The notes below the pieces were generated by a model. The model was not told where the DNA came from, did no database searches, and worked only from the letters and a program-made list of their open reading frames with translations. DNA of 64,000 nucleotides, taken from Sphingomonadaceae bacterium. Its GTDB lineage: Bacteria; Pseudomonadota; Alphaproteobacteria; Sphingomonadales; Sphingomonadaceae. The position numbers and the translations under genes are program-made. The stretch is taken from assembly GCA_947454135.1 (NCBI GenBank), contig CANGJI010000002.1, positions 47,655-111,654 on the forward strand. Reading direction: 5' to 3'. Positions 1 to 64,000 of this stretch are shown in pieces; positions within the stretch are counted from its first letter, which is position 1; each line of letters starts with the position of its first letter.

Positions 1-718
1 GCACCGCGAAGCCATCGCGCAGGCCGAGCAGTGGCTGGCCGCCGCCGCCGTGCTGACCCGCAGCGAGCGCGCGCTGCGCCTGCCGCGCGCCTCGGGCGAT
101 GCCAGCGTGATCAAGCGCAGCCGGGATTGGTCGGAAACCCGCGCGGAGTGGGCGCTGGCTGGCTGCAAGGCCTTCATCGCCGCGCCGCGCATGCGCACGG
201 CAGGCCGCAGCCTCGAAGGCCGCGCGTTCCTGCACGACTATGCCTGGCAGCGCGACGAGGGCTTCGGCGTGCTCGAACTGATCATGACCGCGCCGGTCGT
301 CGTCGCGAGCTGGATCAGCCTGCAGTACTATGGCTCGAGCGTCGCGCCCGAGCTGTTCGGCGGCGGCAACAAGCTGCTCCACAACGTCGTCGGCGGGATC
401 GGCGTGATCGAAGGCAACGGCGGGCTTCTGCGCGCCGGCCTGCCGTGGCAGTCGGTCCACGACGGGCACAAGCTGATGCACGAGCCGCTGCGCCTGTCGG
501 TCTGCATCGAAGCCCCGCGCGAAGCGATGACCGCGGTGCTCGAAAAGCACGCCGGTGTGCGCGCGCTGTTCGACAACAAGTGGCTGCACCTCTTCGCCAT
601 CGACGGCGAGGGCAAGCTAGCCTGGCGCTATGCCGGCGATCTCCAGTGGGAAGCGATGGCCGAAGCGGCGACGTCCGGGGCTGGAGGGGCCACGCCGGCA
701 ACCGCAATGGCGATCTGA
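1..718 (+). CDS. dabA: DUF2309/UPF0753 protein, DabA-like inorganic carbon transporter subunit (5' truncated by window edge)
   Basis: Frame open from base 2. Family-typical C-terminal motifs [62 protein letters not shown]. Confidence 0.85.
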
Positions 719-721
719 GGC

Positions 722-1585
722 ATGGCGGGCTCACCCCCGCCCTGGCGCGGCGCAAGCGCCGTGCTTGCAACGATGCACGGCAAGGAGCGGGCGATTGCCC
801 CCCTTGCCGCGCGATTCCTCGGGCTCGATGTGCGGGTGGCGGAAGGGCTCGATACCGACCTGTTCGGCACCTTCAGCCGCGAGATCGAGCGGGCGGGCAC
901 CCCGCTCGATGCAGCGCGGGCGAAGATCGCAGCTGCCTTCACGATCGATCCGCACGCCCGTGTGGGGATCGCCAGCGAAGGCAGCTTCGGCCCGCACCCA
1001 AGCCTGCCATTTGCCGCTCTGGACCGGGAACTGCTGGTGCTGATCGACCGCGAGACCGGGCTGGAACTGGTCGGCCACCATGCCACGATGGCGACGAACT
1101 TTGCCCATCAGGTGGTGACCGACGCCAAGGCGGGCCTCGCCTTTGCCATGAAGGCGGGATTTCCGGCACATGGCGTCATCGTGATCGGGGTGCGGGATGG
1201 CCAGCCAGCCTCTCAACTTGCGCTGTTCAAGGCCATCACCACCGAAGCCGATCTGCTGGCGGCGCTCGAGCAGGCCATCGCGCTGACCGGCGCGGCGCAC
1301 GTCGAAACCGACATGCGCGCGCACCGCAATCCGCGCCGGATGCGCGCGATCAGACGTGCGATGATCGACCTCGTGCGGCGTTCACGCAGCCACTGCCCCG
1401 CCTGCGCAAGGCCCGGCTTCGCCATGACCGGACGCGCCCACGGATTGCCCTGCGCATGGTGCGCGAGCCCGACGCACCTGACGCGCGCCGAAGTCTGGAC
1501 CTGCGAAGGCTGTGGTCACCGCGAGGAGCGGCCTGTCTCTGCAACCAGCGCCGATCCGATGCACTGCGAGGACTGCAATCCCTAG
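722..1585 (+). CDS. DUF6671-like protein with four C-terminal CxxC pairs
   Basis: LATMHGKE, DTDLFGTFSREIER, IASEGSFGPHP, ETDMRAHRNPRRM; CPAC, CAWC, CEGC, CEDC. Starts 3 bp after the dabA stop. Confidence 0.75.
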   Translation: MAGSPPPWRGASAVLATMHGKERAIAPLAARFLGLDVRVAEGLDTDLFGTFSREIERAGTPLDAARAKIAAAFTIDPHARVGIASEGSFGPHPSLPFAALDRELLVLIDRETGLELVGHHATMATNFAHQVVTDAKAGLAFAMKAGFPAHGVIVIGVRDGQPASQLALFKAITTEADLLAALEQAIALTGAAHVETDMRAHRNPRRMRAIRRAMIDLVRRSRSHCPACARPGFAMTGRAHGLPCAWCASPTHLTRAEVWTCEGCGHREERPVSATSADPMHCEDCNP

Positions 1586-2422
1586 TTAAGCGCCAAGCCT
1601 GTCGAAGCCGGTGGGCGTCACGTCCTCACCGAAGCGCCATGAGGAGACGGTGATTCCGCCAAACAAATCGGCCTGCGAATAGATGCAGGTCGCCGGATCG
1701 TCGCTCGCCGCGCCGAGCGCGACCATCAGCGGAATCAGGTGATCCTCACGCGGGTGGGCCGCCCTCGCGGCGGGGGCCTGCTCCCAGCGCATGAGCTCGG
1801 CGGCGCGCGCTTCGGGCGCAAGATCGAGCAGGGTATGGCGCAGCCACGCGTCGAACCGGCTGGAAGGGTCCGCCGCCCTTGCATCGAACATGCGCAAGTT
1901 GTGGTAAGTAAGGCCCGAGCCCATGATGACCACGCCTTCCTCGCGCAGCGGCGCGAGCGCGCGGCCCAGCGCGAAGTGCGCGGCGGGATCATAGCCCTGC
2001 TTCATCGAAAGGCTGACAACGGGCAGATCCGCCTCGGGACGGATCGGCTGCATCATCGAGAACGTGCCGTGGTCGAACCCGCGCGCGGGATCATCGCCCA
2101 TGGCAATGCCCGCCGCACCCGCCAGTTCGCGCACACGTGCGGCCAGCGCCGGATCTCCGGGCGCTGTATAGCGGATGCTGTAGGTGTGTTCGGGAAAGCC
2201 GAAGTAATCGTAGACCATCCCCGGCTGCGCGGCGCTGGAAACGGTGAACTCAGGTTCCTCCCAGTGCCCCGAGACCGCGAGCACGGCGCGCGGGCGTTCG
2301 GGCAGCTGCGCCATAAGCGCCTTCAGCGAAGCCTCCAGCCACGCGAAGTTTTCGCGGAAAGCGCCATCGAGCCAGGGCCAGGGGCCACCGCCATGCGAGA
2401 GGAAGAACACGGGCTGTTTCAT
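1586..2422 (-). CDS. Class III extradiol ring-cleavage dioxygenase (YgiD/DODA, LigB family)
   Basis: SHGGGP, SGHWE, RGFDHG, GSGLTYHNL, AHPREDHLIPL motifs. Confidence 0.85.
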   Translation of the reverse strand: MKQPVFFLSHGGGPWPWLDGAFRENFAWLEASLKALMAQLPERPRAVLAVSGHWEEPEFTVSSAAQPGMVYDYFGFPEHTYSIRYTAPGDPALAARVRELAGAAGIAMGDDPARGFDHGTFSMMQPIRPEADLPVVSLSMKQGYDPAAHFALGRALAPLREEGVVIMGSGLTYHNLRMFDARAADPSSRFDAWLRHTLLDLAPEARAAELMRWEQAPAARAAHPREDHLIPLMVALGAASDDPATCIYSQADLFGGITVSSWRFGEDVTPTGFDRLGA

Positions 2423-2498
2423 GGCGCCAATCTAGGGCGCCTGACCCTTCCGCAACAGCCACAAGATGTGCGGGCCTGTGTTCGACAAAGTCGAACGA

Positions 2499-4019
2499 TC
2501 AGAGCTTGGCCAGCACCGATGCCGCGCTTTGTGCGATGCGCGCCTTCTCCGCATCGGCAAACTTGTCGTAAGTCCGCACCATCTGCGCCATGCGCGGATT
2601 GCTGCCGATCTTTGCGCGGTGCCGCGCGATGAAATCCCAGTAAAGCGGGTTGAACGGGCAGGCATCGGGGCCGGTGCGCTGCTTCACGTCATAGCGGCAA
2701 CTGCCGCAGTAGTTCGACATGCGGTTGATATAGGCCCCGCTCGCCGCATAGGGCTTGGAGGCGAGCAGGCCGCCATCGGCGAACTGGCTCATCCCCACGG
2801 TGTTGGGCAGCTCCACCCATTCATAGGCATCGGCGTAGACGCTGAGATACCATTCATGGAGTGCGTGCGGGTCGATCCCGGCGAGCAGCGCAAACGTGCC
2901 CGTCACCATCAGGCGCTGGATATGGTGGGCATAGGCATGCTGGCGCGTCTGCATGACGGCGGCGCGGACGCAGGCCATGTCCGTCTCGGCGGTCCAGTAG
3001 AAATCGGGCAGCGGGCGCGTGTGTTCGAGGAAGTTGCGCCGCTCGTAGCCGGGCGCGGTGAGCCAGTAGATCCCGCGCACATATTCGCGCCAGCCGATGA
3101 TCTGGCGGATGAACCCTTCCGCCGCATTGAGCGGCACGCGGCCCGCCTGCCATTCCGCTTCCACGGCGCGGCACACCGCCAGCGGATCGAGCAGCCCGCA
3201 GTTGAGATACTGCGCGATGACGGCGTGATAGAGGAACGGCTCGCCCTCCAGCATGGCGTCCTGATAATCCCCGAAGCGCGGCAGCGCGCGCTGCACGAAG
3301 GCGGCGAACGCGGCTTCGGCATCGGCGCGGGTCACGGCGAACTGGAAGGGTTCGAGATCACCGAAGTGATTGCCGAAGCGGCTCCCCACCAGCGCCATGA
3401 CCTCTGCCGTGACGCTATCGGGCGCAAAGACCGGGGGACGCGGCATGAACAGGTCGGGCGCGGCGGCCTTGCGGTTCTCGGCGTCGTAGTTCCACTCGCC
3501 GCCAGCAGGCTTGTCGCCTTCCATCAGCAGACCGGTGCGGCGGCGCATCTCGCGGTAGAAGTACTCCATGCGCAGCGCCTTGCGGCCTTCCGCCCATTCG
3601 CGGAACACCGGCAGCGGACACACGAAGCGCGTATCGGGGAGAACCTGCACGGGAAGGCCCAGCTGCGCTTCCCACCCCGCGATCATCTGGGCGACACGCC
3701 ATTCGCCAGCTTCGGTGATCAGGATGCAGTCGGGCCGCCCGGCCGCGACTGCGCGCGCGACTTCGCCGGTGAAGCTGCCGGTGTTGGCCGGGTCGTCGAG
3801 CGTGACATAGTCGACCGTCCAGCCGCCTGCGCGCAGTTCCTCCGCGAAGTGGCGCATCGCGCTGAAGAGGAAGGCGATCTTCTTCTTGTGATGGCGGACG
3901 TACGTGGCTTCTTCCGTCACCTCCACCATCAGCACGCGGTCGCGCGCCTTGTCTGCGGCAGCGAGCGAAGAGAGCACGGGGCTGAGCTGGTCGCCCAGCA
4001 CGAGGACGAGGCGGCTCAC
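2499..4019 (-). CDS. FeS-BCP cryptochrome/(6-4) photolyase (PhrB/CryB type)
   Basis: N-terminal LVLVLGDQL, HHKKKI, MEYFYREMR, YAHHIQRLM. Four FeS-ligand Cys (DMAC, NYCGSC, DACPF). GTG start overlaps the upstream stop. Confidence 0.9.
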   Translation of the reverse strand: MSRLVLVLGDQLSPVLSSLAAADKARDRVLMVEVTEEATYVRHHKKKIAFLFSAMRHFAEELRAGGWTVDYVTLDDPANTGSFTGEVARAVAAGRPDCILITEAGEWRVAQMIAGWEAQLGLPVQVLPDTRFVCPLPVFREWAEGRKALRMEYFYREMRRRTGLLMEGDKPAGGEWNYDAENRKAAAPDLFMPRPPVFAPDSVTAEVMALVGSRFGNHFGDLEPFQFAVTRADAEAAFAAFVQRALPRFGDYQDAMLEGEPFLYHAVIAQYLNCGLLDPLAVCRAVEAEWQAGRVPLNAAEGFIRQIIGWREYVRGIYWLTAPGYERRNFLEHTRPLPDFYWTAETDMACVRAAVMQTRQHAYAHHIQRLMVTGTFALLAGIDPHALHEWYLSVYADAYEWVELPNTVGMSQFADGGLLASKPYAASGAYINRMSNYCGSCRYDVKQRTGPDACPFNPLYWDFIARHRAKIGSNPRMAQMVRTYDKFADAEKARIAQSAASVLAKL

Positions 4020-5542
4020 AGGTCGAGCGCCAGCTGAGAGGTCGGCGCGCGGCGGCGGGACTTGCTGCCCGTCATCGGCATCCCGGCTTTCCGGCTGCCG
4101 TGCTTCTCGGCGATCCGGCTGGCGGTCGCACGGTGGCCCGATCCCTTGCGCACCGCATGCAGGGCATCACGCGCGGCGGCGGCGGCCTTTGCGTGATCGA
4201 CGATCGGCGGCGGGTAGGCGAGGCTGGCCGCCCCGTACCAGCGCCATGGTTCGTGGATCAGCGGGGTCGGAACGTCCGCTACCTCGGGCACCCAGCGGCG
4301 GACAAACACGCCCTCCGGGTCCTGATCGTGGCCTTGCTTGACCGGGTTGTAGACGCGCATCGTGTTGATCCCCGTGGTGCCCGATTGCATCTGCACCTGG
4401 CTCCAGTGAATGCCCGGCTCGTAATCGACGAATTGCCGCGCGAGATGCAGCCCGGTGGCGCGCCAGGGCAGCCAGAGCTGATAGCTGGCGAACGATACCA
4501 GCATCGCCCTCATGCGGAAATTGAGCCAGCCGTTTGCGGCCAGCGCGCGCATGCAGGCATCGACGAAGGGATAGCCCGTGCGCCCCGCTACCCAAGCCGC
4601 CAGCCGATCGGCATCAGGCACATCGGGGCGCAGGCCGTTGTAAGCGGGATGGAGATTCTCGAACTCGAGCCGGGGTTCGTCTTCCAGCTTCTGCATGAAG
4701 TGGCAGTGCCAGTGCTGGCGCCCGGTGAACGAGATCATCGAGGCACGCCAGTTGCGCGCTGGCGCGCTTTCATCGCCGCGCAGGGCGCTGAGCCGCGACT
4801 GGCTCGCCTGCGCCACTTCGCGCATCGACAAGGAGCCCAAGGCAAGGTGCGGCGAGAGGCGCGAACTTGCGTCAAACGCGGTGACAGGGCTCGACATCTG
4901 CCAGCGATAATCGCGCCCGCGCTTCTCCAGAAAGCTCGCCAGCGTGGCCAGCGCCGCCGCGCGCCCGCCGGGCTGGCGCTGCGGGCAGGGATCAGCGGCA
5001 AGGCCGAGATCGGCGGCAGTCGGAATCCGCGTCGGCCAATCACCCCGCAGCGGCTCCAGCGCGGCAGGCGGCGACGCGAGCGGTTCGGCCATCCGGCGAT
5101 CCCAGGCGCGGGCCCAGCCGTAGCGGCTCTTGAGGCGGCGGATCACCCCGGTCTGCGGCACCTCGTGCCACGGCACGCCTGCCTCGCGCGCCCACGCAGC
5201 GACAGCCTTGTCGCGCGCGTAGGTCCAGCCATTGCCGATTTCCTCATGGCTCCACAGCGCGGCGATGCCCCGGCGCTCATGGATCTTGCGCAGGATGGCC
5301 ACGGCATCCCCGCGCACCACGCAAAGCGGCTGGCCGAGCGCACCGAGCGCGTCCTGCAGCTCGCCAAGGCATTCGGCGGCAAAGGCCCATTGCCGCGCGG
5401 AGGCATCGGGCTGCGCCCAGAGTTGCGGCTCTGCGATATAGAGCGGCAGGACCGGTCCCTGCGCTGCGGCGAGTGCCAGCGGGCGATGGTCTGCAATGCG
5501 CAGGTCGCGCTTGAACCAGACCACCTGCAGCGCCGTGCTCAC
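4016..5542 (-). CDS. Cryptochrome/deoxyribodipyrimidine photolyase family protein (class uncertain)
   Basis: VVWFKRDLRIADH, SRLSPHLALG, GRTGYPFVDACMR, WLNFRMRAML, DYEPGIHW, RVYNP. GTG at 5542 overlaps the upstream TGA; the ORF track start at 6286 is an overextension. Confidence 0.88.
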   Translation of the reverse strand: MSTALQVVWFKRDLRIADHRPLALAAAQGPVLPLYIAEPQLWAQPDASARQWAFAAECLGELQDALGALGQPLCVVRGDAVAILRKIHERRGIAALWSHEEIGNGWTYARDKAVAAWAREAGVPWHEVPQTGVIRRLKSRYGWARAWDRRMAEPLASPPAALEPLRGDWPTRIPTAADLGLAADPCPQRQPGGRAAALATLASFLEKRGRDYRWQMSSPVTAFDASSRLSPHLALGSLSMREVAQASQSRLSALRGDESAPARNWRASMISFTGRQHWHCHFMQKLEDEPRLEFENLHPAYNGLRPDVPDADRLAAWVAGRTGYPFVDACMRALAANGWLNFRMRAMLVSFASYQLWLPWRATGLHLARQFVDYEPGIHWSQVQMQSGTTGINTMRVYNPVKQGHDQDPEGVFVRRWVPEVADVPTPLIHEPWRWYGAASLAYPPPIVDHAKAAAAARDALHAVRKGSGHRATASRIAEKHGSRKAGMPMTGSKSRRRAPTSQLALDL

Positions 5543-6726
5543 AACATCCCCTCGGCCCGCAAATGCCCCTCGATCTCGGCATCGAAGGCGAAAAAGCCGC
5601 GCCGCGCGTGCGGCCACAGGCCAGCATCCCAGCGGCGGCGGACAGGGCGCAGCGCAATGCCTTCGCCGGCGAGCGCAGGCTCCAGCGCAGCGAGCGCATC
5701 GGCAACCGGGCCAACCGGCGCGCAGGCCGTCAGCACCTGCCTCGCGCCTGCTGCCTGCGCAGCGGCGATCAGCGTTTCCGCATCGAGCCGGTCCGCCAGC
5801 TTCGCCCCGCAGCCCCAGTACGCCTCGGCCCGAACAGCGGCATCGGCCACCGCTTCGCCGGCATAGCGCCGTGCCGCATCGCCCCACAGCAGCGCGGCAT
5901 CGCCCACGGCCACAACGCCGCGCACCGGCGCATCGGCGGGGAACAGCGATTCGGGATGGAGATCCTCGTGATGGACCAGCAGCAGACTGGGCGCGCCGCT
6001 CTCGGGCGCATCGAGCGCGGCCAGCGGCGCCGCCGGGCCGACCGGTGCTTCGGCAAGGGCCAGCGCTTCCTGCGCAAGACCCTGCGGCGCGAAGCGTCCT
6101 TCGGTGAAGCGGGCGATGTTGTCCGCCCTTGCGAGGTAGGTCTTGCCCGCCGTCTGCAGCCCCGCCACCCAGCGCCACGAAAGCGTGTTGCTGGCCGCAT
6201 CGGCATCGATCAGGTGGCGCAGGAAGAAGTCCGCGCCCAGCGTCCACGGCAGGCGCAAGGTGAAGATCCAGATCGAGGCGAACCACATCCGCGCATGGTT
6301 GTGGAGGTATCCGGTCTCGGCGATTTCACGCGCCCAAGCGTCGAAGCAATCGATGCCGGTGCGCCCTTGTTCGGCTGCCGCAAGATCGGCACGGCCCGCG
6401 TGTCCATCGCGCGCAGCTTCCAGTTCAACCAGATAGCGCCGCCACACCGAGGGCCGCAGTTCGAGCCAGCCTTTCCAGTACGTGCGCCAGCAGACTTCCT
6501 GGATGAACTTGCCTGCCGCCGCAAAGCTGTGCCGGCTCAGAACTTCGGCGACCACATCCTGCTCGGTCACCAGCCGGTAGCGGATCGCAGGCGAAAGGTG
6601 CGAGACGGCGGCGGCCCGGCCCGGCCGCGGATCGGTGTTGCGCCCCGACGCGTAGGCCGCACCGGCGCGCGGCACGAACCGGCGCAGATGATCGAGGGCA
6701 GCGCGGCGGTTGGGGGGCGGCAGCAT
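5539..6726 (-). CDS. Short photolyase-like protein (NewPHL/SPL type, FAD domain N-terminal)
   Basis: 395 aa. FAD-domain motifs (VSHLSP, FIQEVCWRTYWKGWLE, GYLHNHARMWFASIW, DADAASNTLSWRWVAG) lie in the N-terminal half, followed by a short alpha/beta-type C-terminus. Confidence 0.8.
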   Translation of the reverse strand: MLPPPNRRAALDHLRRFVPRAGAAYASGRNTDPRPGRAAAVSHLSPAIRYRLVTEQDVVAEVLSRHSFAAAGKFIQEVCWRTYWKGWLELRPSVWRRYLVELEAARDGHAGRADLAAAEQGRTGIDCFDAWAREIAETGYLHNHARMWFASIWIFTLRLPWTLGADFFLRHLIDADAASNTLSWRWVAGLQTAGKTYLARADNIARFTEGRFAPQGLAQEALALAEAPVGPAAPLAALDAPESGAPSLLLVHHEDLHPESLFPADAPVRGVVAVGDAALLWGDAARRYAGEAVADAAVRAEAYWGCGAKLADRLDAETLIAAAQAAGARQVLTACAPVGPVADALAALEPALAGEGIALRPVRRRWDAGLWPHARRGFFAFDAEIEGHLRAEGML

Positions 6727-6884
6727 GGCCCACGCCCTTGGCCTTGGCGACTTGCGCCGCCCAGATGGTCATGCGGGCAAGTGCTTGGCGCATCGACATT
6801 TCGCGAAAATGGCCAAAGCGTAATGTTCTGCTCACACCTCGGACGGGCGCGCCGCCCTAGAAGGTCCCTCGACGATGGGCGCCT

Positions 6885-6901
6885 GTCACGGGAATCGTGA
6901 C
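6885..6901. promoter_or_regulatory. Inverted repeat GTCACG-N5-CGTGAC in divergent promoter region
   Basis: Perfect 6-5-6 palindrome between the photolyase operon and the GT2 fusion gene. Confidence 0.3.
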
Positions 6902-7038
6902 GTGACGGTCCCCTGTTCCGATTACCGGTCCGGCGTCCATCGTCACCCAGCCGGCTGCCGCAAACCCAGCCCGCGCGCGAGCACTGCCTCCTGCGCGCTG
7001 CCTTGCTGTCTCCGACGCATGCTTTGGGGAATTGTCAC

Positions 7039-10000
7039 GTGTCTCGTCCGATCTTCTTCGATCCCACCGGCCGCCGACGCCGCCTGACCCGCCGCGGCGC
7101 GTTCGTCGGGCTTATCGTGCTGCTGATGGCCGCAGTGGTTTTCGCGACCACGGTGGTGGCGGTTCCCCCCGCCGCGCCGCTCCCGCTCGGCTTCGAGCGG
7201 CAGGCCCCGTTCCCCTTGAAGACGCAGGTGAGCCGGATCTCCCACCGGATCTCGCAGCAACTGAGCCAGCTTTTCGGACGCAACATTGCCACTGCCGCCC
7301 GTGGCACCGGCAAGGGCATCAATGTCGGCTTCTACACGGCATGGACGGACGGCAGCGCGCAGACCCTCGAGCGCCATATCAGCCAGCTCGACTGGGTCGC
7401 GCCGACATTCTTCTCGCTCGGCCAGAACGGCAATCTCGTGGTCACCGACGATGCGCCGATGCGCCGCATCCTGGCCGGTGCGCTGCATCGCCCGCTCGTC
7501 GTGCCGGTCCTGCAGAACGCCGCGAACGCCAAATGGGACGGCGCCGGGGCGACGGCGATCATGCAAAACCCGGTCCGCCGCGCCGCGTTCGTCAACCAGA
7601 TCGACGCCGCGCTCGAAAAGTCGGGCGATGCCGGCGTGATGGTCGACTTCGAGAACCTGCCGAAGCCCGGCATTGCCGCGCTCCAGACGTTTGTCAGGGA
7701 TCTTCGCGCGCGGCTTGCCCAGCATCACCGGATCGTCGCGGTGACCATGCCGATCGATGATCCCGACTGGTCCGCCAAACGCCTTGCCGCAGTGGCCGAC
7801 AAGGTCGTGCTCATGGCCTATGACGAGCACTGGCAGGGCGGCGAGCCCGGCCCGATCGCCTCGAACGGCTGGTTCGCAGGCCATCTGACCGACCAGCTCA
7901 AGGGGCTTGCGACGGACAAGGTGATCGTCGCGCTCGGCAACTATGGCTACGACTGGCACGGCGGCCATGCCGATGTGCAGACCGTCGAGGAAGCCTGGCT
8001 GTCCGCGCATGACAGCGGCACCACGCCGACTTGGGACAAGACCAGCGGCAACACCGGCTTCGGCTATCTCGATGACGAGGACAGCAACGCCGCCACCCCG
8101 CCCGAGCGGCACCAGGTGTGGATGCTCGACGCGGCCGCCAGCTGGAACCAGATGCAGCTGCTCTCGCATCTCGGCGTCGGCTCGGTCGCGCTGTGGCGGC
8201 TGGGCTCGGAAGACCCGGGCTTCTGGGACGTGCTCAAGGCCTGGCGCAACGGGCGCGGCATCGCGCCGGATCTCAGCCGGGTCAAGGAAACCAACAACGT
8301 CGACGTCGAAGGCAACGGCGAGATCCTGCGCATCGACGCGACGCCGGAGGAAGGCTCGCGCAGCGTCCACTATATCGGCGCGCAGCTCGGCCGCCCCGCG
8401 CTGATCGACGACGAGCGCTATGACCGCCTGCCGACGCCCTATGTGGTGCGCCGGACCGGCGACCGCCCCAAGCTCGTCGCGCTCACCTTCGACGACGGTC
8501 CGGACCCCAAGTATACGCCCGAAGTCCTCTCGGTGCTCGAGCGCTACCACGTCCCCGCGACCTTCTTCATCATCGGCGAGAACGGCGTCGCCGGGCGCAG
8601 CCTGCTCCAGCGCATGGTCGCCGACGGCGACGAGATCGGCAACCACAGCTACACCCATCCCAACCTTGCCGAGGATTCGAGCACGGGCGTGAAGCTGGAG
8701 CTCAACGCCACGCAGCGCCTGATCGAGGCCTATACCGGCCGTTCCACCCGCCTGTTCCGCGCGCCCTACTTCGGTGACGCCGAGCCGACCACGTCGGACG
8801 AAATCGGGCCCGCGCTGATCGCGCAGAAGGAAGGCTATACGGTCGTCGGCCTGCACGCCGATCCGGGCGACTGGATGATGCGCAGCGCGGACGACATCGT
8901 CGCCCGCACGGTCTACGCGGTCGAGCATGCCACGCCGGACCGCAGCGCCAACGTGATCCTGCTGCACGACGGCGGCGGCAACCGCGAGCAGACCGTGCTC
9001 GCCCTGCCCCGCATCATCGAACGGCTCGAAGCCGACGGCTACCGCCTTGTCCCTGCCTCGACGCTCGCCGGGCTCAAGCGTGACGATGTCATGCCGCAGG
9101 TCAAGGGCTGGGATCTTGCCGCCGTGCGCATCGACGTCGCGATCTTCTCGGTGCTCGCGGTGCTGCTGGCGGCGCTCAACTGGAGCTTCTTCTTCGCGAT
9201 TGCGCTGGGCGTGATCCGCGCGCTCGGGCTGACCGGCCTCGCGCTCGTGCCCGACAGGCGGAAGGTGCCCACGCTCGACAACGGCTACAAGCCCGTCGTC
9301 AGCGTGATCATCCCCGCCTTCAACGAAGAGCGCGTGATCGAGGAATCCGTCCGGCGCATTCTGGCGAGCGACTATCCGCACATGGAAGTGATCGTGGCGG
9401 ATGACGGCTCCAAGGACCGCACCAGCGAGATCGTTGCGGCAGCATTTGGCGACAACCACCGCGTGCGGCTGATGACCCTGGTCAACGGCGGCAAGGCCTC
9501 GGCGCTCAACCGCGCGCTGGCGGCGGCTTCGGGCGAGATCGTCGTCGCGCTCGATGCCGATACCCAGTTCGAGCCGCAGACCATCGCGCGGCTGGTGCGC
9601 TGGTTCGAGAACGAGCGGGTCGGCGCGGTGGCGGGGAATGCCAAGGTCGGCAACCGGGTCAATCTCGTCACCCGCTGGCAGGCGGTGGAATACATCACCG
9701 CACAGAACATCGAACGGCGCGCGCTCACCCGCTTCGGCGCGATCATGGTCGTGCCCGGTGCGGTCGGCGCATGGCGGCGCGCGGCGCTCAATGATGTCGG
9801 CGGCTATCCGGAAGATACCCTCGCCGAGGATCAGGATCTCACCATCGCGATCCAGCGCAAGGGCTGGAAGGTGTGCTACGACGAGGACGCGGTCGCCTGG
9901 ACCGAAGCCCCCGAAACGCTGGCCGCGCTTTCCAAGCAGCGCTTCCGCTGGGCGTTCGGCACGCTGCAGTGCCTGTGGAAGCACCGCTCGGTGCTGTGGC

Positions 10001-10467
10001 AGCGCAAGCCCGCCGGTCTCGCCTTTGTCGGCATGCCGCAGGCCTGGCTGTTCCAGATCCTCTTCGCGCTGATCTCCCCGCTGATCGACCTTGCGCTCGG
10101 CGTCTCGATATTCGGCACCATCGTCCGGGTGATGCAGCATGGCTGGGCACAGACGCAGACCGACGTGCTGCGCATGGGGCTCTACTGGGCGGCGTTCACC
10201 ACGATCGACCTGCTGTGCGGCTGGGTCGCCTACCGGCTCGATGTGCGCGAGCGGCGTTTCCCGCCGATCCTCCTGCTCAGCCAGCGCTTCGTCTATCGCC
10301 AGCTGATGTACGGCGTGGTCATCCGCGCAGTGGGTGCGGCGCTGCAGGGCCTCGGCATCGGCTGGGGCAAGCTGGAGCGGACGGGCCGCGTCTCGGCAAC
10401 TCAGCTTTCAAACGGGCCGCTTTCAAACGGGCAGGCGCAAGGTGGCAACCAGGCCCTTCCCGCCTGA
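7039..10467 (+). CDS. Trifunctional GH18-like / polysaccharide deacetylase (CE4, NodB) / GT2 membrane protein
   Basis: N-terminal TM; GH18-like VDFENL, LMAYDEHW, GNYGYDW, LWRLGSED; NodB TFDDGP, HSYTHP, RAPY, LLHDGG; GT2 DDGS, LDAD, EDQDL, QRFRW; C-terminal TMs. GTG start after GGGGA SD. Confidence 0.88.
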   Translation: MSRPIFFDPTGRRRRLTRRGAFVGLIVLLMAAVVFATTVVAVPPAAPLPLGFERQAPFPLKTQVSRISHRISQQLSQLFGRNIATAARGTGKGINVGFYTAWTDGSAQTLERHISQLDWVAPTFFSLGQNGNLVVTDDAPMRRILAGALHRPLVVPVLQNAANAKWDGAGATAIMQNPVRRAAFVNQIDAALEKSGDAGVMVDFENLPKPGIAALQTFVRDLRARLAQHHRIVAVTMPIDDPDWSAKRLAAVADKVVLMAYDEHWQGGEPGPIASNGWFAGHLTDQLKGLATDKVIVALGNYGYDWHGGHADVQTVEEAWLSAHDSGTTPTWDKTSGNTGFGYLDDEDSNAATPPERHQVWMLDAAASWNQMQLLSHLGVGSVALWRLGSEDPGFWDVLKAWRNGRGIAPDLSRVKETNNVDVEGNGEILRIDATPEEGSRSVHYIGAQLGRPALIDDERYDRLPTPYVVRRTGDRPKLVALTFDDGPDPKYTPEVLSVLERYHVPATFFIIGENGVAGRSLLQRMVADGDEIGNHSYTHPNLAEDSSTGVKLELNATQRLIEAYTGRSTRLFRAPYFGDAEPTTSDEIGPALIAQKEGYTVVGLHADPGDWMMRSADDIVARTVYAVEHATPDRSANVILLHDGGGNREQTVLALPRIIERLEADGYRLVPASTLAGLKRDDVMPQVKGWDLAAVRIDVAIFSVLAVLLAALNWSFFFAIALGVIRALGLTGLALVPDRRKVPTLDNGYKPVVSVIIPAFNEERVIEESVRRILASDYPHMEVIVADDGSKDRTSEIVAAAFGDNHRVRLMTLVNGGKASALNRALAAASGEIVVALDADTQFEPQTIARLVRWFENERVGAVAGNAKVGNRVNLVTRWQAVEYITAQNIERRALTRFGAIMVVPGAVGAWRRAALNDVGGYPEDTLAEDQDLTIAIQRKGWKVCYDEDAVAWTEAPETLAALSKQRFRWAFGTLQCLWKHRSVLWQRKPAGLAFVGMPQAWLFQILFALISPLIDLALGVSIFGTIVRVMQHGWAQTQTDVLRMGLYWAAFTTIDLLCGWVAYRLDVRERRFPPILLLSQRFVYRQLMYGVVIRAVGAALQGLGIGWGKLERTGRVSATQLSNGPLSNGQAQGGNQALPA

Positions 10468-11838
10468 AGGACCGTCCGCAGCGGGATCGCCAAGCCCGAA
10501 ACTGCCGCCATGGAGCCGCGCCACCGCGGCGACCATGGCAAGGCCCAGTCCGCCGCCGGGCCGGGTGCGCGCATCGTCGAGCCGCACGAACCGTTCGACC
10601 ACCCGCGCCCGGTCGGCTGGCGGAATGCCGGGCCCGTTGTCTTCCACTGCAATCTCGGCCCAGAGCGCTCCATCGGCATCCGGCACGCAGCGCGTGGAAA
10701 CGACGACCGCATCGCCGCCGTACTTGAGCGCGTTGTCGATCAGGTTGGCGAGTGCGCGCGAGACAAGTTCGCGGTCTGCCGGTGCGGTCACCGGCTCCAG
10801 ACGCGCTTCCAGCCGCACCTCGGACTGTTCGGCGAGCGGATCGTAGAGCTCGACGAGGTCTTCTGCGACCGCCGCCAGATCGAGCGTCTGGCGGCGATCC
10901 TCGACCGCGCCGCCCTCGATCAGGCTGATCTCGAGCGCCGTCTCCAGCATGGCGCGCAAGGCATCCGCATCGGCCCGCGCGGCCTGGAGCGCCTCGATCG
11001 CACGCGGCTCATCGACCCGCGCGAGCGCGAGATCGATCGCCGCGGAAAGCCGCGTGACCGGCGAACGCAGATCATGGGCGAGTGCGCCAGAGACCGCGCT
11101 GAGCTGCCCGACGAGTTCGCCGATCCGCTCCGCCATCAGGTTGAGCTGCTGGCGCAAGTGATCGAAGCCGTCACCCGTTCCTTCGATCGGCACCCGCGCG
11201 CCGAAGTTGCCCGAGGCAAGCTCGGCGGCGGTTTCAGCGATGAGGTGCGTGCGCCGACTGATGACGAAGCCAACCACGACAGCGCTCAGCAGCGCCATCA
11301 GCACCGCAACCGCAATGGTCAGTTCGGCGGTGGAAGCGAAAGCCACGTTGATGCGCCGCTCGGTCAGGCTGACCACGCCCACAATAAGTCGCTCGCCGTC
11401 GGGCAACTGGCCGACCAGCGCCAGTCCCTCGCTCGGCGGCTGATCAGGGCCGCGCCTTACCACGACCTGCTGCGGCCGGTTCGCAGGAGCCAGGGCGGGC
11501 ACGCGCACAAGGTTGCTCAGCACCGGCGGGCCCTTGCCGATCAGCGCCACGAACACAGCAGGATCGGCCGCGCTGCCGCGGCGGGCGGTGATGAATTCCG
11601 CCAGTTCCTCACGGCCTCCGTCGTAATAGGCGGCGAGCAGGTCGTCACGTACGTCGGCGACCTGTCGTTCGCGGTCGAGCCGCACGACATCGAGCATCTG
11701 CCCGCGCAGAAACAGGATCACGAGCGCGCTCGAGACCAGTTGCAGCACGAAGATCGCCGTCACCAGCCGCAGCATCGTGGGCGAGAGACCGCGCCGTACG
11801 GTTCGGCGCCCGGATCTCAGAGCGGCGCGCGCCGACAT
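10423..11838 (-). CDS. HAMP-domain sensor histidine kinase
   Basis: Two TMs, HAMP, AHDLRSP H-box, NLIDNALKY, DNGPGI, GGGLGL. 3' end overlaps the GT2 fusion by 45 bp. Confidence 0.9.
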   Translation of the reverse strand: MSARAALRSGRRTVRRGLSPTMLRLVTAIFVLQLVSSALVILFLRGQMLDVVRLDRERQVADVRDDLLAAYYDGGREELAEFITARRGSAADPAVFVALIGKGPPVLSNLVRVPALAPANRPQQVVVRRGPDQPPSEGLALVGQLPDGERLIVGVVSLTERRINVAFASTAELTIAVAVLMALLSAVVVGFVISRRTHLIAETAAELASGNFGARVPIEGTGDGFDHLRQQLNLMAERIGELVGQLSAVSGALAHDLRSPVTRLSAAIDLALARVDEPRAIEALQAARADADALRAMLETALEISLIEGGAVEDRRQTLDLAAVAEDLVELYDPLAEQSEVRLEARLEPVTAPADRELVSRALANLIDNALKYGGDAVVVSTRCVPDADGALWAEIAVEDNGPGIPPADRARVVERFVRLDDARTRPGGGLGLAMVAAVARLHGGSFGLGDPAADGPSGGKGLVATLRLPV

Positions 11839-11846
11839 GAGCGCGG

Positions 11847-12536
11847 TCAGTCCGCCGCGAGCCGGTAACCAGCCCCGCGCACGGTGTGGAACAGGGTCTG
11901 CTCCTCGCCGTCATCGATCTTGCGGCGCAGGCGGCTGATATGGACGTCGATCACGTTGGTGCCGGGATCGAAGTGATAATCCCACACCGCCTCGAGCAGC
12001 ATGGTCCGCGTCACGACCTCACCGGCATGCATCAGCATGTATTCGAGCAGGCGGAACTCGCGCGGCTGGAGCGCGATCTTGCGCGCGCCCCGCCGGACCT
12101 GCCGGGTCAGGCGATCAAGTTCGAGATCGGCGCAGCGCAGGGTGGTTTCCTCCGCCTGTCGCACGCCGCCGGTGGAGCGGCGCAGGAGCGCCTGGATCCG
12201 CGCGAGCAACTCACCGAATGAAAACGGCTTGCCGAGGTAGTCGTCCGCCCCGGCGGTGAGCCCGGCGATGCGGTCGTCGGTGCTCGCGAGGGCGGACAGC
12301 ATGATCACAGGCGTCGTCATCTCGGCTGCGCGCATGGCCTTGAGCACCGCCAGCCCGTCCATGCCCGGCAACATGCGATCCAGCACGACGACATCGAACT
12401 GGCTGTCCGTCGCAAGGAAAAGACCGTCGCGGCCATTTCCGGCGCGGTCTACGGTGAAACCTTCCTCGGCAAGCCCGGACATGATGTAGTCCGCGATCTG
12501 GGTATCATCCTCGACGAGCAGAATGCGTCCTGCCAC
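11847..12536 (-). CDS. OmpR-family response regulator (CusR/CzcR-like)
   Basis: ILLVEDD, LDRMLP, DDYLGKPF, winged-helix TNVIDVHISRLRRK, TVRGAGY. Likely GTG start at 12536. Confidence 0.92.
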   Translation of the reverse strand: MAGRILLVEDDTQIADYIMSGLAEEGFTVDRAGNGRDGLFLATDSQFDVVVLDRMLPGMDGLAVLKAMRAAEMTTPVIMLSALASTDDRIAGLTAGADDYLGKPFSFGELLARIQALLRRSTGGVRQAEETTLRCADLELDRLTRQVRRGARKIALQPREFRLLEYMLMHAGEVVTRTMLLEAVWDYHFDPGTNVIDVHISRLRRKIDDGEEQTLFHTVRGAGYRLAAD

Positions 12537-12896
12537 TGGGCTATTTCCATCTTGAAGCAAAAGCGAAGTCCTGATCACCTACAATGGAGGCCGCCGCAAC
12601 CCCCGGCAAGAGCTTTCGCGAGCCAAGTAAAGCCCTCTGGCATCAAGCCGAATAGCCGGACCTGAACGCCGGGTTTACCGCAACGAAATGTTGCTGAAAT
12701 TTTCCGCTAAGTCATGGCGAAGAATCGCGTTAAGACGCGCGCAAATCGCAGCGGATCATCTGCCGTTAAGGGAGGCTTTCGCGCGATTTTGCTTGATCAA
12801 TGCCGGTGCGCGATGACGCGGCGCGCTGGACCTAGTACCACACGGGCGCCGTTTGCCATCGCGGCAAGGCTCCCCATGCCGGATGACGAGATACTG

Positions 12897-15800
12897 ATGG
12901 ACAGCTCAACCCCGATGGCCCGCACCTTCAAGCATGCCGCCAAGAACGTAGCAAACCTCCTTGCCACGGCCGCACCGGCTGCCCTGATGGCAGGCGCTGC
13001 CCCGGCGCTTGCCGACACCACCGTCAGCACCGCGACGACCGTTCCGCTGGTGACGTCGACAGCCGGTGCCGTGACCGTGGCGAGCGGCGGCATCATCAAG
13101 CTCGACACCGGCACTGCAGTGACGGTCGATGCCTCGAAGGATGTCACGGTGGCGAGCGGCGGCACGCTCAACATGGGCGCGGGCGACGGCGCGGCGGGCG
13201 TTGTCGTCCAGAGCGGGACCACCTCGAACGTCTCGAACGCCGGCACGATCCAGGTGCTCGAAACCTTCACCCCGCCCGATGCCGACAACAACGGCATCCC
13301 CGAAGGCCCCATCGCCCAGGCGACCGGGCGCTATGGCATTCGCGTGGCGCCGGGCGGCACGGCTACGGGCACCATTTCGAACACCGGCACGATCACCATC
13401 GACGGCCTGAACTCTGCCGGCATCTCGGTTGATTCCGCGCTGACCGGCGCGGTCACCAACACCGGGACGATCAAGGTCAAGGGCGACAACTCGGTCGGCA
13501 TCCGCACCGGTGCGGTTTCCGGCAACGTTTCGGCTGGCGGCACCATCGGCGTGGTCGGCAGCGGCGCGCAAGCGCTTGTGGTGAACGGCGATGTCGGCGG
13601 CTACGTCAAGATCAACGGCTCGCTCTCGCAGGCAGCCAGCTACACCGCCGACAGCGGCGCGACGCAGAACCTGCCGCGCAGCGCGCTGTCCACCGGCAAG
13701 GCTGCGGTCGAGATCAACGGCAACGTCGCTGGCGGCGTGATCGTGACCACGGCCTCCAGCAGCGGCTCGACCACCGAGACCACGGGTTCGATCCAGTCGA
13801 TCGGCAACAGCCCCGCGATCCAGATCGGCGGCGCGAACAACATCACCATCGGCGGCGGCGCAAGCAGCACCGGCACCTATTCGCTCGGGATCGACGGCAG
13901 CGTCACCGCCAATGCGACGTTCAGCTCGACCAATGCCTCGGGCGTGGTGATCGGCGGCAAGGGCGGCAATGTCACGCTCACCAACGGCATCGGCGTCAGC
14001 GGCAACGTGACCGCGACGACGGTGGATTCGGGTGCGGTCGGCATCCTCATCAATGCCGGCTCGACCGTCCCCTCGCTCTACAACACCGGCACGATCAGCG
14101 CGGTGATCAGCCAGCCGGGCATCGGCTCGTCGGCGGCGATCAAGGATCTTTCCGGCACGCTCACCACGATCACCAACAACAAGACGATCTCGGTGACCGG
14201 TTCGAGCGAAGACCAGCTCGCGGCGATCGACGTCTCGGCCAACACCTCGGGCGTGACGATCAAGCAGTCGCTCAACAGCACCGACGCCGCCTCGCAGACC
14301 ACCGACAAGGCGGCGACGGGCTACAACCCCGATACTGCCAAGGTCTACACCTCGATCAAGGGCAACATCTACACCGGCAGCGGCAATGATACGCTCGATA
14401 TCGGCTCGGGCACTGTCACCGGCAACACCTTCCTTGGCGCCGGGAACGATACCGTGAAGCTGGCGGATGACGCCAAGTATACCGGCAACATCGATTTCGG
14501 CACCGGCACGGCTGCGCTCTCGATGGCAGGCAATTCGCGTTTCACCGGCACGCTGATCCTGGGCGATCAGGTCGGCACGCTGACCCTTGCCGACAATGCG
14601 ATCTATCGCGGCACCGTCACCGGCGGTTCGCAGCTTGCCGTCACCGTCAATGGCGGCACGTTCGGCGCCAACTCGGCCATCACGACGACGGTCCAGTCGA
14701 TCAATGTGGGCGCGAACGGTACGCTCGGCGTCTACGTCGATGGCACGACGGGCACGTCGTCCAAGCTCGTCGCCGATACCGCGAACTTCGCCAGCGGAGC
14801 CAAGATTTCGGCGAAGGTCACCTCGCTGGCCAAGGCGGAGGGCACCTACACCGTGCTCAGCGCCGGCACGCTCACGGGCGGCGCCAATGTCGGCAGCTCG
14901 GCGCTCAATCTGCCGGTGCTGTTCAAGGGCACCGTCGCGGCAGTGGGCAACGACGTGACGCTGACCATCGCGCGCAAGTCCGCTGCTGAAATCGGGCTCA
15001 ACGTCCCGCAGTCGCAGGCCTACAGCGCGATCCTCGCCAACGCCGCGCAGGACACGCTGCTGCAATCGAGCCTGTTGCAGGCGGCTGATACCGCCACGCT
15101 GCAGACCCAGTTCAACCAGATGCTGCCTGACTATGCCGGCGGCTCGCTCGATCTGCTCACCCGCGGCACGCGCCTCGCCGCCCGCCGGATTGACGATGAT
15201 TCGAGCTGGTTCACGATCAGCGATGCCGGTGCGTGGATCGAGCCGATCTACTTCAAGGGCAAGAAGACGGCCGGCGCCACCCAGGGCTACAGCAACAGCG
15301 GCGGCGGTCTCTCGCTCGGCTTCGAAAAGGCGCTGGGCTTTGGCCACGTCGGCGGCTCGTTCACCTACTTCTCGGGCAATTCGACCACCGATGCCACGCA
15401 GAAGGTCAAGGTGAGCGATATCGAACTCGCGGCGTTCTGGCGCCTCGCCTCGGGCCCGATCTATGCTTATGCGCGCGTCGGTTATGGCCGGCCCTCGTTC
15501 ACTTCGACCCGCACCTTCACCGGCTCGGTCGACAGCCAGTCGTTCAACTACAGCGCGAGCGGCAAGTGGAAGGGCACGATGATTTCGGGCTCGGGCGGCA
15601 TTTCCTATGCGGTTCCGATCGGCGATCACTTCAAGATCAAGCCGCGTGCGACCATCGAATACTTCCGCCTGAAGGAAAACGGCTACACCGAAGCCGGTAA
15701 CGCGCCGCTGGCGCTGACGCTGGCGAGCCGCACCAGCACGGTCGCCAATGCCAACACCACGCTGGTGGCAAGCTGGAGCAGCGCTCCGGGCGACTACGAG

Positions 15801-16073
15801 AACCGCCCCTTCACCGTCGAGGTCGAGGGTGGCCGCCGCAGTCGGATTTCCGGCGAAGTCGGCAACACCATCGCCACGTTCAACCGCGGTGCGGCAAGCG
15901 GCGGCGATACCTTCACGCTCACCGGCCAGCAGCTGCCTTCGGCCTGGGTCGGCGAAGTCAGCCTGATGCAGGGCGGGCTCGACTACACGTGGAAGATCGG
16001 CTTCGGCTACGAAAAGCTGGAAGGCGGCGGCACGGGCTATTCGGGCCGCGCGTCGCTCGCCATCGCGCTGTAA
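12897..16073 (+). CDS. Autotransporter-like outer membrane protein (G/T/S-rich beta-helical passenger plus C-terminal beta-barrel)
   Basis: Signal peptide ending APALA|DT; repetitive ISNTGTI/GxI passenger; aromatic-alternating C-terminal barrel. Start 12897 or 12915. Confidence 0.8.
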   Translation: MDSSTPMARTFKHAAKNVANLLATAAPAALMAGAAPALADTTVSTATTVPLVTSTAGAVTVASGGIIKLDTGTAVTVDASKDVTVASGGTLNMGAGDGAAGVVVQSGTTSNVSNAGTIQVLETFTPPDADNNGIPEGPIAQATGRYGIRVAPGGTATGTISNTGTITIDGLNSAGISVDSALTGAVTNTGTIKVKGDNSVGIRTGAVSGNVSAGGTIGVVGSGAQALVVNGDVGGYVKINGSLSQAASYTADSGATQNLPRSALSTGKAAVEINGNVAGGVIVTTASSSGSTTETTGSIQSIGNSPAIQIGGANNITIGGGASSTGTYSLGIDGSVTANATFSSTNASGVVIGGKGGNVTLTNGIGVSGNVTATTVDSGAVGILINAGSTVPSLYNTGTISAVISQPGIGSSAAIKDLSGTLTTITNNKTISVTGSSEDQLAAIDVSANTSGVTIKQSLNSTDAASQTTDKAATGYNPDTAKVYTSIKGNIYTGSGNDTLDIGSGTVTGNTFLGAGNDTVKLADDAKYTGNIDFGTGTAALSMAGNSRFTGTLILGDQVGTLTLADNAIYRGTVTGGSQLAVTVNGGTFGANSAITTTVQSINVGANGTLGVYVDGTTGTSSKLVADTANFASGAKISAKVTSLAKAEGTYTVLSAGTLTGGANVGSSALNLPVLFKGTVAAVGNDVTLTIARKSAAEIGLNVPQSQAYSAILANAAQDTLLQSSLLQAADTATLQTQFNQMLPDYAGGSLDLLTRGTRLAARRIDDDSSWFTISDAGAWIEPIYFKGKKTAGATQGYSNSGGGLSLGFEKALGFGHVGGSFTYFSGNSTTDATQKVKVSDIELAAFWRLASGPIYAYARVGYGRPSFTSTRTFTGSVDSQSFNYSASGKWKGTMISGSGGISYAVPIGDHFKIKPRATIEYFRLKENGYTEAGNAPLALTLASRTSTVANANTTLVASWSSAPGDYENRPFTVEVEGGRRSRISGEVGNTIATFNRGAASGGDTFTLTGQQLPSAWVGEVSLMQGGLDYTWKIGFGYEKLEGGGTGYSGRASLAIAL

Positions 16074-16097
16074 GGCTGGCAGCCGCGCAAACGATCA

Positions 16098-16126
16098 GGG
16101 GGTGGCCGCAAGGCTGCCCCCTTTTT
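16098..16126 (+). terminator. Rho-independent terminator
   Basis: GGGGGTGGCC-GCAA-GGCTGCCCCC followed by TTTTT, between convergent genes. Confidence 0.8.
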
Positions 16127-16130
16127 CGTA

Positions 16131-17276
16131 TCAGGCGCCAGCCAGCACCGGCTGCGCCTGGAACCACGGCACCATGCGCGCGATCGCTTCTTCCACCAGC
16201 GGAGTGGAAACGGCGAAGCTGAAGCGGATGAAGCGGTGCCCATCGACAGGATCGAAATCGATCCCCGGCGCGGTCGCGACGCCGGTTTCCTCGAGCAGGC
16301 GGATGCAGAACGCCATCGAGTCCTGCGTCAGGTGGCCGACATCGGCATAGACGTAGAACGCGCCGTCGGGCGGAGCGATGCGGGCGAGGCCCATGGCAGG
16401 CAGCGCCGCCAGCAGCAGATCGCGGTTGCGCGCGTATGTGCGGACATGGCCGTCGAGTTCCTCGGCACAATCAAGCGCGGCGAGCCCGGCATGCTGGCTG
16501 AGCGAAGGCGGGGTCAGGAACAGGTTGCCCATCCGCGCGCGGGCCTGACCGATCAGATCTTCCGGCACGACCAGCCAACCGAGCCGCCAGCCCGGCATGC
16601 TGAAATACTTGGAGAAGCTGTTCACGACGATTGCCGCGTCGTCGAACGGCAGCATCGAACTGGCGGGAGCGCCATACGTGATGCCCTGATAGATCTCGTC
16701 CGAGACGATGCGGATCCCGCGCTCGCGGCAGACCTCGGCAATCGCCGCCATTTCTTCCGGCGCGATGACCGTGCCGGTGGGGTTGGCGGGGCTGGCGATG
16801 ATCACGCCGTCGGGCGCCGGATCGAGCGCGGCAAGCGCGGCGGCGGTGATCTGGTAGCCCACGTCGGGTCCGCAAGGCAGCTCGACCGGCTCGATCGAGA
16901 GCGCGCGCAGGGTGTTGCGATAGGCAACGTAGCCCGGCCGCGCGATGGCGACGCGCGCCCCCGGAGCAAAGCGCAGCGAAAGTGCGATCACCAGCGCGGG
17001 CGATGCGCCGCAGGTGAGCACGATCTGCTGCGGCGAAACGGCGACCCCGGTCGTCTCCTCGACATGCCGCGCCAGCCGCGCCAGCAATTCGGTGCTTTCC
17101 CAGTAGCCCTTGTCTTCCTCATCGAGCACGGCGCGGGCGCGGGCGAGCGCAGCAGCCGGCGCGCCGGTCGATGGCTGGCCATACTCCATGCGGATCACGG
17201 ATCGCCCCTCGGCGATGAGACGCTGGGCGATGGCGGAAATGGTGATGGCATGAAACGGATCGAGCTCGGGAGTCAT
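16131..17276 (-). CDS. PLP-dependent aminotransferase class I/II
   Basis: SPANPTG, SDEIY, NSFSKYFSMPGWRLGW. Start MTPELDPF at 17276. Confidence 0.9.
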   Translation of the reverse strand: MTPELDPFHAITISAIAQRLIAEGRSVIRMEYGQPSTGAPAAALARARAVLDEEDKGYWESTELLARLARHVEETTGVAVSPQQIVLTCGASPALVIALSLRFAPGARVAIARPGYVAYRNTLRALSIEPVELPCGPDVGYQITAAALAALDPAPDGVIIASPANPTGTVIAPEEMAAIAEVCRERGIRIVSDEIYQGITYGAPASSMLPFDDAAIVVNSFSKYFSMPGWRLGWLVVPEDLIGQARARMGNLFLTPPSLSQHAGLAALDCAEELDGHVRTYARNRDLLLAALPAMGLARIAPPDGAFYVYADVGHLTQDSMAFCIRLLEETGVATAPGIDFDPVDGHRFIRFSFAVSTPLVEEAIARMVPWFQAQPVLAGA

Positions 17277-17406
17277 GCGCCGTGGCCTAGCACCAGGCAG
17301 GGAGCCGCGCAAAGGCGCTAGAGTTGACAACGGCGGGTGCGCGGGCGAGCCTTGCATGCAGATCCGGGCGAACCAATCGCACCGGACGCTGCGGGAGAGC
17401 CATACC

Positions 17407-17928
17407 ATGTCCACATCCACCGGCGCAGGCGCGCCGCCACAGATGCCCCTGGGGCAGGCCGCGATCGTCACGCTTGGCGTGATCGTCCTGATCGCCGGTT
17501 TCGTCGCGCTCGGGGCATGGCTTCACGTCACGCCGCTCTATGCCGGGTTCCTGCTGCTGTGGGCGTGGTCGGCGCTGCACGAGCTGTCGATGAAGGCCTT
17601 GCCGGGCGCACTGATCGGCGCGCTGACGGGCGCTGGCATGAGCTTCCTGCTGCAGACCGGCGCCGCGACCGGCAACACGGCGCTGATCATCGCGGCGCTG
17701 CTGCTGATGGTCGTCGCGCTGTTCCTCGTCGTCGCAGGCCGCGCGGCGCTGGCGTGCAACCAGAGCACCATGCTGTTCATCACCGTGCTCAATGCCCCGG
17801 TGATCCAGGCCGGCGAGGATTTCCGCCAGGTGATCGTGGCCATTGCGCTGGGCGCGGTGTGGTTCGGCATTGTCGCCTGGGTGATCAGCCGGATCGTTCC
17901 TGCCCCGGCTGCTGCACCGGCGTCCTAG
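17407..17928 (+). CDS. Small multi-pass membrane protein (weak DUF1097-like resemblance)
   Basis: 173 aa, about 6 hydrophobic segments, YAGFLLLWAW segment. Confidence 0.6.
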   Translation: MSTSTGAGAPPQMPLGQAAIVTLGVIVLIAGFVALGAWLHVTPLYAGFLLLWAWSALHELSMKALPGALIGALTGAGMSFLLQTGAATGNTALIIAALLLMVVALFLVVAGRAALACNQSTMLFITVLNAPVIQAGEDFRQVIVAIALGAVWFGIVAWVISRIVPAPAAAPAS

Positions 17929-18602
17929 CAGCTCGCGACGGGCTGCGCGGGCGAGGGGTTGTAGATCTGCGTCAGATCGCGGTCGTCGCGCACGTAGAGC
18001 GCGGCTTCCTTGCGGATGACCTTCGAGGGCAGGACGCTGCCGAGGAAGAACGGCTTGTAGTTGTAGGCGATCTCCACGAACATGATCGCGGTGCCGGCAT
18101 CGGCGGTCATCTTCGTGTCGGTGAAGCCCATGCCCGCAAACGCGGTGCCAGTGGCCCCGGTTCCCTGCGGGCCATAGCGCGAAACCCACGAGTTCAGGCC
18201 CCAGCAGCGCTGCCAGGCAATCCACTGGCCGCCCGAACTGTTGACCTGCAGGCTGGAGAGAATGATGCGGCCACGCGTGGGGATCTGAAGATCCTCGCTC
18301 TGCAGGGCGGCGGCGCGGAACACCTGGTTGACGTCATACTCGCGGAACTGCGGCGCGCCGTTGACCTGAGTCTGCTTGGCGCGGCTGGCATTGTCCGCGA
18401 CGGTGATCGCAAGCTGGTTGAGCCGCACGTGGATCAGCGCAAGGTTGACCACCTCGACCCCAGACAGGGTCAAGCCCATGAGGAACGGCAGGGCAAGGCC
18501 AAGCTCGACCGCGCTCACCGCGCTGGTGCTCTTCGCAATGCGCCCGAGAAAGCGCCGCAGGCGCATGGCCGCCGGGGTGCCGGGATGGGAGCGGGGCATC
18601 AT
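17925..18602 (-). CDS. TadE/TadG family Flp pilus minor pilin
   Basis: SAVSAVELGLALP pilin-like N-terminal helix, ITVADNASR, VEIAYNYKP. ATGA overlap with the upstream gene. Confidence 0.8.
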   Translation of the reverse strand: MMPRSHPGTPAAMRLRRFLGRIAKSTSAVSAVELGLALPFLMGLTLSGVEVVNLALIHVRLNQLAITVADNASRAKQTQVNGAPQFREYDVNQVFRAAALQSEDLQIPTRGRIILSSLQVNSSGGQWIAWQRCWGLNSWVSRYGPQGTGATGTAFAGMGFTDTKMTADAGTAIMFVEIAYNYKPFFLGSVLPSKVIRKEAALYVRDDRDLTQIYNPSPAQPVASC

Positions 18603-19225
18603 GCTGGACATACCGAGACCCCGGTGCGGGTAGCCTGTGTGGCGAAGGGCTGGTTCCTCAGAATGGTCGTCTGCGGGACGGTCTGGTACGCGGGCAGGCC
18701 GAACATCTTGGCGAAGCCGAACCACTGCGGGTACGTCACGGTGACGGTGTAGACCACGACATCGTTCGCGCCGCCGAGGCCGGTCTTGCCCATGTCGGCA
18801 TCCCACACATTGTTGCCGTTCATGTCGACGAAGCATTCCTTGTTGTCATAGACACCGTTACCGTTGGTGTCCGTGAAGTCCTCGGGCATGCCGGCGGAGG
18901 TGAAGTCCGCATAGTTCTTGCGCGTGAAGGTGACGCTGGCGGTCGGTATCACGTAGAGAATGTTCTTCTGGACCAGCGAATCCAGTGTTGCCGAATTCGT
19001 CTGGCCGCTCTGCATCGAAGACTTGCGCGCCGCCGCATTGATCGACCCGATCAGGACAGTGCGCACGTAGTAGCCCTGCGCAACCTGGATCGATCCGAAC
19101 ACCACGAGGAAGAGGATCGGCGCCGTCAAGGCGAACTCGACCGCGCTGACCCCGCGCGCGTCGCGCAGCAGCCACCGGCCGCGCAGACGGCGCAGGGCGA
19201 GCCGCAGGGGATGACGCGCCATCAC
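18599..19225 (-). CDS. TadE family Flp pilus minor pilin
   Basis: DARGVSAVEFALTAP prepilin motif, GANDVVVYTVTVTY, TTILRNQPF. Confidence 0.85.
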   Translation of the reverse strand: MMARHPLRLALRRLRGRWLLRDARGVSAVEFALTAPILFLVVFGSIQVAQGYYVRTVLIGSINAAARKSSMQSGQTNSATLDSLVQKNILYVIPTASVTFTRKNYADFTSAGMPEDFTDTNGNGVYDNKECFVDMNGNNVWDADMGKTGLGGANDVVVYTVTVTYPQWFGFAKMFGLPAYQTVPQTTILRNQPFATQATRTGVSVCPA

Positions 19226-21213
19226 TTGTTGATCCGCAGATCGGCCACCTGGCCGGCAATGTACTTGAAGGTGTTGTTGAGCGCGGTCGTGTCGCTCGCG
19301 TAATAGGCGCGCCCGGCCGTGGCGCAGGTTGTCATCTGCGTGGTGAGCGAGGTACCGAAGCCGATGACCCAGACCGTGTAGCCAAGGTTCTTGGCCCGGG
19401 TGCAGGCCGCCAGAAAGCGGCTGTTGTGGTAATCGGCCAAGGTGGTGTCGTTGGTTCCCGAGGGCGCGACCCGGTTGTCGTAAAGCTCCAGGCCGTAAGC
19501 ACTGTAGGATACCGTGCTCGGCTGCATGATACCGTCGGTCATGAAGATGATATGCCGGCTGACCGAGGGATACTTGGTCGCATCCGCCGTCACGTTGGTC
19601 GCGAAGATTCCGGTTGGGCTGCCCAGACGCGCGCCCCAGATCATGCCGACATCATGATACGTGCTGCCATTCGCCACGAGCGTGTTGACGTAGTTGTCGA
19701 GCCACGTGGGAACCACGCCGGGATTGGTCGTATCAACCTCGGTGAACAACATGGCCTGGGGCGGGCACTGCGAGCTCACGCGGTAGGTATCGCTCTGGAG
19801 CGACGTCACCGTGCGCGAGGCGACGTTCGTGCTGCCGCGGTACCACTCGAGGTCGTTCTCGTTGAGCTTCCAGCGCGTCGCATCGCTTGAGGGAACCGAA
19901 TCGATATCGAGGTCGGTCGCACCGCTCGGCACCGGGTTCATCGCGAGGTTCTGCACCGTCTGGCGTTCCTCGACGCAGCCGCTCCACTGGACGTTGGTCG
20001 TGGTGAGGCCGGTTACGCCGGTGGTCCCGTTGAGGGCCGCCAGAGCCACCATGTCATACGTGCCGGAGTTGGGAACCGTCGCCGAAGAGGAGATGTTGGT
20101 TACCACGGGCACGGAGCCGAGCCCCTTGAACGATCGCACGTCCAGCGTCGCCGCCCGGAAGGTCCAGTTGGTGAACTGGTAGCGGGTGACATAAGTCGTG
20201 GTCGTCGTCGAAACGTTGCGCACGCAGGTGCCCAGCGCGCTGGAGCCGTTGCCGGACACCCTCGTCCACGAACGGAACGAATAGCTGGTGCTCGTCGTCG
20301 CCGCAGGCGCCGGGCCGCCGCCGGTAACCGGATTGCTGCCGGTCGTCGGGTACCTGTTCGTGCCGTAGCTGTTGCACTGGGTCTGGGTGATGTTCGAGCT
20401 GAAGGTCTGGGTGCTCGCAACCGGCGTGCCCGCCGTGCCGACGTAGACCGGCGTGGTGAAGTTCGCGAGCGCGGTCTGGAAGGGCTGGGTATCGGCGAAA
20501 TAGCTTGTCGGCATCTGCCCTGATGCAACAAGGCCGCCAACGTTGACCGAAACCGTGTAGGGCACAAAACCGAAGCGGATGCGCGTGTTGGCCTTGTCGG
20601 TCACGGCATTGGCGACAGTCGCATAGAAATTGCGGAGCGCCGTGCGCAGGCCCATGATCTTCGAGGTGCTGCTGCTGTTGCAGTTGGTACCGTCCGGATT
20701 GCAGGCCATCGAGCCGGTGGTATCGAGCACGAACATCACATCGGCGCTCGCCATCTGCAGTTCAGCGCCGCACGCCACCGTGAGCGAGATGGAATTGAAC
20801 CCGAAGGCGCCCATCATCACCGTGGGCATCACGGCGGTTGCTGTTCCGGTGATCCCGCCGGTGCCCGTCGAAGTGGTGGTGAAGGTGGCGGCAGTGGTAT
20901 TGGTGGCGAGCGGATTGAAGTTGAAGTTGAACATCTTGTTCGCCTTCGCCGTCTCCGCGGTCCCGTAGACGCCCGAAGTCGCCATGGCCTTGCGGCCCGC
21001 CAGCACGCCCGCGTCGCAGGCGTTCTGCAGGCTGGCCTTGGTCATGTAGGCGCGCGCCATGTCGGTGCCGCTGCCGGTAATGGCGAGTAGCAGAATGATC
21101 GTAGCGAGGGCGATGCCCAGCGTGGTGCCTGCCGTGTCACGCAGCAGGTTAGCGATCAGGCCGCGCATCGAGGCGCGAACCTGACCTGCCAGTGCTTTCG
21201 TTCGGCGCGACAT
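19222..21213 (-). CDS. TadG-like pilus-associated protein with split vWA domain (CpaL-like)
   Basis: DTAGTTL prepilin-like site, LQNACDAGVLAG Tad motif, MIDAS-like VLDTTGSM, IIFMTDG, VWVIGFG. Confidence 0.8.
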   Translation of the reverse strand: MSRRTKALAGQVRASMRGLIANLLRDTAGTTLGIALATIILLLAITGSGTDMARAYMTKASLQNACDAGVLAGRKAMATSGVYGTAETAKANKMFNFNFNPLATNTTAATFTTTSTGTGGITGTATAVMPTVMMGAFGFNSISLTVACGAELQMASADVMFVLDTTGSMACNPDGTNCNSSSTSKIMGLRTALRNFYATVANAVTDKANTRIRFGFVPYTVSVNVGGLVASGQMPTSYFADTQPFQTALANFTTPVYVGTAGTPVASTQTFSSNITQTQCNSYGTNRYPTTGSNPVTGGGPAPAATTSTSYSFRSWTRVSGNGSSALGTCVRNVSTTTTTYVTRYQFTNWTFRAATLDVRSFKGLGSVPVVTNISSSATVPNSGTYDMVALAALNGTTGVTGLTTTNVQWSGCVEERQTVQNLAMNPVPSGATDLDIDSVPSSDATRWKLNENDLEWYRGSTNVASRTVTSLQSDTYRVSSQCPPQAMLFTEVDTTNPGVVPTWLDNYVNTLVANGSTYHDVGMIWGARLGSPTGIFATNVTADATKYPSVSRHIIFMTDGIMQPSTVSYSAYGLELYDNRVAPSGTNDTTLADYHNSRFLAACTRAKNLGYTVWVIGFGTSLTTQMTTCATAGRAYYASDTTALNNTFKYIAGQVADLRINK

Positions 21214-21598
21214 CCCGCGACATTCCTCCAACAGCTGGGCGCCCCTTCACGCTGCGCCGCCAGACCGTCACCACGGACTGAAAGCGGGCACGAGAGTGAC
21301 CCAAGCTCCGTCCATGTAAGCAAACCGCCTTCAAAATCGTAAATTTGCGGGAAAAATTCTCTCAGTCGTTTTACCGAAGCGCGGCAAGCGCAGCGGGGCT
21401 CATGGTAAACGCCGCGCTAGGCCTGAACCGTCAACGCGCTGCCCACCGGCTTGAGCAGGTTTGACAATATCGCCAGGAACAGGGAATACCGGCGCTGCTA
21501 TCGGCCGCCGAAGCTGCGACCGGCAGCGCCCTGATCAGCGCAGGACCGTAGCGCGCGATCGAAACCCATGACGCCTTCGCTGCCAAGGGACGACGTTC

Positions 21599-22276
21599 GT
21601 GAAACTGCTCGTGGTCGAAGATGACGCTGCTCTGGCGGAGGCGCTGCTTGCCGCCTTCAACCGGGCCGATATCAATGCCGAATTCTGCGCGACCGGCAGC
21701 GGCGCGGCCGAACTGCTGTCGCTCTACGCTTTCGACGCAGCGGTGATCGATCGCGGATTGCCGGACATGGACGGGCTCGACCTCGTCCGCCTGGTGCGCC
21801 GCGGCGGGAACCGCATTCCCCTCATCATCCTCACCGCCCAATCGGATGTGGGTTCGCGGATCGACGGCCTCGACTCTGGCGCCGACGATTACCTTGGCAA
21901 GCCGTTCCTGTTTGCCGAACTGCTCTCCCGGCTCAACGCGGTCATGCGGCGGGCCGAGCAACGCCTTTCAAACACGATGGTCTGCGGCAACCTCGCCTTC
22001 GATGCGGACAGCCGGGTCGTGAGCGTCAATGCCGCCCCGATCGACCTTTCTCCGCGCGAGCGCACGCTGATCGAAATCCTGTTGCGATCACGGGGCAGGC
22101 CGCTCAACGCCGCCCAACTGGAAGACCGCCTGTGCGCGGCGAACGATGCGCTCACCGCCAACGCGCTCGAGGTGAGCATTCACCGCCTGCGCCGCAAGCT
22201 CAAGGCAGCCGGGTCCACGGCGCGGATCGCCTGGCTCCGCGGCCTCGGCTATTGCATCGAGGCTGATGCGGCATGA
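21599..22276 (+). CDS. OmpR-family response regulator (QseB/TctD-like)
   Basis: LLVVEDD, IDRGLPD, DDYLGKPF, NALEVSIHRLRRKL. GTG start. Confidence 0.9.
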   Translation: MKLLVVEDDAALAEALLAAFNRADINAEFCATGSGAAELLSLYAFDAAVIDRGLPDMDGLDLVRLVRRGGNRIPLIILTAQSDVGSRIDGLDSGADDYLGKPFLFAELLSRLNAVMRRAEQRLSNTMVCGNLAFDADSRVVSVNAAPIDLSPRERTLIEILLRSRGRPLNAAQLEDRLCAANDALTANALEVSIHRLRRKLKAAGSTARIAWLRGLGYCIEADAA

Positions 22277-23574
22277 CCCGCAGCCTGTGGTCGCGCATCG
22301 TCGCCGCGCAAGTTGCCGTGGCGCTCGCACTCGCGCTTGGTCTGCCCATCATCGTCAATCAGACCATCAACGCGGTGGGCGATGATCTGACCGAGCGCTT
22401 CATGAGCGGCGAGGCGGCGCAGTACCTCGCCATGCCCGCCAACCCGCAGGCCGACAAGGCGACAGGCGGACGGCACGGGGGCGCTGTCGCCATCTACATG
22501 GTTGCGGGCGGGAATGTCCGCCGGCTGTCCGGGCCGCAGATCGCGGACATCGCCGACCTGAGCCCCGCCCGGCTTGCGCGGCCGGCGTTCCTCCATGGCC
22601 GCTATTCGGACTTCCTGATCCGGCCGATCAAGGCGGGACAGACGCTGGTCATCGCCGAAGATCGCCGCCACCCGGCGGTGCTGCGCGACGATATCACCGA
22701 ACAGTTCCTCAGCCGCTTTGCCGTCATCGTGCTCATTGCCCTTGTCTGTTCGACCCTGGCGAGCCTTGTCGTCGTGGGGCGGGCGATGCGGCCGATCCGG
22801 CAGGCCGCGCGGGACGCGCGGGCACTCGATCCCATCCGCCCGGGCAAGGCACGCCTGCGCGAGGATGTCGTCCCGGCCGAGATCGTGCCGCTGGTCCACA
22901 CCGCCAACGATCTGCTCGACCGCGCTGTTGCCGGCTACGAACGCGAGCGCGTGTTTTCCGCCACCGTGGCGCACGAATTGCGCACGGCGCTCGCCACGAT
23001 CAGCCTCAGGGCCGAACTCGTGGCGGACGGCGAAGCCCGCATCAAGGTCGTCGAGGCAGTCGACCGCGCCAACGGGGTCGTGACCCAGATGCTGGAGCTG
23101 CATGGCCGCAATGGCGAGCCGATTGCCGGCGAACCCCGCGCGGTGTCGGAAGTGGCAGACGCGGTGATCGAGGAGCTCAAGGTGCTGATCGCCTCCTCGG
23201 GCCGCAGCGAGATCGCCGTGCGCGGATCGGGGGACGGACCGGCCCGCCTCGCCCCGGAATCACTCGTGCGGATCACCCTCGCGAACATCATCGAGAACGC
23301 CCTGCGCCATACGCCCGCAGATGCCGCGATCACGGTCATCTGCGATGATGCGGCGGCGACCGTCGTGGTTGCCGATGGCGGACCGGGCATCAGGATGCGC
23401 AGCGGATCGGATGGGCGCCGGATCTATTCGCGCGCCGATGGCGGGCAGTCCCACGGATCGGGGCTCGGCATCGCGATCGTGACGCGACTGATCGAATCGG
23501 CGGGCGGTTCGATCGGGTTCGGCGCCAGCGAAGCGGGCGGAACCGCCGTCACCCTGCGCTACCCGGCGGTCTAG
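22273..23574 (+). CDS. Sensor histidine kinase (QseC-like)
   Basis: Two TMs, AHELRT, NIIENALRH, DGGPGI, GSGLGI. ATGA overlap with the regulator. Confidence 0.88.
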   Translation: MTRSLWSRIVAAQVAVALALALGLPIIVNQTINAVGDDLTERFMSGEAAQYLAMPANPQADKATGGRHGGAVAIYMVAGGNVRRLSGPQIADIADLSPARLARPAFLHGRYSDFLIRPIKAGQTLVIAEDRRHPAVLRDDITEQFLSRFAVIVLIALVCSTLASLVVVGRAMRPIRQAARDARALDPIRPGKARLREDVVPAEIVPLVHTANDLLDRAVAGYERERVFSATVAHELRTALATISLRAELVADGEARIKVVEAVDRANGVVTQMLELHGRNGEPIAGEPRAVSEVADAVIEELKVLIASSGRSEIAVRGSGDGPARLAPESLVRITLANIIENALRHTPADAAITVICDDAAATVVVADGGPGIRMRSGSDGRRIYSRADGGQSHGSGLGIAIVTRLIESAGGSIGFGASEAGGTAVTLRYPAV

Positions 23575-23577
23575 CCC

Positions 23578-25026
23578 CTATTCGGCCTGTCCATTGGCCT
23601 GATAGAGCGCCACCGTATCAACCAGCCGTGCCGCCCACGCCGCGCTGCGCTGCAGACGGGCCTGCTGGACCGCCGCCTGCGACTGGAGCAGCATGAACGT
23701 CCCCACGTCGCCGAGCTGCTGCTGACGCTTCGTGAAGGTGTAGGACTGCTCGGCAGCCGCCAGCGCACGGACCGAAGCGTCCTCGGTCCGCGCATCGGCC
23801 TGGAGCCCGTTGATGGCATCGGACACGTCGACGAAGGCCTGCAACACGACCGTTCGGTACTGCGCCTTGCTTTGATCCAGCAGGGCCACAGCAGCCTGCT
23901 GCTGGCGGCGCAGCGCACCCGAATGGAACACCGGCGCGCTCACGCTCCCGATCAGCGACCAGAAGACATTGCCATCGGTGAACATGCTGGAAAACGCCTG
24001 CGCCGTTCCGCCGGCACTGGCGCTCAGCATCAGCGAGGGGAACCGGGCGGCCACGGCAGCGCGGGCATCCGCCGCAGCGCCTTCGACTGCGGCAGCGGCA
24101 GCCTGCACGTCGGGCCGGCCCTGCACCACGACGGCGGGAAGCGCGACAGGCACTTGCGGCGGCAGCACGAAACAGGTGCTCCCCGGCAGCGGCGGCAACG
24201 GCTCGCCCGGCGCGCGGCCAAGCAGCGCTGAGATAACCGCCCGCTGGTGGACTTCACTGCGCTGAAGCGCGGGCAGCGCGGCTTCCTGTGATGCGAGCGC
24301 GGCCTCCTGCGCGGCAACGTCGGCGTCGCCTGCTGCCCCCAGCGCGCGGCGCTGGCGGGTCAGCTCCAGCATCTGCCGTGCCGAACTGATCGATGTCTCG
24401 GTGGCGGCGATCTGGTCCTCCAGCGCCGCCCGGCTCACCGCCGCCACCACGAGATTGGCGGCCAGCGTCTGGCGCGCGGCAAGGAGATGCGCCGCCGCAA
24501 CCTTGGCCGCCGCCCGCGCCGACTGACGCCGCGCGCGCAGACCGCCGAACAGATCGAGCGGGTAGCTCACCGTTACTTGCGCGGTGTGCAGCGAGTAGAG
24601 CGTCTGCGTGGCATCGGCGAGCGGCGACTGCAGCGAATTGGGGCTTTGCGAGCGCTGGGCCGAGTACGACACGTCCACGCCCGGTGCCAGCGCCGCACCG
24701 GCAACCCCGGCCTGCGCCCGCGCCGCGCGCAAGGCGGCATCGGCGGCGGCGATGTCGTTGCTCCCGGCAAGGCCCTGATCGACGAGCTGGTCGAGAGCAT
24801 CGCAGCCGAACCGCGTCCACCATGCGCGGGGCGTCGTCTCGCCCACCGCGAAGGACTGGGCGGGAACCGCCCCGCCGCCCGCCGTGACGGTCGGTGCGGA
24901 AGCCCCGGCTACCGTTGGCAGCGGCGCAGTCGCGGCAGGATCGCCGATCCCGGCGCAACCGGCGGTCAGCGAACAGGCCGCCAAGGGCAGGGCTGCGTAC
25001 AGGACAGAGCGCAGGCGCGTGATCAT
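23578..25026 (-). CDS. RND efflux outer membrane factor (NodT/OprM lipoprotein)
   Basis: Lipobox LTAGC, WWTRFG-DALDQLV, SYPLDLFGG, YRTVVLQAFVDV. ATGA overlap with the RND gene. Confidence 0.88.
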   Translation of the reverse strand: MITRLRSVLYAALPLAACSLTAGCAGIGDPAATAPLPTVAGASAPTVTAGGGAVPAQSFAVGETTPRAWWTRFGCDALDQLVDQGLAGSNDIAAADAALRAARAQAGVAGAALAPGVDVSYSAQRSQSPNSLQSPLADATQTLYSLHTAQVTVSYPLDLFGGLRARRQSARAAAKVAAAHLLAARQTLAANLVVAAVSRAALEDQIAATETSISSARQMLELTRQRRALGAAGDADVAAQEAALASQEAALPALQRSEVHQRAVISALLGRAPGEPLPPLPGSTCFVLPPQVPVALPAVVVQGRPDVQAAAAAVEGAAADARAAVAARFPSLMLSASAGGTAQAFSSMFTDGNVFWSLIGSVSAPVFHSGALRRQQQAAVALLDQSKAQYRTVVLQAFVDVSDAINGLQADARTEDASVRALAAAEQSYTFTKRQQQLGDVGTFMLLQSQAAVQQARLQRSAAWAARLVDTVALYQANGQAE

Positions 25027-28000
25027 GCGGGCTCCCCTTCCTCGGTGTGGTGACCGATGTCGCGCCCGTGCGGCCCGCGATCTTCCGGCGGCAGGTGCAG
25101 CGAGAAGCGCTCGACCAGTGCCGGCAGCACCAGCAGGATCAGCAGGGGCGCCAGCGACATCCCGCCGACAACGACGAGGGCCAGCGGCTTCTGCACCTGG
25201 CTGCCGATGCCGTTGGACAGGGCGGCAGGAAGGAGGCCGATGGCGGCGACCAGACACGTCATCAGCACCGGCCGCATGCCGTTCGCGGTCGCGCGGCGGA
25301 CCGCCACGTGCCGCGTCGCGCCATCATCGACGACCTGGTTGAAGGTCGTGACGATCAGAATGCCGTCCATCACCGCAATGCCGAACAGCGCAACGAAACC
25401 GATCGCCGCCGAGATGCTGAACGGCGTCCCGGTCAGCGCCAGCGCCAGCACCCCGCCGACGATGGCCATGGGGATCGCGGAGAAGGCGAGGAACGTATCG
25501 CGGACCGAACCGAAGTTGGCGTAAAGCAGGATCAGGATCAGGATCAGACTGATCGGCACGACGATTTCCAGCCTCGAGATCGCGTTCTGCAGGTTGTCGA
25601 GCTCGCCGGCCCATTCGAGGTGATAGCCCGACGGGATCGTGACATGCTTGGCGATCCGCGCCTTCGCTTCACCAACGGCGCTGCCCAGATCGCGTCCGCG
25701 CACGCTGAACTTGATCGGGATGTAGCGCTCCTGATGCTCGCGGTAGATGAACGAGGCACCGGTGGTCAGGCGGATATTGGCGACTTCCGAGAGAGGCACC
25801 TGAATCTGGCCATTGCCGCCGGGTGCGGGCGCACCCACGGTGATCCGCCGAATGGCTTCGAGCGAACCGCGCTGGTCAGCCCTCAGACGGACGACGATCG
25901 GGAAGTGCCGGTCGGTCCCGGGCTCGTAGAGCTGGGCCACGCTGCTCCCGCCGATGGCGGCAGCGACAGTCTGGTTGATGTCGTCCGGCGTCAGTCCATA
26001 GCGCGAGGCGCGGGCGAGATCGACGTCGATGCGCACCGTTGGCTGGCCCAGCGACTGGAACACGCCGAGGTCCTCGATGCCGTTCACCTTGGCCATCTGC
26101 GCCTTGATCGCGTCTGCCGTCTTCTCCAGCACCGCAAGGTCGGGACCATAAAGCTTGATCGAGTTCGCGCCCTTAACGCCGGACGCGGCTTCCTCGACGT
26201 TGTCCTCGATGACCTGCGAGAACGAGAAGTCGACACCCGGATAGCGGTTACCCAGCTTACGCGACATGTCTTCGACCAGCTTGTCCTTGGTCATGCCCGC
26301 AGGCCACTCGCTGGCGGGCTTCAGCGGGACGAAATACTCCGCGTTGAAGAACCCGGTCGCGTCGGTGCCGTCATCGGGGCGGCCATGGGCGGAAAGGACC
26401 GCTTCGGTTTCCGGGTAGTTCGCCAGATCGCGCCGGATGGCATTGACGACAGGCTGGCCCGCCTCGAGGCTGATCGAAGGCGGCAGGCTGGCGCGGATGT
26501 AGAGGTTGCCTTCCTCCAGATGCGGCAGGAACTCGATGCCGAGCGAGCGCACGCCGATCCCCGCCAGCGCGAGCGCAATCGCAGCGCCGCCGAAGGTCAG
26601 CACGCGGTTGGCCTGCGCAAAGGCCGCCGCCGGTTCGTAGAGGCGGCGCAGCCACGCCACCAGCTTGGTCTCCACCTCGGAGAGACTGTCCGGCAGCAGG
26701 ATCGCCGAAAGCACCGGTGTCACCGTGAAGGTCGCGATGACGCCGCCGGTAATCGCGTAGGCATAAGTCTTCGCCATCGGACCGAAGATGTGCCCCTCGA
26801 CCCCCGTCAGCGTGAACAGCGGCAGGAAGCTGGCAATGATGATCGCAGCCGCGAAGAAGATGCCCCGGCTCACTTCGGATCCTGCATGGAGGATGGCGCT
26901 CATCCGGGTGGCCGGGCTGAAGTGGCCGTGGCCGGATTCGACCGCGACGGACCTTTCCACCATGTGCCGGAAGATGTTCTCGACCATGATCACGCTGGCA
27001 TCGACGACGAGACCGAAGTCCAGCGCGCCGACTGACAGCAGGTTGGCGCTTTCGCCCTGCGCGACGAGGATGAGGACCGCGATGGCAAGCGCAAAGGGAA
27101 TGGTCGCGGCAACGATCAGCGCGCTCCGCAGGTTGCCGAGGAAGATCCACTGCAACGCGAAGATCAGGATGATACCCGCCATCAGGTTCTCGAGCACCGT
27201 GTGCGTCGTCAGGCGGATGAGGTCCGAACGATCGTAGACGCGTTCCAGATGCACACCCGGCGGCAGCACACCCGAAGCGTTGATTTCGGCCACTTCCTTT
27301 TGCACCGCGAGGATCGTCGGCATCGACTTGGCGCCGCGCTGCATGAGGACGATGCCCTCGACGATATCATCGATGCCATTGTACCCGGCGATGCCGAGGC
27401 GCGGCATGTTGCTGATCGAAACCTTGGCGACATCCTTGAGCAGGACCGGCGTTCCGCCCGCCGTCCCGACCAGCACGTTCTCGATGGCCGAGGGCGACTG
27501 GATCAGGCCGACGCCGCGCACGATCGCCGCCTGCGAACCGAAGTTGATCGTCTGGCCGCCCACGTTGCTGTCGCTCTTCGCAAGCGACTGCATCACCTGC
27601 GCCATGGTCACCCCGTGGGCAACCAGCCGGTCGTTGTCGACCGTGACTTCATAGGCCCTGAGCTTGCCGCCCCAGCCGGTCACGTCGGCAACGCCCGGGA
27701 TGCGCTTGAACCGGCGCTGCAGGATCCAGTCCTGCAAGGTCTTGAGGTCCATAGGCGAATAGCCGTCGGGCGCGACGATGCGGTAGCGGTAGATTTCGCC
27801 GATCGGGCTCGTCGGCGAAAGGGTCGGCTGCGCACCGCCCGCCAGCGGCGGCAACTGCGACAGGCGGTTGATGACCTGCTGCTGCGCTTCCTGATAGGTC
27901 AGGTCGTAGCTGAACTGCACTTTCACGTCGGAGAGGCCGAACAGCGAGATCGCGCGCACCGTTGTCAGGTGCGGAATGCCCGCCATCGCCACCTCGATCG

Positions 28001-28199
28001 GCACGGTGACGTTGCGTTCCATCTCCTCGGCGGAGAGGCCCTGGGTCTGCGTGACGATCTCGACCATCGGCGGGACGGGATCGGGGTAGGCCTCGATATT
28101 GAGCGCCGCAAAGGCGAAGCCGCCTGCGACCAGCACCGCCGCGAAGACGGCAACGATCAGCAGCCGCTGCCGCAGCGCAAAGCGTAGCAGCCGGTTCAC
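25023..28199 (-). CDS. CusA/CzcA family (HME-type) RND efflux permease
   Basis: 1058 aa. IEAYPD, SLFGLS, SPIGEIYRY, GALDFGLVVDASVIMVENI, AAIGFVALFGIAVMDG, RPVLMT, GSQVQKPLA. Confidence 0.92.
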   Translation of the reverse strand: MNRLLRFALRQRLLIVAVFAAVLVAGGFAFAALNIEAYPDPVPPMVEIVTQTQGLSAEEMERNVTVPIEVAMAGIPHLTTVRAISLFGLSDVKVQFSYDLTYQEAQQQVINRLSQLPPLAGGAQPTLSPTSPIGEIYRYRIVAPDGYSPMDLKTLQDWILQRRFKRIPGVADVTGWGGKLRAYEVTVDNDRLVAHGVTMAQVMQSLAKSDSNVGGQTINFGSQAAIVRGVGLIQSPSAIENVLVGTAGGTPVLLKDVAKVSISNMPRLGIAGYNGIDDIVEGIVLMQRGAKSMPTILAVQKEVAEINASGVLPPGVHLERVYDRSDLIRLTTHTVLENLMAGIILIFALQWIFLGNLRSALIVAATIPFALAIAVLILVAQGESANLLSVGALDFGLVVDASVIMVENIFRHMVERSVAVESGHGHFSPATRMSAILHAGSEVSRGIFFAAAIIIASFLPLFTLTGVEGHIFGPMAKTYAYAITGGVIATFTVTPVLSAILLPDSLSEVETKLVAWLRRLYEPAAAFAQANRVLTFGGAAIALALAGIGVRSLGIEFLPHLEEGNLYIRASLPPSISLEAGQPVVNAIRRDLANYPETEAVLSAHGRPDDGTDATGFFNAEYFVPLKPASEWPAGMTKDKLVEDMSRKLGNRYPGVDFSFSQVIEDNVEEAASGVKGANSIKLYGPDLAVLEKTADAIKAQMAKVNGIEDLGVFQSLGQPTVRIDVDLARASRYGLTPDDINQTVAAAIGGSSVAQLYEPGTDRHFPIVVRLRADQRGSLEAIRRITVGAPAPGGNGQIQVPLSEVANIRLTTGASFIYREHQERYIPIKFSVRGRDLGSAVGEAKARIAKHVTIPSGYHLEWAGELDNLQNAISRLEIVVPISLILILILLYANFGSVRDTFLAFSAIPMAIVGGVLALALTGTPFSISAAIGFVALFGIAVMDGILIVTTFNQVVDDGATRHVAVRRATANGMRPVLMTCLVAAIGLLPAALSNGIGSQVQKPLALVVVGGMSLAPLLILLVLPALVERFSLHLPPEDRGPHGRDIGHHTEEGEPA

Positions 28200-29458
28200 T
28201 GGCCCAGCCCCGCCTCGTTCACGAAGAGCGCGCCGGCCGTAACGATGGTCTCACCGCCGCGCAGGCCGCTGAGGATCTCGATCCGCCCGCCCTGCTCTTC
28301 GCCGGTGCGCACCTGCCTGATGGCGAGGCGCTTGTCCGGCCGCAGGATCCACACCCGGGCGCTATCGCCTTCATGGATCACCGCCGTTGCCGGCACGAGA
28401 ATGCGCGTGCCGGGGCTGAAATGCTGGATGGAGAAGCTCGCGAACATCTGCGGCTTGAGCGCGCCATCGGGGTTCGCGATGGTCGCGCGCACCGGCAGGC
28501 GATGGGTCATCGGATCGAGCCCCGCGCCAACAAGGTCGATCACGGCGGTGAACTTGCGCCCCGGCCAGGCCGGGGTGACAACCTCGACCTTGTCGCCGAC
28601 ATGAACGCCGGACGCATCGCTTTCCGCGATCTGCGCCTGCAGCCACACGCGCGAGGCATCGGTGATCGTGAAGACGGGCTTGTCGCCGCCAACCGCCACA
28701 TACTGGCCGGGCGATACATCACGCAGCGCAACCGTGCCGCCAATGGGCGCGTGGAACGTGGTCACTTCATGCAGACCGCTGATCTCCCGCGCGCTTTCCA
28801 GCCGCTGGATCTCGCCCGCAGACTTGCCCAGAATGGCGAGCTTGTCGCGCGCGGCCCCCACCGCCGCCTCCGCGCTGCGCTCCTGCGCCTCTGCCGCGGC
28901 AAGATCGGTCAGCGCCTGCTGGTAGTCCTTGCGCGCGCCGCCGGCGGTCTCGGTCAGCGCCTTGGCCCGCTCAGCATTGCGGCGCGCATTGAGCAGGGCC
29001 GCCTGCGCGGACCGCCATGTCGCCTCGGCCGAGAACAGGGCACCGCGCGCATCGACGAAATCGGTGGTGCGGATCGTCAGCATCGGCTGGCCCGCCGTCA
29101 CCACCTGCCCCGCATCGACCAGCACCTTCATGACCTGCCCGGAATAGGGCAGCAGCACCGGCGTGCTGAGATCGCCGTCCGCCTCGATCGAACCCGAGGC
29201 CGTGGTGATCTGCTCGGCAAGGCCCGAACCCACCTTTTCGAAGGAGAGGGTCGCCAGCTGTTCCTGCGTCGGGCGGAACGTGCCCGGCGGATCGACGGGC
29301 GGCTGCTGGGGCGCGGGCTTGAGCAAGGTCAGGACGAGCCAGACGACAAGCGCCAGTGCGGCAAGGCCAGCTACCGTGAAGGCCAGCACACGCACTTGCT
29401 GCCGCGCGGGGAGCCGCGGCGCAGGAGGGGGAGTATCGTTCGAAGTAGAAGTGGTCAT
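28196..29458 (-). CDS. RND efflux periplasmic adaptor (CzcB/CusB-like MFP)
   Basis: N-terminal TM, GQVMKVLVDAGQVV, APIGGTV, NPDGALKPQMFA, GLRGGETIV. Confidence 0.88.
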   Translation of the reverse strand: MTTSTSNDTPPPAPRLPARQQVRVLAFTVAGLAALALVVWLVLTLLKPAPQQPPVDPPGTFRPTQEQLATLSFEKVGSGLAEQITTASGSIEADGDLSTPVLLPYSGQVMKVLVDAGQVVTAGQPMLTIRTTDFVDARGALFSAEATWRSAQAALLNARRNAERAKALTETAGGARKDYQQALTDLAAAEAQERSAEAAVGAARDKLAILGKSAGEIQRLESAREISGLHEVTTFHAPIGGTVALRDVSPGQYVAVGGDKPVFTITDASRVWLQAQIAESDASGVHVGDKVEVVTPAWPGRKFTAVIDLVGAGLDPMTHRLPVRATIANPDGALKPQMFASFSIQHFSPGTRILVPATAVIHEGDSARVWILRPDKRLAIRQVRTGEEQGGRIEILSGLRGGETIVTAGALFVNEAGLGQ

Positions 29459-29500
29459 CGGGGGGCACCTGATCGGGTGCGGAGCCCATAGGGCGGGTCA

Positions 29501-29517
29501 CTTACATGTGCCTTACA
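29501..29517 (-). promoter_or_regulatory. Candidate OmpR-family binding box TGTAAG-N5-TGTAAG upstream of the efflux operon
   Basis: + strand CTTACA-TGTGC-CTTACA, 11-bp period, about 43 bp upstream of the MFP start. Confidence 0.5.
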
Positions 29518-29731
29518 GCACAAGTCCGATCAACCGATAGCGTGATACCTGCCCATTTCTGTGCGCTTCAAGCGGCACATCCCGATCTCTACCGCCGCGT
29601 GGGGCTACCCGTCACGACAAGGTGGCCGGATGCTTTCTTCAAGCGGGTAGTGCCCGGGATCTGCACCGGCTCGAGACAACAATGCTCGAAGCCGCCCGCC
29701 ATTGATGATGCCTTGTGGCGGTTTGCCGGCA

Positions 29732-29757
29732 ATGGGGTCAGGCATGCCTGACCCCAT
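29732..29757 (-). terminator. Perfect 26-bp palindrome, likely terminator/stabilising hairpin of the peroxidase mRNA
   Basis: ATGGGGTCAGGCATGCCTGACCCCAT, 8 bp past the peroxidase stop; no U-tract. Confidence 0.65.
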
Positions 29758-29765
29758 CGATCAGC

Positions 29766-32700
29766 TTACAACACGAAGTCGGCTTGGGTGAGCGCGATCT
29801 GGCCTGCCAGGTCAATCTGGAATTCGATTGTCGAGGCATTGCCGTTGGTGTCACCATAGACATGCGTGAGGTTGTTTGCGGCATCGTACGACCACCAGAT
29901 GCCCCGCGCGGTCGCGGTGTTGCCGCCCCACTGGAAGGCCTGGTCACCGGCCGCAGACGAGTTCGGATCGATGGCAGAAAGCCCGATCTTGTCGGTCCCG
30001 TGCACGAAGTCGGTGATCCGGTCGAGTGCTGACGGCGTCGAGTCTGCCACGGCGCTGTACAGGAACGTGTCTGCACCTGCCCCGCCGGTCAGCACGTCCG
30101 CGCCGCTTCCGCCATTGATGGTGTCGTTGCCCGCGCCGCCATCGATGGTGTTGGCAGCCGTGCTGCCGGTCAGGGTATCATTGAACCCTGAACCGAGCAG
30201 ATTTTCGATCGTCGCGAGCGTATCGGTCCCGGCTCCGACCGTATTCTGCGCGGCGGTCAGAGCGAGGCTGACAGTCACCCCAGCAGTTGCACTGGCATAG
30301 GATGCGGTATCGGTACCGGCACCGCCTGTCAGCGTGTCATTGCCGGCTCCGCCATCGAGGACATCGTTGCCCGCGCCGCCATCGAGGACGTTGTTGCCCG
30401 CGTCTCCGCTCAGCGTATCGCCGGACCCCGAGCCCGTTACATTCTCGAAGCCCGAGAGCGTATCGGTACCGCTGCCACCCGTATTCTGCGCAGCGGTCAG
30501 CGACAGGTTCACCGTCACACCCGCATTTGCACTGGCATAGGTCAGCGTATCGGTACCGGCGCCGCCAATGAGCGTGTCGTTACCCGCGCCACCATCGATC
30601 GTGTCGTTGCCCGCGCCGCCATCGATCGTGTTCGCAGCATTGCTGCCAGTCAGGACGTCATTGAACCCTGAACCGATGAGGTTTTCGATTGTCGCGAGCG
30701 TGTCGGTCCCGGCTCCGCCCGTGTTCTGCGCGCTGGTCGTGGCAAGGCTGACAGTCACGCCAGCAGTTGCGCTGGCATAAGTTGCGGTGTCGGTACCGGC
30801 CCCGCCTGTCAGCGAGTCGTTACCGGCTCCGCCATCGAGGACATCGTTGCCCGCGCCGCCATCGAGCGTATCGTTGCCGGCGAGGCCCGAGATCACGTCA
30901 TTGCCGGACGTTCCGGTAATGGTGTCTGCGCCGGACGTGCCGGTGCGGACATCATCGACGCCATTGATCGTGATGGTGATCGCCTGTCTGGTGCCATCAG
31001 TTGCGGTAACGGTCACCGTGTCGGTCAAGGTTTGGCCGGTGCTGAGGCCATCGACAGCCGCATTGTTGTTCGCAAGGACATAAGTCCAGCTGCCGTTGGC
31101 AGCCAGCGAGAGCGAGCCGTAAGTGCTTGTCACCGACTGGGCGGCAAAGGCTGGCGAGTTATCGATGTCCGTGACGCTGAGCGTGCCGGTTACCTGCGAG
31201 GTGCCATTGAGCACGCTCGATTCCGCCACTGTTCCCGCAAGGTTGCCTGCAAAGACAGCGGCGTCGTTAACGGCTGCGAGCGTGAACGACTGCGTCCCCG
31301 CCACGCTGCCGCCCTTCCCGTCGCTGACGGTGAAGTTCAGCGTCACCGGGCCATTGTAGTTGGCGTCAGGGGTGAAGGTGAACGTGCCATTGCCGTTATC
31401 GCTGATAACGCCGTGGTTTGCGCTGAGCCCCGAAATCGAGAGCGTATCGCCCTCGGGGTCGGTATAGCCCTTCAGCAGGTTTGCCGCCGACACGGTGTAG
31501 GCAGTATCCTCGGCACCTGCAGCAAGCACAGCTTTCGCGCCCGTCAGTACCGGTGCCTCGTTCACATTGGTTACCGAGACCGCAATCGCCTGGGTGTCGG
31601 TCAGCGATCCGTCAGATACCTGGACAACGACGTCGTAGACGTTGTTGGCGCCGGCATCGGCAGGTGCCTCGTAGTTTGGCGCTGCCTTGAAGCTCAGCGC
31701 CCCAGTAGCGGCATTGATCTGGAACAGAGCCGCATCGGCGCCGCCGGAGATCGAGTAGCTCAGGGTCGCCCCGGCATCGGGATCGGTTGCGGTGACAGTC
31801 GCCACGGCCGTGCTGTTTTCGGCAATCGACGCTGTCGCTGTCGCACCGCCGCCACCGCTGGTGATGACAGGGTTTTCATTCAGGTTCGTAACGGTAACCG
31901 CAATCGCCTGAGTGTCGGTCAGCGATCCGTCAGACACCTGGACAACGACATCGTAGACGTTGTTGGCGCCGACATCGGTGGGTGCTTCGAAGTTAGGCGC
32001 AGCCTTGAAGATCAGCGCACCCGTTGCGGCATCGATCTGGAACCGGGCAGCGTCTGCACCGCCGGAGATCGAGTAGCTCAGGCTCGTCCCAGGATCGAGG
32101 TCGGTCGCTGAAACCGTGGTCACTGCCGTGCTGTTTTCGGCAATCGACACTGCCGCAGTCGCACCGCCGCCATTGCTGGTGATGACAGGCGCATGGTTGG
32201 CATAGGTGACGGTCGTGTCGGCGAACTTGAGCGTATTGATGCCGAGCACCAGATCCTGCCCGTCCCGGCCGGCCACGCTGTCGGTGACTTTCAGGACCTG
32301 GACCGTGTTGGCGTTCGCGTTTTGCACGAGCATCCGGGTCGAGAGATCATAATAGGTCACCACGATCGTATAGTCGGCCAGATTGCCGGTGAAGACCGCA
32401 AGGTCGTTACCGCTGGCAGTGCTTGCGACACCGGCGCTGGAGGAATTGCCCAGCACGATGTCCTTGAACTGATCGGAACGCAGCAATTCGGTGAAATGGT
32501 CCTGATAGGCGGACGCGCCTGTCAGACCGAACTTGGCGTTCACCTCGTCGATCAGCCCCTTGCCATCGAGCGCGGCATTCCACGCCACGCGATGGGTGGC
32601 GCCGGCGTAGCGGGCATCGAGAACGTCGAGGGATTCCGTGGAACCATGCGCCAGATCGTACTCGGCGCTGTGCACATAGGCGCTGGCATCGCCGTACTTG

Positions 32701-35700
32701 CCGATCAGCGTATCCAGCCGGACCGATCCGCCGATGAGGATGTCGTTGCCGCTACCGCCCTGGATCGTATCATCGCCGTTGCCGCCGATCAGCCAGCCAG
32801 CCGCGCCGTTGGTATTGTCACCGGTCAGGGTGTCACCGCCGGCAGAGCCGATCAAGCCTTCGATCTGCGTGCTGGGAACCTGAATGAGGTTGCCATTGAC
32901 CGCGGCGCCCGGAGTGGTCTGGTTGCCAAGGTTGAAGGTCACCCCGCCCGGACGGATCGTGTTGTCCGAGAAATCGATGATATCAAAGCCGGTGGTGCCG
33001 GGCTTGTTGCCCGAATCGTCCACGCCGTCACCGCCCAGCACTTCGTCCGAACCGATGTTCATCGCGCCGGTGGTGTCACCGGGCCGAAGGATGTCATCGC
33101 CCGCACCGCCGAACAGCTGGTCCTGATCGGCGCCGCCCGAAAGCACGTCGTCGCCGTTATCACCGTAGAGAATGTCGCCGCCGGAGCCGCCGTCGACATA
33201 GTCGTTGCCGTCATCGCCGTGGGTAAACGGATCGGTATCCTGATCGCCGTAGACCTTGTCATCGCCGCTGCCGGCCGACAGCTTGTCGATGCCGATGCCG
33301 CCAGAGATGAAGTCGTTGCCCGATCCGCCGACCACCTGGTCAGCGCCGTTGATGTCGGTGCCCGACGATTCGCCGTAGAGGAAGTCGTCGCCTGCGCCGC
33401 CGTCGATCAGGTCGGGGTTGTCACCGCCGTAGATCGTGTCGGACCCGGCATCGCCGTACAGGCGGTCGATCCCGTATCCGCCAGAGATGATGTCGTTGCC
33501 GCCTTCGCCATAGACGGTATCGTCGCCGCCGCCGGCATAGAGCATGTCGCGGAACGCGGTGCCCGCGATCACTTCGCTGGATTCAGAGCCCGAGTTCGGC
33601 GTGCCATCGAGATTGACGCCATCATTCAGCTTGTTGGCGCCGGTATCCGCGCCGTTGTCGAGCGTGCGGGTGTCGCGGATATAGGCATAGTTGTCGACCT
33701 TGATGATCGAGCCATCCAGCGCCTGCGTGCCGCCACCGTTGGAATAGATACCAACGCCTTCGCCGTTGTTGGCATAGTTGTTCGCGGCCGTGGCATTGGC
33801 CGGATTGTTGTTCCACGTCAGCGCACCGATGCCGTTATGGGCGCCAAAGGTGTTATCCGTGGTTACCAGAACGCCATTCTGATCAACGACGTCACCATAC
33901 TTGTGGTTGTTGCTGGTCGTCTGCGTTTCGGTGTTACCGCCATTGGCGGCGATGAACACTTCCCGGTGAGCGCCGAAATCATAGTACTTGTCGGCATAAC
34001 CGAAGATGTTGCCGTTCAGGTGGGTGAGCCCGGTGTTGCGCTCAACGAGATCCTTCAGCTGGCCGTTCGCCACTTCCTGGCCGAACTGCTGACCGGCAAG
34101 GCGATAGAGATAATAGAACCGGTCGCCATCCATCAGCGATTCGATCTGGGTCACGAACACCAGGTCGAAGGTTTCGCCGAGCAGGCCGCCCGGCTGATGG
34201 ACTTCCGCGAGACCGCCCAGCCAGGTATCGATCTGGTTGAAGCCCTGGTCGCCGCCGTCAAGGAAGTTGATGGCGAAGGTCAAGCCATCGGCGAGGGTCG
34301 CATTCTGGTCGCCGGTGGCGAGCTTCGCCAGAGCGTCGCCCGAGGCTGTGGCAGACGAATTGGCCTCGCTGTAGTTGCCATTGGCCAGATCGACGATCGC
34401 CTGGGCCCGCGCCAGCGCGTCGGCGTTGTTCTGGGCATTGCCCGTGCCATTGCTGAACGAATAGGCTGCAATGAAGTTCGCCAGCGATTCCGGGTGCTGC
34501 ATGTTCTGCCCGAAATTGCTCCAGCTGGTGTAGCGCGTCAGGCCGATCGCTTCGCGGAAGTCATTCAGGGTCGGGATCCCGATATCACGGCCACGGGCAA
34601 TGTTGATCGCCGCCAGATCGAGCGGTTGGCCGAGCAGACCCTGGTTCAGCGCCGGGGTGACGAATTCGTCCACCTCGTTCATCTGCTGGTGCGTCATGCC
34701 CAGCAGGATCGCCGAAGGGCCGGACAAGGCATACTGATCCGGGTTCAGAAAGGCATCGCGCAGCGCATAGCCCATGATCTTGCCGGTCAGGCCGCCATTG
34801 GGATCGATCGTGTCGATCGTTTCGCGCAAGGTGGAGTGGCCGAAGCGGAACGCCACCTGCGAATACTCCAGCGTCACACCCGGGTTCTTGTCGGGCGAAT
34901 AGCCGACGAATTCCTGGATGTTCGGCGAGACGTTGCGAGCATACTGGTCGACCGCCGAGTGCTGGTATTCCATTTCCACGATCAGCTTGACCGCGGCGAA
35001 AGTCTTGTCGGTATCCCAGTTGATCGTGCCATTGGCCGTCACATAGTCGCCGAGAGCGTTCTCGTAGTGGCCGTTCACCACATGGACGCCATTTGCCAGC
35101 GCGGCGCCATCGACCGCCGCCACGGCATTCTGGAAGCCGTGCAGGTTGTCGGTGCTGCCCGTAACGATGGCATCGCGGTGCAGCGCGTCGATGAAGTTAT
35201 CGACCTGGTAGTTGTGCTCTTCATGGAACACGTGGTGGATCGAGGTGAGGCCGAAGTTCTCGTTCACGCGGCCGTCGCCGGCGATGTAGTGATCGCCAAC
35301 CGAAGCCATCAGGATTTCGCTCACGGCATCGTGCGTGGCGGTGAAATCACCGCCCGCGCCGTGGGAGAAGTCCTTGATCGAGAAGTTGCTGAAATCGACC
35401 CAGAACGACAGCGCGCTGGCACCGGTCAGGTTGGTTCCTGCCGGAATGGACGAAGACGGCCCGGTGGGCAGCGCGGTCCCCAGATGCAGGGTCAGAACGC
35501 CGTTGACCATGCCGAACGTGTCGCCCGGGCGGGCAGGGTTGTTCGCGATCTTGTTGCCGAGGAACTGGATCGCCGCATCAACCGCAGCCTGTTCCGCCGC
35601 ATTGCCCTTGTGCAGGTGCGCCGCATCGAAGCGCGGATTGTTGTCGAGCAGCAAGGCCGAACCGGTGGTGCCGCCGGTCAGCTTGCCGCTGGCATCGCGG

Positions 35701-37118
35701 TTGCGCAGATCCAGCACGTCTTCCCAGCTCAGCGCGTCGCGGCCGGTGGCAATCACGGCGGCGCGCAGTTCGTTCAGCGTCGGCAGCGTATCGTGCGTGG
35801 TCGTCCCGTCGGGCTTGGTCCAGGCCTGCGCCAGCGTGGTGCCGTCCAGCATGCGGATGCCGGCGTGATACTTGCCGGTAACGGGATCAAGCACCCATTC
35901 GCGCAGCAGATCGGTGACCTGCTGGTGCGAGCCATAAGTCTGGCTCTGATCGATGAACGGCGAGGTGTGATCGAGATACTGCGGGCCGGTTGAGGTGACG
36001 CTGTCCACATTGGCGCGGCTGATCGTGATCGAGGTGGTCGGCCGGCCGTCCGGACCGATCATGCCATAGAGCGGATCGCTCGAATCGAGCGTGATCTTGA
36101 TCGTCTTGCCCGACGAACCCTTGCCGATGAAGTCCAGCCCGTGATCGAAGAACTGGCCGAACAGCACGAAGAAGCCGTTCGAGGGCGAAACGCCGGGATT
36201 GAGGCCGCCGATGAAGTGATCGCCCAAGTTGGCATCGGCGCCCGCAGTCACCGAACCGGTCGACGCGGCACCGGCCGAGCCGATGAAGCGAGCCTGGGTA
36301 TCCACCTGACCAAGGCCGCCATCGGCCACGGTTTTCAGCATGCCCCAGTCGAGCACCGTGGCGACACCATTGGCGTCGTAGTAGATTTCATTGGGCGCGT
36401 GGGCGGCATGCGCCGGATCGGCCTGGTGATTGGCCCAGGTGTCGTAAACCACCCCGGCGGTCGTCGTCAGCAGGCTGATCGCGCGCGGCGAGGAATCGAC
36501 AACGTTCTGGATGATGATCGGCTGCTTGGTGCCGTCGGTCAGCGTGGTGCCGGTCGGGTCCGCCAGGATCGCATACTGCGCGGTCGGTGCGGCCTTGTAG
36601 TAATTGATGAAGTACGGCTGCTGGGCGGCGGGCGAGAGGGTGTCGAAGTCGGCCGCCGTCTTGCCGGGATTTGCGGCCAGATAGACCTTCACTGCCGCAT
36701 CGTGCGCCGCAGGCAGCGTGTTGAACGCCGCCACCATGCGCGGGAAGATCTGGTCGACCGCGCCGTACTGCCACAGCAGGCCGGACAGGTTGTTGTTCTG
36801 GCCCGAGGGATTGCGGATGCCCGAGAGATCCACGTTCGTGAGGTAGGACGGGCCGAAGAGGTTCAGCGCCGTCGCGGTGTCGACGACCTGCGACGTCCCG
36901 GTCAGCCCGAGCGAGCTCAGGCCGGCCTGCGTGATCGTGCGGATGGGCGCATCATAGAGCAGCGTGCCCAGCCCGTCGTAAGCGCTGGTCGTGCCATCCC
37001 AATTCAGCAGCGCGTTGTGGTTGGCATCGAACAGGGGGCGGAACGTTACCTGAGCGAGGATGAACGCGATATCGGTTCCGTTAAGGACGAACGGCTTGAG
37101 ATAGTCATTGTAAGTCAT
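29766..37118 (-). CDS. Giant secreted animal-type heme peroxidase (peroxicin, MopA/PepA-like) with RTX, cadherin, VCBS repeats
   Basis: 2450 aa from ATG 37118 with AGGGGGA SD. FGQFFDHGLD, IDQSQTYGS, GDGRVNEN, FRFGH, NIARGRDIG, DGDRFYY; many GGxGxDxLx nonapeptides; serralysin-like C-terminus DRITDFVHGTDKIGLSAID. Confidence 0.9.
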   Translation of the reverse strand: MTYNDYLKPFVLNGTDIAFILAQVTFRPLFDANHNALLNWDGTTSAYDGLGTLLYDAPIRTITQAGLSSLGLTGTSQVVDTATALNLFGPSYLTNVDLSGIRNPSGQNNNLSGLLWQYGAVDQIFPRMVAAFNTLPAAHDAAVKVYLAANPGKTAADFDTLSPAAQQPYFINYYKAAPTAQYAILADPTGTTLTDGTKQPIIIQNVVDSSPRAISLLTTTAGVVYDTWANHQADPAHAAHAPNEIYYDANGVATVLDWGMLKTVADGGLGQVDTQARFIGSAGAASTGSVTAGADANLGDHFIGGLNPGVSPSNGFFVLFGQFFDHGLDFIGKGSSGKTIKITLDSSDPLYGMIGPDGRPTTSITISRANVDSVTSTGPQYLDHTSPFIDQSQTYGSHQQVTDLLREWVLDPVTGKYHAGIRMLDGTTLAQAWTKPDGTTTHDTLPTLNELRAAVIATGRDALSWEDVLDLRNRDASGKLTGGTTGSALLLDNNPRFDAAHLHKGNAAEQAAVDAAIQFLGNKIANNPARPGDTFGMVNGVLTLHLGTALPTGPSSSIPAGTNLTGASALSFWVDFSNFSIKDFSHGAGGDFTATHDAVSEILMASVGDHYIAGDGRVNENFGLTSIHHVFHEEHNYQVDNFIDALHRDAIVTGSTDNLHGFQNAVAAVDGAALANGVHVVNGHYENALGDYVTANGTINWDTDKTFAAVKLIVEMEYQHSAVDQYARNVSPNIQEFVGYSPDKNPGVTLEYSQVAFRFGHSTLRETIDTIDPNGGLTGKIMGYALRDAFLNPDQYALSGPSAILLGMTHQQMNEVDEFVTPALNQGLLGQPLDLAAINIARGRDIGIPTLNDFREAIGLTRYTSWSNFGQNMQHPESLANFIAAYSFSNGTGNAQNNADALARAQAIVDLANGNYSEANSSATASGDALAKLATGDQNATLADGLTFAINFLDGGDQGFNQIDTWLGGLAEVHQPGGLLGETFDLVFVTQIESLMDGDRFYYLYRLAGQQFGQEVANGQLKDLVERNTGLTHLNGNIFGYADKYYDFGAHREVFIAANGGNTETQTTSNNHKYGDVVDQNGVLVTTDNTFGAHNGIGALTWNNNPANATAANNYANNGEGVGIYSNGGGTQALDGSIIKVDNYAYIRDTRTLDNGADTGANKLNDGVNLDGTPNSGSESSEVIAGTAFRDMLYAGGGDDTVYGEGGNDIISGGYGIDRLYGDAGSDTIYGGDNPDLIDGGAGDDFLYGESSGTDINGADQVVGGSGNDFISGGIGIDKLSAGSGDDKVYGDQDTDPFTHGDDGNDYVDGGSGGDILYGDNGDDVLSGGADQDQLFGGAGDDILRPGDTTGAMNIGSDEVLGGDGVDDSGNKPGTTGFDIIDFSDNTIRPGGVTFNLGNQTTPGAAVNGNLIQVPSTQIEGLIGSAGGDTLTGDNTNGAAGWLIGGNGDDTIQGGSGNDILIGGSVRLDTLIGKYGDASAYVHSAEYDLAHGSTESLDVLDARYAGATHRVAWNAALDGKGLIDEVNAKFGLTGASAYQDHFTELLRSDQFKDIVLGNSSSAGVASTASGNDLAVFTGNLADYTIVVTYYDLSTRMLVQNANANTVQVLKVTDSVAGRDGQDLVLGINTLKFADTTVTYANHAPVITSNGGGATAAVSIAENSTAVTTVSATDLDPGTSLSYSISGGADAARFQIDAATGALIFKAAPNFEAPTDVGANNVYDVVVQVSDGSLTDTQAIAVTVTNLNENPVITSGGGGATATASIAENSTAVATVTATDPDAGATLSYSISGGADAALFQINAATGALSFKAAPNYEAPADAGANNVYDVVVQVSDGSLTDTQAIAVSVTNVNEAPVLTGAKAVLAAGAEDTAYTVSAANLLKGYTDPEGDTLSISGLSANHGVISDNGNGTFTFTPDANYNGPVTLNFTVSDGKGGSVAGTQSFTLAAVNDAAVFAGNLAGTVAESSVLNGTSQVTGTLSVTDIDNSPAFAAQSVTSTYGSLSLAANGSWTYVLANNNAAVDGLSTGQTLTDTVTVTATDGTRQAITITINGVDDVRTGTSGADTITGTSGNDVISGLAGNDTLDGGAGNDVLDGGAGNDSLTGGAGTDTATYASATAGVTVSLATTSAQNTGGAGTDTLATIENLIGSGFNDVLTGSNAANTIDGGAGNDTIDGGAGNDTLIGGAGTDTLTYASANAGVTVNLSLTAAQNTGGSGTDTLSGFENVTGSGSGDTLSGDAGNNVLDGGAGNDVLDGGAGNDTLTGGAGTDTASYASATAGVTVSLALTAAQNTVGAGTDTLATIENLLGSGFNDTLTGSTAANTIDGGAGNDTINGGSGADVLTGGAGADTFLYSAVADSTPSALDRITDFVHGTDKIGLSAIDPNSSAAGDQAFQWGGNTATARGIWWSYDAANNLTHVYGDTNGNASTIEFQIDLAGQIALTQADFVL
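30115..30870 (-). repeat. Intragenic duplication in the RTX region (about 270-bp units, 480-bp offset)
   Basis: Sequence from 30121 closely matches sequence from 30601. Confidence 0.8.
31560..32190 (-). repeat. Tandem cadherin-domain duplication (318-bp period)
   Basis: CAATCGCCTG.GTGTCGGTCAGCGATCCGTCAGA at 31583 and 31901. Confidence 0.8.
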
Positions 37119-37595
37119 GGATTTCCCCCTGTGCCGACCCGCGCGCGCCAAGATTTTGAGCAACCAAAACCTCAGGTGGAAGACCACAATCGCCGCCAGC
37201 TTGCGGAGGGCTTAACTTCCAGAAATCTGGCAGCAATAAAACTTAACGTTCGATTGGAACCATTTTTCTATTTTCTGCTGGGAAATAACTACAAGGACTT
37301 ATTACTTTGGCTTGCACTGCTCCATAATGAGACGGGTACAATGAGGATGGTGCATGTTCATGGTTAATATAAGCCGAGCTGGTCAGGATAGTCCGGCCAG
37401 TACTGCCTCATCCCCGCGCGCTCGCCCCGGTACTGGCCGCAGGGATCAGCGCGCCGGATGCGATCCTTCATCCGGAACCATCAATGGCCCCCGGATGCGG
37501 ACACATCGATCCACACCGGTGCAGGGCAGTTTATCAGGAAACCGATGAGCCAATGCCGTTTGCCGAATGAAATCGGAGCGCTTCGAACGGTGAGA

Positions 37596-37669
37596 TGGAG
37601 GCCCGAGCCGGAATCGAACCGGCGTAAACGGATTTGCAGTCCGGTGCGTAACCACTCCGCCATCGGGCC
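37596..37669 (-). tRNA. tRNA-Cys (GCA)
   Basis: GGCCCGA/TCGGGCC acceptor stem, anticodon loop CTGCAAA, GGTTCGATTCC T-arm, encoded CCA; 74 nt. Confidence 0.97.
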
Positions 37670-37756
37670 CCGATGCGCATCAGCGTGGAAGGGCGCGGTT
37701 AGCCGAGCGTCGCGGTGCCCGCAACGGGATTCTTTGTCTCAGGCGGTATCGGCGCC

Positions 37757-38557
37757 TCAGGGATCGACGAAATCGGCCGCGCGCTTCTCCATCCCGGCGC
37801 GGACCGCCTCGATCTGGTTGCGCGAATACATCAGTTCGTGCTGCGCCACACTCTCGGCCATGAGGATCTCGTCCTCGTTCATGTAAGCGGTGCGATTGGT
37901 CAGGAGCTTGGCGCCGCGCACGGCGTTCGGGCTCTTCCCGGCGATCTCGCGCGCGAGCGCCATGGCGCGGCCGAGCGGATCGGGATCGGCGTGGGTGGCA
38001 AAGCCGAAGGCCGCCGCCTCGGTGCCGTTGAACTCGCGGTGGGTATAGGTCAGCTCGCGCAGCACATCGTCGCGCACGTTGCCGCGCCACAGCGCATAGC
38101 CCGCCATGTCGGGCACGAGGCCCCACTTCACTTCCATCACCGCCAGCCGCGCATCCGGGTGGACGATGCGGATATCCGCGCCGCTCGCCACCTGCAGACC
38201 ACCGCCGAAGCAGACGCCGTGGACCGCCGCGATCACCGGCATCGGCAGCTTGCGCCAGACCATCGCCGCCTGCTGCGCGCGATTGGCATTGCCGTGGGTA
38301 CGGTCGGCCAGACTGCCCCCGCTACCCCAGCGATCGGTGTTGCCCATGCTCGAAAGATCGAGCCCGGCGCAGAACGAGCGTCCTGCGCCGGACAGAACCA
38401 CGCTGCGCACACCCTTTTCGAAGTGCAGGTGCGTGCCGGCCGCCACGATCCCTTCGAACATCGCATCGTCGAGCGCGTTCATCTTGTCCGCCCGGTCGAG
38501 CAGGACGTGTGCAACGTGATCTTCGATAGTGATGCTGACGCGGTCGTTGAACTTCAT
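37757..38557 (-). CDS. Crotonase/enoyl-CoA hydratase family protein
   Basis: DKMNALD, SFCAGLDL, CFGGGLQVA, EVKWGLVPDM. Confidence 0.9.
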   Translation of the reverse strand: MKFNDRVSITIEDHVAHVLLDRADKMNALDDAMFEGIVAAGTHLHFEKGVRSVVLSGAGRSFCAGLDLSSMGNTDRWGSGGSLADRTHGNANRAQQAAMVWRKLPMPVIAAVHGVCFGGGLQVASGADIRIVHPDARLAVMEVKWGLVPDMAGYALWRGNVRDDVLRELTYTHREFNGTEAAAFGFATHADPDPLGRAMALAREIAGKSPNAVRGAKLLTNRTAYMNEDEILMAESVAQHELMYSRNQIEAVRAGMEKRAADFVDP

Positions 38558-38604
38558 GGCCCTCTCCGGCGGATGACGGTGCTGCTTGTGCTTATGGTTG
38601 TGGT

Positions 38605-39804
38605 TCAGGCAGCGCTGGCGTTGACACCCATGCTGCTGAGGTAGCGGCGGATGTTGCGCGCGGCCTGGCGCAGGCGCTGCTCGTTCTCGACCATGGCGAT
38701 TCGCACATAGCCCTCGCCATCCTCGCCGTAACCGACGCCCGGCGCGACCGCGACTTCGGCATGGGTGAGGAGCTGCTTCGAGAACTCGAGGCTGCCCATT
38801 TCGCGCAGTGCCGGCGGAAGCGGCGCCCAGGCGAACATCGAGGCGCGCGGGCTGGGGATTTCACACCCGGCGCGGCCGAACGCCTCGACCATCACGTCGC
38901 GGCGCTTCTTGTAGAGCAGGCGGTTCTGCTCGACGATATCCTGCGGGCCATTGAGCGCAGCGCAAGTCGCCGCCTGGATCGGGGTGAACGCGCCGTAATC
39001 GAGGTAGGACTTCACGCGGGTCAGCGCCGCGATGAGCTGCTTGTTGCCCACTGCGAAGCCGACACGCCAGCCCGCCATCGAGAAGGTCTTCGACATCGAG
39101 GTGAACTCGACCGCGACGTCCTTAGCGCCCGGGACTTCAAGGATCGAGCGCGTCGGGTTGCCGTCGAAGTAGAGCTCGGAATAGGCAAGGTCGGAAAGCA
39201 CCCAGACCTTGTTCTCCTTCGCCCAGGCCACAAGCCGCTCGTAGAACGCAAGGTCCACCGTCTCGGCGGTCGGGTTCGAGGGATAGTTGACGATCACCAC
39301 CGAAGGGCGCGGCACGCTGTAGCGCATCGCGCGGTCGAGGGCTTCCCAATAGCGCTCGTCCGGCGTTGTCGGCACCGAACGGATCGTTGCCCCGGCGATG
39401 ATGAAGCCGAAGGTATGGATCGGATAGCTGGGGTTCGGCGCGAGCACGACATCGCCCGGCGCGGTGATCGCGGTGGCAAGGCTGGCGAGCCCTTCCTTCG
39501 AGCCCATCGTCATCACCACTTCGTTCTCGGGATCGAGTTCGACATTGAAGCGGCGCGCGTAATAATTGGCCTGCGCCTTGCGCACGCCGGGGATGCCCTT
39601 CGATGCCGAATAGCCATGCGCATCGGGCTTCATCGCCACTTCGCACAGCTTTTCGATGACATGCGCCGGGGGCGGGAGATCGGGGTTGCCCATGCCGAGA
39701 TCGATGATGTCTGCACCGCGGGCGCGAGCGGCGGCCCGCATCGCGTTCACTTCGGCGATGACGTAGGGCGGCAGGCGCTTCATGCGGTAGAATTCTTCGG
39801 TCAC
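38605..39804 (-). CDS. Class I/II aminotransferase (AlaC/YfdZ or LL-DAP aminotransferase-like)
   Basis: KRLPPYV, IDLGMGNPD, NYPSNPT, SDLAY, SMSKTFSMAGWRVGF. GTG start at 39804 (alternative 39819). Confidence 0.88.
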   Translation of the reverse strand: MTEEFYRMKRLPPYVIAEVNAMRAAARARGADIIDLGMGNPDLPPPAHVIEKLCEVAMKPDAHGYSASKGIPGVRKAQANYYARRFNVELDPENEVVMTMGSKEGLASLATAITAPGDVVLAPNPSYPIHTFGFIIAGATIRSVPTTPDERYWEALDRAMRYSVPRPSVVIVNYPSNPTAETVDLAFYERLVAWAKENKVWVLSDLAYSELYFDGNPTRSILEVPGAKDVAVEFTSMSKTFSMAGWRVGFAVGNKQLIAALTRVKSYLDYGAFTPIQAATCAALNGPQDIVEQNRLLYKKRRDVMVEAFGRAGCEIPSPRASMFAWAPLPPALREMGSLEFSKQLLTHAEVAVAPGVGYGEDGEGYVRIAMVENEQRLRQAARNIRRYLSSMGVNASAA

Positions 39805-39951
39805 GGTGGTTTCACTCACTCCTCTGGCTCGGCAAAAGCGCCGATCCAGCACGCCCCTTACGACAATCGTCGTCCCGTGGGAACCGGAAGGGCTCACAAC
39901 CGTCACATTCGGCGCTATAAGCAAATCAGCGCAACAGGGATCGGAACCACA

Positions 39952-41850
39952 ATGGCTGACGCCGCAACACCGCCGGACAACCTTGCCGATACCGCTGTGA
40001 TCGAGGATCTCATGCGTCAGCAGGGTGAAGCGGTGCAGGCGCTGTTCGCCCCGTTCCTCCCCACCGCCTCGACCCCGCCACTCGATCCGGCGGCAATGCA
40101 GCACTGGGCGATGTCAGCCGCGAAGCTGCAGAAGATGTGGCTCGATTTCGGCGCCGAACAGGCGGGCCAGGTCGAGCCGGTCATGGCGCGCATGGCTGAT
40201 CCCGCGCGCTGGACCTCCATGTTCAACGACTGGTACGCCGCGCTCCCCCTCTCGCAGGCTGAAACGCAGGCCAAGCTGTGGGAAGACGGACTGGAGCTCT
40301 GGACCAAGGTGCTCGGCCGCTATGGCATCGGCCCTGCCGCATCCGGAGCCGCCACGCCGGCGGAGGATGCCCAGCTGCCGCGCAATGACCGCCGCTTTGC
40401 CGATCCGCGCTGGGCCGACCAGCCGTGGTTCGCCCTGCTCCACCAGACCTACCTCCTGCTGTCGGAGAAGCTGACGGCGATGGCGGCCGACGTGAAGGGC
40501 CTGCCGCCCGAGCGCCAGCAGCAGATCCAGTTCTTCACCAAGATTGTCGTCGATGCGCTGAGCCCGGCCAACTTCCCGATGACCAATCCCATCGTGATCG
40601 AGCGCACGCTCGAAACGCATGGCGAGAACCTCGTGAAAGGTGCCGAGCACCTCCTTGCCGATATCCGCAAGGGCCAGCTCACCCATACCGATCCCGAAGC
40701 CTTCGAGCTTGGCCGCAACATCGCGATCACGCCGGGCAAGGTCGTCCACGAAACCCCGCTCTACCAGCTGATCCAGTACAGCCCGGCGACCGAGGACGTG
40801 CTCGCCGTGCCGCTGCTGATCTTCCCGCCGTGGATCAACCGTTTCTACATCCTCGATCTCAACCCCAAGAAGAGCTTCATCCGCTGGGCGGTCGAGCAGG
40901 GACTGACGGTGTTCGTGGTCTCCTGGAAATCGGCCGATGCTTCGATGGCCGAGGTGGTCTGGGACGACTACGTGATGGCGCAAGTCGAGGCGATCGACGT
41001 GGTGCGCGAGCGGCTGGGCGTGCCCCAGGTCCACACGATCGGCTATTGCGTCGCGGGCACCACGCTGGCCGCGACCCTCGCGCTGCTGGCGCGGCGCGGC
41101 GCGGCGGACAAGGTGCGCTCGGCCACCTTCTTCACCGCGCAGGTCGATTTCGAGAAGGCGGGCGACCTCAAGTCGTTCATCGACGACAAGCAGATCAAGA
41201 TGCTCGAGAGCCTAGCCACCGACGGCTACCTTGATGGGCGCTACATGGCGGCCACCTTCAACCTGCTGCGCGGGACGGACCTGATCTGGAACTACGTCGT
41301 CAGCAACTACCTGCTCGGCGAGGACTATCCGGCCTTCGATCTGCTCCACTGGAACGGCGACACGACCAACCTGCCGGCCAAGTGGCACAAGGCCTATCTG
41401 GAAGATCTCTACCGCGACAACCGGCTGGTCATGCCGGATTCGCTGGAGATCGACGGCACGCCGATCGACCTCAGGCTGATCGAGACGCCCTGCTACATCC
41501 AGGCCGGGCGCGAGGACCACATCGCGCCGCCCGAAAGCGTATGGAAGCTGACCCGGCTGCTCTCCGGCCCGTGGCGCTTCCTGCTGGCGGGTTCGGGCCA
41601 TATCGCCGGCGTCGTCAATCCACCGGACGCGGGCAAGTACCAATACTGGCTGAGCGATGGCGAGCCCACCACGCTCGCGGAATTCATCGCCGACGCGCGG
41701 GAAACCAAGGGCAGCTGGTGGCCGGACTGGATCGAGTGGATCCGCGCCTCGGACGCGGCCATGGTCCCTGCCAAAGGCAAGCGCGCACCCGGTGGCCGCG
41801 GCGACAAGGTGATCGAGGATGCACCCGGACGCTACGTAAAGGCGCGCTGA
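39952..41850 (+). CDS. phaC: Class I poly(3-hydroxyalkanoate) synthase
   Basis: PPWINRFYILDL, IGYCVAG (catalytic Cys), EDHIAP, SGHIAGVVNPP, SWWPDW. The ORF track start at 38761 is an overextension. Confidence 0.95.
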   Translation: MADAATPPDNLADTAVIEDLMRQQGEAVQALFAPFLPTASTPPLDPAAMQHWAMSAAKLQKMWLDFGAEQAGQVEPVMARMADPARWTSMFNDWYAALPLSQAETQAKLWEDGLELWTKVLGRYGIGPAASGAATPAEDAQLPRNDRRFADPRWADQPWFALLHQTYLLLSEKLTAMAADVKGLPPERQQQIQFFTKIVVDALSPANFPMTNPIVIERTLETHGENLVKGAEHLLADIRKGQLTHTDPEAFELGRNIAITPGKVVHETPLYQLIQYSPATEDVLAVPLLIFPPWINRFYILDLNPKKSFIRWAVEQGLTVFVVSWKSADASMAEVVWDDYVMAQVEAIDVVRERLGVPQVHTIGYCVAGTTLAATLALLARRGAADKVRSATFFTAQVDFEKAGDLKSFIDDKQIKMLESLATDGYLDGRYMAATFNLLRGTDLIWNYVVSNYLLGEDYPAFDLLHWNGDTTNLPAKWHKAYLEDLYRDNRLVMPDSLEIDGTPIDLRLIETPCYIQAGREDHIAPPESVWKLTRLLSGPWRFLLAGSGHIAGVVNPPDAGKYQYWLSDGEPTTLAEFIADARETKGSWWPDWIEWIRASDAAMVPAKGKRAPGGRGDKVIEDAPGRYVKAR

Positions 41851-41902
41851 GCCGCACCTGCGAAGACAGCGATAGCCCAATCATTCCGGGCGCTTCCGTT
41901 TA

Positions 41903-41965
41903 TGTTGCAGCGCACAATAGGGCTTGACGTTTCGCGTCTGCACTCTTATTTTGTGCAGTGCAACA
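41903..41965 (+). promoter_or_regulatory. Phasin promoter flanked by two inverted TGC-rich boxes (candidate PhaR/AniA operators)
   Basis: TGTTGCAGCGCACAATA (41903-41919) and TTTTGTGCAGTGCAACA (41949-41965) are 14/17 inverted copies around TTGACG-N17-TATTTT. Confidence 0.6.
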
Positions 41966-42034
41966 CGGTCCACTGCTGATCCAGCTCCTTGGATTTCGCG
42001 CGTGGGGCGTGTCCGGCGCAGGAGCAGTCAGACC

Positions 42035-42847
42035 ATGGAAGACAAAGTCAAGGACATCGCAGACGCAGCAATCGCGGCGCCGGCTGTCGCGGCTGAGCCG
42101 ACCCCGGCCGAGCTGCCCGCGCAGCCGGAAGTGCTTGAAGCGGCCGCCGCTCCGGTTGCCGCTGTCAAGCCGAAGGGCAAGCCCGGCCGTCCCCCCAAGG
42201 CGGCGGCGCCTGCTCCTGAAACGGCTGCGGATGCTCCGGTGGCTCCGGCTGTGAAGCCGGCCCGGAAGGCTCCGGCGAAAAAGGCGGCGAAGGTCGCCAA
42301 GGTCGCACCGAAGCCCGCCGCGAAGACCAGCACGCCTCCCGTCAAGACCACCAAGAAAGAAGCCGCCTCCGTGAAGAGCGTGGCTGCCAAGCAGAAGGAT
42401 ACTTTCACCATGACCGCCAAGACCGCCGATGTGACCCAGACCATCCAGACCGCCTTCAAGGACGCCACCGAAAAGGCCAAGGCCGCGTTCGAGAAGAGCC
42501 AGGCATCGCTCGCCGACGTTGGCACCTTCACCAAGGGCAATGTCGAAGCCGTCGTCGAATCGACCAAGATCCTCGCCACCGGCCTGCAGGAAATGAGCAA
42601 GAGCTACGTCGCCGAGAGCAAGACGGTCGTCGAGACGCTGACCGCCGACGTCAAGGATCTCGCTTCGGTGAAGTCGCCGACCGAGTTCTTCGAGAAGCAG
42701 AACGCGATGCTCCGCAAGCAGTTCGACGCCGCGGTCGCCGCGACCTCGAAGAACAGCGAAGCCATGCTCAAGCTCGCCAGCGAGGCTTTCCAGCCGATCT
42801 CGAACCGCGTCAGCCTCGCGGTCGAAAAGATCAAGCACGCCGCCTGA
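42035..42847 (+). CDS. phaP: Phasin with long Ala/Pro/Lys-rich N-terminal extension
   Basis: Phasin-like C-terminus KGNVEAVVES...VKSPTEFFEKQ...AFQPISNRV; AGGAG SD before ATG 42035. Confidence 0.85.
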   Translation: MEDKVKDIADAAIAAPAVAAEPTPAELPAQPEVLEAAAAPVAAVKPKGKPGRPPKAAAPAPETAADAPVAPAVKPARKAPAKKAAKVAKVAPKPAAKTSTPPVKTTKKEAASVKSVAAKQKDTFTMTAKTADVTQTIQTAFKDATEKAKAAFEKSQASLADVGTFTKGNVEAVVESTKILATGLQEMSKSYVAESKTVVETLTADVKDLASVKSPTEFFEKQNAMLRKQFDAAVAATSKNSEAMLKLASEAFQPISNRVSLAVEKIKHAA

Positions 42848-42897
42848 TCGGCACTTCCGGCACGCGCTGCGGCGCTCGCCGGACCTGAACACGAGAG

Positions 42898-42927
42898 CGG
42901 GCCGGCCGGGATTTCCTGTCCGGCCCG
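42898..42927 (+). terminator. Hairpin terminator after phaP
   Basis: CGGGCCGG...CCGGCCCG stem followed by TTCACGTTT. Confidence 0.55.
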
Positions 42928-43102
42928 TTCACGTTTATGGCCAGGAAATGCTCCCTTGATGCAGGACTTTGAGGCCAAGTGTTCACCCGCCTCTTGTACC
43001 TGCGCGCCTGCAATGCGATATTCTCCCTACGCCATGAACATGAAAGCCAACCCCGGCGCCCCTGAGGGCACTGCTGTCTGTGCTGCCGCATTCGCGGTGG
43101 AG

Positions 43103-43468
43103 ATGCCCGTACGCGCAGCCGGTGACGACGAGCCCAAGGGCCCCGGAGACGGCAGCGGTGGTGGGGACGGCGACGATCAGATCGGCATCGCCACCAAGAC
43201 CCGCACCCGACCCAAGAAGCCCAGCATGTTCAAGGTGCTGATGCTCAACGACGATTACACGCCGATGGAATTCGTCGTGATGGTGCTGAAGCGCTTCTTC
43301 CACATGGATCTGGAGCAGGCGACCCGCGTCATGCTGCACGTCCACCAGAAGGGCGTCGGCGTTTGCGGGATCTTCCCTTACGAAATCGCGGAAACCAAGG
43401 TGAACCAGGTGATGGACTTCGCCCGGCAGAACCAGCATCCGCTGCAATGCACGCTCGAGAAGGCATGA
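43103..43468 (+). CDS. clpS: ATP-dependent Clp protease adaptor ClpS (start uncertain, 43034 possible)
   Basis: [38 protein letters not shown]. Confidence 0.92.
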
Positions 43469-43592
43469 TTCGCGCCTGAGCGCCCGCCAGCATCGACGGG
43501 ACGCTTCGACACTCGCGCATTTTCGCCTTCCGCCGGCCCCTGAACCCGGCTAACCGGAAGCCGTTCATTCGGTCCAGCGAGCCCGCCCGCCC

Positions 43593-44825
43593 TTGCCTTT
43601 CCTTACCGCCACAGATCGATACATCGCCCGGCTCGTGTTTGTGCCGATGTGCGCGGTTTTCGTGATCGCGGCGTCGCTGCTCGTGCTCGACAAGATGCTC
43701 AAGCTGTTCGACTTCGTGGCGACCGAAGGCGGGCCGGTCAGCGTCGTGTTCAAGATGCTGGCCAACCTCCTGCCCGAATATGCCAGCCTCGCGATTCCGC
43801 TGGGGCTGATGCTGGGCATCCTGCTTGCGTTCCGCCGCCTTGCGACGTCGTCCGAGCTCGACGTCATGCGCGCGGTGGGCCTCTCCTACACACGGCTGCT
43901 GCGCGTGCCCTATCTCTTCACGGTGGTGCTGGCTGCGCTCAACCTCGTGATCGTCGGCTATCTCCAGCCCCTCTCACGCTACTATTACGAGCAGCTCCAG
44001 TTCGATCTGCGTTCGGGCGCACTGGGCGCCTCGATCAAGGTGGGCGAATTCAACACGCTGCAGGATCGCACCGCGCTGCGCGTCGATGCCAGCCGCGACG
44101 AGGGGCGCGACTTGCGCGGGATCTTCGCGCGGATCGCCGCCAAGGATGGCCAGGTTCTCGTGATCTCCGCGCGCGAGGGGCAGTTCTTCGCCAGCCGGGA
44201 GAATCCGGACACGGTGATCCTGCGGCTGTCCGAGGGGCAGATCGTGCAGGATGGCCCGGGCATCACGTCCCCGCGCGTCCTCACCTTCGCGACCCACGAC
44301 CTGCCGATCGACCTGCCCAAGATCGAACAGTTCCGCAGCCGCGGCGATCGTGACCGCGAGTACTTCCTGCCCGAACTGCTCCGCATCGGCTGGAGCAAGG
44401 ATTCGAGCGAGGCGGCCCGCTACCAGAGCATCGCCAGCCTCAACTACCGCCTCGTCGAAGTGGCGATGATGTTCCTCCTGCCGCTGCTCGCCGTCGCGCT
44501 GGCGGTGCCGCCCAAGCGATCGAGCTCCGCGCTCGGCGTGTTCGTCTCGATCGTGATGGTGGTCGCCTACCACAAGGTCAACGAATACGGGCAGGACGTA
44601 TCCAGCCTCGGCCGGGTCGATCCCACCCTCGCGCTGTGGGGACCGTTCATGCTGTTCGCGGCGCTCATCGTGTCGATGTACTGGCGGCTTGCCTATGTGC
44701 CCGGCGGCCAGCCGATCGGCGCGCTGGAAACGGGCTTTGCCAAGATCGCGCGCTCGGTGATGAAGCTGTTCGCCGCCCGCCAACCGCGCCAGATCGACGC
44801 TGCGGGAGCCGTCGATGCAGCTTGA
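43593..44825 (+). CDS. lptF: Lpt transporter permease LptF
   Basis: DRYIAR, LLPEYASLAIP, SELDVMRAVGLS, LAVPPKRS. TTG start; followed by an lptG paralogue. Confidence 0.85.
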   Translation: MPFLTATDRYIARLVFVPMCAVFVIAASLLVLDKMLKLFDFVATEGGPVSVVFKMLANLLPEYASLAIPLGLMLGILLAFRRLATSSELDVMRAVGLSYTRLLRVPYLFTVVLAALNLVIVGYLQPLSRYYYEQLQFDLRSGALGASIKVGEFNTLQDRTALRVDASRDEGRDLRGIFARIAAKDGQVLVISAREGQFFASRENPDTVILRLSEGQIVQDGPGITSPRVLTFATHDLPIDLPKIEQFRSRGDRDREYFLPELLRIGWSKDSSEAARYQSIASLNYRLVEVAMMFLLPLLAVALAVPPKRSSSALGVFVSIVMVVAYHKVNEYGQDVSSLGRVDPTLALWGPFMLFAALIVSMYWRLAYVPGGQPIGALETGFAKIARSVMKLFAARQPRQIDAAGAVDAA

Positions 44826-45915
44826 TTTCTTCCCCTCGCGCACGATCACGCTCTACATCGGCCGCATGTTCGCGATGCGGATCATCGCGGTGCTGCTGAT
44901 GCTCGTGCTCGTGCTGCAGATGCTCGACCTCCTGAGCGAAAGCGGGCGGATTCTGGCGGCACCCGGCAATGGTCAGGGTGAACTGCTGACGTATGTGGGC
45001 CTGCGCGCACCGCAACTTGTCAGCCGCTTCCTCCCCTATTCGGTGCTGCTGGCGACGATCATCACGCTGATGACGCTCAACCAGAACAGCGAGGTCATCG
45101 CGCTCAAGGCGGCCGGCCTCTCCGCGCATCAGGTGCTTGCGCCGCTGTTCCTCGTCGCCGCGATGACCTCGCTCGTCACCTTCGGCTTCAACGAGCGGAT
45201 CGTGGTGCGTTCGTCCGCAACGCTCAAGGCCTGGCAAGCCGTGGACTACAAGGCGATCCCGCGAGACAGCGCGGTGAAAAGCAATGTCTGGCTGCAGGAT
45301 GGCAGCAACCTGCTCTACGCGCGCGCCGTTTCGGGCCAGGGCAACCGGACCCGGATGACCGACGTCAGCTGGTATCGCCGCGATCCGGCGGGCATGGTCA
45401 CCGAGATCGTGCGCTCGCCGGAAGCGACCTTCGCGCGGCCCGGCTGGCATTTCACCAAGCCCAGCGGCTTCGATGTCCAGAGCGCGCGGCGGCTGACTTA
45501 CCCGGCGGATCAGGTCTTCGCCAAGAGCGTGGACCCGGCGCAAGTGGTGATCCGCAAGGCCGATGCCGACGGGGAATCGATCACCCAGCTCTCGCAATCG
45601 ATCGAGGCGATCCGCGGCGCGGGCTATCGCACCAGCGAGCTCGAGGGGAAGTGGTGGCACAAGTTTTCCGGCCCGCTTTCCGCGCTGCTCATGCCGCTGC
45701 TCGGTGCAGTGGCCGCGTTCGGCCTGGCACGCTCGGGCATGCTGTTCGTGCGCGCGGTGATCGGCATGGCCTTGGGCTTTGCCTACTTCGTGGTCGACAA
45801 TGCCGCGCTGGCGATGGGCAACTTCGGCGGCTACCCGCCGCTGCTCGCCGCCTGGGCGCCGTTCTTCCTGTTCCTGCTGATCGGCGAGACGGTGCTGATC
45901 AGGACAGAAGAGTAG
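44815..45915 (+). CDS. lptG: Lpt transporter permease LptG
   Basis: LYIGRMF, QNSEVIALKAAGLS, WHKFSGPL, PPLLAAWAP. Confidence 0.85.
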   Translation: MQLDFFPSRTITLYIGRMFAMRIIAVLLMLVLVLQMLDLLSESGRILAAPGNGQGELLTYVGLRAPQLVSRFLPYSVLLATIITLMTLNQNSEVIALKAAGLSAHQVLAPLFLVAAMTSLVTFGFNERIVVRSSATLKAWQAVDYKAIPRDSAVKSNVWLQDGSNLLYARAVSGQGNRTRMTDVSWYRRDPAGMVTEIVRSPEATFARPGWHFTKPSGFDVQSARRLTYPADQVFAKSVDPAQVVIRKADADGESITQLSQSIEAIRGAGYRTSELEGKWWHKFSGPLSALLMPLLGAVAAFGLARSGMLFVRAVIGMALGFAYFVVDNAALAMGNFGGYPPLLAAWAPFFLFLLIGETVLIRTEE

Positions 45916-46792
45916 CCGCACCCTCATCGCCCGCACGCAGCGGCAGGCGCAGCGCGCGCAGCCCGTGCGGATCGGCTGGCGGCAGCCGCCCGGCGCGAAT
46001 GTTCACCTGAATCGAGGGCAGCAGCAGGCGCGGCGGCGCGAGCGTGGCATCACGCGCCTGCCGCATCGCGACGAAGGCCGCTTCGTCCACGCCGTCATGC
46101 ACATGGACATTGGCGCGGCGCTGCTCGCCGACGGTCGTCTCCCACGCCAAGTTGTCGCGCCCCGGCGCCTTGTAGTCGTGGCAGAGGAACAGCCGGGTCT
46201 CTTCCGGCAGGGCAAGCAACCGGCGGATCGAGCGATAGAGCGCATGCGCATCGCCCCCGGGGAAATCCGCACGCGCGGTGCCGTAGTCGGGCATGAACAG
46301 CGTATCGCCGATGAAGACCGCATCGCCGATCCTGTAGCTGGCGCAGGCCGGCGTATGGCCCGGGGTATGCAGCACTTCGATCGCCAGACCGCCCAGCGCG
46401 ACGATCTCGCCGTCGGAAAGGAGGCGGTCGAAGTCCCCGGCGGCAGGCAGCAGGTCGTCGGCCCCGAACATCGGCGCAAAGGTCCGCTGCACCTCGTCGA
46501 TCCGCGCGCCGATGCCGATCCAGGCACCGGTTCGCGCCGCGATCAGCTTGGCCGCGCTGAGGTGATCGGCATGGGCGTGGGTTTCGAGGATCATGGCGAT
46601 CTGCCAGCCCTGCTCCGCCGCTGCGGCGAGCACCGCATCGACCGAGCCGGTGCTGATCCGTCCCGAGGCCGGATCGAAATCGAGCACCGGGTCGATCACT
46701 GCCGCGGTGCCGCTGGCGGGATCGGCGACCAGATAGGTCACGGTGAAGGTCGGTTCATCGAAGAAGGCGAGAATCGCGGGGCGGGCAGCCAT
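45899..46792 (-). CDS. MBL-fold persulfide dioxygenase (Blh/PDO type II)
   Basis: ETHAHADHLS, HTPGHT, GDTLFMPDYGTARADFPGG, LCHDY. Confidence 0.88.
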   Translation of the reverse strand: MAARPAILAFFDEPTFTVTYLVADPASGTAAVIDPVLDFDPASGRISTGSVDAVLAAAAEQGWQIAMILETHAHADHLSAAKLIAARTGAWIGIGARIDEVQRTFAPMFGADDLLPAAGDFDRLLSDGEIVALGGLAIEVLHTPGHTPACASYRIGDAVFIGDTLFMPDYGTARADFPGGDAHALYRSIRRLLALPEETRLFLCHDYKAPGRDNLAWETTVGEQRRANVHVHDGVDEAAFVAMRQARDATLAPPRLLLPSIQVNIRAGRLPPADPHGLRALRLPLRAGDEGAATLLS

Positions 46793-46815
46793 GGCATGGT
46801 CCTTTCACCGCCTCA

Positions 46816-46852
46816 TATATTAGACATTGCTAAATTAGCAAGTTCTGATATA
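46816..46852. promoter_or_regulatory. AT-rich imperfect palindrome, candidate BigR operator
   Basis: TATATTAGA-CA-TTGCTA-AAT-TAGCAA-GT-TCTGATATA in the 68-bp divergent gap. Confidence 0.7.
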
Positions 46853-46860
46853 CGGACCAT

Positions 46861-47193
46861 ATGCCGATTCACCCCCCTCTCGACACTGCCACGTTCGAGG
46901 CCAACGCCACCATGGTCGCGGCCATCCTGCGCGAGCTGGCCAATCCGCACCGCCTGATGGTGCTCTGCTCGCTCGCCGAGGCTGGCGAAATGAAGGTGGG
47001 AGACATCGCCGAGCGCGTCGGGCTCTCGCAATCGGCGCTCTCGCAGCACCTCGCCCGCCTGCGCGAGGAAGGCCTCGTCGCCTTCACGCGTGACGCGCAA
47101 GTGCTGCGGTACCGGATCGCCGATGCGCGGGTCGAAGCCCTCCTCGCCGCGCTCTACCAGCTCTACTGCGCCCCTGATTCCAGCAAGGACTGA
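46861..47193 (+). CDS. bigR: ArsR-family persulfide-sensing repressor (BigR/SqrR-like)
   Basis: LANPHRLMVLC, SQSALSQHLARLR, LYQLYC: the two-Cys pattern of BigR/SqrR. Confidence 0.75.
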   Translation: MPIHPPLDTATFEANATMVAAILRELANPHRLMVLCSLAEAGEMKVGDIAERVGLSQSALSQHLARLREEGLVAFTRDAQVLRYRIADARVEALLAALYQLYCAPDSSKD

Positions 47194-47197
47194 TGCC

Positions 47198-47722
47198 ATG
47201 ACCCTGCCCCTCATCACCCCCGCCGAAGCCCGCCAGCTGATGGCCGATGGCGCCCGGCTGATCGATATCCGCCCGGGCGACGAATTCGACCGCCTGCGCA
47301 TTCCCGGTTCGGAGAACCGCCCGATCGACCAGCTGGGCCGCGTCGGCGATGCCCCGGCGGTGGTCTATCACTGCCGCAGCGGCATGCGCACCTCGGCCAA
47401 TGCCGCAAGGCTGGCAGCGGCGAGCGATTGCCCGGCCTATCTGCTTCAAGGCGGCCTCGACGCGTGGCGCGCGGCGGGCCTGCCAGTGGCCGAAAACCGC
47501 AAGGCACCGCTGGAGATCATGCGGCAGGTCCAGATCACTGCGGGCGCGCTGGTCGTGCTGGGCGTGGTGCTGGGCGTGCTGGTCCAGCCGGCCTTCTTCG
47601 GCCTCTCCGCCTTTGTCGGTGCGGGCCTGATGTTTGCGGGCACGACCGGCTGGTGCGGCATGGCGAAGCTGCTTGCGGCCATGCCCTGGAACCGGCCGCA
47701 AGGCCCGAACATGGCGGCCTGA
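47198..47722 (+). CDS. Rhodanese plus DUF2892 membrane protein (YgaP-like)
   Basis: LIDIR, HCRSGMR active loop, RQVQITAG, GWCGMAKLLAAMPWN. Confidence 0.85.
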   Translation: MTLPLITPAEARQLMADGARLIDIRPGDEFDRLRIPGSENRPIDQLGRVGDAPAVVYHCRSGMRTSANAARLAAASDCPAYLLQGGLDAWRAAGLPVAENRKAPLEIMRQVQITAGALVVLGVVLGVLVQPAFFGLSAFVGAGLMFAGTTGWCGMAKLLAAMPWNRPQGPNMAA

Positions 47723-47726
47723 TCCC

Positions 47727-48503
47727 ATGCCGCTCGCGATGATCCTGGCAGCACTGGGCTCGGGCGCCGTGATCGGCCTGATCCTCGCCGGGCTCGGCGC
47801 GGGCGGGTCGATCCTGATGACGCCGCTGCTCGTCTATGCGGTGGGCGTGTCCTCCGCGCATGCGGCGGTCGGGACAAGCGCGGTCGCGGTCACGCTCAAC
47901 GCGCTGGTCGGCCTTGCCGGCCATGCCCGCGCGGGGACGGTGAAGTGGCGCTGCGCCGGGGTGTTTGCCGCTTCCGGCGTGATCGGCGCGACTCTCGGCG
48001 CGGAGCTGGGCAAGGCGCTCGACGGCAAGCGCCTGCTCATGCTGTTCGGCCTGCTCATGGTGGTCGTGGGCATCGCGATGCTGCGCCCGCGCCGCGGCGA
48101 GGAACGCGCCGATGTGCAGCTCACCGCCGCCAGCGCAGGCCAGTTGCTGCCGCGCCTCATCCCCATCGGGCTCGGCACGGGTCTGCTCGCCGGGTTCTTC
48201 GGGATCGGCGGCGGTTTCCTGATCGTGCCCGGCCTGATCACCGCGACCGCCATGCCGATGCGCTATGCCTCGGGCACGTCGCTGGTGATCGTCGCGGCCT
48301 TGGGCGCGACGACCGCGACGTCCTATGCGTTGTCCGGTTTCGTCGATTGGCCGCTCGTGGCCGTGCTCGCCGTGGGCGGCGCGGCGGGAGCCGCGCTTGG
48401 CATCAGGGCCGCAGCGCGCCTCGCCAGCCATCGCGGCCTTGTCGAGAAGGGCTTTGCCGCGCTGGTGATCGCGGTCGGCGTCTACGTCGCGCTGGGGCGC
48501 TGA
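47727..48503 (+). CDS. Sulfite exporter TauE/SafE family
   Basis: GLGAGGSILMTP, AVGTS, GFFGIGGGFLIVP, ASGTSL. Confidence 0.88.
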   Translation: MPLAMILAALGSGAVIGLILAGLGAGGSILMTPLLVYAVGVSSAHAAVGTSAVAVTLNALVGLAGHARAGTVKWRCAGVFAASGVIGATLGAELGKALDGKRLLMLFGLLMVVVGIAMLRPRRGEERADVQLTAASAGQLLPRLIPIGLGTGLLAGFFGIGGGFLIVPGLITATAMPMRYASGTSLVIVAALGATTATSYALSGFVDWPLVAVLAVGGAAGAALGIRAAARLASHRGLVEKGFAALVIAVGVYVALGR

Positions 48504-49603
48504 TTCCCGGAACGCTGGCCCATCGTGCTGCGCACCAGCCGGCCGACCAGCGGGAACAGCCCGGCATAGCTTGACCTCGAATAGGTCGAGCCGGTGCCCA
48601 GTTCGGCCGTCAGGCGGCGATGCGCCTCACCCAGCGCGTGATAGGGCACGCTCGGCAGCAGGTGGTGCAGCGCGTGGTAGCGCAGGCCGACCGGGGCCCA
48701 CAGCACCGTGACCAGACCCGGCGGCGGCACGTTGACCGAATCGAGGTACTGCCCCGTCACCGTCATCGTCTCGCCCTCGTTCTCCCACAGATGCGCCACC
48801 AGCGTGCGCGCCTGGTTGAGCACCGCGCCGAGTGCGATCACGGCAATGCCGATGAGGAGCGGGCGCCAACCATGCGTGGCCGACCAGCCGATGAGGAACC
48901 ACGCCCAGGCGGTCGCCCCCAGTTCCTGCCAGAACACCATCCGCGCGAAATCGCCTTCAGGCGGGCGGCGGCGGAAGGCCGGGTTGATCGCCAGCGCCGA
49001 AGCGCGTGCCCAGACCAACCGGCGCAGCGGCGGGATCACGACCCCGAGCGGCGTCAGCACGGCGCATCGCACGAGCAGCGCCACCGGCAGGAGAATCGCC
49101 GTCAGCAGGAACACCGGCAGCGACCACGGCTTCATCAGCGCGAGGGGCAGATATTCGGGGTCTTCCGCCGTCCCGTAGCGGGTGCGCGCATGGTGCAGCG
49201 GATGCACGCCTTCATACATGAACGAAGGCGTGAGCATCGGAATGCCCACCACAAGGTTCCATACGAAGCGGAACCCCGGCAGCGCATTGCGGTGGATATG
49301 CGAAAGTTCGTGGATGAACAGCAGCGCGCGGTAGAACGCGAGCGCCGATAGTACCCCGCACGCCGCCGCTGCCCAGACGTTGGCGGACAGGATCGCCCCT
49401 GCCAGCGCGGCATAGCCGGTGAAGGCGGAGAGCAGCATGTCCGGCCAGAACACGGCCGGCTTTGCCTCAGCCAGATCGCGCGTCAGCTCCACCGCCGCGC
49501 GCAGCATGGCCTTGTCGTCCGGCGTCCGCGCGAGGATCGCCGCGTCTCCGGGCGCAGCGGACAGCGGCTGCGAGGCCGTTTCGAGCGAGGGAGAGGCGAG
49601 CAT
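48482..49603 (-). CDS. Membrane fatty-acid desaturase/hydroxylase family (candidate ceramide hydroxylase)
   Basis: Three His boxes HELSH, HPLHH, HALHH; hydrophobic segments. Confidence 0.8.
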   Translation of the reverse strand: MLASPSLETASQPLSAAPGDAAILARTPDDKAMLRAAVELTRDLAEAKPAVFWPDMLLSAFTGYAALAGAILSANVWAAAACGVLSALAFYRALLFIHELSHIHRNALPGFRFVWNLVVGIPMLTPSFMYEGVHPLHHARTRYGTAEDPEYLPLALMKPWSLPVFLLTAILLPVALLVRCAVLTPLGVVIPPLRRLVWARASALAINPAFRRRPPEGDFARMVFWQELGATAWAWFLIGWSATHGWRPLLIGIAVIALGAVLNQARTLVAHLWENEGETMTVTGQYLDSVNVPPPGLVTVLWAPVGLRYHALHHLLPSVPYHALGEAHRRLTAELGTGSTYSRSSYAGLFPLVGRLVRSTMGQRSGNQRPSAT

Positions 49604-49735
49604 GCGACGTTTCCTGATTGACCCGAGACTGCTTGTCCAGAGACCCTTTGAGCCGTGTCCGCTTGACAATCCGGCCCGGGCCAACGCAGGCAAGCCCTGC
49701 ATTTTTTCCGAATACTTCCAAACAAAGGCAAGATC

Positions 49736-50908
49736 GTGGCCGGAACCCAAGCTACTAGCGGCGAACTAAGCATCACCCCGGTTTCCGGCAAGGCCGATCG
49801 CATTGCCTTTGTGGACTATGCCTACCGCATCAACGCGAACGATCCCGCCTGGGTGCCGCCGCTGCGGATGGAAGCGATCGAGCTCGTCACCCCCGGCAAG
49901 AACCCGTTCTTCGAACATGCCGACGTCCAGTTGTTCCTTGCCCGGCGCGGCGGCAAGATCGTCGGGCGCATTTCGGCGCATATCGATCACCTCGCCGTCG
50001 CGATGGACCCTGTGCAGGGCATGGGCCCGGGCACCGGCAACTGGGGCCTGCTCGAAGCGGAGGACGAGGCGACTGCTCGTGCGCTCATCGCCCGCGCCGA
50101 GGACTGGCTGCGCGAAAAGGGCATGACCCGCGTGCTCGCCCCGCTCTCGATGTCGATCTGGGAAGAACCGGGCCAGCTCGTACGCGGCTTCGAGCAACCG
50201 CCGACGGTCATGATGGGCCACCAGAGCAAGCGCTACCCCGCCTATATCGAGGGCATGGGCTACACGCCTGCCAAGTCGCTGCTCACCTACGAGCTCGACA
50301 TCACGAAGGATTTCCCGCCGCTCATCCAGCGCATCGTCTCTTCGGGCGAGAAGAACCCGCGCATCCGCATCCGCGGCGTCGACAAGAGCAAGTTCGATGC
50401 CGAAGCCAAGCTGATCCTCGATATCCTCAACGATGCCTGGTCGGACAACTGGGGCTTCGTCCCCTTCACCGACACCGAGATCGCCTACGCCGGCAAGAAG
50501 TTCAAACCGATCGTGCGCGAGGATCTCATCATGATCGCCGAGTACGACGGCGAGCCGGTGGCCTTCATGATGACGCTGCCCGATCTCAACGAAGTGCTCA
50601 AGCCGATGGGCGGTTCGCTGTTCCCGTTCAACTGGGCCAAGCTGCTGCTGTGGCTGCGCAAGCCGAAGACCACGACGATGCGCGTGCCGCTGATGGGCGT
50701 GCGCAAGCGGCTGCAGGCCTCGCGCCTTGCCAGCCAGCTCGCCTTCATGATGATCGAGTACATCCGCCGCAATTCGGTAGCGACCTATGGCGCCAGCCGC
50801 GGCGAGATCGGCTGGATCCTTGATGACAACCAGGGGATGGTCGCCATCGCCGATGCCATCGATAGCAAGGTCAACAAGGAATACGTGATCTACGGCAAGG
50901 GCCTCTAG
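49736..50908 (+). CDS. YghO-like tandem GNAT protein, candidate bacterial ceramide synthase (bCerS)
   Basis: DPAWVPPL, KNPFFEH, GKIVGRISA, NDAWSDNWGFVP, LPDLNE, EIGWILDDN. Confidence 0.7.
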   Translation: MAGTQATSGELSITPVSGKADRIAFVDYAYRINANDPAWVPPLRMEAIELVTPGKNPFFEHADVQLFLARRGGKIVGRISAHIDHLAVAMDPVQGMGPGTGNWGLLEAEDEATARALIARAEDWLREKGMTRVLAPLSMSIWEEPGQLVRGFEQPPTVMMGHQSKRYPAYIEGMGYTPAKSLLTYELDITKDFPPLIQRIVSSGEKNPRIRIRGVDKSKFDAEAKLILDILNDAWSDNWGFVPFTDTEIAYAGKKFKPIVREDLIMIAEYDGEPVAFMMTLPDLNEVLKPMGGSLFPFNWAKLLLWLRKPKTTTMRVPLMGVRKRLQASRLASQLAFMMIEYIRRNSVATYGASRGEIGWILDDNQGMVAIADAIDSKVNKEYVIYGKGL

Positions 50909-51016
50909 GGCCGGAGACGCCGCCAGCCCGCCCATTCGCGCGCTCCGCCCGAGCCTCGGCGTCGGTTCGCCGACGCGGCCTTGATCCTGCCGCATGCAAG
51001 GCGCAGAAGGCCGGGC

Positions 51017-52201
51017 ATGGCCGATATGCCCGATCCTGATCTCGAAACCGGCGCCGCCGCGCCCCGCCTTGCCGATGAATGGACGGGCGATGCGCGCGCG
51101 CGTCTGCAATCGGCGATCGTGCTGCTGCTCATGGCCGGGCTGTTCATGGCGCTGCCCTTCGTGCTCTCGATCGGTTCGGTGGTGTTTCTCCCGCCCGTCA
51201 CCGCGCTCGTCATCACGATCATCCTCGCCCCGCTGGCTGACCGGCTGAGCCGCATCGGCCTGCCGGGCATGCTCGCCTCGCTCATGGCCATCCTCATCAT
51301 GGCCGGCGTGATCGTTGCGGCGCTCGCGCTGATTCTCCGGCCGGCGTTCACGATGGTCGATCAGGTGCCCGACATGGTGGCCGTCGTCAGCCGCCGCTTT
51401 GCGGAGCTGCGCGGCAACCTCGCCTGGATCAACGATTTCAACCGCCAGCTCGCGCGCCTCATGGGCCACAGCCCGCGCGAAGTCGTGCTCGCCAGCCCTT
51501 CGGTGATCGAACAGGTTGCCTTCGCCACCCCCAGCGTCGTGCTCGAAGTGCTGGTCACCCTGCTGATGACCTTCTTCATGATCGAGACGCGCCTGCGCGT
51601 GCGCCGCCGCCTCGAGCAGAGCGCCACGAGCGCCAACGCCTCGGTGCGCATCGCCCGCGTGATGCGCGATGTGCAGGACCGGGTGGCGGGCTATCTCCTC
51701 ACCGTCGCGCTGATCAACCTCGGCGTGGGCGTCATCGTGGCGGGCGGAGCCTATGCCTTCGGGCTGAGCGCACCGATCATGTGGGGCGGCCTCGCCTTCG
51801 TGTTCAACTTCCTGCCCTATCTCGGCCCGCTGGCAATGATGGCGCTTCTCGGGCTGGTCGGCCTCGGAACCGCAAGCTCGGTGGCGGTGGGCATCGTGCC
51901 GATGCTCGCCTTCCTCGGGCTCCACGCCGTCGAGGCGAACTTCGTGACCCCGGCAATCCTCGGCGCGCGGCTGACGGTGAGCCCCGTCGCGATCCTCGTC
52001 GCGATCAGCTATTTCTCATGGATCTGGGGCGTCCCCGGCGCGCTGCTCTCGGTGCCGATCCTGCTGATCATCGAGGCCATGCTCGATAATCTTGGCCGGC
52101 CGAACGTGATCGGCTTCCTGCTCGGCGAACCGCTGTTCCGGCCTGCTCGCGCGGTAAGTCCCGCAGTAAGTCCAGCGGCCAGTCCCGCGGTCAGTCGCTA
52201 G
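51017..52201 (+). CDS. AI-2E family transporter
   Basis: FNFLPYLGP, EANFVTPAILG, LSVPILL; multi-TM. Confidence 0.85.
   Translation: MADMPDPDLETGAAAPRLADEWTGDARARLQSAIVLLLMAGLFMALPFVLSIGSVVFLPPVTALVITIILAPLADRLSRIGLPGMLASLMAILIMAGVIVAALALILRPAFTMVDQVPDMVAVVSRRFAELRGNLAWINDFNRQLARLMGHSPREVVLASPSVIEQVAFATPSVVLEVLVTLLMTFFMIETRLRVRRRLEQSATSANASVRIARVMRDVQDRVAGYLLTVALINLGVGVIVAGGAYAFGLSAPIMWGGLAFVFNFLPYLGPLAMMALLGLVGLGTASSVAVGIVPMLAFLGLHAVEANFVTPAILGARLTVSPVAILVAISYFSWIWGVPGALLSVPILLIIEAMLDNLGRPNVIGFLLGEPLFRPARAVSPAVSPAASPAVSR
52151..52198 (+). repeat. 4 x 12-bp imperfect tandem repeat (AVSP AVSP AASP AVSR)
   Basis: GCGGTAAGTCCC GCAGTAAGTCCA GCGGCCAGTCCC GCGGTCAGTCGC. Confidence 0.8.
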
Positions 52202-53516
52202 CCTTTCCCTCGTCCAGCCCCGGCATCGCGTCGACCACCGCCGTCACCGCCACGTCGAGCGTGACGTTGCCGAGCGTGCGCATGAGATCGGGCAGCATTT
52301 CCACCGCCACCAGCAGCGCCAGCGGCCCCACCGGCACGCCCATCGCCAGCGCGATCGGGCCGCACGAGGTGACGAGGCTGATCGCGCCGGGCAGGCTCAC
52401 CGCACCGAAGCTCATCACCGATGCGACGGCAAAGCCCGCCAGCATGTGCCAGCCATCGACCGGCACGCCCAGCCAGTGGGCAAGATAGATCGCGACGGCG
52501 AAGTTCATCGCCGGGCCTGTCCCGCGAAACAGCGCGACGGCGAGCGGCAGGGTAAACTCGGCCGCGCGGTCGCGGATGCCGAGCTGGCGGCAGGCGCCGA
52601 GCATGGCGGGCAGCGAAGCGAGCGAGGACTGCGTCGAGAGCGCCAGCGCCTGCGCCGGAATCACCGCGCGGGCAAAGGCGCCGAGCGGCTGGCGGCCGAA
52701 CAGCACCGCAATCGGATAGGCGCTGAGGAACATCACCGTACCCGTCAGCGTCACGATCAGCACATAGTGCGCCAGCGCGCCGATGGCCGCCGTGCCGGTA
52801 TGGGCCGCCACCGCGAAGCTCAGCGCGAAGACACCGGCGGGCGCGGTCCACAGGATCCAGCCGACGACGACCAGCGTCGCCCCGCCGATGGCCTCGAAGA
52901 AGGTCAGCAGGCTATCGCGCTGGTGGCCGGCCAGCCGGGCCGCAGCCACGGCGAAGATCGCGGTGAACAGCAGCAGCGGCAGGATCTGGTCATTGGCGGC
53001 AGCGGCAAACACGTTGGCGGGCACGAACGAGGCGACAAAATCGCCGACGCCCGGAAGCGGCCCCGTCGCCTGAGCCGTGTTCGCCGCCATGCCTGCGCGA
53101 AGGGCCTCGGCGGCACCGGGCGGGCTCGGGATCACCGCGAGGAGCGCGGGCACCACGAAAGCCGCCATCGCAGATCCGCCTGCCAGAATCAGGTAGAACC
53201 AGCCGAGCGCGCGCCGCGCCATGGCCCCGGCCCGTGCCGCCGCGACGGTCTGCACCACGCCCATGAACAGCAGCGAGACGACGAGGGGAATGATCGTCGC
53301 CCGCAGCGCGCGCAGCCACATGTCGCCCACCGGCTCCGCCACCGCGAGCAGCGGCGTGAGCGCCCCCGGCGCGCGCATCGCCACGGCTAGGCCAAGGCCG
53401 AGGCCGCCGACCAGCCCGACGAACGTCCACAGCGTGGGCACCTTGGTGATCTCGGGCAGGGGGCTCGGCGCGCGGGTGGCCTCGCCGGATGACGTATCTT
53501 TAATCGGTTGGTTCAT
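52191..53516 (-). CDS. Dicarboxylate/amino acid:cation symporter (DAACS)
   Basis: IIPLVV, FVPANVF, STQSSLASLP, FTLPL, RTLGNVTLD. Confidence 0.88.
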   Translation of the reverse strand: MNQPIKDTSSGEATRAPSPLPEITKVPTLWTFVGLVGGLGLGLAVAMRAPGALTPLLAVAEPVGDMWLRALRATIIPLVVSLLFMGVVQTVAAARAGAMARRALGWFYLILAGGSAMAAFVVPALLAVIPSPPGAAEALRAGMAANTAQATGPLPGVGDFVASFVPANVFAAAANDQILPLLLFTAIFAVAAARLAGHQRDSLLTFFEAIGGATLVVVGWILWTAPAGVFALSFAVAAHTGTAAIGALAHYVLIVTLTGTVMFLSAYPIAVLFGRQPLGAFARAVIPAQALALSTQSSLASLPAMLGACRQLGIRDRAAEFTLPLAVALFRGTGPAMNFAVAIYLAHWLGVPVDGWHMLAGFAVASVMSFGAVSLPGAISLVTSCGPIALAMGVPVGPLALLVAVEMLPDLMRTLGNVTLDVAVTAVVDAMPGLDEGKASD

Positions 53517-53612
53517 GGGGCGGTGACATTAAGCGTGTAGGGCCATATGGCAATCCGCGCTAGCAAAGCCAAATGGGGCTGGGGCGCTTCCGCAAAGGAC
53601 TTGTTTCAGGGA

Positions 53613-54950
53613 ATGGCACGCAAATTCTTCGGCACCGACGGAATCCGGGGCAGGACCAACGCCGGCGTGATGACGGCAGCAACCGCGATGAAGGTCGGTC
53701 AGGCTGCCGGCACCTACTTCCTGCGCGGCGAACATCGCCACCGCGTCGTGATCGGCAAGGACACCCGCCTCTCCGGCTACATGCTGGAAAACGCGATGAC
53801 CGCCGGCTTCACCAGCGTCGGCATGGACGTCGTTCTGCTCGGGCCGATGCCGACCCCCGCCGTCGCCCTCCTCACGCGCGAAATGCGCGCCGATGTCGGC
53901 GTGATGATCTCGGCCAGCCACAACCCGTTCGAGGACAACGGCATCAAGCTGTTCGGCCCGGACGGCTTCAAGCTTTCCGACGAGGACGAACTCGCGATCG
54001 AGGCGATGCTTGAACAGGATCTGCCGCTTGCCGATGCGAACGATGTCGGCCGCGCCCGCCGCATCGAAGACGCACGCGGCCGCTACATCCACGCGGTCAA
54101 GGCCTCGCTTCCCCACAACGTCCGGCTCGATGGCCTGCGCATCGTCGTCGATTGCGCGAATGGCGCGGCCTATCACGTCGCCCCCTCGGCCTTGTGGGAA
54201 CTGGGCGCCGAGGTCCTCGCCATCGGCGTCGAGCCCAATGGCAAGAACATCAACGCCGGTGTCGGCTCAACCCATCTCGATGCGCTGAAGGCGCGCGTGC
54301 GCGAAGTCCGCGCCGATATCGGCATCGCGCTCGATGGTGATGCCGACCGGCTGATCGTGGTCGACGAGAAGGGCCAGACGGTGGACGGCGACCAGATCAT
54401 GGCGCTGATCGGCGGGCGGCTCCATCAGGCCGGCACCCTGCGCGGCGGCGGCGTGGTCGCCACGGTCATGTCGAACCTCGGCCTTGAGCGGTACCTCAAC
54501 AGCCTCGGTCTCGAACTGGTGCGCGCCTCGGTGGGCGACCGCTACGTGCTCGAGAAGATGCGCGAAGGCGGCTACAACGTCGGCGGCGAGCAATCGGGCC
54601 ACATGATCCTGACCGACCACGGCACGACCGGCGACGGCACCGTCGCGGCCCTGCAGGTGCTTGCCGCGCTGGTCGCTTCGGGCAAGCCCGCGAGCGAGAC
54701 GCTGCACCTGTTCGATCCCGTCCCGCAGCTCCTCAAGAACGTGCGCTTTGCCGGCGGCAAGCCGCTTGAGGCCGAGAGCGTGAAGGCCGCAATCGCCGCC
54801 GCCGAGGCCCAGCTGGCCGGACGCGGACGCCTCGTCATCCGCCCCTCGGGCACCGAGCCGGTGATCCGCGTGATGGCCGAGGGCGACGATGCGCGCGAAG
54901 TGGAGCAGGTGGTCGACGCGATCTGCGACGCGGTGCGCAAGGCTGCCTGA
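53613..54950 (+). CDS. glmM: Phosphoglucosamine mutase
   Basis: [36 protein letters not shown]. Confidence 0.96.
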
Positions 54951-54962
54951 GGAAATCCGGCC

Positions 54963-55190
54963 ATGCTTGAAATGCGCCCCGATTGCGAACGCTGCGGCAC
55001 CGACCTTCCCGCCGAGGCACCGGGCGCGTTCATCTGTTCGTTCGAGTGTACCTTCTGCGCCGAGTGCGCCGAAGCGCTCGATGATCGCTGCCCCAATTGC
55101 GGCGGCGAACTGATGGACCGCCCCAGCCGCGCCAAGGCGCTCCATGCCAAGTATCCGCCATCCAGCGAGCGGAAGTTCAAGGCCAGATGA
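54963..55190 (+). CDS. DUF1272 protein
   Basis: MLEMRPDCERC, ICSFECTFCAEC, CPNCGGEL.RP.R. Confidence 0.88.
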   Translation: MLEMRPDCERCGTDLPAEAPGAFICSFECTFCAECAEALDDRCPNCGGELMDRPSRAKALHAKYPPSSERKFKAR

Positions 55191-55936
55191 CGCCGCCACC
55201 GCGTGTGCTCTCCATCGCCGGCTCGGATTCGGGCGGCGGTGCGGGCATTCAGGCCGATATCAAGACGATCACCATGCTCGGCGGCTATGCGATGACCGCC
55301 GTGACCGCGCTGACGGCACAGAACACCACCGGCGTGCGCCTGGTCGAGGCCGCGAGCCCCGCGATGGTCGCCGCGCAGATCGATGCCTGCGTCGGCGATC
55401 TCGGCGTCGATGCGGTGAAGATCGGGATGCTCGGTTCGCCCGAAATCGCCGACGTCGTGGCACAGCGGCTCGAGCAGCTCGCCGTACCCATCGTGTTCGA
55501 TCCGGTGATGATCGCCACCAGCGGCGCCGCGCTGGCCGATGCAGCCACCATCGCCGCCTTCGAACGGCTCATGGCCATCGCCACGCTCACCACCCCCAAT
55601 GTCCCCGAACTCGCCGCGCTGGGCGGCGAAGCAGCGCTCAGGGCGCGCGGCATTGCATGGCTGGGCAAGGGCGGCGATGCGGAAGGCCCCGAAGTGACCG
55701 ACCGGCTGGCCGTACCCGGTGCGGACGACGTTGTCTGGACCGCACCGCGCATCGAAACCCGCCACACCCACGGCACCGGCTGCACGCTCTCCAGCGCCAT
55801 CGCGGTGCATCTGGCGCGCGGACTGTCGCTGCCCGATGCCGTGGCGCAGGCCCGCCAGTTCGTGCGCGCCGCCCTTCTCGCCGCGCCCGGTTTCGGCGCC
55901 GGGCACGGGCCGCTGGGACACTTCGCGGTCCGCTAG
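55187..55936 (+). CDS. thiD: Hydroxymethylpyrimidine/phosphomethylpyrimidine kinase
   Basis: IAGSDSGGGAGIQADIKT, AVKIGML, DPVM, THGTGCTLSSAI. Confidence 0.93.
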   Translation: MTPPPRVLSIAGSDSGGGAGIQADIKTITMLGGYAMTAVTALTAQNTTGVRLVEAASPAMVAAQIDACVGDLGVDAVKIGMLGSPEIADVVAQRLEQLAVPIVFDPVMIATSGAALADAATIAAFERLMAIATLTTPNVPELAALGGEAALRARGIAWLGKGGDAEGPEVTDRLAVPGADDVVWTAPRIETRHTHGTGCTLSSAIAVHLARGLSLPDAVAQARQFVRAALLAAPGFGAGHGPLGHFAVR

Positions 55937-56814
55937 TCGACGTCCAGCCCGTAGAACGTGGTAATGTGGCCCCAGGCTTCCTCCGCCGTCTCCACGACTT
56001 GGAAGAGGCCGAGGTCGCCTGCGCTGATCACCCCTTCCTCGGCCAGCGCCGCGAAGTTCACCACCCGGCTCCAGAAATCCGCGCCGAACAGCAGGATCGG
56101 AATCGGCTGCATCTTGCCGGTCTGGATCAGGGTGAGCAGCTCGAACAGCTCGTCGAACGTGCCGAAGCCGCCCGGAAAAGCCGCCACCGCCCGTGCGCGC
56201 AGCAGGAAGTGCATCTTGCGCAGGGCGAAGTAGTGGAACTGGAACGAGAGGTGCGGCGTCACATAGGCATTAGGCGTGTGCTCGTGCTCCAGCACGATAT
56301 TGAGCCCGATCGATTCCGCCCCGACATCCGCCGCGCCGCGGTTGGCCGCTTCCATGATCGAAGGCCCGCCGCCTGAGCAGATCACGAAGTGGCGCTTGCC
56401 ATTCTCGACCACCGCGCTGCTGCTGGCGATCTGCGCCAGCTTGCGCGCTTCGTCATAATAGCGCGACTTGGCGATCAGTCGCTCGGCCACGGCCTTGCGC
56501 TCCGGCGTCGTCGCCGCCGCGCGGACCTTGTCCGCCTCTTCGGGGGCAGGAATGCGCGCCGAGCCATACATCACCAGCGTCGAGCCGATGCCGGCTTCAT
56601 CCAGCAGCATCTCGGGCTTGAGCAGCTCCAGCTGGAAGCGGATCGGGCGCAGTTCCTCGCGCAGCAGGAAATCGGTGTCGCGGAAGGCGAGCCGATAGGC
56701 AGGATCCCGCTGCTGCGGCGTGATGCATTCGTGCGATTCAACGAAGCCGGCTTCCTGCTCGGCCTTGTAGAATTTCCGCCGTGTCAGCTCGTGGGCAATT
56801 TCTTCCTCGGTCAT
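55933..56814 (-). CDS. LOG family (TIGR00730-like) protein
   Basis: GSARI, GGGPSIMEAANRG, FALRKMHF, PGGFGTFDE. Confidence 0.88.
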   Translation of the reverse strand: MTEEEIAHELTRRKFYKAEQEAGFVESHECITPQQRDPAYRLAFRDTDFLLREELRPIRFQLELLKPEMLLDEAGIGSTLVMYGSARIPAPEEADKVRAAATTPERKAVAERLIAKSRYYDEARKLAQIASSSAVVENGKRHFVICSGGGPSIMEAANRGAADVGAESIGLNIVLEHEHTPNAYVTPHLSFQFHYFALRKMHFLLRARAVAAFPGGFGTFDELFELLTLIQTGKMQPIPILLFGADFWSRVVNFAALAEEGVISAGDLGLFQVVETAEEAWGHITTFYGLDVD

Positions 56815-57081
56815 GGCCAGAGGATGTCGCAAGGGCTGCGGCAAATCGCAATGGGCGATGCTTTCGCCTTAACCTTTTGCCGCCACAGATTGCTCCGAAG
56901 CGGGCCTGTTAACAGCGTTTTGCAGAGGCGGCCTGCCGCAAGCGGGCCGGTCAGGGTCATTGCGCACCAGACAGCCGGAGTGCGCCTGCATGCGCCGGGA
57001 CGATTGTCGGGAACAGTGTGGGAGAGAATTCCGACAGCCACTCACAAGCGGCTGATTTTTCCGGAAAAACTTCCTGGAAAA

Positions 57082-57155
57082 TGGATGCCCCGCGAGGATT
57101 CGAACCTCGATAGACGGAATCAGAATCCGTAGTCTTGCCGTTAGACGACGGGGCA
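57082..57155 (-). tRNA. tRNA-Gln (CTG)
   Basis: TGCCCCG/CGGGGCA acceptor stem, ACGGA-TTCTGAT-TCCGT anticodon arm, GGTTCGAATCC, encoded CCA. Confidence 0.96.
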
Positions 57156-57309
57156 ATGAGGGCGCGCCTTTAAGCGCGGCTTTGGCTTGAGTCAAGGCAA
57201 CGCGCCCCTTCCCCGGGCGTGCTTGCCCCAAAGCCGCAGGAACGCTAGAGTGCGTGTCAAGTACCTGCCGGGCATCCCCTTGGCGGGAAAACATAAGCGA
57301 TTGGTAGAC

Positions 57310-58617
57310 ATGGCGGAATCAGATCCGCCGGCGCAGCAGCGCAAGACGCGGCCAGGCAAGCGGCGGGGACGCAAGTCAGCGTCCCGCGGCAAGTCGAGGG
57401 GGGCGCGTCCCGCCTCGGCAGCGTCGGCCAGCACCCCTGCCGGACCAGATACGGGGACCGCATCCGGGTCCGAAGCGCACTCCGCAGCCAGCACCGCGTC
57501 CAGTCTGGCCCTCAGTGCGGCGTCACCGGTCACTTCCGCGCCGCCCCCGCCGCTCGAAGCACCGCGCCCGCCGTGGCAGAAGTCGCCGCCGTTTCACCGT
57601 CAGGCCTATGCCGCAATCGATCTGGGCACCAACAACTGCCGCCTCCTGATCGCGCGTCCCTCGGGCGATCACTTCATGGTGATCGATGCCTTCAGCCGCG
57701 TGGTGCGGCTCGGGGAAGGGCTGGCGCAGTCGGGCCGTCTCTCCGATGCGGCGATGGACCGCGCGCTGGGTGCGCTGCACATCTGCGCCGACAAGCTGCG
57801 CAAGCGCGGTGTCCACCTCGCCCGCTCGGTCGCGACCGAGGCCTGCCGCCGCGCCACCAACGGCGAGGCCTTCATCGAGCGCGTCCACCGCGAGACGGGT
57901 ATCCGGCTCAACATCATCACGGCCGAGGAAGAGGCGCGGCTTGCCGTGCTCGGCTGCCACATCCTGCTCGAACCCGGCTGCGGCCCGGCGATGATCTTCG
58001 ACATCGGCGGCGGCTCGACCGAAATGGTGCTCGTCGATACCAGCGATGCCGTGCCGCGCATCCTCGATTGGCAATCGGTGCCGTGGGGCGTCGTCTCGCT
58101 CACCGAAAGCATCGGGGCGATCGACCTCACCGCCGAAGCGCGCGCGGCGGCCTACATGGAAATGCGCAGGCGGATCGGCGAGGGTTTCGCCCGCTTTTCC
58201 GAACGCGTGGCCCCGGCGCGGGAAACCGCCGCCGCGGAAGGGGGGCTCCGCCTCCTTGGCACCAGCGGCACTGTCACCACGCTCGCCAGCCTCCACCTTG
58301 GCCTGCCGCAATATGATCGCAGCGCGGTCGACGGGCTCATCGTGCCGACGGACTCGATGCGCGCCATCAGCCAGCGCCTTGCGCATATCTCGCCGGCAGA
58401 GCGCATCGCCGTGCCCTGCATCGGGCGCGAGCGCGCCGACCTTGTCGTGGCGGGCTGCGCGATCCTCGAATCGATTTTCGACATCTGGCCTGCCGAACGG
58501 CTCGGCATAGCCGATCGCGGCATCCGCGAGGGCATCCTGCGCAGCCTCATGGCGGCAGGCGGGCTGGGCGACCGGCGGGCAGCAGAAGCAGCACACGGAA
58601 AAGGCGAACGCACATGA
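57310..58617 (+). CDS. Ppx/GppA family phosphatase
   Basis: IDLGTNNCRL, VRLGEGL, EEEARLA, DIGGGSTE, GIREG. Confidence 0.9.
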   Translation: MAESDPPAQQRKTRPGKRRGRKSASRGKSRGARPASAASASTPAGPDTGTASGSEAHSAASTASSLALSAASPVTSAPPPPLEAPRPPWQKSPPFHRQAYAAIDLGTNNCRLLIARPSGDHFMVIDAFSRVVRLGEGLAQSGRLSDAAMDRALGALHICADKLRKRGVHLARSVATEACRRATNGEAFIERVHRETGIRLNIITAEEEARLAVLGCHILLEPGCGPAMIFDIGGGSTEMVLVDTSDAVPRILDWQSVPWGVVSLTESIGAIDLTAEARAAAYMEMRRRIGEGFARFSERVAPARETAAAEGGLRLLGTSGTVTTLASLHLGLPQYDRSAVDGLIVPTDSMRAISQRLAHISPAERIAVPCIGRERADLVVAGCAILESIFDIWPAERLGIADRGIREGILRSLMAAGGLGDRRAAEAAHGKGERT

Positions 58618-59285
58618 GCCGCAGCGGCCGTGACCCGGGCACACGGGTCAAATCGGCTCGGGGCCGCACCGCCTCGTCCAACCGCTGGCTCGCGCGCCAG
58701 CTCAACGATCCTTACGTCAAGCAGGCCAAGGCCGAAGGCTGGCGCAGCCGCGCCGCGTTCAAGCTGATCGAGCTCGATACCCGCTTCGGCCTCCTCAAGG
58801 GCGCGCGCCGCGTCGTCGATCTCGGCATCGCGCCGGGCGGCTGGGCGCAAGTCGTGCGCAAGCAGGCGCCGCAGGCCGAGATCGTCGGCATCGATCTCCT
58901 GCCCGTGGAGCCGATCGAAGGCGTGACGATCTTCCAGATGGACTTCATGGCCGACGAGGCCCCTGCCGCGCTGACCGGAGCGCTCGGCGGTCCGCCCGAT
59001 CTCGTCATCTCCGACATGGCGGCCAACACCGTGGGCCACAAGGCGACCGATCACCTGCGCACGATGGGCCTTGTCGAAACTGCGGTCGATTTCGCCATCC
59101 ACACGCTGGCCCCCGGCGGCGCCTTCGTCGCCAAGGTCTTTGCCGGCGGCACGGACGGCGAGCTCCTCACCATCCTCAAGCGCAACTTCAAGACGGTGAA
59201 GCACGCCAAGCCACCTGCCAGCCGCAAGGACTCGTCCGAGTGGTACGTGATCGCGCAAGGCTTCAAGGGGCGGGAGGAGGGCTGA
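58614..59285 (+). CDS. rlmE: 23S rRNA Um2552 methyltransferase
   Basis: RSRAAFKL, DLGIAPGGW, SDMA, KVF, KPPASRKDSSEWY. Confidence 0.94.
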   Translation: MSRSGRDPGTRVKSARGRTASSNRWLARQLNDPYVKQAKAEGWRSRAAFKLIELDTRFGLLKGARRVVDLGIAPGGWAQVVRKQAPQAEIVGIDLLPVEPIEGVTIFQMDFMADEAPAALTGALGGPPDLVISDMAANTVGHKATDHLRTMGLVETAVDFAIHTLAPGGAFVAKVFAGGTDGELLTILKRNFKTVKHAKPPASRKDSSEWYVIAQGFKGREEG

Positions 59286-59336
59286 TAATCCCTCGATCAG
59301 CGAGGTAACACGAGAGAGGCGCGCCCCTCATCGCTT

Positions 59337-59364
59337 CGTCACCCCCGCGAAGGCGGGGGTCCAG
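59337..59364. repeat. REP-like palindromic element
   Basis: CGTC-ACCCCCGC-GAAG-GCGGGGGT-CCAG, perfect 8-bp stem. Confidence 0.7.
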
Positions 59365-59494
59365 AGCCCGGCACGATGCGCTCCGGATGGCAGCTCCCCG
59401 CAGCAATAGACGACATTTCCACAGGCTGGGTTTTGCACGAATCGGCTCGCTCGCCCTAACGGTCGCAACCTTTTTTGACCGGAGACCTTACCCA

Positions 59495-59731
59495 ATGGCC
59501 GATTCCGCCGACGACCGCCTGCGCCTCCTGATCGAGCGCATCGAACGCCTCGAGGAAGAAAAGAAGGGCATCGGCGACGATATCAAGGACGTCTACGGCG
59601 AAGCCAAGGCGGTCGGCTATGATCCCAAGATCATGCGCCAGATCGTCCGCCTGCGTAAGCTCAAGCCCGATGATCGCCGCGAAATGGAAATGATTCTCGA
59701 TACCTACAAGAGCGCCCTCGGCATCGAGTAA
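59495..59731 (+). CDS. gapR: DUF2312 nucleoid-associated protein (GapR-like)
   Basis: [40 protein letters not shown]. Confidence 0.85.
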
Positions 59732-59745
59732 GGCAGGCCTTGTTG

Positions 59746-59845
59746 GCGGCACCGGCCCGCTTCCCTGCCCGGCCACCCATCCCGGGTACTCTCGTGGGTG
59801 GCCGGGCGGGGGAGCGGGCCGGTGCCGCTCTGCGCGTCAGCGCAG
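59746..59845. repeat. Long inverted repeat (34-bp arms) plus small hairpin; MITE/REPIN-like element or structured RNA
   Basis: Arms 59746-59779 and 59795-59828 pair fully allowing two G-U; then CTGCGC-GTCA-GCGCAG. Confidence 0.7.
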
Positions 59846-59919
59846 CAAAGTGGGTAGCTCTGGACGCGGGGCGGGGAGGCGCTAGGCTGCGACGAAACGT
59901 TTCTGTCGGAGCCTGCCTC

Positions 59920-61263
59920 ATGCGCCTTTCCCGCCCCGCACTGCTTGCCGGCTTTGCCGCGCTGATCGCCCTTGCCGCACCAGTCGCCGCACCAGTCATG
60001 GCAGCGGAGGCACCGGCCAAGCCCGCACCCAAGGTCGTCTACCTCCATGCCGGGCGGCTGCTCGATCAGCCTGGCAAGCCCGCCCGCGGCGCCTCGACCG
60101 TGGTCATCACCGATGGCGTGGTGACCAGCGTCAGCGATGGCACCCTGCCCGCGCCTGCCGGCGCCAGCACGGTCGAACTCGGCGATGCCTTCGTGCTCCC
60201 GGGCCTCACCGACCTCCACGTCCACTTGTTCAGCGATGGCGATCCGCTGCGCGAACGGCTCGAACAGTCCACGCGCGACCGTGAGGACGCGGCCTATCTT
60301 GCCGCAGTCCACGCCCGGCAGACGCTGGAAGCAGGCTTCACCACCGTGCGCGATCTTGGCGCCCCGCCGCGCGGCATCCGCGCGCTGCGCGATGCGATCG
60401 AGGCAGGGGAAGTGCCCGGGCCGACCATCATCAATGCGGGCCAGATGATCTCGGTCTCGGGCGGGCACGGCGATGGCGGCGGGCTCAACGAGGAAAGCTA
60501 CGGCGCCTTCGCCCCGCATGATTTCAACAACCTGTGCAACGGCGCGGATGATTGCCGCCGCGCCGTGCGCGAGCAGATTCGCCTCGGCGCGCAAGTGATC
60601 AAGTTCGCCGCGACCGGCGGCGTGCTGTCCAATGTGGCTGGCGGGCTCGGCCAGCAGATGACAAGCGAGGAAATGAAGGCGGTGATCGACACCGCGCACA
60701 GCTTTGGCCGCAAGGTCGCGGCGCACAGCCACGCGGCGGCGGGGACCATGGCGGCGGTGAACGCCGGGGTCGATACGATCGAGCACGGCACCTTCCTTGA
60801 TGAGCCCACCATCAAGGCGATGATCTCGCACGGGACCTGGCTGGTGCCGACCATGCTTGCCCCGGTCGCCGCCCTCGCGCAGGCCCGCGCCGGACTTTTG
60901 CCGCCCGCGTCGATCACGAAGGCCGAAGTGGCAGGGGCGGCAGAGCGCCAATCGCACGAGCTTGCCATCAAGATGGGCGTGAAGATCGCCTTCGGCACCG
61001 ATACCGGCGTCTCGAAGCACGGCGAAAATGCCCGCGAGTTCGCGCTGATGGTGCGCGCGGGGATGACGCCGATGGCCGCCATCGCCGCCGCCACGGTGAA
61101 CGCCGCCGATGCCCTTGGCCGCAGCGACAGCGTCGGCCGGATCGCGCCGGGCATGCCGGCCGACATCATCGCGGTCCACGGCGATCCGCTGACCGACGTG
61201 ACCCGGCTCGAACACGTCGATTTCGTGATGAAGCACGGCGCGGTTGTGAAGCAGGTGCCCTGA
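59920..61263 (+). CDS. Secreted metal-dependent amidohydrolase (Xaa-Pro dipeptidase-like)
   Basis: Signal peptide, PGLTDLHVH, IKFAATGG, AHSH, IEHG, FGTD. Confidence 0.88.
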   Translation: MRLSRPALLAGFAALIALAAPVAAPVMAAEAPAKPAPKVVYLHAGRLLDQPGKPARGASTVVITDGVVTSVSDGTLPAPAGASTVELGDAFVLPGLTDLHVHLFSDGDPLRERLEQSTRDREDAAYLAAVHARQTLEAGFTTVRDLGAPPRGIRALRDAIEAGEVPGPTIINAGQMISVSGGHGDGGGLNEESYGAFAPHDFNNLCNGADDCRRAVREQIRLGAQVIKFAATGGVLSNVAGGLGQQMTSEEMKAVIDTAHSFGRKVAAHSHAAAGTMAAVNAGVDTIEHGTFLDEPTIKAMISHGTWLVPTMLAPVAALAQARAGLLPPASITKAEVAGAAERQSHELAIKMGVKIAFGTDTGVSKHGENAREFALMVRAGMTPMAAIAAATVNAADALGRSDSVGRIAPGMPADIIAVHGDPLTDVTRLEHVDFVMKHGAVVKQVP

Positions 61264-61279
61264 GCCGATGAAGGATCGG

Positions 61280-61777
61280 ATGACGGCTACACCATCGATC
61301 CGCGATGCGCGGCCCGAAGACGCCGCAGCCTGCGCCGCAATCTACCGCCCGCATGTGACGGACAGCTGGGTCAGCTTCGAGCTCGAACCGCCGGAGCCCG
61401 AGGAAATGGCCCGCCGCATTGCGGACTACGGCGCGAGCCATGCGTGGCTTGTGGCAGAGATCGGCGGCGAGATCGCCGGGTACGCCTATGGCAGCCCGCA
61501 CCGCACCCGCGCGGCCTATGCCTCATCCTGCGATGTCGCGATCTATGTGAGCGCCGCCTTCCCGCGCCGCGGCATTGGCCGCGCGCTCTACGGCGAACTG
61601 CTCGCGCGGCTGAAGGCCCGGGGCTTCCATGCCGCCTTCGCCGGAATCGCCCAGCCCAACCCGGCCAGTGTCGCGCTGCACGAGGCCTGCGGTTTCACGC
61701 CGGTCGGCATCTACCGCGAAGTCGGCTGGAAGATGGGCGCATGGCGCGATGTCGGCTGGTGGCAGCGGGTGCTCTAG
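61280..61777 (+). CDS. GNAT N-acetyltransferase (PAT/YncA-like)
   Basis: SFELEPP, GYAYGS, RRGIGRALY, NPASVALHEACGF, VGWKMGAWRDVGWWQ. Confidence 0.88.
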   Translation: MTATPSIRDARPEDAAACAAIYRPHVTDSWVSFELEPPEPEEMARRIADYGASHAWLVAEIGGEIAGYAYGSPHRTRAAYASSCDVAIYVSAAFPRRGIGRALYGELLARLKARGFHAAFAGIAQPNPASVALHEACGFTPVGIYREVGWKMGAWRDVGWWQRVL

Positions 61778-62460
61778 ACGCCGAGCAAGGCCAGACTGAC
61801 CGAAATGCCGTTCGCGGCGGCATGCACCAGCATCGCGCCGAAGATCCCGATCCGCATCCGCGTGTAGCTCAGCGTCATCCCCGCCCAGACCTGCGGCAGC
61901 ACCATCGGCAGCAGCGCCCACGAGAGGCGCGGATAGTTGCTGAGGTGCGAGAGACCGAACACCAGAATCGAGAGCCACACCAGCGCCGGAAACGCCCGCT
62001 CGAACCCCGGTACCACGCCGCGCCGGCGCAGCCACCACCAGCCCGCCGGGGCGACAATCCCCATGCCCAGCACGGCAAAGCTCGCCGGCACTTCGTGGAA
62101 ATGGAAATTCACCATGGCAAGGAAACCGGCGGCCGCGAACCCGCAGAACACCAGCCACACCGCGCGCACCCGCCCGGTCAGCCAGCCGCGGAACGCCAGT
62201 TCCTCCGCGACCGGCGCGATCACCACCACGAAGGGCACCAGCATGACCTTGGAGACCTGATCGAACGCCTCGGGCGAAGGCAGCGCCAGCGCCTTCTGCC
62301 ACAGCCCCAGCAGCGGCAGCAGCACGAGCAGCAGGACGGCAAGGTGCAGCCCCAGCATGCGCAGCAGGATCGCCCGCGCTTCGGGTGCGCGCAGTCCCAT
62401 GGGCGCAAGCAGGCGGGGCCGGGCCAGCCAGGCGGCGAATTCTGCGAACAAGGCTCTCAT
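61774..62460 (-). CDS. CPBP (Abi/CAAX) intramembrane glutamic endopeptidase
   Basis: EELAFRG, FGLSH, HAAAN. Start MRALFAEF after a G-rich SD. Confidence 0.85.
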   Translation of the reverse strand: MRALFAEFAAWLARPRLLAPMGLRAPEARAILLRMLGLHLAVLLLVLLPLLGLWQKALALPSPEAFDQVSKVMLVPFVVVIAPVAEELAFRGWLTGRVRAVWLVFCGFAAAGFLAMVNFHFHEVPASFAVLGMGIVAPAGWWWLRRRGVVPGFERAFPALVWLSILVFGLSHLSNYPRLSWALLPMVLPQVWAGMTLSYTRMRIGIFGAMLVHAAANGISVSLALLGV

Positions 62461-62514
62461 CCTCCCCCTGATGCCGCAGCGCGGGTTAAAAGCGCGTGTC
62501 CGTTCAACAGATCG

Positions 62515-62548
62515 CCCCTCGCGCTTGCGGGAGGGACCGGGGGCGGGC
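62515..62548. repeat. CCCCTCxCGCTTGCGGGAGGG-type palindromic element
   Basis: CCCTC-GCGC-TT-GCGG-GAGGG hairpin with G-rich tail in an intergenic gap. Confidence 0.55.
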
Positions 62549-62633
62549 ATGTCGGCGCAAGCAATTGCCCAGTGCCCCTCTGTCGGCTAGGGGAACCGCC
62601 AAAGTCTCACCAGAAAGCCTCGAGCAGCACACC

Positions 62634-63398
62634 ATGGCAGGCCATTCCAAATTCAAGAACATCATGCACCGCAAGGGCGCGCAGGACAAAAAGCGCTCGG
62701 CGATGTTTTCCAAGCTGTCCCGCGAAATCACCGTCGCGGCCAAGATGGGCATGCCCGATCCGGACATGAACCCGCGCCTGCGCGCCGCCGTCAACGCGGC
62801 CAAGGCGCAGTCCATGCCCAAGGACAACATCGCCCGCGCGATCGACAAGGCCTCGAAGGGCGAAGGCGATAACTACGAGGAAGTGCGCTACGAGGGCTAT
62901 GGCCCGGGCGGCGTCGCGATCATCGTCGAAGCGCTGACCGACAACCGCAACCGCACCGCCACAAATGTGCGCACCGCCTTTGCCAAGAACGGCGGCAACC
63001 TCGGCGCCTCTGGCGCGGTGAGCCACGGGTTCGAACGGCTCGGCCTGATCGAATATCCCGGCTCGGCCGGCGATGAGGAAAAGGTTCTCGAAGCCGCCAT
63101 CGAAGCGGGCGCCGAAGACGTCGAATCCGATCTGGGCGACGGCGACGAGAACCCCGGCAGCCACCAGATCTGGGTCGCCATCGAGCAGCTCCACCCCGTC
63201 GCGCGCGAGCTCGAAAAGGTGCTGGGCGAAGCCGAGGGCGTGAAGCTCGCGTGGAAGCCCAACATGACGACCACCGTCGACGCCGATACCGCCGCGACGC
63301 TGCTCAAGCTGATCGACGTGCTCGAGGAAGACGACGACGTCCAGACGGTCTGGGGCAACTACGAGATCCCGGATGACGTGATGGAGAAGCTGGGCTGA
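62634..63398 (+). CDS. yebC: YebC/PmpR family protein
   Basis: [46 protein letters not shown]. Confidence 0.95.
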
Positions 63399-63414
63399 GC
63401 CCCGGCAACCGCAC

Positions 63415-63765
63415 ATGATGCCGCTCGCGATCAAGGCGCTCCTTTCCGGCCTGCTGATCGCGCTCATCTCGGAGATCGGGCGCAAGCTGCCAACGGTGGG
63501 TGCGCTCGTCGCCTCGCTGCCGCTGGTTTCCGTGCTCGGCATGATCCTGCTGTGGCGCGCGCGTCCCGATGCCGAGAACATGGCGATCCATGCCGAGGCG
63601 ACCTTCTGGTACGTGCTGCCCAGCCTGCCGATGTTCCTCGTGATCCCGGCGCTGCTGCGCCACGGCGTGTCGTTCTGGATCGCGCTCGTGGCGGGCTGTG
63701 CGCTCACCGTCGCGCTCTACCTCGCGATGATGCGCCTCGGCCCCCTGTTCGGGCTCAGGCTGTGA
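63415..63765 (+). CDS. DUF3147 family membrane protein
   Basis: IKALLSG, SEI, GALVASLPLVSVL, TFWYVLPSLPMF. Confidence 0.8.
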   Translation: MMPLAIKALLSGLLIALISEIGRKLPTVGALVASLPLVSVLGMILLWRARPDAENMAIHAEATFWYVLPSLPMFLVIPALLRHGVSFWIALVAGCALTVALYLAMMRLGPLFGLRL

Positions 63766-63780
63766 CACCTACAATTCCAG

Positions 63781-63814
63781 CCCCCTTCCCGTTCGTGTTG
63801 AGCGAACGGAGGGG
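63781..63814. repeat. Collapsed CCGTTCGTG.TGAGCGAA-type palindromic element
   Basis: CCGTTCG-TGTTGAG-CGAACGG stem with outer CCCC/GGGG. Confidence 0.5.
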
Positions 63815-63838
63815 CGAGCCTGAAACTGCGCGACTGAC

Positions 63839-64000
63839 ATGATCATCATCGGCATCGATCCCGGCCTCACCTGCACCGGCTGGGGCATCGTCGCCAAGGC
63901 CGGCAGCCGCCTCAGCCACGTCGCCAATGGCCAGATCCGCACCGACACCGCGCTCAGCATGGCCGAACGGCTGGTCGAACTCGACGCAGGGCTTTCCGCC
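63839..64000 (+). CDS. ruvC: Crossover junction endodeoxyribonuclease RuvC (3' truncated)
   Basis: [18 protein letters not shown]...AERL, downstream of yebC. Confidence 0.93.

Follow-up and report, generated by a model that had tools for sequence, protein, structure and literature searches.

Three overlapping genes of different photolyase/cryptochrome clades in Novosphingobium, one encoding a candidate sliding-clamp-binding tail

The window analyzed here is a 64,000-nucleotide stretch of DNA from a genome that we placed in Novosphingobium. Three overlapping genes on its minus strand encode three flavoproteins of the photolyase/cryptochrome family (CPF). These genes and the features around them are as follows.

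1586-2422, minus strand: LigB-type extradiol dioxygenase gene (PF02900, 1.5e-27), 76 nt downstream of gene 3 on the same strand
2499-4019, minus strand: gene 3, FeS-BCP/CryPro (6-4) photolyase, 506 aa
4016-5542, minus strand: gene 2 ('P2'), CPF flavoprotein of the VcCry2/NewCRY/'DASH-like' class, 508 aa
4019-4036, minus strand: candidate beta sliding-clamp-binding motif Q503-L-A-L-D-L508, encoded by the final six codons of gene 2
5539-6726, minus strand: gene 1, NewPHL/SPL subgroup A photolyase, 395 aa
6727-7002, minus strand: intergenic region separating the operon from the divergent synthase gene, the presumed operon promoter region
7003-10467, plus strand: GH18/CE4/GT2 polysaccharide synthase gene, divergent from the operon

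Both gene junctions are 4-bp GTGA overlaps. At the first, the TGA stop codon of gene 1 (5541-5539) overlaps the GTG start codon of gene 2 (5542-5540), and at the second, the TGA stop codon of gene 2 (4018-4016) overlaps the GTG start codon of gene 3 (4019-4017). This arrangement is far beyond chance, and it recurs identically, overlaps included, in Novosphingobium sediminis, Novosphingobium sp. NDB2Meth1 and one Novosphingobium genome from ENA. The conserved overlaps fit translational coupling, and translation of the three genes is probably coupled. A single promoter could plausibly serve all three. An earlier note on this DNA had described the three reading frames, their positions and both overlaps, all of which were borne out on the sequence. 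It had also placed the proteins in three different CPF classes, and domain content, class profiles and a tree agree that they belong to three different clades. The domains themselves match its description as well (PF03441 only in gene 1, PF00875 and PF03441 in gene 2, PF04244 in gene 3), as do its assignments of gene 1 to the NewPHL/SPL enzymes and of gene 3 to the FeS-BCPs.

The sole domain found in gene 1, PF03441, is N-terminal (residues 74-206 of 395). The domain order is inverted, with the catalytic FAD domain at the N-terminus and a Z-domain of about 150 aa at the C-terminus, where the AF2 model contains a confident five-strand beta-alpha-beta domain (residues 245-395). All CPD active-site residues are kept: in the alignment, E77, W80, N143, R146 and M147 correspond to E. 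coli E274, W277, N341, R344 and M345, and D174, N180, W184 and W186 to D372, N378, W382 and W384. The inverted topology and the conserved tryptophans (W366/W371) and G377-F-F motif of the Z-domain are those of NewPHL (DsNewPHL, MmNewPHL; Emmerich et al. 2020, PMC7736829), the family also defined as SPL, subgroup A (Xu et al. 2021, PMC8476157). Like alphaproteobacterial members of this subgroup, gene 1 is devoid of the four-cysteine motif, and it is accompanied by class I/III and (6-4) photolyases but not by DASH, a pattern reported for the NewPHL class. Gene 1 is most likely an ssDNA-specific CPD photolyase, as predicted from these features.

Gene 3 matches PF04244 (2e-83) and aligns end to end with PhrB of Agrobacterium tumefaciens (4DJA, 1e-204) and CryB of Rhodobacter sphaeroides (3ZXS, 4e-195). 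It has the same [4Fe-4S] cluster cysteines (350, 438, 441 and 454) and the same conserved His365-His366 pair. By homology, it is clearly a PhrB/CryB-type FeS-BCP (6-4) photolyase and the orthologue of both proteins. No difference from them was detected at the sequence level, and it differs in operon context only.

The class of gene 2 is less conventional. A domain search gives the canonical two-domain fold, PF00875 plus PF03441, and the earlier note had called the protein a canonical-architecture photolyase. The architecture stands, whereas the conventional photolyase does not: the active site is non-canonical (R275-x-H277-W278-H279-C280-H281-F282, F342, A346, H379), and equivalents of E. coli E274, N341, M345, N378, W382 and W384 are missing from the alignment. 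As residues 376-394, the flavin-adjacent loop, are only weakly modeled by AF2, the pocket is described from the sequence alignment only. Gene 2 scores below every NCBIfam class cut-off, and far below those of class I, 8-HDF, DASH and class II. By fold, it is no nearer to any one of class I, class III, DASH, plant CRY and animal CRY proteins than to the others (TM ~0.78), and its best PDB sequence match is only 1DNP, the E. coli class I photolyase (2e-43). In the tree, the gene 2 family is monophyletic with 100% SH-aLRT support and lies apart from DASH, class I/III and NewPHL.

It is within this clade that VcCry2 (VC1392) of Vibrio cholerae is found, which has the same two-domain fold and likewise has no equivalents of E274 and N341. 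The class has been named 'NewCRY' (Emmerich et al. 2020, PMC7736829) and 'DASH-like / prokaryote-specific group' (Xu et al. 2021, PMC8476157). The former authors defined NewCRY by the missing E274 and N341 equivalents and deemed it unable to repair CPDs (PMC7736829). Gene 2 is 39% identical (E 2e-119) to a Vibrionaceae protein named 'Cryptochrome-like protein cry2', and shares the signature blocks HWHCHF-QK-E, NFRMR and D-x-EPGIH with Vibrionaceae proteins of that name, which were compared in place of VcCry2 itself. On these comparisons, gene 2 is a member of the VcCry2/NewCRY clade and not an ordinary photolyase; it keeps the photolyase fold and FAD-contact motifs around a rebuilt, histidine-rich pocket.

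At its extreme C-terminus, gene 2 reads QLALDL, which follows a disordered linker of basic residues and, before that, a conserved KHGSRK (480-485); the AF2 model is disordered over residues 485-508. QLALDL fits the canonical clamp-binding form Q-phi-x-[L/M]-x-[F/L] given in a review (PMC11139829), which lists the tails of Pol IV (QLVLGL), Pol II (QLGLF) and UmuC (QLNLF) and the N-terminal QLSLPL of Hda. Like the polymerase tails, that of gene 2 presents a short motif, Q-phi-x-[L/M]-(x)-[F/L], with a free carboxylate at the end of a disordered segment. Pentapeptide (QLSLF, QLNLF, QLDLF) and hexapeptide (QLVLGL, QLSLPL, QLALDL) forms alternate in the tails of the gene 2 family, and they interchange among orthologues just as they do in established clamp partners. 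Q503 does not vary among NewPHL-linked homologues (18/18), and the other readable Sphingomonadales homologues (12/12) end in QLSLFD, QLNLFD, QMSLFD, QLSLSF or similar. All Sphingomonadales members examined carry KHGSRK and the basic linker and end in QLxLxL or QLxLF.

Such a motif is present in the last 30 aa of 48 of 150 family representatives, compared with 9 of 2436 body windows (0.4%) and 0.8 ± 0.9 in shuffled tails. It ends only 8 of the 6252 long frames of this genome. The motif is missing from two thirds of P2-family clusters and, with 0 of 120, from the Vibrionaceae/Alteromonadales 'cry2' subgroup, which holds the only studied member and stops right after the H-V-R-P block, whereas gene 2 continues into its tail. 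Hence, the class cannot have clamp binding as its core function. For gene 2, the motif suggests recruitment of the tail to DNA-loaded clamps. Our literature search found no description of such a tail on a photolyase-family protein, and among the described clamp partners none was found to be a flavoprotein of this family.

In a synteny survey, a check that the earlier note had proposed, the cluster recurs widely. Among 80 NewPHL loci from different species, P2 lies within 10 kb in 21. NewPHL precedes P2 in 14 of these and follows it in 4; FeS-BCP is nearby in 13, the full collinear trio occupies five loci, and all three genes occur together in nine. The 4-bp NewPHL/P2 overlap (ATGA or GTGA) persists at 11 of 14 loci spanning several bacterial orders, and four of the five trios have a gene 2/gene 3 spacing of -4 or -1 nt. 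P2 adjoins FeS-BCP in most P2-bearing genomes of the 151 Sphingomonadales genomes surveyed. In Gammaproteobacteria, Cry-DASH stands in place of NewPHL beside the same partners. At 28 Pseudomonadota Cry-DASH loci, P2 is adjacent in 7 and FeS-BCP in 11, with the order P2-DASH-FeS-BCP in 2. The ssDNA photolyase is exchangeable, and its partners stay.

CPF paralogues of different classes in one unit, here a predicted one, recall the UV-B-induced two-gene photolyase operon of Synechococcus sp. PCC 7335 (PMC9649867) and the predicted SPL/FeS-BCP operons such as that of Cyclobacterium marinum (PMC8476157), where SPL is linked to FeS-BCP as NewPHL is here. Unlike those, the present unit combines NewPHL, NewCRY and FeS-BCP in Alphaproteobacteria, with the DASH-for-NewPHL swap in Gammaproteobacteria. 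The NewPHL/SPL papers describe co-occurrence at the species level and, for SPL, the predicted operon with FeS-BCP, but not the conserved overlap with a NewCRY-type gene (PMC7736829, PMC8476157).

Upstream of gene 1 lies a conserved non-coding core (~6790-6950) of nested inverted repeats, GACGATGGaCGCC ... GTCACG-N10-CGTGAC ... GGCGCCCATCGTC. Across four Novosphingobium genomes its nucleotide identity is 91-94%, compared with 78-87% for the coding genes. The core is single-copy in the genome and its fold energy is not unusual (z ~ -0.7). It gave no Rfam match and no sigma-70 consensus hit. The earlier note had also brought up singlet oxygen. No TGATCC-type sigmaE/ChrR promoter motif was found upstream of the operon and no ChrR in the 93%-complete assembly, and therefore this idea finds no sequence support here. 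Internal promoters may also exist within the operon. At the other end, the 76-nt spacing between gene 3 and the LigB-type gene is the same in three Novosphingobium genomes and the gap holds no intrinsic terminator that we could find. The LigB-type gene is missing from the photolyase clusters of other taxa; it is possibly a fourth member of the operon, restricted to this Novosphingobium clade.

The locus is likely to be a native conserved operon of three CPF paralogues that supplements a class III CPD photolyase and in which the gene 2 tail is tethered to the clamp. The earlier note had instead taken the operon for a complete lesion-partitioned kit; on that reading, gene 2 would be a conventional duplex CPD photolyase and the operon alone would cover dsDNA CPDs, ssDNA CPDs and (6-4) lesions. 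The two canonical domains, the match to the E. coli class I enzyme and the name 'deoxyribodipyrimidine photo-lyase', which is frequent among gene 2 relatives, speak for that reading. Yet the CPD-binding and CPD-repairing residues are substituted, the class cut-offs are far out of reach and the family forms a separate clade. Furthermore, a fourth CPF of the genome, a class III CPD photolyase on contig C54 (4U63 match, 4e-130), is by homology its duplex-DNA CPD photolyase. Hence, a complete kit under one promoter is only partly right: the three classes, NewPHL and FeS-BCP among them, stand, but the duplex CPD enzyme is encoded elsewhere, and we consider that reading very improbable. Gene 2 might also be a true cryptochrome, a flavin light or redox sensor that regulates the operon or another pathway without DNA chemistry, in which case its C-terminal motif would serve a different partner or only position the sensor. 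C-terminal extensions are typical of cryptochromes, and we know of no repair activity documented for the NewCRY class. Emmerich et al. (2020, PMC7736829) favor a signaling role, the only one that seems feasible as the repair residues are missing, and a V. cholerae cry2 mutant showed no phenotype in survival under blue light (PMC11976125). However, the V. cholerae cry1 cry2 phr triple mutant kept its blue-light transcriptome unchanged (PMC5241685), the tail fits the clamp consensus in both known forms and is strongly enriched, and the steady neighbors of gene 2 are DNA-repair photolyases and not regulators. We therefore regard a pure sensor as rather unlikely.

It is also conceivable, though improbable, that paralogue shuffling made the three genes neighbors, each with its own internal promoter, and that the overlaps reflect compaction without coupling. 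Order and orientation do vary by lineage (P2 before NewPHL, convergent P2/FeS-BCP, dispersed copies), and no promoter or terminator could be assigned at the locus. Such shuffling is at odds with the retention of both junctions across orders and trios. Moreover, there is no space for a terminator in the coding sequence, and the sole terminator-like match sits within the codons of the conserved GFF motif.

As a native operon, the locus would complement the class III CPD photolyase encoded elsewhere with photoreactivation activities that are less common. Gene 1 would reverse cyclobutane dimers in single-stranded DNA and gene 3 would reverse (6-4) photoproducts, while gene 2 may be tethered by its flexible basic tail to DNA-loaded sliding clamps, that is, at primer-template junctions, replication forks and post-replication gaps. 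Clamp tethering would allow the module to reach damage that is beyond excision repair, namely lesions in single-stranded or gapped DNA.

Three reading frames joined by GTGA overlaps were described in the earlier note, and both the sequence and the Pfam domain content show that this description is correct. The window is GC-rich (~68%), and the features of the locus are as follows.

Features of the photolyase locus, in the order of transcription of the minus-strand genes
7003-10467, + strand: deacetylase/glycosyltransferase fusion gene, the divergent upstream neighbour of gene 1
5539-6726, - strand: gene 1, NewPHL/SPL gene, 395 aa
4016-5542, - strand: gene 2, whose family in other genomes is called P2 here, 508 aa counted from the GTG at 5542
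2499-4019, - strand: gene 3, FeS-BCP gene, 506 aa
76 nt after gene 3, downstream: LigB-type dioxygenase gene

At the first junction, the TGA stop codon of gene 1 (5541-5539) overlaps the GTG start codon of gene 2 (5542-5540), and at the second, the TGA of gene 2 (4018-4016) overlaps the GTG of gene 3 (4019-4017). As the upstream neighbour runs divergently on the plus strand, gene 1 heads the unit. The NewPHL proteins of relatives are annotated with 406-410 residues from an upstream ATG (ATGAYCATCTGGGC...). At 46 nt before the gene 1 start instead of 45, this ATG cannot be read in frame in the window (6726-6772), and only the 395-aa form from 6726 is open here; the NewPHL of N. sediminis is also 395 aa long. 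The 76-nt spacer between the FeS-BCP and LigB-type genes contains, two bases past the FeS-BCP stop codon, a perfect palindrome, GTTCGAC-TTT-GTCGAAC (2480-2496), which is not a classic terminator because no T-run follows it.

The 276-nt intergenic region upstream of gene 1 contains a conserved non-coding block of ~160 nt (6790-6950), whose identity among four Novosphingobium genomes is 91-94%, compared to 78-87% for the flanking genes. The block is single-copy and carries the nested inverted repeats GACGATGGaCGCC ... GTCACG-N10-CGTGAC ... GGCGCCCATCGTC. It is probably the promoter/operator shared by the divergent photolyase and polysaccharide-synthase units. A riboswitch or another structured RNA was rejected, as the block has no Rfam match and an ordinary fold energy. 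A sigmaE/ChrR promoter, which would respond to singlet oxygen or blue light, was discarded as well. The 300 nt upstream contain no TGATC, and thus no TGATCC-type sigmaE -35 element, and no ChrR gene was found in the assembly at its completeness of 93%, where the Cupin_7 matches neither resemble ChrR nor adjoin an ECF sigma factor. A scan for sigma-70 consensus promoters found none upstream, and a terminator scan gave nothing useful, its one terminator-like site (5601-5614) falling within the codons of the GFF motif of gene 1.

The two outer genes are readily classified. The sole Pfam domain of gene 1, PF03441, spans residues 74-206 of 395, so that the FAD domain is N-terminal and the N-terminal alpha/beta antenna domain is missing. 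Its PDB matches are confined to the C-terminal halves of photolyases. In the NewPHL class, the equivalents of E. coli E274, W277, N341, M345 and W384 and the FAD contacts are strictly kept, and gene 1 retains its CPD (cyclobutane dimer) repair and FAD residues E77, W80, N143, R146, M147, D174, D176, N180, W184 and W186, which are invariant in 12 homologues. The C-terminal Z-domain of ~150 aa displays the conserved Trp and GFF motif (W366, W371, G377-F378-F379). A four-cysteine Fe-S motif was not found in gene 1: its cysteines at 79, 127, 306 and 335 form no CxxC...C pattern and C306 alone is invariant, as in the alphaproteobacterial subgroup A and unlike subgroups C and Ac. The AF2 model contains a confident five-stranded beta-alpha-beta domain at 245-395. 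The catalytic half is modelled poorly (overall pLDDT of 70), which makes a fold search with this model meaningless. By domain order, repair residues, Z-domain and the lack of the four-Cys motif, gene 1 matches the published NewPHL/SPL definition (PMC7736829, PMC8476157), in line with its original assignment, and its orthology predicts light-driven CPD repair of ssDNA.

Gene 3 matches PF04244 (the DPRP domain) at 2e-83, and its PDB matches are full-length (PhrB, 4DJA, 1e-204 over residues 2-506; CryB, 3ZXS, 4e-195). C350, C438, C441 and C454 align with the [4Fe-4S] cysteines of PhrB, and the His365-His366 pair is present. Judged by its sequence, gene 3 is an unambiguous member of the FeS-BCP/CryPro class, as had been proposed, and its predicted function, from orthology only, is the repair of (6-4) photoproducts.

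The identity of gene 2 is a different matter. The earlier note described it as a photolyase of canonical architecture. Its architecture is indeed that of a canonical two-domain member of the photolyase/cryptochrome family (CPF), with PF00875 and PF03441, and its AF2 model (pTM 0.86) has the canonical fold. In a Foldseek search, this model turned out to be equidistant (TM ~0.78) from class I, class III, DASH, and plant and animal cryptochromes. Among solved structures, E. coli photolyase gives the best sequence match, with an E-value of only 2e-43, and in the alignment with this enzyme E274 is replaced by S or R, N341 by F342, M345 by A346 and N378 by H379, while W382 and W384 are lost. These replacements are invariant across 18 homologues, and gene 2 and its homologues have a common block, R-x-H-W-H/R-C-H-F-x-Q-K-L-E. 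The scores against the curated NCBIfam classes are far under every cut-off (for example, 186 for NF007955 with a cut-off of 506, and 163 for TIGR03556 with a cut-off of 885). A class I or class III CPD photolyase is rejected by these scores and by the replaced CPD-binding residues; the class III structure 4U63 is matched at 2e-33, compared to 4e-130 for the class III enzyme found elsewhere in this genome. Cry-DASH does not fit either, as the TIGR02765 score is 144 bits against a cut-off of 317 and the protein lies outside the DASH clade. We also considered PhrSph98, the bifunctional CPD/(6-4) photolyase of Sphingomonas sp. UV9, but that enzyme resembles class II and has retained the Glu and Asn residues that are missing in gene 2.

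In a maximum-likelihood tree, 52 P2-family members formed one clade with 100% SH-aLRT support, and the whole reference set, which consisted of 12 NewPHL catalytic domains, five Cry-DASH proteins, the E. coli class I enzyme and two enzymes of class III, fell outside it. A gammaproteobacterial member of this clade retrieves Vibrionaceae proteins named "Cryptochrome-like protein cry2" in NCBI and UniRef, and gene 2 is 39% identical to the Grimontia protein of this name over the whole photolyase region (E 2e-119), the likeness to cry2 being one by name. Emmerich et al. 2020 (PMC7736829) defined the NewCRY subfamily, with VcCry2 as its representative, by the absence of EcE274 and EcN341, both of which are needed for CPD repair; Xu et al. 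(PMC8476157) called the same class "DASH-like". The 39% identity to the cry2-named relative and the missing equivalents of E274 and N341 place gene 2 in the orphan NewCRY/VcCry2 class, an assignment that we make from sequence comparison. In V. cholerae, a cry2 mutant has no blue-light phenotype (PMC11976125) and a triple CPF mutant shows unaltered light-regulated transcription (PMC5241685).

Hence, the three genes do fall into three different CPF classes, NewPHL, P2 and FeS-BCP being kept apart by domain content and scores and P2 being separated from NewPHL by the tree as well. The genome (3.39 Mb in 151 contigs, with Novosphingobium as the nearest relatives) encodes a fourth CPF protein of 455 aa on another contig, C54, and it is this protein that matches the class III photolyase 4U63 at 4e-130. 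The main photoreactivation activity, the repair of CPDs in duplex DNA, is thus encoded outside the operon. The operon had been interpreted as a complete, lesion-partitioned UV-repair kit; the NewPHL and FeS-BCP classes are present in it as claimed, but the duplex CPD enzyme is not. In short, the observation itself was confirmed and its interpretation was right in part, with the identity of gene 2 and the completeness of the kit being the points in error.

All three protein classes and operons with several photolyase genes have already been published, and the operon type itself is known. The gene order of the window is identical in N. sediminis, Novosphingobium sp. NDB2Meth1 and one Novosphingobium genome from ENA: response regulator, kinase and synthase come first, the divergent genes NewPHL, P2, FeS-BCP and LigB are next, and DUF6671 and DabA come last. 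These three loci also share the 76-nt spacer and the 4-bp overlaps with the window. The LigB gene was rejected as a conserved member of the operon, as it was found in the Novosphingobium clade only. The surroundings of NewPHL were surveyed at 80 loci, each from a different species, with flanks of up to 10 kb.

Arrangement of P2 and FeS-BCP genes around NewPHL at 80 loci
NewPHL, P2, FeS-BCP, collinear: 5/80 (Sphingomonadales, an unclassified proteobacterium, a Moraxellaceae MAG)
NewPHL then P2: 9/80 (Caulobacterales, Acetobacteraceae, Rhizobiales, Parvularculaceae; four end at a contig edge)
P2 then NewPHL: 4/80 (Rhodobacterales)
NewPHL then FeS-BCP: 2/80
P2 elsewhere within 10 kb of NewPHL: 3/80
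FeS-BCP near NewPHL in another arrangement: 2/80
NewPHL alone, at least 3 kb clear on both sides: 35/80
NewPHL alone, flanks too short to judge: 20/80

NewPHL and P2 share an ATGA or GTGA overlap at 11 of 14 loci. Among 151 Sphingomonadales genomes, NewPHL occurs in 22, P2 in 13 and FeS-BCP in 50; most of the P2 genes adjoin an FeS-BCP gene, often convergently and often with no NewPHL anywhere in the genome. At several loci from Sphingomonadales and other MAGs (L018, L021, L024, L034, L009), the gene for a conserved ...GAAAFAAMWRAIPLLRPLG... protein runs into the NewPHL start. This protein resembles thiol-disulfide oxidoreductases of the DUF393/DCC type, and its gene would be an additional first member of the operon, absent from the window.

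The surroundings of Cry-DASH complement this picture. At 28 Pseudomonadota Cry-DASH loci, for which flanks of only 1.5 kb were available, P2 is directly adjacent in seven and FeS-BCP in 11. At two loci from Gammaproteobacteria (L107:2-4282 in genome G203 and L111:3-4252 in genome G377), P2, Cry-DASH and FeS-BCP follow each other on one strand, so that DASH stands where the window has NewPHL. According to the NewPHL/SPL literature, both NewPHL and DASH are ssDNA-specific CPD photolyases and they are mutually exclusive across species. Their interchange at one position, with the same neighbours, is good genetic evidence for a link between the three functions. Taken together, the surveyed loci reveal a recurrent module of permutable order, which consists of NewPHL or, interchangeably, Cry-DASH, a NewCRY-type protein and an FeS-BCP.

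The C-terminal peptide of gene 2 is ...RRAPTSQLALDL and its last six residues (503-508) are QLALDL. The pLDDT of the AF2 model is below 50 from residue 485 on, which indicates a disordered tail. A 2024 review of the beta sliding clamp (PMC11139829) gives Q-phi-x-[L/M]-[F/L] and Q-phi-x-[L/M]-x-[F/L] as the canonical clamp-binding motifs and notes that many of them form the very end of a protein, Pol II and Pol IV being examples with the motif at the C-terminus. QLALDL fits this consensus and lies in a disordered terminal segment. All 18 NewPHL-linked P2 proteins have the same layout, in which the photolyase region is followed by a conserved KHGSRK, a basic linker of ~20 residues and an ending of the Q-L-x-L-D-L/F, QLSLPL or QxxLF type. 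Such endings are also carried by the other readable Sphingomonadales P2 proteins (12/12), with or without NewPHL in the genome, among them QLSLFD, QLNLFD, QMSLFD, QLSLSF and QLKFEF.

The frequency of the strict motif was determined for 150 P2-family representatives (50%-identity clusters, all with E 1e-145 or better), and it was found in the final 30 residues of 48 of them. The background is 9 in 2436 other 30-residue windows of the same proteins, and composition-preserving shuffles of the tails gave 0.8 ± 0.9 expected motifs. None of 119 NewPHL tails has the motif. The P2 tails include the textbook clamp peptides QLSLF, QLNLF, QLDLF, QLVLGL and QLSLPL. The tail of gene 2 is thus a candidate clamp-binding motif that is kept among orthologues beyond chance. 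Across the genome, which has 6252 long reading frames, just 8 have a canonical clamp motif at their end, gene 2 being one of them. Another is a radical-SAM homologue of the SplB/PA0069-type "DNA repair photolyase" (CxxxCxxC; C54:16080-17222, - strand), which ends in QLALF; its terminus, ...RPPRRDGQLALF, has the motif after a basic linker, and its gene and that of the class III photolyase are ~12 kb apart. A DinB polymerase of the same genome could have served as a local yardstick for the motif, but the sole Y-family match is ImuB-like (C48:8560-10416) and no DinB was found in the assembly (93% complete), so this comparison was dropped.

The clamp-type tail is absent from the cry2 subgroup of Vibrionaceae and Alteromonadales (0/120), the proteins of which stop just past the H-V-R-P block. 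As this subgroup contains the only studied member of the class, the tail may have been overlooked so far. A full-text literature search found no paper that connects the clamp with photolyases or cryptochromes, neither of which is listed in the beta-clamp review (PMC11139829). We found no prior description of such a clamp-type tail in an orphan class of photolyases, and the feature is new and testable. Some long P2-family members (P0227, P0247, P0261-P0263 and P0265) end instead in at least one C-x2-C...C-x2-C repeat of the W/CxxCTFxN type, which resembles RanBP2/NZF zinc fingers. These proteins are probably eukaryotic, and their zinc-finger endings may be an analogous recruitment tail.

Loaded clamps are found at primer-template junctions and at the gaps of single-stranded DNA that remain opposite UV lesions, where an ssDNA photolyase can help and excision repair cannot. 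The motif and the genomic partners of gene 2 suggest that the protein acts on DNA at loaded clamps. There it may repair a lesion itself through its histidine-rich pocket, recruit its operon partners, or sense light. In a more far-reaching reading, the beta clamp would hold the protein by its C-terminal motif and thereby bring it to stalled forks and post-replication gaps, where it would reverse, in a light-dependent manner, a lesion that is out of reach for the other enzymes. In DNA that is single-stranded or at primer-template junctions, (6-4) or Dewar photoproducts are candidate substrates, for which it would use the histidine-rich pocket. Alternatively, gene 2 might direct the ssDNA photolyase with which it is co-translated (NewPHL here, DASH in other lineages) to such sites. 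We consider it rather unlikely, but worth stating, that gene 2 represents a replisome-associated photolyase branch of this kind, with a beta-clamp tether and either light-dependent lesion reversal or hand-over to the ssDNA photolyase.

If this were the case, the operon together with the class III enzyme encoded elsewhere would complete a two-by-two scheme of CPD or (6-4) lesions in duplex or single-stranded DNA, and the orphan NewCRY class, which makes up ~8% of the superfamily, would gain a function. The recurrent module ties this class genetically to DNA repair and not to regulators. The clamp motif, which ends about a third of NewCRY-type proteins and is missing in the subgroup of the only studied member, makes the function of NewCRY/VcCry2 experimentally approachable. 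If confirmed, it would mean that a family of direct-reversal enzymes is coupled to the replication clamp.

What the first reader, a model, noticed from the sequence alone, without database searches (positions are those of the whole stretch)
21599..37669. Candidate metal-redox block at tRNA-Cys: TCS, HME-type RND pump and giant peroxidase
Seen: downstream of the tRNA-Cys 3' end lie, in order, an AT-rich promoter, the RTX peroxidase, a co-oriented MFP-RND-OMF operon and a convergent regulator/kinase pair ending 3 bp from the OMF stop. Known: tRNA 3' ends are integration hotspots, CzcA-type pumps export divalent metals, and MopA peroxidases oxidise Mn(II). Inference: a linked export-and-oxidise metal or ROS defence system that I do not recognise as described. 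Caveats: no integrase or att repeat found, and a strong hairpin separates peroxidase from pump.
Basis: partly seen in the sequence, partly recalled or inferred. Interest (0 to 1): 0.72.

Follow-up and report, generated by a model that had tools for sequence, protein, structure and literature searches.

The report
Unlinked efflux pump and peroxidase, side by side
The genes are all there as described, but the metal pump with its sensor pair and the giant secreted peroxidase are two separate accessory modules that ended up adjacent in a highly variable spot next to tRNA-Cys in one Novosphingobium genome; nothing supports a combined "export-and-oxidise" system.

Summary
The anatomy is confirmed: an OmpR-type regulator and histidine kinase, a convergent MFP-RND-OMF operon, a strong hairpin, a 2,450-aa RTX haem peroxidase, an AT-rich gap and tRNA-Cys.

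The genome is a Novosphingobium MAG close to N. sediminis NBRC 106119 (marker protein 97% identical). That genome is colinear with the window except exactly between the tRNA-Cys 3' end and the TadG-like gene.
- There it carries an unrelated 8-kb catabolic cluster.
- Its orthologous five-gene TCS+RND unit (77-96% aa identity) lies about 90 kb away.
- It has no peroxidase at all.

Seven genomes of the genus share no cargo genes downstream of tRNA-Cys.

Peroxidase homologues occur in 12 of 250 congeners. Across 71 loci from Alpha- and Betaproteobacteria, plus 7 further congeners, none has an HME-RND operon downstream. Their recurrent neighbours are type I secretion genes and their own two-component systems.

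There is no integrase and no att repeat, and codon usage is native. No riboswitch was found.

Only the idea that the tRNA-Cys flank is a hotspot survives. Co-induction could not be tested. This is an ordinary accessory-gene mosaic of low interest.

The parts
21412..21593 (.). Left junction: 182 bp with no counterpart in N. sediminis, between the conserved TadG-like upstream region and the TCS+RND module
   Evidence: blastn breakpoints. No repeat is shared with the other junctions or found elsewhere in the genome.
21599..22276 (+). OmpR-family response regulator of the TCS+RND module
   Evidence: Pfam Response_reg + Trans_reg_C. Best NCBIfam matches are TctD, PmrA and QseB, all far below cut-off; heavy-metal RR TIGR01387 scores 130 vs 279. 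77% aa identity to the N. sediminis orthologue in the same arrangement.
22273..23574 (+). Periplasm-sensing histidine kinase, partner of the RR
   Evidence: HisKA + HATPase_c. Heavy-metal HK TIGR01386 scores 96.5 vs 292.6. No orthologue in 40 relatives. 78% identical orthologue in N. sediminis next to the same RND operon.
23578..25026 (-). NodT-family outer-membrane factor lipoprotein, last gene of the pump operon
   Evidence: TIGR01845 307 bits vs cut-off 210. Lipobox LTAGC; start at 25026 overlaps the RND stop (ATGA). 84% identical to N. sediminis.
25023..28199 (-). HME-type RND inner-membrane pump, ZneA/CzcA-like; probably exports divalent cations
   Evidence: TIGR00914 864 bits vs 701. PDB ZneA E 1e-190 against CusA 1e-140 and AcrB 1e-58. 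TM4 reads DFGLVVDASVIMVEN. Acidic residues align with ZneA E136, D602, E610, D654 and D658. The CusA Met triad positions are not Met. 96% identical to N. sediminis.
28196..29458 (-). RND periplasmic adaptor (MFP), first gene of the pump operon
   Evidence: TIGR01730 187 bits vs 94.9; HlyD_D23. 94% identical to N. sediminis.
29507..37587 (-). Peroxidase cassette (gene plus both flanking spacers), absent from N. sediminis
   Evidence: No blastn counterpart on the colinear N. sediminis contig. No peroxidase homologue anywhere in that genome.
29732..29757 (-). Perfect 13+13 palindrome just after the peroxidase stop; terminator-like hairpin without a U-tract
   Evidence: -33.6 kcal/mol, z -3.8; 0 of 200 shuffles fold as well.
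29766..37118 (-). 2,450-aa secreted RTX animal-haem peroxidase (long peroxicin, MopA-like architecture)
   Evidence: PF03098 as one domain in three stretches, about residues 336-1061. Distal GQFFDHG, RVNE and proximal FRFGHS motifs are present. Cadherin-like, VCBS, 14 RTX stretches and a serralysin-type C-terminus ending DFVL. 33% identity over 713 aa to Erythrobacter SD-21 MopA.
37119..37595 (.). AT-rich spacer (54% GC) upstream of the peroxidase; promoter not demonstrated
   Evidence: Not conserved with other peroxidase loci.
37596..37669 (-). tRNA-Cys(GCA); its 3' end marks the right border of the variable segment
   Evidence: ARAGORN and Rfam, 65.5 bits. Homology with N. sediminis resumes at 37588, 8 bp outside the tRNA.

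Best explanation
The 16-kb block is a chance juxtaposition of two independent accessory modules. They sit in an integrase-free, hypervariable chromosomal site bounded by the 3' end of tRNA-Cys in a Novosphingobium genome.

Module 1 (21594-29506) is a five-gene unit: an OmpR/PmrB-like two-component system convergent with an MFP-RND-OMF operon. The pump is a ZneA/CzcA-like HME transporter. It most likely exports a divalent transition-metal cation (Zn/Co/Cd/Ni type) from the periplasm or cytoplasm by proton antiport, probably under control of the adjacent TCS. That the unit exists and stays together is shown. The substrate and the regulation are inferred.

Module 2 (29507-37587) is a single gene for a catalytically intact, RTX-tailed animal-haem peroxidase of the long-peroxicin (MopA-like) type. 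It is probably exported by a type I secretion system encoded elsewhere, and it acts outside the cell. It is a candidate Mn(II)/superoxide-linked oxidase, but its activity is untested.

The two modules are separated by a strong hairpin and a 307-bp spacer, so they most likely have their own promoters. The site exchanges cargo between species, most plausibly by homologous recombination through the conserved flanks.
For: (1) Closest relative. N. sediminis NBRC 106119 has a DapL-type marker 97% identical. It is colinear with window 1-46 kb except between tRNA-Cys and the TadG-like gene.
- At that site it carries an 8-kb cluster of TonB receptor, P450, AraC, ADH and Ldi-like genes.
- Its RR-HK/OMF-RND-MFP unit has the same architecture at 77/78/84/96/94% aa identity, but lies about 90 kb away among genes whose G000 orthologues are on other contigs.
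- It has no peroxidase homologue.

(2) Nucleotide identity. The module is 83.6% identical to N. sediminis, within the range of the conserved flanks (81.8% and 89.3%). Codon usage and GC3 of all block genes fall at the 22nd-91st percentiles of the genome. The DNA is therefore native to the lineage and not recently imported.

(3) Other relatives. The next relatives, G006 and G002, have the RND operon (75% aa) in yet other places, with no TCS and no peroxidase.

(4) Distribution of the peroxidase. It is present in only 12 of 250 congeners. In G001, G022 and seven further congeners it is never next to an RND pump or tRNA-Cys.

(5) Wider survey. In 71 peroxidase loci across Alpha- and Betaproteobacteria, none has an MFP-RND operon downstream. 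Five have only distant RND genes (24-35% identity), all upstream of the peroxidase. The recurrent neighbours are:
- a T1SS ABC protein (23 loci);
- a T1SS MFP (14 loci);
- a second RTX/cadherin protein (11 loci);
- LuxR- or OmpR-type TCS genes (about 20 loci each).

(6) The site itself. Seven genomes share no gene (E<1e-20) in the 8-20 kb beyond tRNA-Cys, apart from one boundary gene.

(7) Separation of the modules: hairpin and spacer. No riboswitch is present.

(8) Secretion. G000 has one T1SS ABC-MFP pair, on contig C42, next to another RTX protein.
Against: - Co-orientation and proximity (307 bp) would allow read-through or shared regulation.
- The hairpin lacks a U-tract, so termination is not certain.
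- Here the peroxidase lacks the adjacent T1SS and TCS genes that many homologues have. That leaves open that it has come under the control of the neighbouring TCS.
- Which arrangement of the TCS+RND unit is ancestral could not be determined, because all four genomes place the RND operon differently.
- The genome is a 151-contig MAG, and the junctions could not be checked against reads.
Confidence: 0.8

Rival explanations
1. One reading: a functionally coupled export-and-oxidise system. The TCS senses a metal or ROS, the HME pump expels the metal (e.g. Mn(II)), and the secreted peroxidase oxidises it outside the cell. The coupling would be newly assembled in this species.
For: - Adjacency and co-orientation of the pump and the peroxidase.
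- The peroxidase has intact catalytic residues and MopA-like architecture.
- The pump is of the divalent-cation HME type.
- The peroxidase has lost the TCS and T1SS neighbours typical of its family, so a new regulator is conceivable.
Against: - The linkage is seen in this genome only. It is absent from the closest relative, which keeps TCS+RND without any peroxidase, from all congeners with the peroxidase, and from 71 loci elsewhere.
- A strong hairpin and a 307-bp spacer lie between the two.
- The TCS falls below the heavy-metal TCS cut-offs.
- There is no Mn riboswitch.
- From general knowledge, known Mn exporters are MntE, MntP and TerC types, not HME-RND pumps.
Confidence: 0.07
2. One mobile genomic island, acquired as a single unit at tRNA-Cys by site-specific integration, whose integrase and att repeats have since decayed.
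For: - The block abuts the tRNA-Cys 3' end, with homology to the relative resuming 8 bp from it.
- The site is hypervariable across the genus.
- The peroxidase is patchily distributed, in 12 of 250 congeners.
Against: - There is no integrase, transposase or space for one.
- There is no tRNA-3' direct repeat.
- No repeats occur at the three junctions.
- Codon usage is native.
- The TCS+RND half diverges from N. sediminis like the core flanks, so it is resident DNA that was relocated.
- The alternative cargos in N. sediminis and G006 also lack integrases.
- The two halves have different phylogenetic distributions.
Confidence: 0.08
3. Assembly artefact: the MAG contig is chimeric, and the peroxidase, the pump module or both were joined to the tRNA-Cys region by mis-assembly.
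For: The genome is a 151-contig MAG, 93% complete. The orthologous flanks of the N. sediminis module map to two other G000 contigs.
Against: - No repeats at the junctions could have misled an assembler.
- GC3 and codon usage are uniform and genome-typical across the junctions.
- Nucleotide divergence from N. sediminis is similar in the module and in the flanks.
Confidence: 0.04

Closest known systems
HME-RND tripartite metal efflux systems with an adjacent two-component regulator (CzcCBA-CzcRS and ZneA of Cupriavidus metallidurans; CzrCBA/NczCBA of Caulobacter, PMC3637150)
   Same: - RND protein above the curated CusA/CzcA family cut-off, with ZneA as the best solved relative.
- The TM4 Asp-Asp-Glu proton-relay residues are kept.
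- Acidic residues lie at the ZneA proximal-site positions.
- MFP and NodT-type OMF sit in one translationally coupled operon.
- An OmpR/HK pair lies beside it.
   Different: - TM4 reads DFG-DAS-VEN instead of the HME1/2 consensus DFG-DGA-VEN, so the subgroup and substrate are open.
- Gene order is MFP-RND-OMF, not czcCBA (OMF-MFP-RND; from general knowledge).
- The RR and HK do not reach the heavy-metal TCS subfamily cut-offs.
- The MFP is below the CzcB/NccB cut-off (126 vs 319 bits).
MopA-type Mn(II)-oxidising haem peroxidases / long peroxicins (Erythrobacter sp. SD-21, Aurantimonas manganoxydans, P. putida GB-1; PMC6247904)
   Same: - A single large N-terminal animal-haem-peroxidase domain with insertions.
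- Conserved distal His/Gln/Asp, Arg/Glu and proximal His motifs.
- A C-terminal RTX Ca-binding region and a T1SS-type C-terminus.
- Size of 2,450 aa against 2,138 aa for SD-21 MopA.
   Different: - Only 33% identity over 713 aa to the characterised SD-21 enzyme, so it is not an orthologue.
- Extra cadherin-like and VCBS domains.
- No adjacent T1SS or TCS, unlike many homologues.
- Mn oxidation is untested.
tRNA-flanking flexible genomic regions (integrase-free replacement or additive islands)
   Same: - Sharp border at a tRNA 3' end with conserved core flanks.
- Different cargo in every species examined.
- The cargo consists of accessory transport, catabolic or surface functions.
   Different: - No integrase, att repeats or compositional anomaly, so it is not a classical integrative island.
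- One cargo module (TCS+RND) is resident lineage DNA found at another chromosomal place in the sister species.

Membership tests
HME-RND (CusA/CzcA family heavy-metal efflux) | Whole-protein score above the curated family cut-off (NCBIfam TIGR00914) | tested here: met
   863.6 bits vs cut-off 701.45. The multidrug RND models all fall far below their cut-offs. PDB ranking is ZneA 1e-190 > CusA 1e-140 > AcrB 1e-58.
HME-RND (CusA/CzcA family heavy-metal efflux) | TM4 signature DFGX3DGAX3VEN of the HME1/HME2 divalent-cation pumps (Nies 2003, as quoted in PMC3637150) | tested here: not met
   The sequence is DFGLVVDASVIMVEN (residues 394-408): DFG and VEN are kept, and DGA is replaced by DAS. The two Asp and the Glu needed for proton antiport are present. 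The protein is therefore filed as HME-type of undetermined subgroup, not as HME1/2.
HME-RND (CusA/CzcA family heavy-metal efflux) | Metal-site chemistry: acidic cluster (ZneA type, divalent) versus Met triad (CusA type, Cu/Ag) | tested here: met
   In the phmmer alignment the query has E, D613, E621, D666 and E670 opposite ZneA E136, D602, E610, D654 and D658. It has R, N/A and E opposite CusA M573, M623 and M672. Which residues form the sites is recalled from the ZneA and CusA structure papers and was not re-read here.
Heavy-metal two-component system (CzcRS/CusRS/SilRS subfamily) | RR and HK above the curated subfamily cut-offs TIGR01387 and TIGR01386 | tested here: not met
   RR 130.2 vs 279.2 bits; HK 96.5 vs 292.55 bits. 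The best (also sub-threshold) matches are TctD/PmrA and PmrB/QseC.
MopA / long peroxicin (Mn-oxidising animal haem peroxidase) | Animal haem peroxidase domain with catalytic and haem-linking residues | tested here: met
   PF03098 189 bits. GQFFDHG (distal Gln/Asp/His), GDGRVNEN (Arg/Glu) and AFRFGHS (proximal His) were read in the translation.
MopA / long peroxicin (Mn-oxidising animal haem peroxidase) | N-terminal peroxidase plus C-terminal haemolysin-type Ca-binding (RTX) region | tested here: met
   14 HemolysinCabind stretches and Peptidase_M10_C at residues 2082-2472. This is the architecture described for MopA in PMC6247904.
MopA / long peroxicin (Mn-oxidising animal haem peroxidase) | Orthology to a biochemically characterised MopA | tested here: not met
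   33% identity over 713 aa (E 2e-74) to Erythrobacter SD-21 MopA, which was fetched through its published cloning primer. It is a homologue, not an orthologue.
MopA / long peroxicin (Mn-oxidising animal haem peroxidase) | Mn(II)-oxidising activity | not testable with these tools
   Needs expression of about residues 1-1075 and a Mn(III)/LBB assay with Ca2+, haem and NAD+, as in PMC6247904.
Classical tRNA-integrated genomic island | Located at a tRNA 3' end and variably present among relatives | tested here: met
   The border lies 8 bp from the tRNA-Cys 3' end. Seven genomes carry unrelated cargo.
Classical tRNA-integrated genomic island | Integrase or recombinase gene and flanking direct repeat of the tRNA 3' end | tested here: not met
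   All ORFs of the block are accounted for and none is an integrase. There is no second copy of the 25-nt tRNA 3' end with up to 3 mismatches. No junction repeats were found.
Classical tRNA-integrated genomic island | Atypical base composition or codon usage | tested here: not met
   GC3 and synonymous-codon likelihood of all six genes lie between the 22nd and 91st percentiles of 2,016 genome ORFs.
Conserved gene cluster / operon-level system (peroxidase + HME pump) | Linkage recurring in other genomes | tested here: not met
   None of 71 peroxidase loci has an MFP-RND operon downstream. None of 9 congeners with the peroxidase has a pump next to it. The sister species has the pump unit without any peroxidase.

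The most novel reading that the evidence does not exclude
In this one species the relocated TCS+HME-pump unit and a peroxidase stripped of its usual TCS and T1SS neighbours have become a new functional pair. In this reading the neighbouring regulator controls both, so that a divalent metal expelled by the pump is oxidised or scavenged outside the cell by the MopA-like peroxidase. This would be a very recent, lineage-specific coupling that comparative genomics cannot see.
Probability: 0.06. Interest if true: 0.55.

Novelty: new member of a known kind. Interest (0 to 1): 0.17.

Why it matters
As it stands it matters little. It is a worked example of how adjacency in a hypervariable tRNA-flanking site can mimic a multi-gene system. 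It also shows that one well-chosen sister genome can resolve such a case.

Three by-products are useful.
- The five-gene TCS+RND unit stays together when it moves, and it exists in a cultured strain (N. sediminis NBRC 106119). Its metal specificity, with the unusual DFG-DAS-VEN TM4 motif, could be tested there.
- The survey of this peroxidase family gives its usual context: its own TCS upstream, then a T1SS ABC protein, a second RTX/cadherin protein and a T1SS MFP downstream. That context is a better guide to its biology than the pump beside it here.
- The peroxidase is a rare accessory gene in Novosphingobium (about 5% of species). This is relevant to anyone inferring Mn-oxidising potential from taxonomy.

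Tried and rejected
- Direct repeat of the tRNA-Cys 3' end (25 nt, up to 3 mismatches): only the tRNA itself.
- Shared repeats or mobile-element remnants at the three junction spacers, and copies of them elsewhere in the genome: none.
- Conservation of those spacers with other peroxidase loci: none.
- Rfam scan at E<=1 over 17-39 kb for a Mn (yybP-ykoY) or other riboswitch: only the tRNA passed.
- Sigma-70 and terminator consensus scan: nothing in the AT-rich spacer, and the hairpin fails the U-tail rule.
- Compositional test for foreign origin: negative.
- Polarising which location of the TCS+RND unit is ancestral, using G006 and G002: failed, because every genome has it in a different context.
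- The ORFs 40114-41034, 41212-41880 and 41900-42892 that I first used as synteny markers are largely antisense shadows. The real gene at 40.0-41.85 kb is a PhaC on the + strand. This does not affect the synteny result.
- I did not run structure prediction or the large protein database searches, because the question was settled by synteny.
Full report
**1. Anatomy**

- An OmpR-family response regulator lies at 21599-22276 (+). A histidine kinase at 22273-23574 (+) overlaps it by 4 bp.
- Three bases after the kinase stop, on the other strand, is the stop of a NodT-type outer-membrane factor (23578-25026). Upstream of it on the minus strand come an RND pump (25023-28199) and a membrane-fusion protein (28196-29458).
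- The MFP/RND and RND/OMF junctions are ATGA-type 4-bp overlaps. The true OMF start is a lipoprotein signal at 25026, not the longer ORF start at 25257.
- A 307-bp spacer follows. It holds a perfect 13+13 palindrome (29732-29757) a few bases after the stop of the peroxidase gene. The palindrome folds at -33.6 kcal/mol, and none of 200 shuffles folds as well. It has no U-tract.
- The peroxidase runs 29766-37118 (-). The ATG at 37118 follows a GGGGGAAA motif and is the likely start.
- A 477-bp spacer of 54% GC, against 66% for the genome, separates it from tRNA-Cys(GCA) at 37596-37669 (-). No promoter-like site was called in that spacer. 'AT-rich' is therefore an observation, while 'promoter' is an assumption.

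**2. What the parts are**

*The pump.*
- The RND protein is a clear member of the CusA/CzcA heavy-metal efflux family: TIGR00914 scores 864 bits against a cut-off of 701.
- Its best solved relative is the Zn(II) pump ZneA (E 1e-190), ahead of CusA (1e-140) and AcrB-type pumps (1e-58).
- TM4 reads DFGLVVDASVIMVEN. The DFG, VEN and both Asp residues are kept, but the HME1/2 consensus DFG-DGA-VEN (PMC3637150) is not matched exactly.
- In the alignment, acidic residues stand opposite ZneA E136, D602, E610, D654 and D658. The CusA methionine-triad positions are not Met. The identity of those site residues is from my memory of the structure papers.
- I read it as a divalent-cation HME pump of undetermined subgroup.

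*The two-component system.* It is generic OmpR/PmrB-like. It does not reach the curated heavy-metal TCS cut-offs: 130 vs 279 bits for the RR and 96.5 vs 293 bits for the HK.

*The peroxidase.*
- It has one animal-haem-peroxidase domain spread over residues of about 336-1061.
- The distal GQFFDHG, the RVNE and the proximal FRFGHS motifs are intact.
- Cadherin-like and VCBS domains, 14 RTX stretches and a serralysin-type C-terminus ending DFVL follow.
- This is the 'long peroxicin' architecture described for MopA (PMC6247904).
- I fetched the characterised Erythrobacter SD-21 mopA through its published cloning primer. The two proteins share only 33% identity over 713 aa. It is a homologue with the same layout, not an orthologue.

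**3. Whose genome, and the decisive comparison**

The window lies on contig C2 of a 3.39-Mb, 151-contig, 93%-complete MAG. A search with the histidine kinase found one close hit, in Novosphingobium sediminis NBRC 106119. Its DapL-type aminotransferase is 97% identical to the window's, against at most 92% for 24 other congeners. N. sediminis is therefore the closest available relative.

Its contig C19 is colinear with window positions 1 to about 46,000. Nucleotide BLAST gives sharp breakpoints:
- window 17286-21411 matches C19 69976-65821 (82%);
- window 37588-39980 matches C19 57818-55447 (89%);
- between these, N. sediminis has 8 kb encoding a TonB-dependent receptor, a P450, an AraC regulator, an alcohol dehydrogenase and a linalool-dehydratase-like protein;
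- window 21594-29506, which holds exactly RR, HK, OMF, RND and MFP, matches C19 164554-156632 (84% nt; 77/78/84/96/94% aa). That is about 90 kb further along, and the flanking genes there have G000 orthologues on contigs C41 and C5;
- window 29507-37587, the peroxidase with both its spacers, has no counterpart. A whole-genome search of N. sediminis with the peroxidase N-terminal 1,073 aa found nothing.

It consists of two pieces with different histories.

**4. Wider comparisons**

*The site.*
- The right flank (PhaC, aminotransferase, enoyl-CoA hydratase, tRNA-Cys) is conserved across the genus.
- The 8-20 kb beyond the tRNA share no gene at E<1e-20 among seven genomes, apart from one boundary gene.
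- In G006 the site holds 19 kb of TonB receptors, a hybrid kinase, a LuxR regulator, an MFS transporter, a tannase and an SDR.
- None of these cargos includes an integrase.

*The pump.*
- Orthologues at 75% aa identity occur in G006 and G002, in yet other contexts, with neither the TCS nor a peroxidase.
- The kinase has no orthologue in 40 relatives.

*The peroxidase.*
- 12 of 250 congeners have a homologue.
- In G001, G022 and seven more congeners, none is next to an RND pump, this TCS or tRNA-Cys.
- Across 71 loci from Alpha- and Betaproteobacteria, none has an MFP-RND operon downstream. Five have only distant RND genes (24-35% identity), all upstream of the peroxidase.

Clustering the neighbours of those 71 loci shows what this family is usually linked to:
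- a T1SS ABC protein directly downstream (23 loci);
- a T1SS HlyD-type adaptor (14 loci);
- a second RTX/cadherin protein (11 loci);
- LuxR-type or OmpR-type two-component genes upstream (about 20 loci each).

In the window the peroxidase gene has none of these beside it. The genome's only T1SS ABC-MFP pair lies on contig C42 next to another RTX protein.

**5. Island hallmarks**

- There is no integrase and no space for one.
- There is no direct repeat of the tRNA 3' end.
- No repeats are shared by the three junction spacers or found elsewhere in the genome.
- Codon usage and GC3 are native for every gene of the block.
- The TCS+RND module diverges from N. sediminis about as much as the core flanks do. 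It is resident lineage DNA that sits in different places in the two species, and it was not recently imported.
- No riboswitch, Mn-responsive or otherwise, lies in the block.

**6. Interpretation**

The best-supported reading (about 0.8) has two self-contained accessory modules.
- One is a metal-efflux unit with its own sensor pair.
- The other is a secreted MopA-like peroxidase.
- They lie next to each other because the tRNA-Cys flank is a site where Novosphingobium genomes swap cargo, probably by recombination through the conserved flanks.

Three less likely readings remain:
- a species-specific new functional coupling (about 0.06-0.07);
- a decayed single integrative island (about 0.08), which the separate histories of the two halves and the native composition argue against;
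- a MAG mis-assembly (about 0.04), which the uniform composition and the absence of junction repeats argue against.

**7. Verdict**

The proposed export-and-oxidise system is not supported. The components are new members of known kinds, and interest is low.

Noticed in passing
L032-L102 (71 peroxidase loci), e.g. L032:17492-20588, L036:7758-9862 and L036:19596-21569: This peroxidase family has a recurrent context: a LuxR- or OmpR-type two-component system upstream; then a T1SS ABC protein (23 loci), a second RTX/cadherin protein (11 loci) and a T1SS HlyD adaptor (14 loci) downstream. The window's copy has none of these beside it.
   Followed up: partly
G000 contig C42:17927-28361 (outside the window): This is the genome's only T1SS ABC-MFP pair (34% and 31% identical to the peroxidase-linked ones). 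It lies next to a 1,617-aa RTX protein and is a candidate trans-acting secretion route for the peroxidase.
   Followed up: no
window 17925-21231; L030 (G006 C17:10690-14026): The TadG/TadE-like three-gene cluster sits beside the variable tRNA-Cys segment here and in N. sediminis. In G006 it lies directly after the orthologues of window 49.6-56.9 kb, the block that ends at tRNA-Gln (57082-57155) in this window. This is a second rearrangement associated with a tRNA-flanked block.
   Followed up: partly
window 25023-28199, protein residues 394-408: The TM4 motif is DFG-DAS-VEN rather than the HME1/2 consensus DFG-DGA-VEN (ZneA has DFG-DGA-MEN, CusA AVG-DAA-IEN). The variant is an intermediate that may mark a distinct HME subgroup. 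The 96%-identical N. sediminis orthologue would allow a test.
   Followed up: partly
L110:7881-15539 (N. sediminis C19:57880-65538): The alternative cargo at the tRNA-Cys site in the sister species is a TonB-dependent receptor, a P450, an AraC regulator, a Zn-ADH and a linalool dehydratase/isomerase-like protein. It is a possible terpenoid-alcohol catabolic cluster.
   Followed up: no
L100 (CAMDRJ010000118.1): A 13-kb contig labelled 'MAG: Klebsiella pneumoniae' carries a homologue of this alphaproteobacterial peroxidase (55% identity over about 200 aa). It is probably a mis-binned contig.
   Followed up: no
window 40024-41850 (+): The long minus-strand ORFs at 40114-41034, 41212-41880 and 41900-42892 are mostly antisense shadows. 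Over 40.0-41.85 kb the real gene is a PhaC PHA synthase on the + strand: relatives match that frame at 76-91% identity against 51-76% for the minus frames.
   Followed up: partly
window 10423-12578 (-): A second OmpR-type RR/HK pair lies 9 kb to the left, next to an autotransporter gene (12714-16073). It is conserved with N. sediminis at 91-93% identity. Its RR is the nearest in-window paralogue (34% identity) of the orthologue of the block's RR in N. sediminis.
   Followed up: no

What the first reader, a model, noticed from the sequence alone, without database searches (positions are those of the whole stretch)
29766..37118. 2450-aa heme peroxidase-adhesin hybrid, candidate Mn(II) oxidase or surface halo/peroxidase
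Seen: one peroxidase-cyclooxygenase domain with distal GQFFDH, RVNE and proximal FRFGH, then RTX nonapeptides, two cadherin repeats, a cadherin-like domain, a VCBS repeat, more RTX and a T1SS-type C-terminus; no signal peptide. Asp and Glu equivalent to the heme ester-forming residues of mammalian peroxidases appear present, so covalent heme is possible. Known relatives: MopA (Mn oxidation, Erythrobacter/Aurantimonas) and PepA (Pseudomonas putida). The adhesin stalk suggests an enzyme tethered to surfaces or matrix. No ABC-type T1SS is in the window.
Basis: partly seen in the sequence, partly recalled or inferred. Interest (0 to 1): 0.8.

Follow-up and report, generated by a model that had tools for sequence, protein, structure and literature searches.

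The report
Secreted giant bacterial haem peroxidase
This is an intact gene for a 2450-residue, calcium-binding haem peroxidase that the bacterium most likely exports through a type I secretion system; it belongs to a known enzyme family, but to a large, unstudied branch next to the manganese-oxidising MopA/PepA enzymes, so its substrate is still open.

Summary
One minus-strand ORF (window 29766-37118, 2450 aa) encodes an animal-type haem peroxidase head, two RTX blocks, two cadherin repeats, a Cadherin_5/Big_9 domain, a VCBS domain and a serralysin-type C-terminal secretion region.

All catalytic and haem-ester residues (Q322, D325, H326, R617, E620, H761, N839) are present. They are invariant in 47 relatives.

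It is a "long peroxicin" (Family 5 of the peroxidase-cyclooxygenase superfamily), but not a MopA/PepA orthologue:
- It is only 31-39% identical to them.
- It lacks their PERCAL calcium inserts.
- It falls in a separate, well-supported sister clade of Alpha- and Betaproteobacteria, with over 1800 database relatives and no studied member that I could find.

The clade has two domains of its own with no known fold or family: an N-terminal ~100 aa domain and domain "U" (aa 1463-1648).

The missing secretion system is on another contig (PrtD-type ABC, HlyD, TolC), next to a CotA-like multicopper oxidase with RTX repeats. That oxidase shares a 73-77% identical cadherin module with the peroxidase. In many relatives the ABC gene lies directly downstream of the peroxidase.

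Mn(II) oxidation is plausible but unproven. The "tethered adhesin" idea has no direct support. Verdict: a new member of a known kind, of moderate interest.

The parts
29766..37118 (-). Whole CDS, 2450 aa plus stop: a long-peroxicin-type secreted haem peroxidase
   Evidence: ORF list and translation. The identical protein is on record (P0002).
37124..37129 (-). Shine-Dalgarno-like GGGGGA, 5 nt before the ATG at 37118
   Evidence: Read directly from the sequence.
36828..37118 (-). Clade-specific N-terminal domain (aa 1-97) with motif LKPFVxNxxDxxFxxxQVxFxPLFD. Fold and function are unknown.
   Evidence: No Pfam hit. AF2 model pLDDT 88.6. No PDB fold neighbour. A profile of it finds only 126 representatives among 1.84 billion proteins, nearly all at a protein's N-terminus.
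33939..36827 (-). Peroxidase-cyclooxygenase (animal haem peroxidase) domain, aa ~98-1060. It is about 950 aa long because of four large insertions (about aa 130-300, 410-608, 645-735 and 886-960).
   Evidence: Pfam An_peroxidase in 3 stretches. PDB sequence hits to 8s6c, 6erc, MPO and LPO. Foldseek top hits are the same family.
36141..36158 (-). Distal motif G321-Q322-F-F-D325-H326: halide-binding Gln, ester-forming Asp and distal His
   Evidence: Aligned to QWGQFLDHDL of 8s6c. Invariant in 61 of 61 sequences across three clades.
35259..35270 (-). R617-V-N-E620: catalytic Arg and ester-forming Glu. The next residue is N621, so there is no MPO-type Met sulfonium link.
   Evidence: Aligned to GDVRSNEQ of 8s6c. 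Invariant.
34836..34850 (-). F757-R-F-G-H761: proximal haem ligand His. Its H-bond partner N839 and R842 lie in the motif NIARGRD.
   Evidence: Aligned to YRVGH and NIQRGRD of 8s6c. Invariant.
33537..33938 (-). Linker, aa 1061-1194, low-complexity and rich in Asn/Gly
   Evidence: No Pfam hit. Low pLDDT. Conserved in 19 of 36 clade members.
32733..33536 (-). RTX block 1, aa 1195-1462, with 8 canonical nonapeptides
   Evidence: HemolysinCabind. Motif scan. Present in 36 of 36 full-length clade members.
32175..32732 (-). Domain 'U', aa 1463-1648: conserved across the clade, no known family
   Evidence: No significant Pfam hit and no PDB sequence hit. Present in 36 of 36 full-length clade members at a median 34.5% identity.
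31566..32174 (-). Two tandem cadherin repeats, aa 1649-1851 (106-aa units, 84% identical at the DNA level)
   Evidence: Pfam Cadherin x2. DNA repeat D3. 73-77% identical to the cadherin module of the C42 multicopper oxidase.
31272..31565 (-). Cadherin_5 / Big_9 Ig-like domain, aa 1852-1949
   Evidence: Pfam 1.3e-33.
30945..31271 (-). VCBS / Cadherin_4-type domain, aa 1950-2058
   Evidence: NCBIfam TIGR01965 4.1e-23. Pfam Cadherin_4 and Big_9.
30060..30944 (-). RTX block 2, aa 2059-2353: three 80-aa (240-nt) repeat units, 9 canonical nonapeptides
   Evidence: HemolysinCabind. DNA repeat D2. Motif scan.
29769..30059 (-). C-terminal T1SS secretion-signal region, aa 2354-2450, ending in ...ADFVL
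   Evidence: Peptidase_M10_C (serralysin C-terminus) 2.7e-19. The acidic-plus-hydrophobic end is shared with the genome's serralysin-like RTX protease, which ends ...LDLVL.

Best explanation
The gene encodes an extracellular, Ca2+-dependent haem peroxidase of the 'long peroxicin' kind (Family 5 of the peroxidase-cyclooxygenase superfamily). It belongs to a PERCAL-free, single-head clade that is sister to the MopA/PepA clade.

Proposed mechanism:
1. (Inferred.) The protein is made without a signal peptide. It stays unfolded at low cytoplasmic Ca2+ because its RTX blocks are disordered.
2. (Inferred from shown parts.) Its serralysin-type C-terminus (...ADFVL) is recognised by the genome's only complete T1SS, a PrtD-type ABC, a HlyD adaptor and a TolC channel on contig C42. 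Export is C-terminus first.
3. (Inferred.) Outside the cell, Ca2+ folds the two RTX beta-rolls and stiffens the cadherin/Ig-like modules. The N-terminal ~1650-aa conserved module emerges last, folds and takes up haem b.
4. (Residues shown, chemistry inferred.) With H2O2, D325 and E620 can form ester links to the haem, as in lactoperoxidase. H326, R617 and Q322 make Compound I, and H761 with N839 holds the iron.
5. (Inferred.) Because N621 replaces the MPO methionine, the expected range is one-electron donors and Br-/I-/SCN-, not chloride. One-electron donors could include Mn(II) complexes and phenolics.

The physiological substrate is not determined.
For: - Domains and scores.
- Active-site alignment to solved peroxidases.
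- The same residues are invariant in 47 clade members and 14 reference domains.
- Family definition (bacterial ORFs of 1600-3300 aa, hemolysin-type Ca2+ repeats): Zamocky et al. 2015, PMC4420034.
- Tree: the window clade has SH-aLRT 99 and the MopA/PepA clade 99.
- T1SS components score above or near the curated NCBIfam cut-offs: PrtD 599.7 bits against 510, HlyD 329.9 against 208.7, TolC 214.4 against 225 (slightly below).
- In relatives the T1SS ABC gene lies directly downstream on the same strand, at a median of 155 nt. This holds for 16 of 43 loci with enough flank; 24 of 43 have one somewhere in the locus.
- The C-termini of two of the genome's three RTX proteins (this peroxidase and the serralysin-like protease) share the acidic-plus-hydrophobic ending.
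- The protein has no cysteine.
- MopA relatives lack signal peptides yet are found in culture supernatant (PMC13689576).
Against: - No experiment has been done on this protein or on any member of its clade that I could find.
- Haem loading after T1SS export is unexplained for the whole family.
- The AF2 model of the head is only moderate (pLDDT 63.7) and is poor around the haem pocket.
- The T1SS is not linked to the gene here, and the C42 contig ends 50 nt beyond the ABC gene, so its upstream context is unknown.
- The TolC match is just under its curated cut-off.
- The genome is a 93% complete MAG.
Confidence: 0.8

Rival explanations
1. It is specifically a Mn(II) oxidase like MopA. It would oxidise Mn(II) to Mn(III) outside the cell, possibly together with the secreted CotA-like multicopper oxidase.
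For: - MopA enzymes are the closest studied relatives, and their heads alone oxidise Mn(II) (PMC6247904).
- The active-site residues are the same, including the His-rich helix H628/H632/H635 shared with the MopA clade.
- The genome also encodes a T1SS-linked CotA-like MCO-RTX, and CotA-type MCOs have been reported as Mn oxidases.
- The two enzymes share a 73-77% identical cadherin module.
- Judged from isolate names in the record titles only, several clade members may come from sand-filter or similar samples, and several are Hyphomicrobiaceae.
Against: - Identity to MopA/PepA is only 31-39%, and the protein sits in a separate clade on long branches.
- It has no PERCAL inserts.
- The authors of a MopA survey themselves warn that homology to MopA does not show Mn oxidation.
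- Even for MopA the mechanism is disputed: NAD+ is required and H2O2 has no effect.
- CotA has a very high Km for Mn.
Confidence: 0.3
2. It is a (pseudo)haloperoxidase that makes HOBr, HOI or HOSCN outside the cell, for competition, signal quenching or organohalogen formation.
For: The distal Gln, the Asp and Glu ester residues, and the absence of the MPO Met match the LPO / LspPOX-type active site. Peroxidases of this superfamily with two ester links oxidise Br-, I- and SCN-; this rests on PMC4420034 and my own knowledge of LPO and LspPOX.
Against: No halogenation-related genes are nearby. The carriers are mostly freshwater and soil bacteria, where bromide and iodide are scarce (record titles). 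No member of the clade has been assayed.
Confidence: 0.2
3. It manages extracellular reactive oxygen. It would either remove H2O2 or run an oxidase cycle that produces superoxide, as proposed for the Roseobacter AzwK-3b enzymes.
For: The Roseobacter animal haem peroxidases are proposed to alternate between superoxide production and peroxidase activity (summarised in PMC6247904). The clade's spread across many aerobic heterotrophs fits a general role.
Against: The Roseobacter enzymes lie in the other (PERCAL) clade. There is no direct evidence here.
Confidence: 0.2
4. The peroxidase forms one functional 'metal-redox block' with the adjacent CusA/CzcA-type RND pump and two-component system, next to tRNA-Cys.
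For: - The downstream genes on the same strand are an RND adaptor, a CusA/CzcA-family pump (863.6 bits, above the 701 cut-off) and a NodT outer-membrane factor. A two-component pair follows on the other strand.
- The gene lies just after tRNA-Cys, in a region that is not syntenic in congeners.
Against: - The neighbourhood is not conserved. Only 4 of 71 related loci have any RND pump within 10 kb (26-35% identity), and the recurrent neighbours there are a T1SS and a HisKA_3/LuxR pair.
- In congeners the RND operon lies on other contigs than the tRNA-Cys locus.
- A 307-nt gap separates the two genes.
Confidence: 0.1
5. It is mainly a surface adhesin and the peroxidase head is vestigial.
For: Cadherin, Big_9 and VCBS modules are typical of RTX adhesins.
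Against: - Every catalytic residue is invariant across 47 clade members, while the cadherin/Ig modules are the variable part: present in 10, 0 and 0 of 36 relatives.
- There are only 4-5 Ig-like modules.
- There is no recognisable retention module and no LapG.
Confidence: 0.03

Closest known systems
MopA of Erythrobacter sp. SD-21 (UniProt A5PER4, 2138 aa), a Mn(II)-oxidising animal haem peroxidase
   Same: One peroxidase head followed by hemolysin-type Ca2+ repeats. No signal peptide. The distal Q/D/H, catalytic R/E, proximal H and Asn are the same, as is the large insert between the distal and Arg motifs. It also lacks the MPO Met.
   Different: Only 30.7% identity over 1024 aa. It sits in the other clade. 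MopA has 3 PERCAL inserts and this protein has none. This protein has its own N-terminal domain; whether MopA has domain U could not be tested, because the reference sequences are truncated. Activity is unknown here.
PepA (PP_2561) of Pseudomonas putida KT2440 and MopA (PputGB1_3353) of P. putida GB-1
   Same: Long peroxicins with RTX C-termini. They are secreted without a signal peptide, and the PepA head binds haem and Ca2+ and has peroxidase activity. 34-40% identity in the core.
   Different: They have two peroxidase heads, 5+5 PERCAL inserts and about 3600 aa. They lie in a different clade.
C-terminal ('B') peroxidase domains of two-head proteins such as Aurantimonas manganoxydans MopA (Q1YMS2-B)
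   Same: PERCAL-free. They share short motifs in the big insert (LPTL.EL, LLLD.NP), which I read from the sequences.
   Different: 27-31% identity. They form the most distant clade in the tree, on a branch of 2.4. They have W instead of R844 and lack H632.
Solved short relatives: the Cyanobacterium TDX16 peroxidase (PDB 8s6c), Dictyostelium DdPoxA (6erc), and lactoperoxidase/myeloperoxidase
   Same: Same fold family and active-site motifs.
   Different: They are about 500-600 aa with no big inserts, no RTX repeats and no stalk. Only fragments align (E 2e-33 at best).
T1SS RTX substrates of the PrtD/AprD (serralysin) type
   Same: RTX beta-roll blocks followed by a Peptidase_M10_C-like C-terminus that ends in an acidic residue plus hydrophobic residues. 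The cognate ABC is PrtD-type.
   Different: The cargo is a ~1650-aa oxidoreductase module, not a protease or lipase. The transporter is encoded in trans.

Membership tests
Peroxidase-cyclooxygenase superfamily (Pfam An_peroxidase PF03098) | Profile match above the curated cut-off | tested here: met
   189.2 bits against a cut-off of 25, in 3 stretches. It is the only such gene in the genome.
Peroxidase-cyclooxygenase superfamily (Pfam An_peroxidase PF03098) | Distal Q-x-x-D-H motif and the catalytic R-x-x-E motif | tested here: met
   Q322, D325, H326, R617 and E620 align to solved structures. They are invariant in 61 sequences.
Peroxidase-cyclooxygenase superfamily (Pfam An_peroxidase PF03098) | Proximal His hydrogen-bonded to Asn | tested here: met
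   H761 (FRFGH) and N839 (NIARGRD) are placed by alignment. The geometry was not checked, because the model is poor in that region.
Peroxidase-cyclooxygenase superfamily (Pfam An_peroxidase PF03098) | Binds haem, with covalent ester links | not testable with these tools
   Needs a haem stain, pyridine hemochrome assay or mass spectrometry of peptides.
Long bacterial peroxicins (Family 5; Zamocky et al. 2015) | Bacterial ORF of about 1600-3300 aa with a peroxidase domain plus hemolysin-type Ca2+ repeats | tested here: met
   2450 aa, with 17 canonical nonapeptides and 14 Pfam stretches. Definition taken.
Long bacterial peroxicins (Family 5; Zamocky et al. 2015) | PERCAL Ca2+ motif G-x-D-G-x-x-[GN]-[TN]-x-D-D inside the peroxidase domain (frequent, not strictly required) | tested here: not met
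   No strict or relaxed match. 46 of 47 clade members also have none.
MopA/PepA clade (experimentally studied Mn-oxidising or peroxidase-active long peroxicins) | Groups with MopA/PepA domains in a phylogeny | tested here: not met
   It forms a separate sister clade. Both clades have SH-aLRT 99, and the stem branches are 1.13 and 1.42 long.
MopA/PepA clade (experimentally studied Mn-oxidising or peroxidase-active long peroxicins) | Mn(II) to Mn(III) oxidation activity | not testable with these tools
   Needs a leucoberbelin blue or pyrophosphate-trapping assay.
Type I secretion (RTX) substrate | RTX repeats upstream of a non-cleaved C-terminal signal, and no N-terminal signal peptide | tested here: met
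   The N-terminus was read directly, and it is a conserved folded domain.
Type I secretion (RTX) substrate | Cognate ABC, MFP and OMP present in the genome | tested here: met
   C42 carries PrtD (599.7 bits), HlyD (329.9 bits) and TolC-type (214.4 bits, just under the 225 cut-off) genes.
Type I secretion (RTX) substrate | Genetic linkage to the transporter | tested here: inconclusive
   Not linked in this genome. Linked in 16 of 43 related loci, directly downstream, and in 24 of 43 within the locus.
LapA/SiiE/MpIBP-type RTX adhesins | N-terminal retention module, a long array of Ig-like repeats, and LapG/LapD control | tested here: not met
   The N-terminal domain has no PDB fold neighbour. 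There are only 4-5 Ig-like modules. No Peptidase_C93 (LapG) is in the genome.

The most novel reading that the evidence does not exclude
The PERCAL-free clade may be a functionally distinct, unstudied lineage of extracellular oxidases. It is marked by its own N-terminal domain and the conserved unknown domain U.

In this bacterium the peroxidase may work as one half of a two-enzyme secreted oxidative system with the T1SS-linked CotA-like multicopper oxidase. The near-identical cadherin module carried by both would act as a common 'address' that places them on the same surface or matrix. One possible use is a Mn(II) to Mn(III) to Mn(IV) relay, or oxidation of humic or phenolic material.
Probability: 0.15. 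Interest if true: 0.6.

Novelty: new member of a known kind. Interest (0 to 1): 0.3.

Why it matters
Genome surveys count any MopA homologue as a potential Mn(II) oxidase. This analysis shows that a large share of such hits in freshwater and soil Alpha- and Betaproteobacteria belong to a separate, PERCAL-free clade. The carriers include Hyphomicrobium, Polaromonas, Methylotenera, Bradyrhizobium and sphingomonads. I found no studied member of this clade, so their function should not simply be copied from MopA.

If one member were characterised, it would show whether this clade contributes to environmental Mn cycling, halogenation or extracellular ROS chemistry. Cultured carriers exist, for example Fulvimarina endophytica strain 85, Polynucleobacter kasalickyi VK13 and Bradyrhizobium sp. 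132.

For this gene by itself the result is ordinary: an intact, typical member of that clade.

Tried and rejected
- PERCAL motif search, strict and relaxed: nothing found.
- Direct repeats of the tRNA-Cys 3' end that would mark an integrated island: none. Only the gene's own internal repeats were found.
- Compositional evidence for transfer: GC3 of the gene is 0.79, against 0.77-0.87 in its neighbours. The lower overall GC comes mostly from amino-acid composition, so I make no compositional claim.
- AF2 model of aa 1-1150: only pLDDT 63.7 and poor around the haem pocket. I used it only to confirm the fold family.
- Fold search of the N-terminal domain: no neighbour.
- PDB sequence search of domain U: no hit.
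- Sigma-70 promoter and terminator scans upstream and downstream of the gene: nothing useful. The one promoter-like site (29854-29827) lies inside the gene's 3' end.
- Supplement of Medina et al. 2018: not held.
- The idea that the window's OmpR-type regulator is the clade's conserved regulator: not supported. The best match to that cluster in this genome is elsewhere.
Full report
**Observation.** The window holds one very long ORF on the minus strand, 29766-37187 from the first GTG.
- The likely start is the ATG at 37118, which has a GGGGGA site 5 nt upstream. Homologues align from residue 1-7 of that form.
- Pfam finds An_peroxidase (1.6e-55, three stretches), 14 HemolysinCabind stretches (7.9e-66), two Cadherin domains, Cadherin_5/Big_9 (best stretch aa 1852-1947) and Peptidase_M10_C (best stretch aa 2334-2449).
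- NCBIfam adds a VCBS domain at aa 1977-2058. A piecewise re-scan confirms each module and finds nothing for aa 1-330 or aa 1455-1660.
- The protein has no cysteine. Its N-terminus does not look like a signal peptide; I read this from the sequence and ran no predictor.
- The identical protein is on record from an ENA metagenome assembly (ERZ27280183), so the genome is a MAG. It is 3.39 Mb in 151 contigs and 93% complete.

**Active site.** A search against PDB sequences aligns the distal, Arg/Glu, proximal and NIARGRD motifs with the Cyanobacterium TDX16 peroxidase (8s6c), Dictyostelium DdPoxA, lactoperoxidase and myeloperoxidase.
- The residues are Q322, D325, H326, R617, E620, H761, N839 and R842. 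They are invariant in 47 clade members and in 14 reference domains from the literature.
- The residue after E620 is N621 in all of them, so the myeloperoxidase Met-sulfonium link is absent. Two ester links (Asp, Glu) are possible, as Medina et al. noted for MopA.
- The LPO-type Ca2+ site is only partly kept: S386, F388, D390 and S392 are present, but G327 replaces the Asp after the distal His. This is true of all long peroxicins compared.
- The domain is about 950 aa long because of four insertions.
- An AF2 model of aa 1-1150 is only moderate (pLDDT 63.7). Its Foldseek hits are all members of the superfamily, but weak.

**Family and phylogeny.** More than 1800 proteins match the first 1150 aa. 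The best are 55-65% identical over the full length, and nearly all combine PF03098 and PF00353 with variable Calx-beta, cadherin or Ig domains. Carriers named in genome records are Alpha- and Betaproteobacteria: Sphingomonadaceae, Novosphingobium, Bradyrhizobium, Tardiphaga, Fulvimarina, Devosia, Aestuariivirga, Hyphomicrobium, Polaromonas, Rhodoferax, Methylotenera and Polynucleobacter.
- This is the architecture Zamocky et al. call long peroxicins. Medina et al. place MopA in that group.
- For a real comparison I took the reference peroxidase domains printed in Text S3 of Santamaria-Hernando et al. 2012, with the organism key.
- BLAST gives only 30.7% identity to Erythrobacter SD-21 MopA over 1024 aa. 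It gives 34-40% to the P. putida GB-1 and KT2440 domains, 38% to the Aurantimonas N-terminal domain, and 27-31% to the PERCAL-free C-terminal 'B' domains.
- A 61-sequence maximum-likelihood tree resolves three groups: the B domains; the PERCAL-bearing MopA/PepA clade (SH-aLRT 99); and the window's clade (47 rows, SH-aLRT 99). The last two are sisters on long stems.
- The PERCAL pattern G-x-D-G-x5-D-[DE] occurs 1-5 times in every MopA/PepA domain. It occurs zero times in 46 of 47 members of the window's clade.
- The protein is therefore a long peroxicin, but not a MopA/PepA orthologue. I found no paper on a member of this clade. Surveys of 'MopA homologues' would count it, and their authors warn that homology alone does not show Mn oxidation.

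**What is conserved in the clade.** I compared segments of the protein with 36 full-length clade members.

| Segment | Found in (of 36) |
|---|---|
| N-terminal domain | 27 |
| Peroxidase head | 34 |
| RTX block 1 | 36 |
| Domain U, aa 1463-1648 (unannotated) | 36, median 34.5% identity |
| RTX block 2 | 36 |
| Cadherin pair | 10 |
| Cadherin_5 domain | 0 |
| VCBS domain | 0 |

- The invariant functional unit is therefore roughly aa 1-1650, and the 'adhesin' part is the exchangeable part.
- The N-terminal ~100 aa fold confidently (pLDDT 88.6) but have no PDB neighbour. A profile of them finds only 126 representatives among 1.84 billion proteins, nearly all at residues ~4-110 of long peroxicins or of fragments.
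- Domain U has no Pfam or PDB match.

**Secretion.** No T1SS gene lies in the window. The genome has one complete system on contig C42, all on one strand:
- a PrtD-type ABC (599.7 bits, above the cut-off);
- a HlyD adaptor (329.9 bits, above the cut-off);
- a TolC-type channel (214.4 bits, just below the cut-off);
- followed by a 1602-aa RTX protein.

That protein's N-terminal 650 aa are a CotA-like three-domain multicopper oxidase (PDB hits to CotA at 1e-55 to 1e-57). Only one other strong RTX protein exists in the genome, a serralysin-like protease on C66. The peroxidase ends in ...ADFVL and the protease in ...LDLVL; this is the acidic-plus-hydrophobic ending typical of PrtD-type substrates, by my own knowledge.

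In related loci the best homologue of the C42 ABC gene lies directly downstream of the peroxidase gene on the same strand, at a median gap of 155 nt. It is often followed by a small RTX/Cadherin_5 protein and the MFP. A HisKA_3 kinase and a LuxR-type regulator lie upstream. Among 43 loci with enough downstream sequence, 16 have the ABC gene within 1.5 kb and 24 have one somewhere in the locus. Both linked and unlinked arrangements are therefore common. MopA relatives are secreted without a signal peptide.

**Tethering.** There are only 4-5 Ig-like modules, no recognisable N-terminal retention module and no LapG-type protease in the genome. Nothing supports a LapA-like anchoring mechanism. One fact does bear on localisation: the two cadherin repeats are 73-77% identical to the cadherin module (aa 744-860) of the C42 multicopper oxidase. 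That is closer than to any orthologue's cadherin repeats, where the maximum is 64%. It points to recent module exchange within the genome, and possibly to a shared binding target for the two secreted oxidoreductases. The shared-target idea is inference.

**Genomic setting.**
- The gene follows tRNA-Cys (37596-37669, minus strand) after a 477-nt, 54% GC spacer.
- Downstream on the same strand are an RND adaptor, a CusA/CzcA-family pump (863.6 bits, above the cut-off) and a NodT-type outer-membrane factor. An OmpR-type two-component pair follows on the other strand.
- This neighbourhood is not conserved in relatives.
- Within the genus (Sphingomonadaceae, from the title of locus L021), only 3 of 25 species carry the gene. 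None of 16 species from other families of the order carries it.
- In three congeners the DNA beyond tRNA-Cys is unrelated to this region.
- The gene therefore sits in a variable region and has a patchy distribution. Even so, I found no att-like repeat and no clear codon-composition signal.

**Function.** What is shown: an intact peroxidase active site under strong conservation, RTX and secretion-signal features, and a matching T1SS in the genome. What is inferred: export, extracellular Ca2+-driven folding, haem loading, ester-link formation and the substrate.
- Mn(II) oxidation is the best-known activity of the nearest studied enzymes, and the co-occurring secreted multicopper oxidase is suggestive. 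The distance to MopA, the absence of PERCAL and the unsettled MopA mechanism keep this at about 0.3.
- Bromide/iodide/thiocyanate oxidation and extracellular ROS chemistry are equally open.

**Verdict.** The protein is a typical member of a large, unstudied sister clade of MopA/PepA, so it is a new member of a known kind. Interest is moderate to low for this gene alone. It is somewhat higher for the clade and for the possible pairing with the multicopper oxidase.

Noticed in passing
own genome contig C42:17924-28394 (locus L092:5925-16437, minus strand): The genome's only complete T1SS operon (PrtD-type ABC, HlyD adaptor, TolC-type channel) is followed by a 1602-aa RTX protein. The N-terminal ~650 aa of that protein are a CotA-like three-domain multicopper oxidase, and it also has a cadherin and a VCBS module. 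This looks like a secreted laccase or Mn-oxidase candidate. The contig ends 50 nt beyond the ABC gene.
   Followed up: partly
window 31566-32174 (-) and L092 aa 744-860 of the multicopper oxidase: The peroxidase's cadherin repeats are 73-77% identical to the cadherin module of the multicopper oxidase. That is higher than to any orthologue's repeats (maximum 64%). It suggests module exchange within the genome, or a shared binding target.
   Followed up: partly
window 32175-32732 (-), aa 1463-1648: Domain 'U' has no Pfam or PDB match, yet it is present in all 36 full-length clade members compared. Together with RTX block 1 it belongs to the conserved core, not to the variable stalk.
   Followed up: partly
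window 36828-37118 (-), aa 1-97: A confidently predicted small N-terminal domain (pLDDT 88.6) has no structural neighbour in the PDB. It was found only at the N-terminus of this peroxicin clade or of fragments (126 representatives in 1.84 billion proteins).
   Followed up: yes
window 21599-29458: A heavy-metal-type RND efflux operon (adaptor, CusA/CzcA-family pump, NodT-type outer-membrane factor) lies on the minus strand, with a divergent OmpR-type regulator and histidine kinase. Its position next to the peroxidase is not conserved in relatives.
   Followed up: partly
window 37119-37669: tRNA-Cys (GCA) at 37596-37669 (-) is followed by a 477-nt, 54% GC spacer before the peroxidase gene. In three congeners the DNA on this side of tRNA-Cys is unrelated, so this is a variable locus. 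No att-like repeat was found.
   Followed up: partly
related loci L020-L090 (e.g. L076:20225-22372, L061:8629-9294, L086:7114-8556): Many relatives carry a conserved cassette: a HisKA_3 kinase and LuxR-type regulator upstream, then peroxidase, T1SS ABC, a small (~715-750 aa) RTX/Cadherin_5 protein, and the MFP. The window's copy has lost all of these neighbours.
   Followed up: partly
own genome contig C66:13017-14768 (-): A 583-aa serralysin-like M10 metalloprotease with RTX repeats and a ...LDLVL C-terminus. It is the third predicted substrate of the single T1SS.
   Followed up: no
locus L088 (CAMDRJ010000118.1): A contig labelled 'MAG: Klebsiella pneumoniae' carries a partial homologue of this alphaproteobacterial-type peroxicin (44% identity). 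It is probably a binning or labelling error in that MAG.
   Followed up: no
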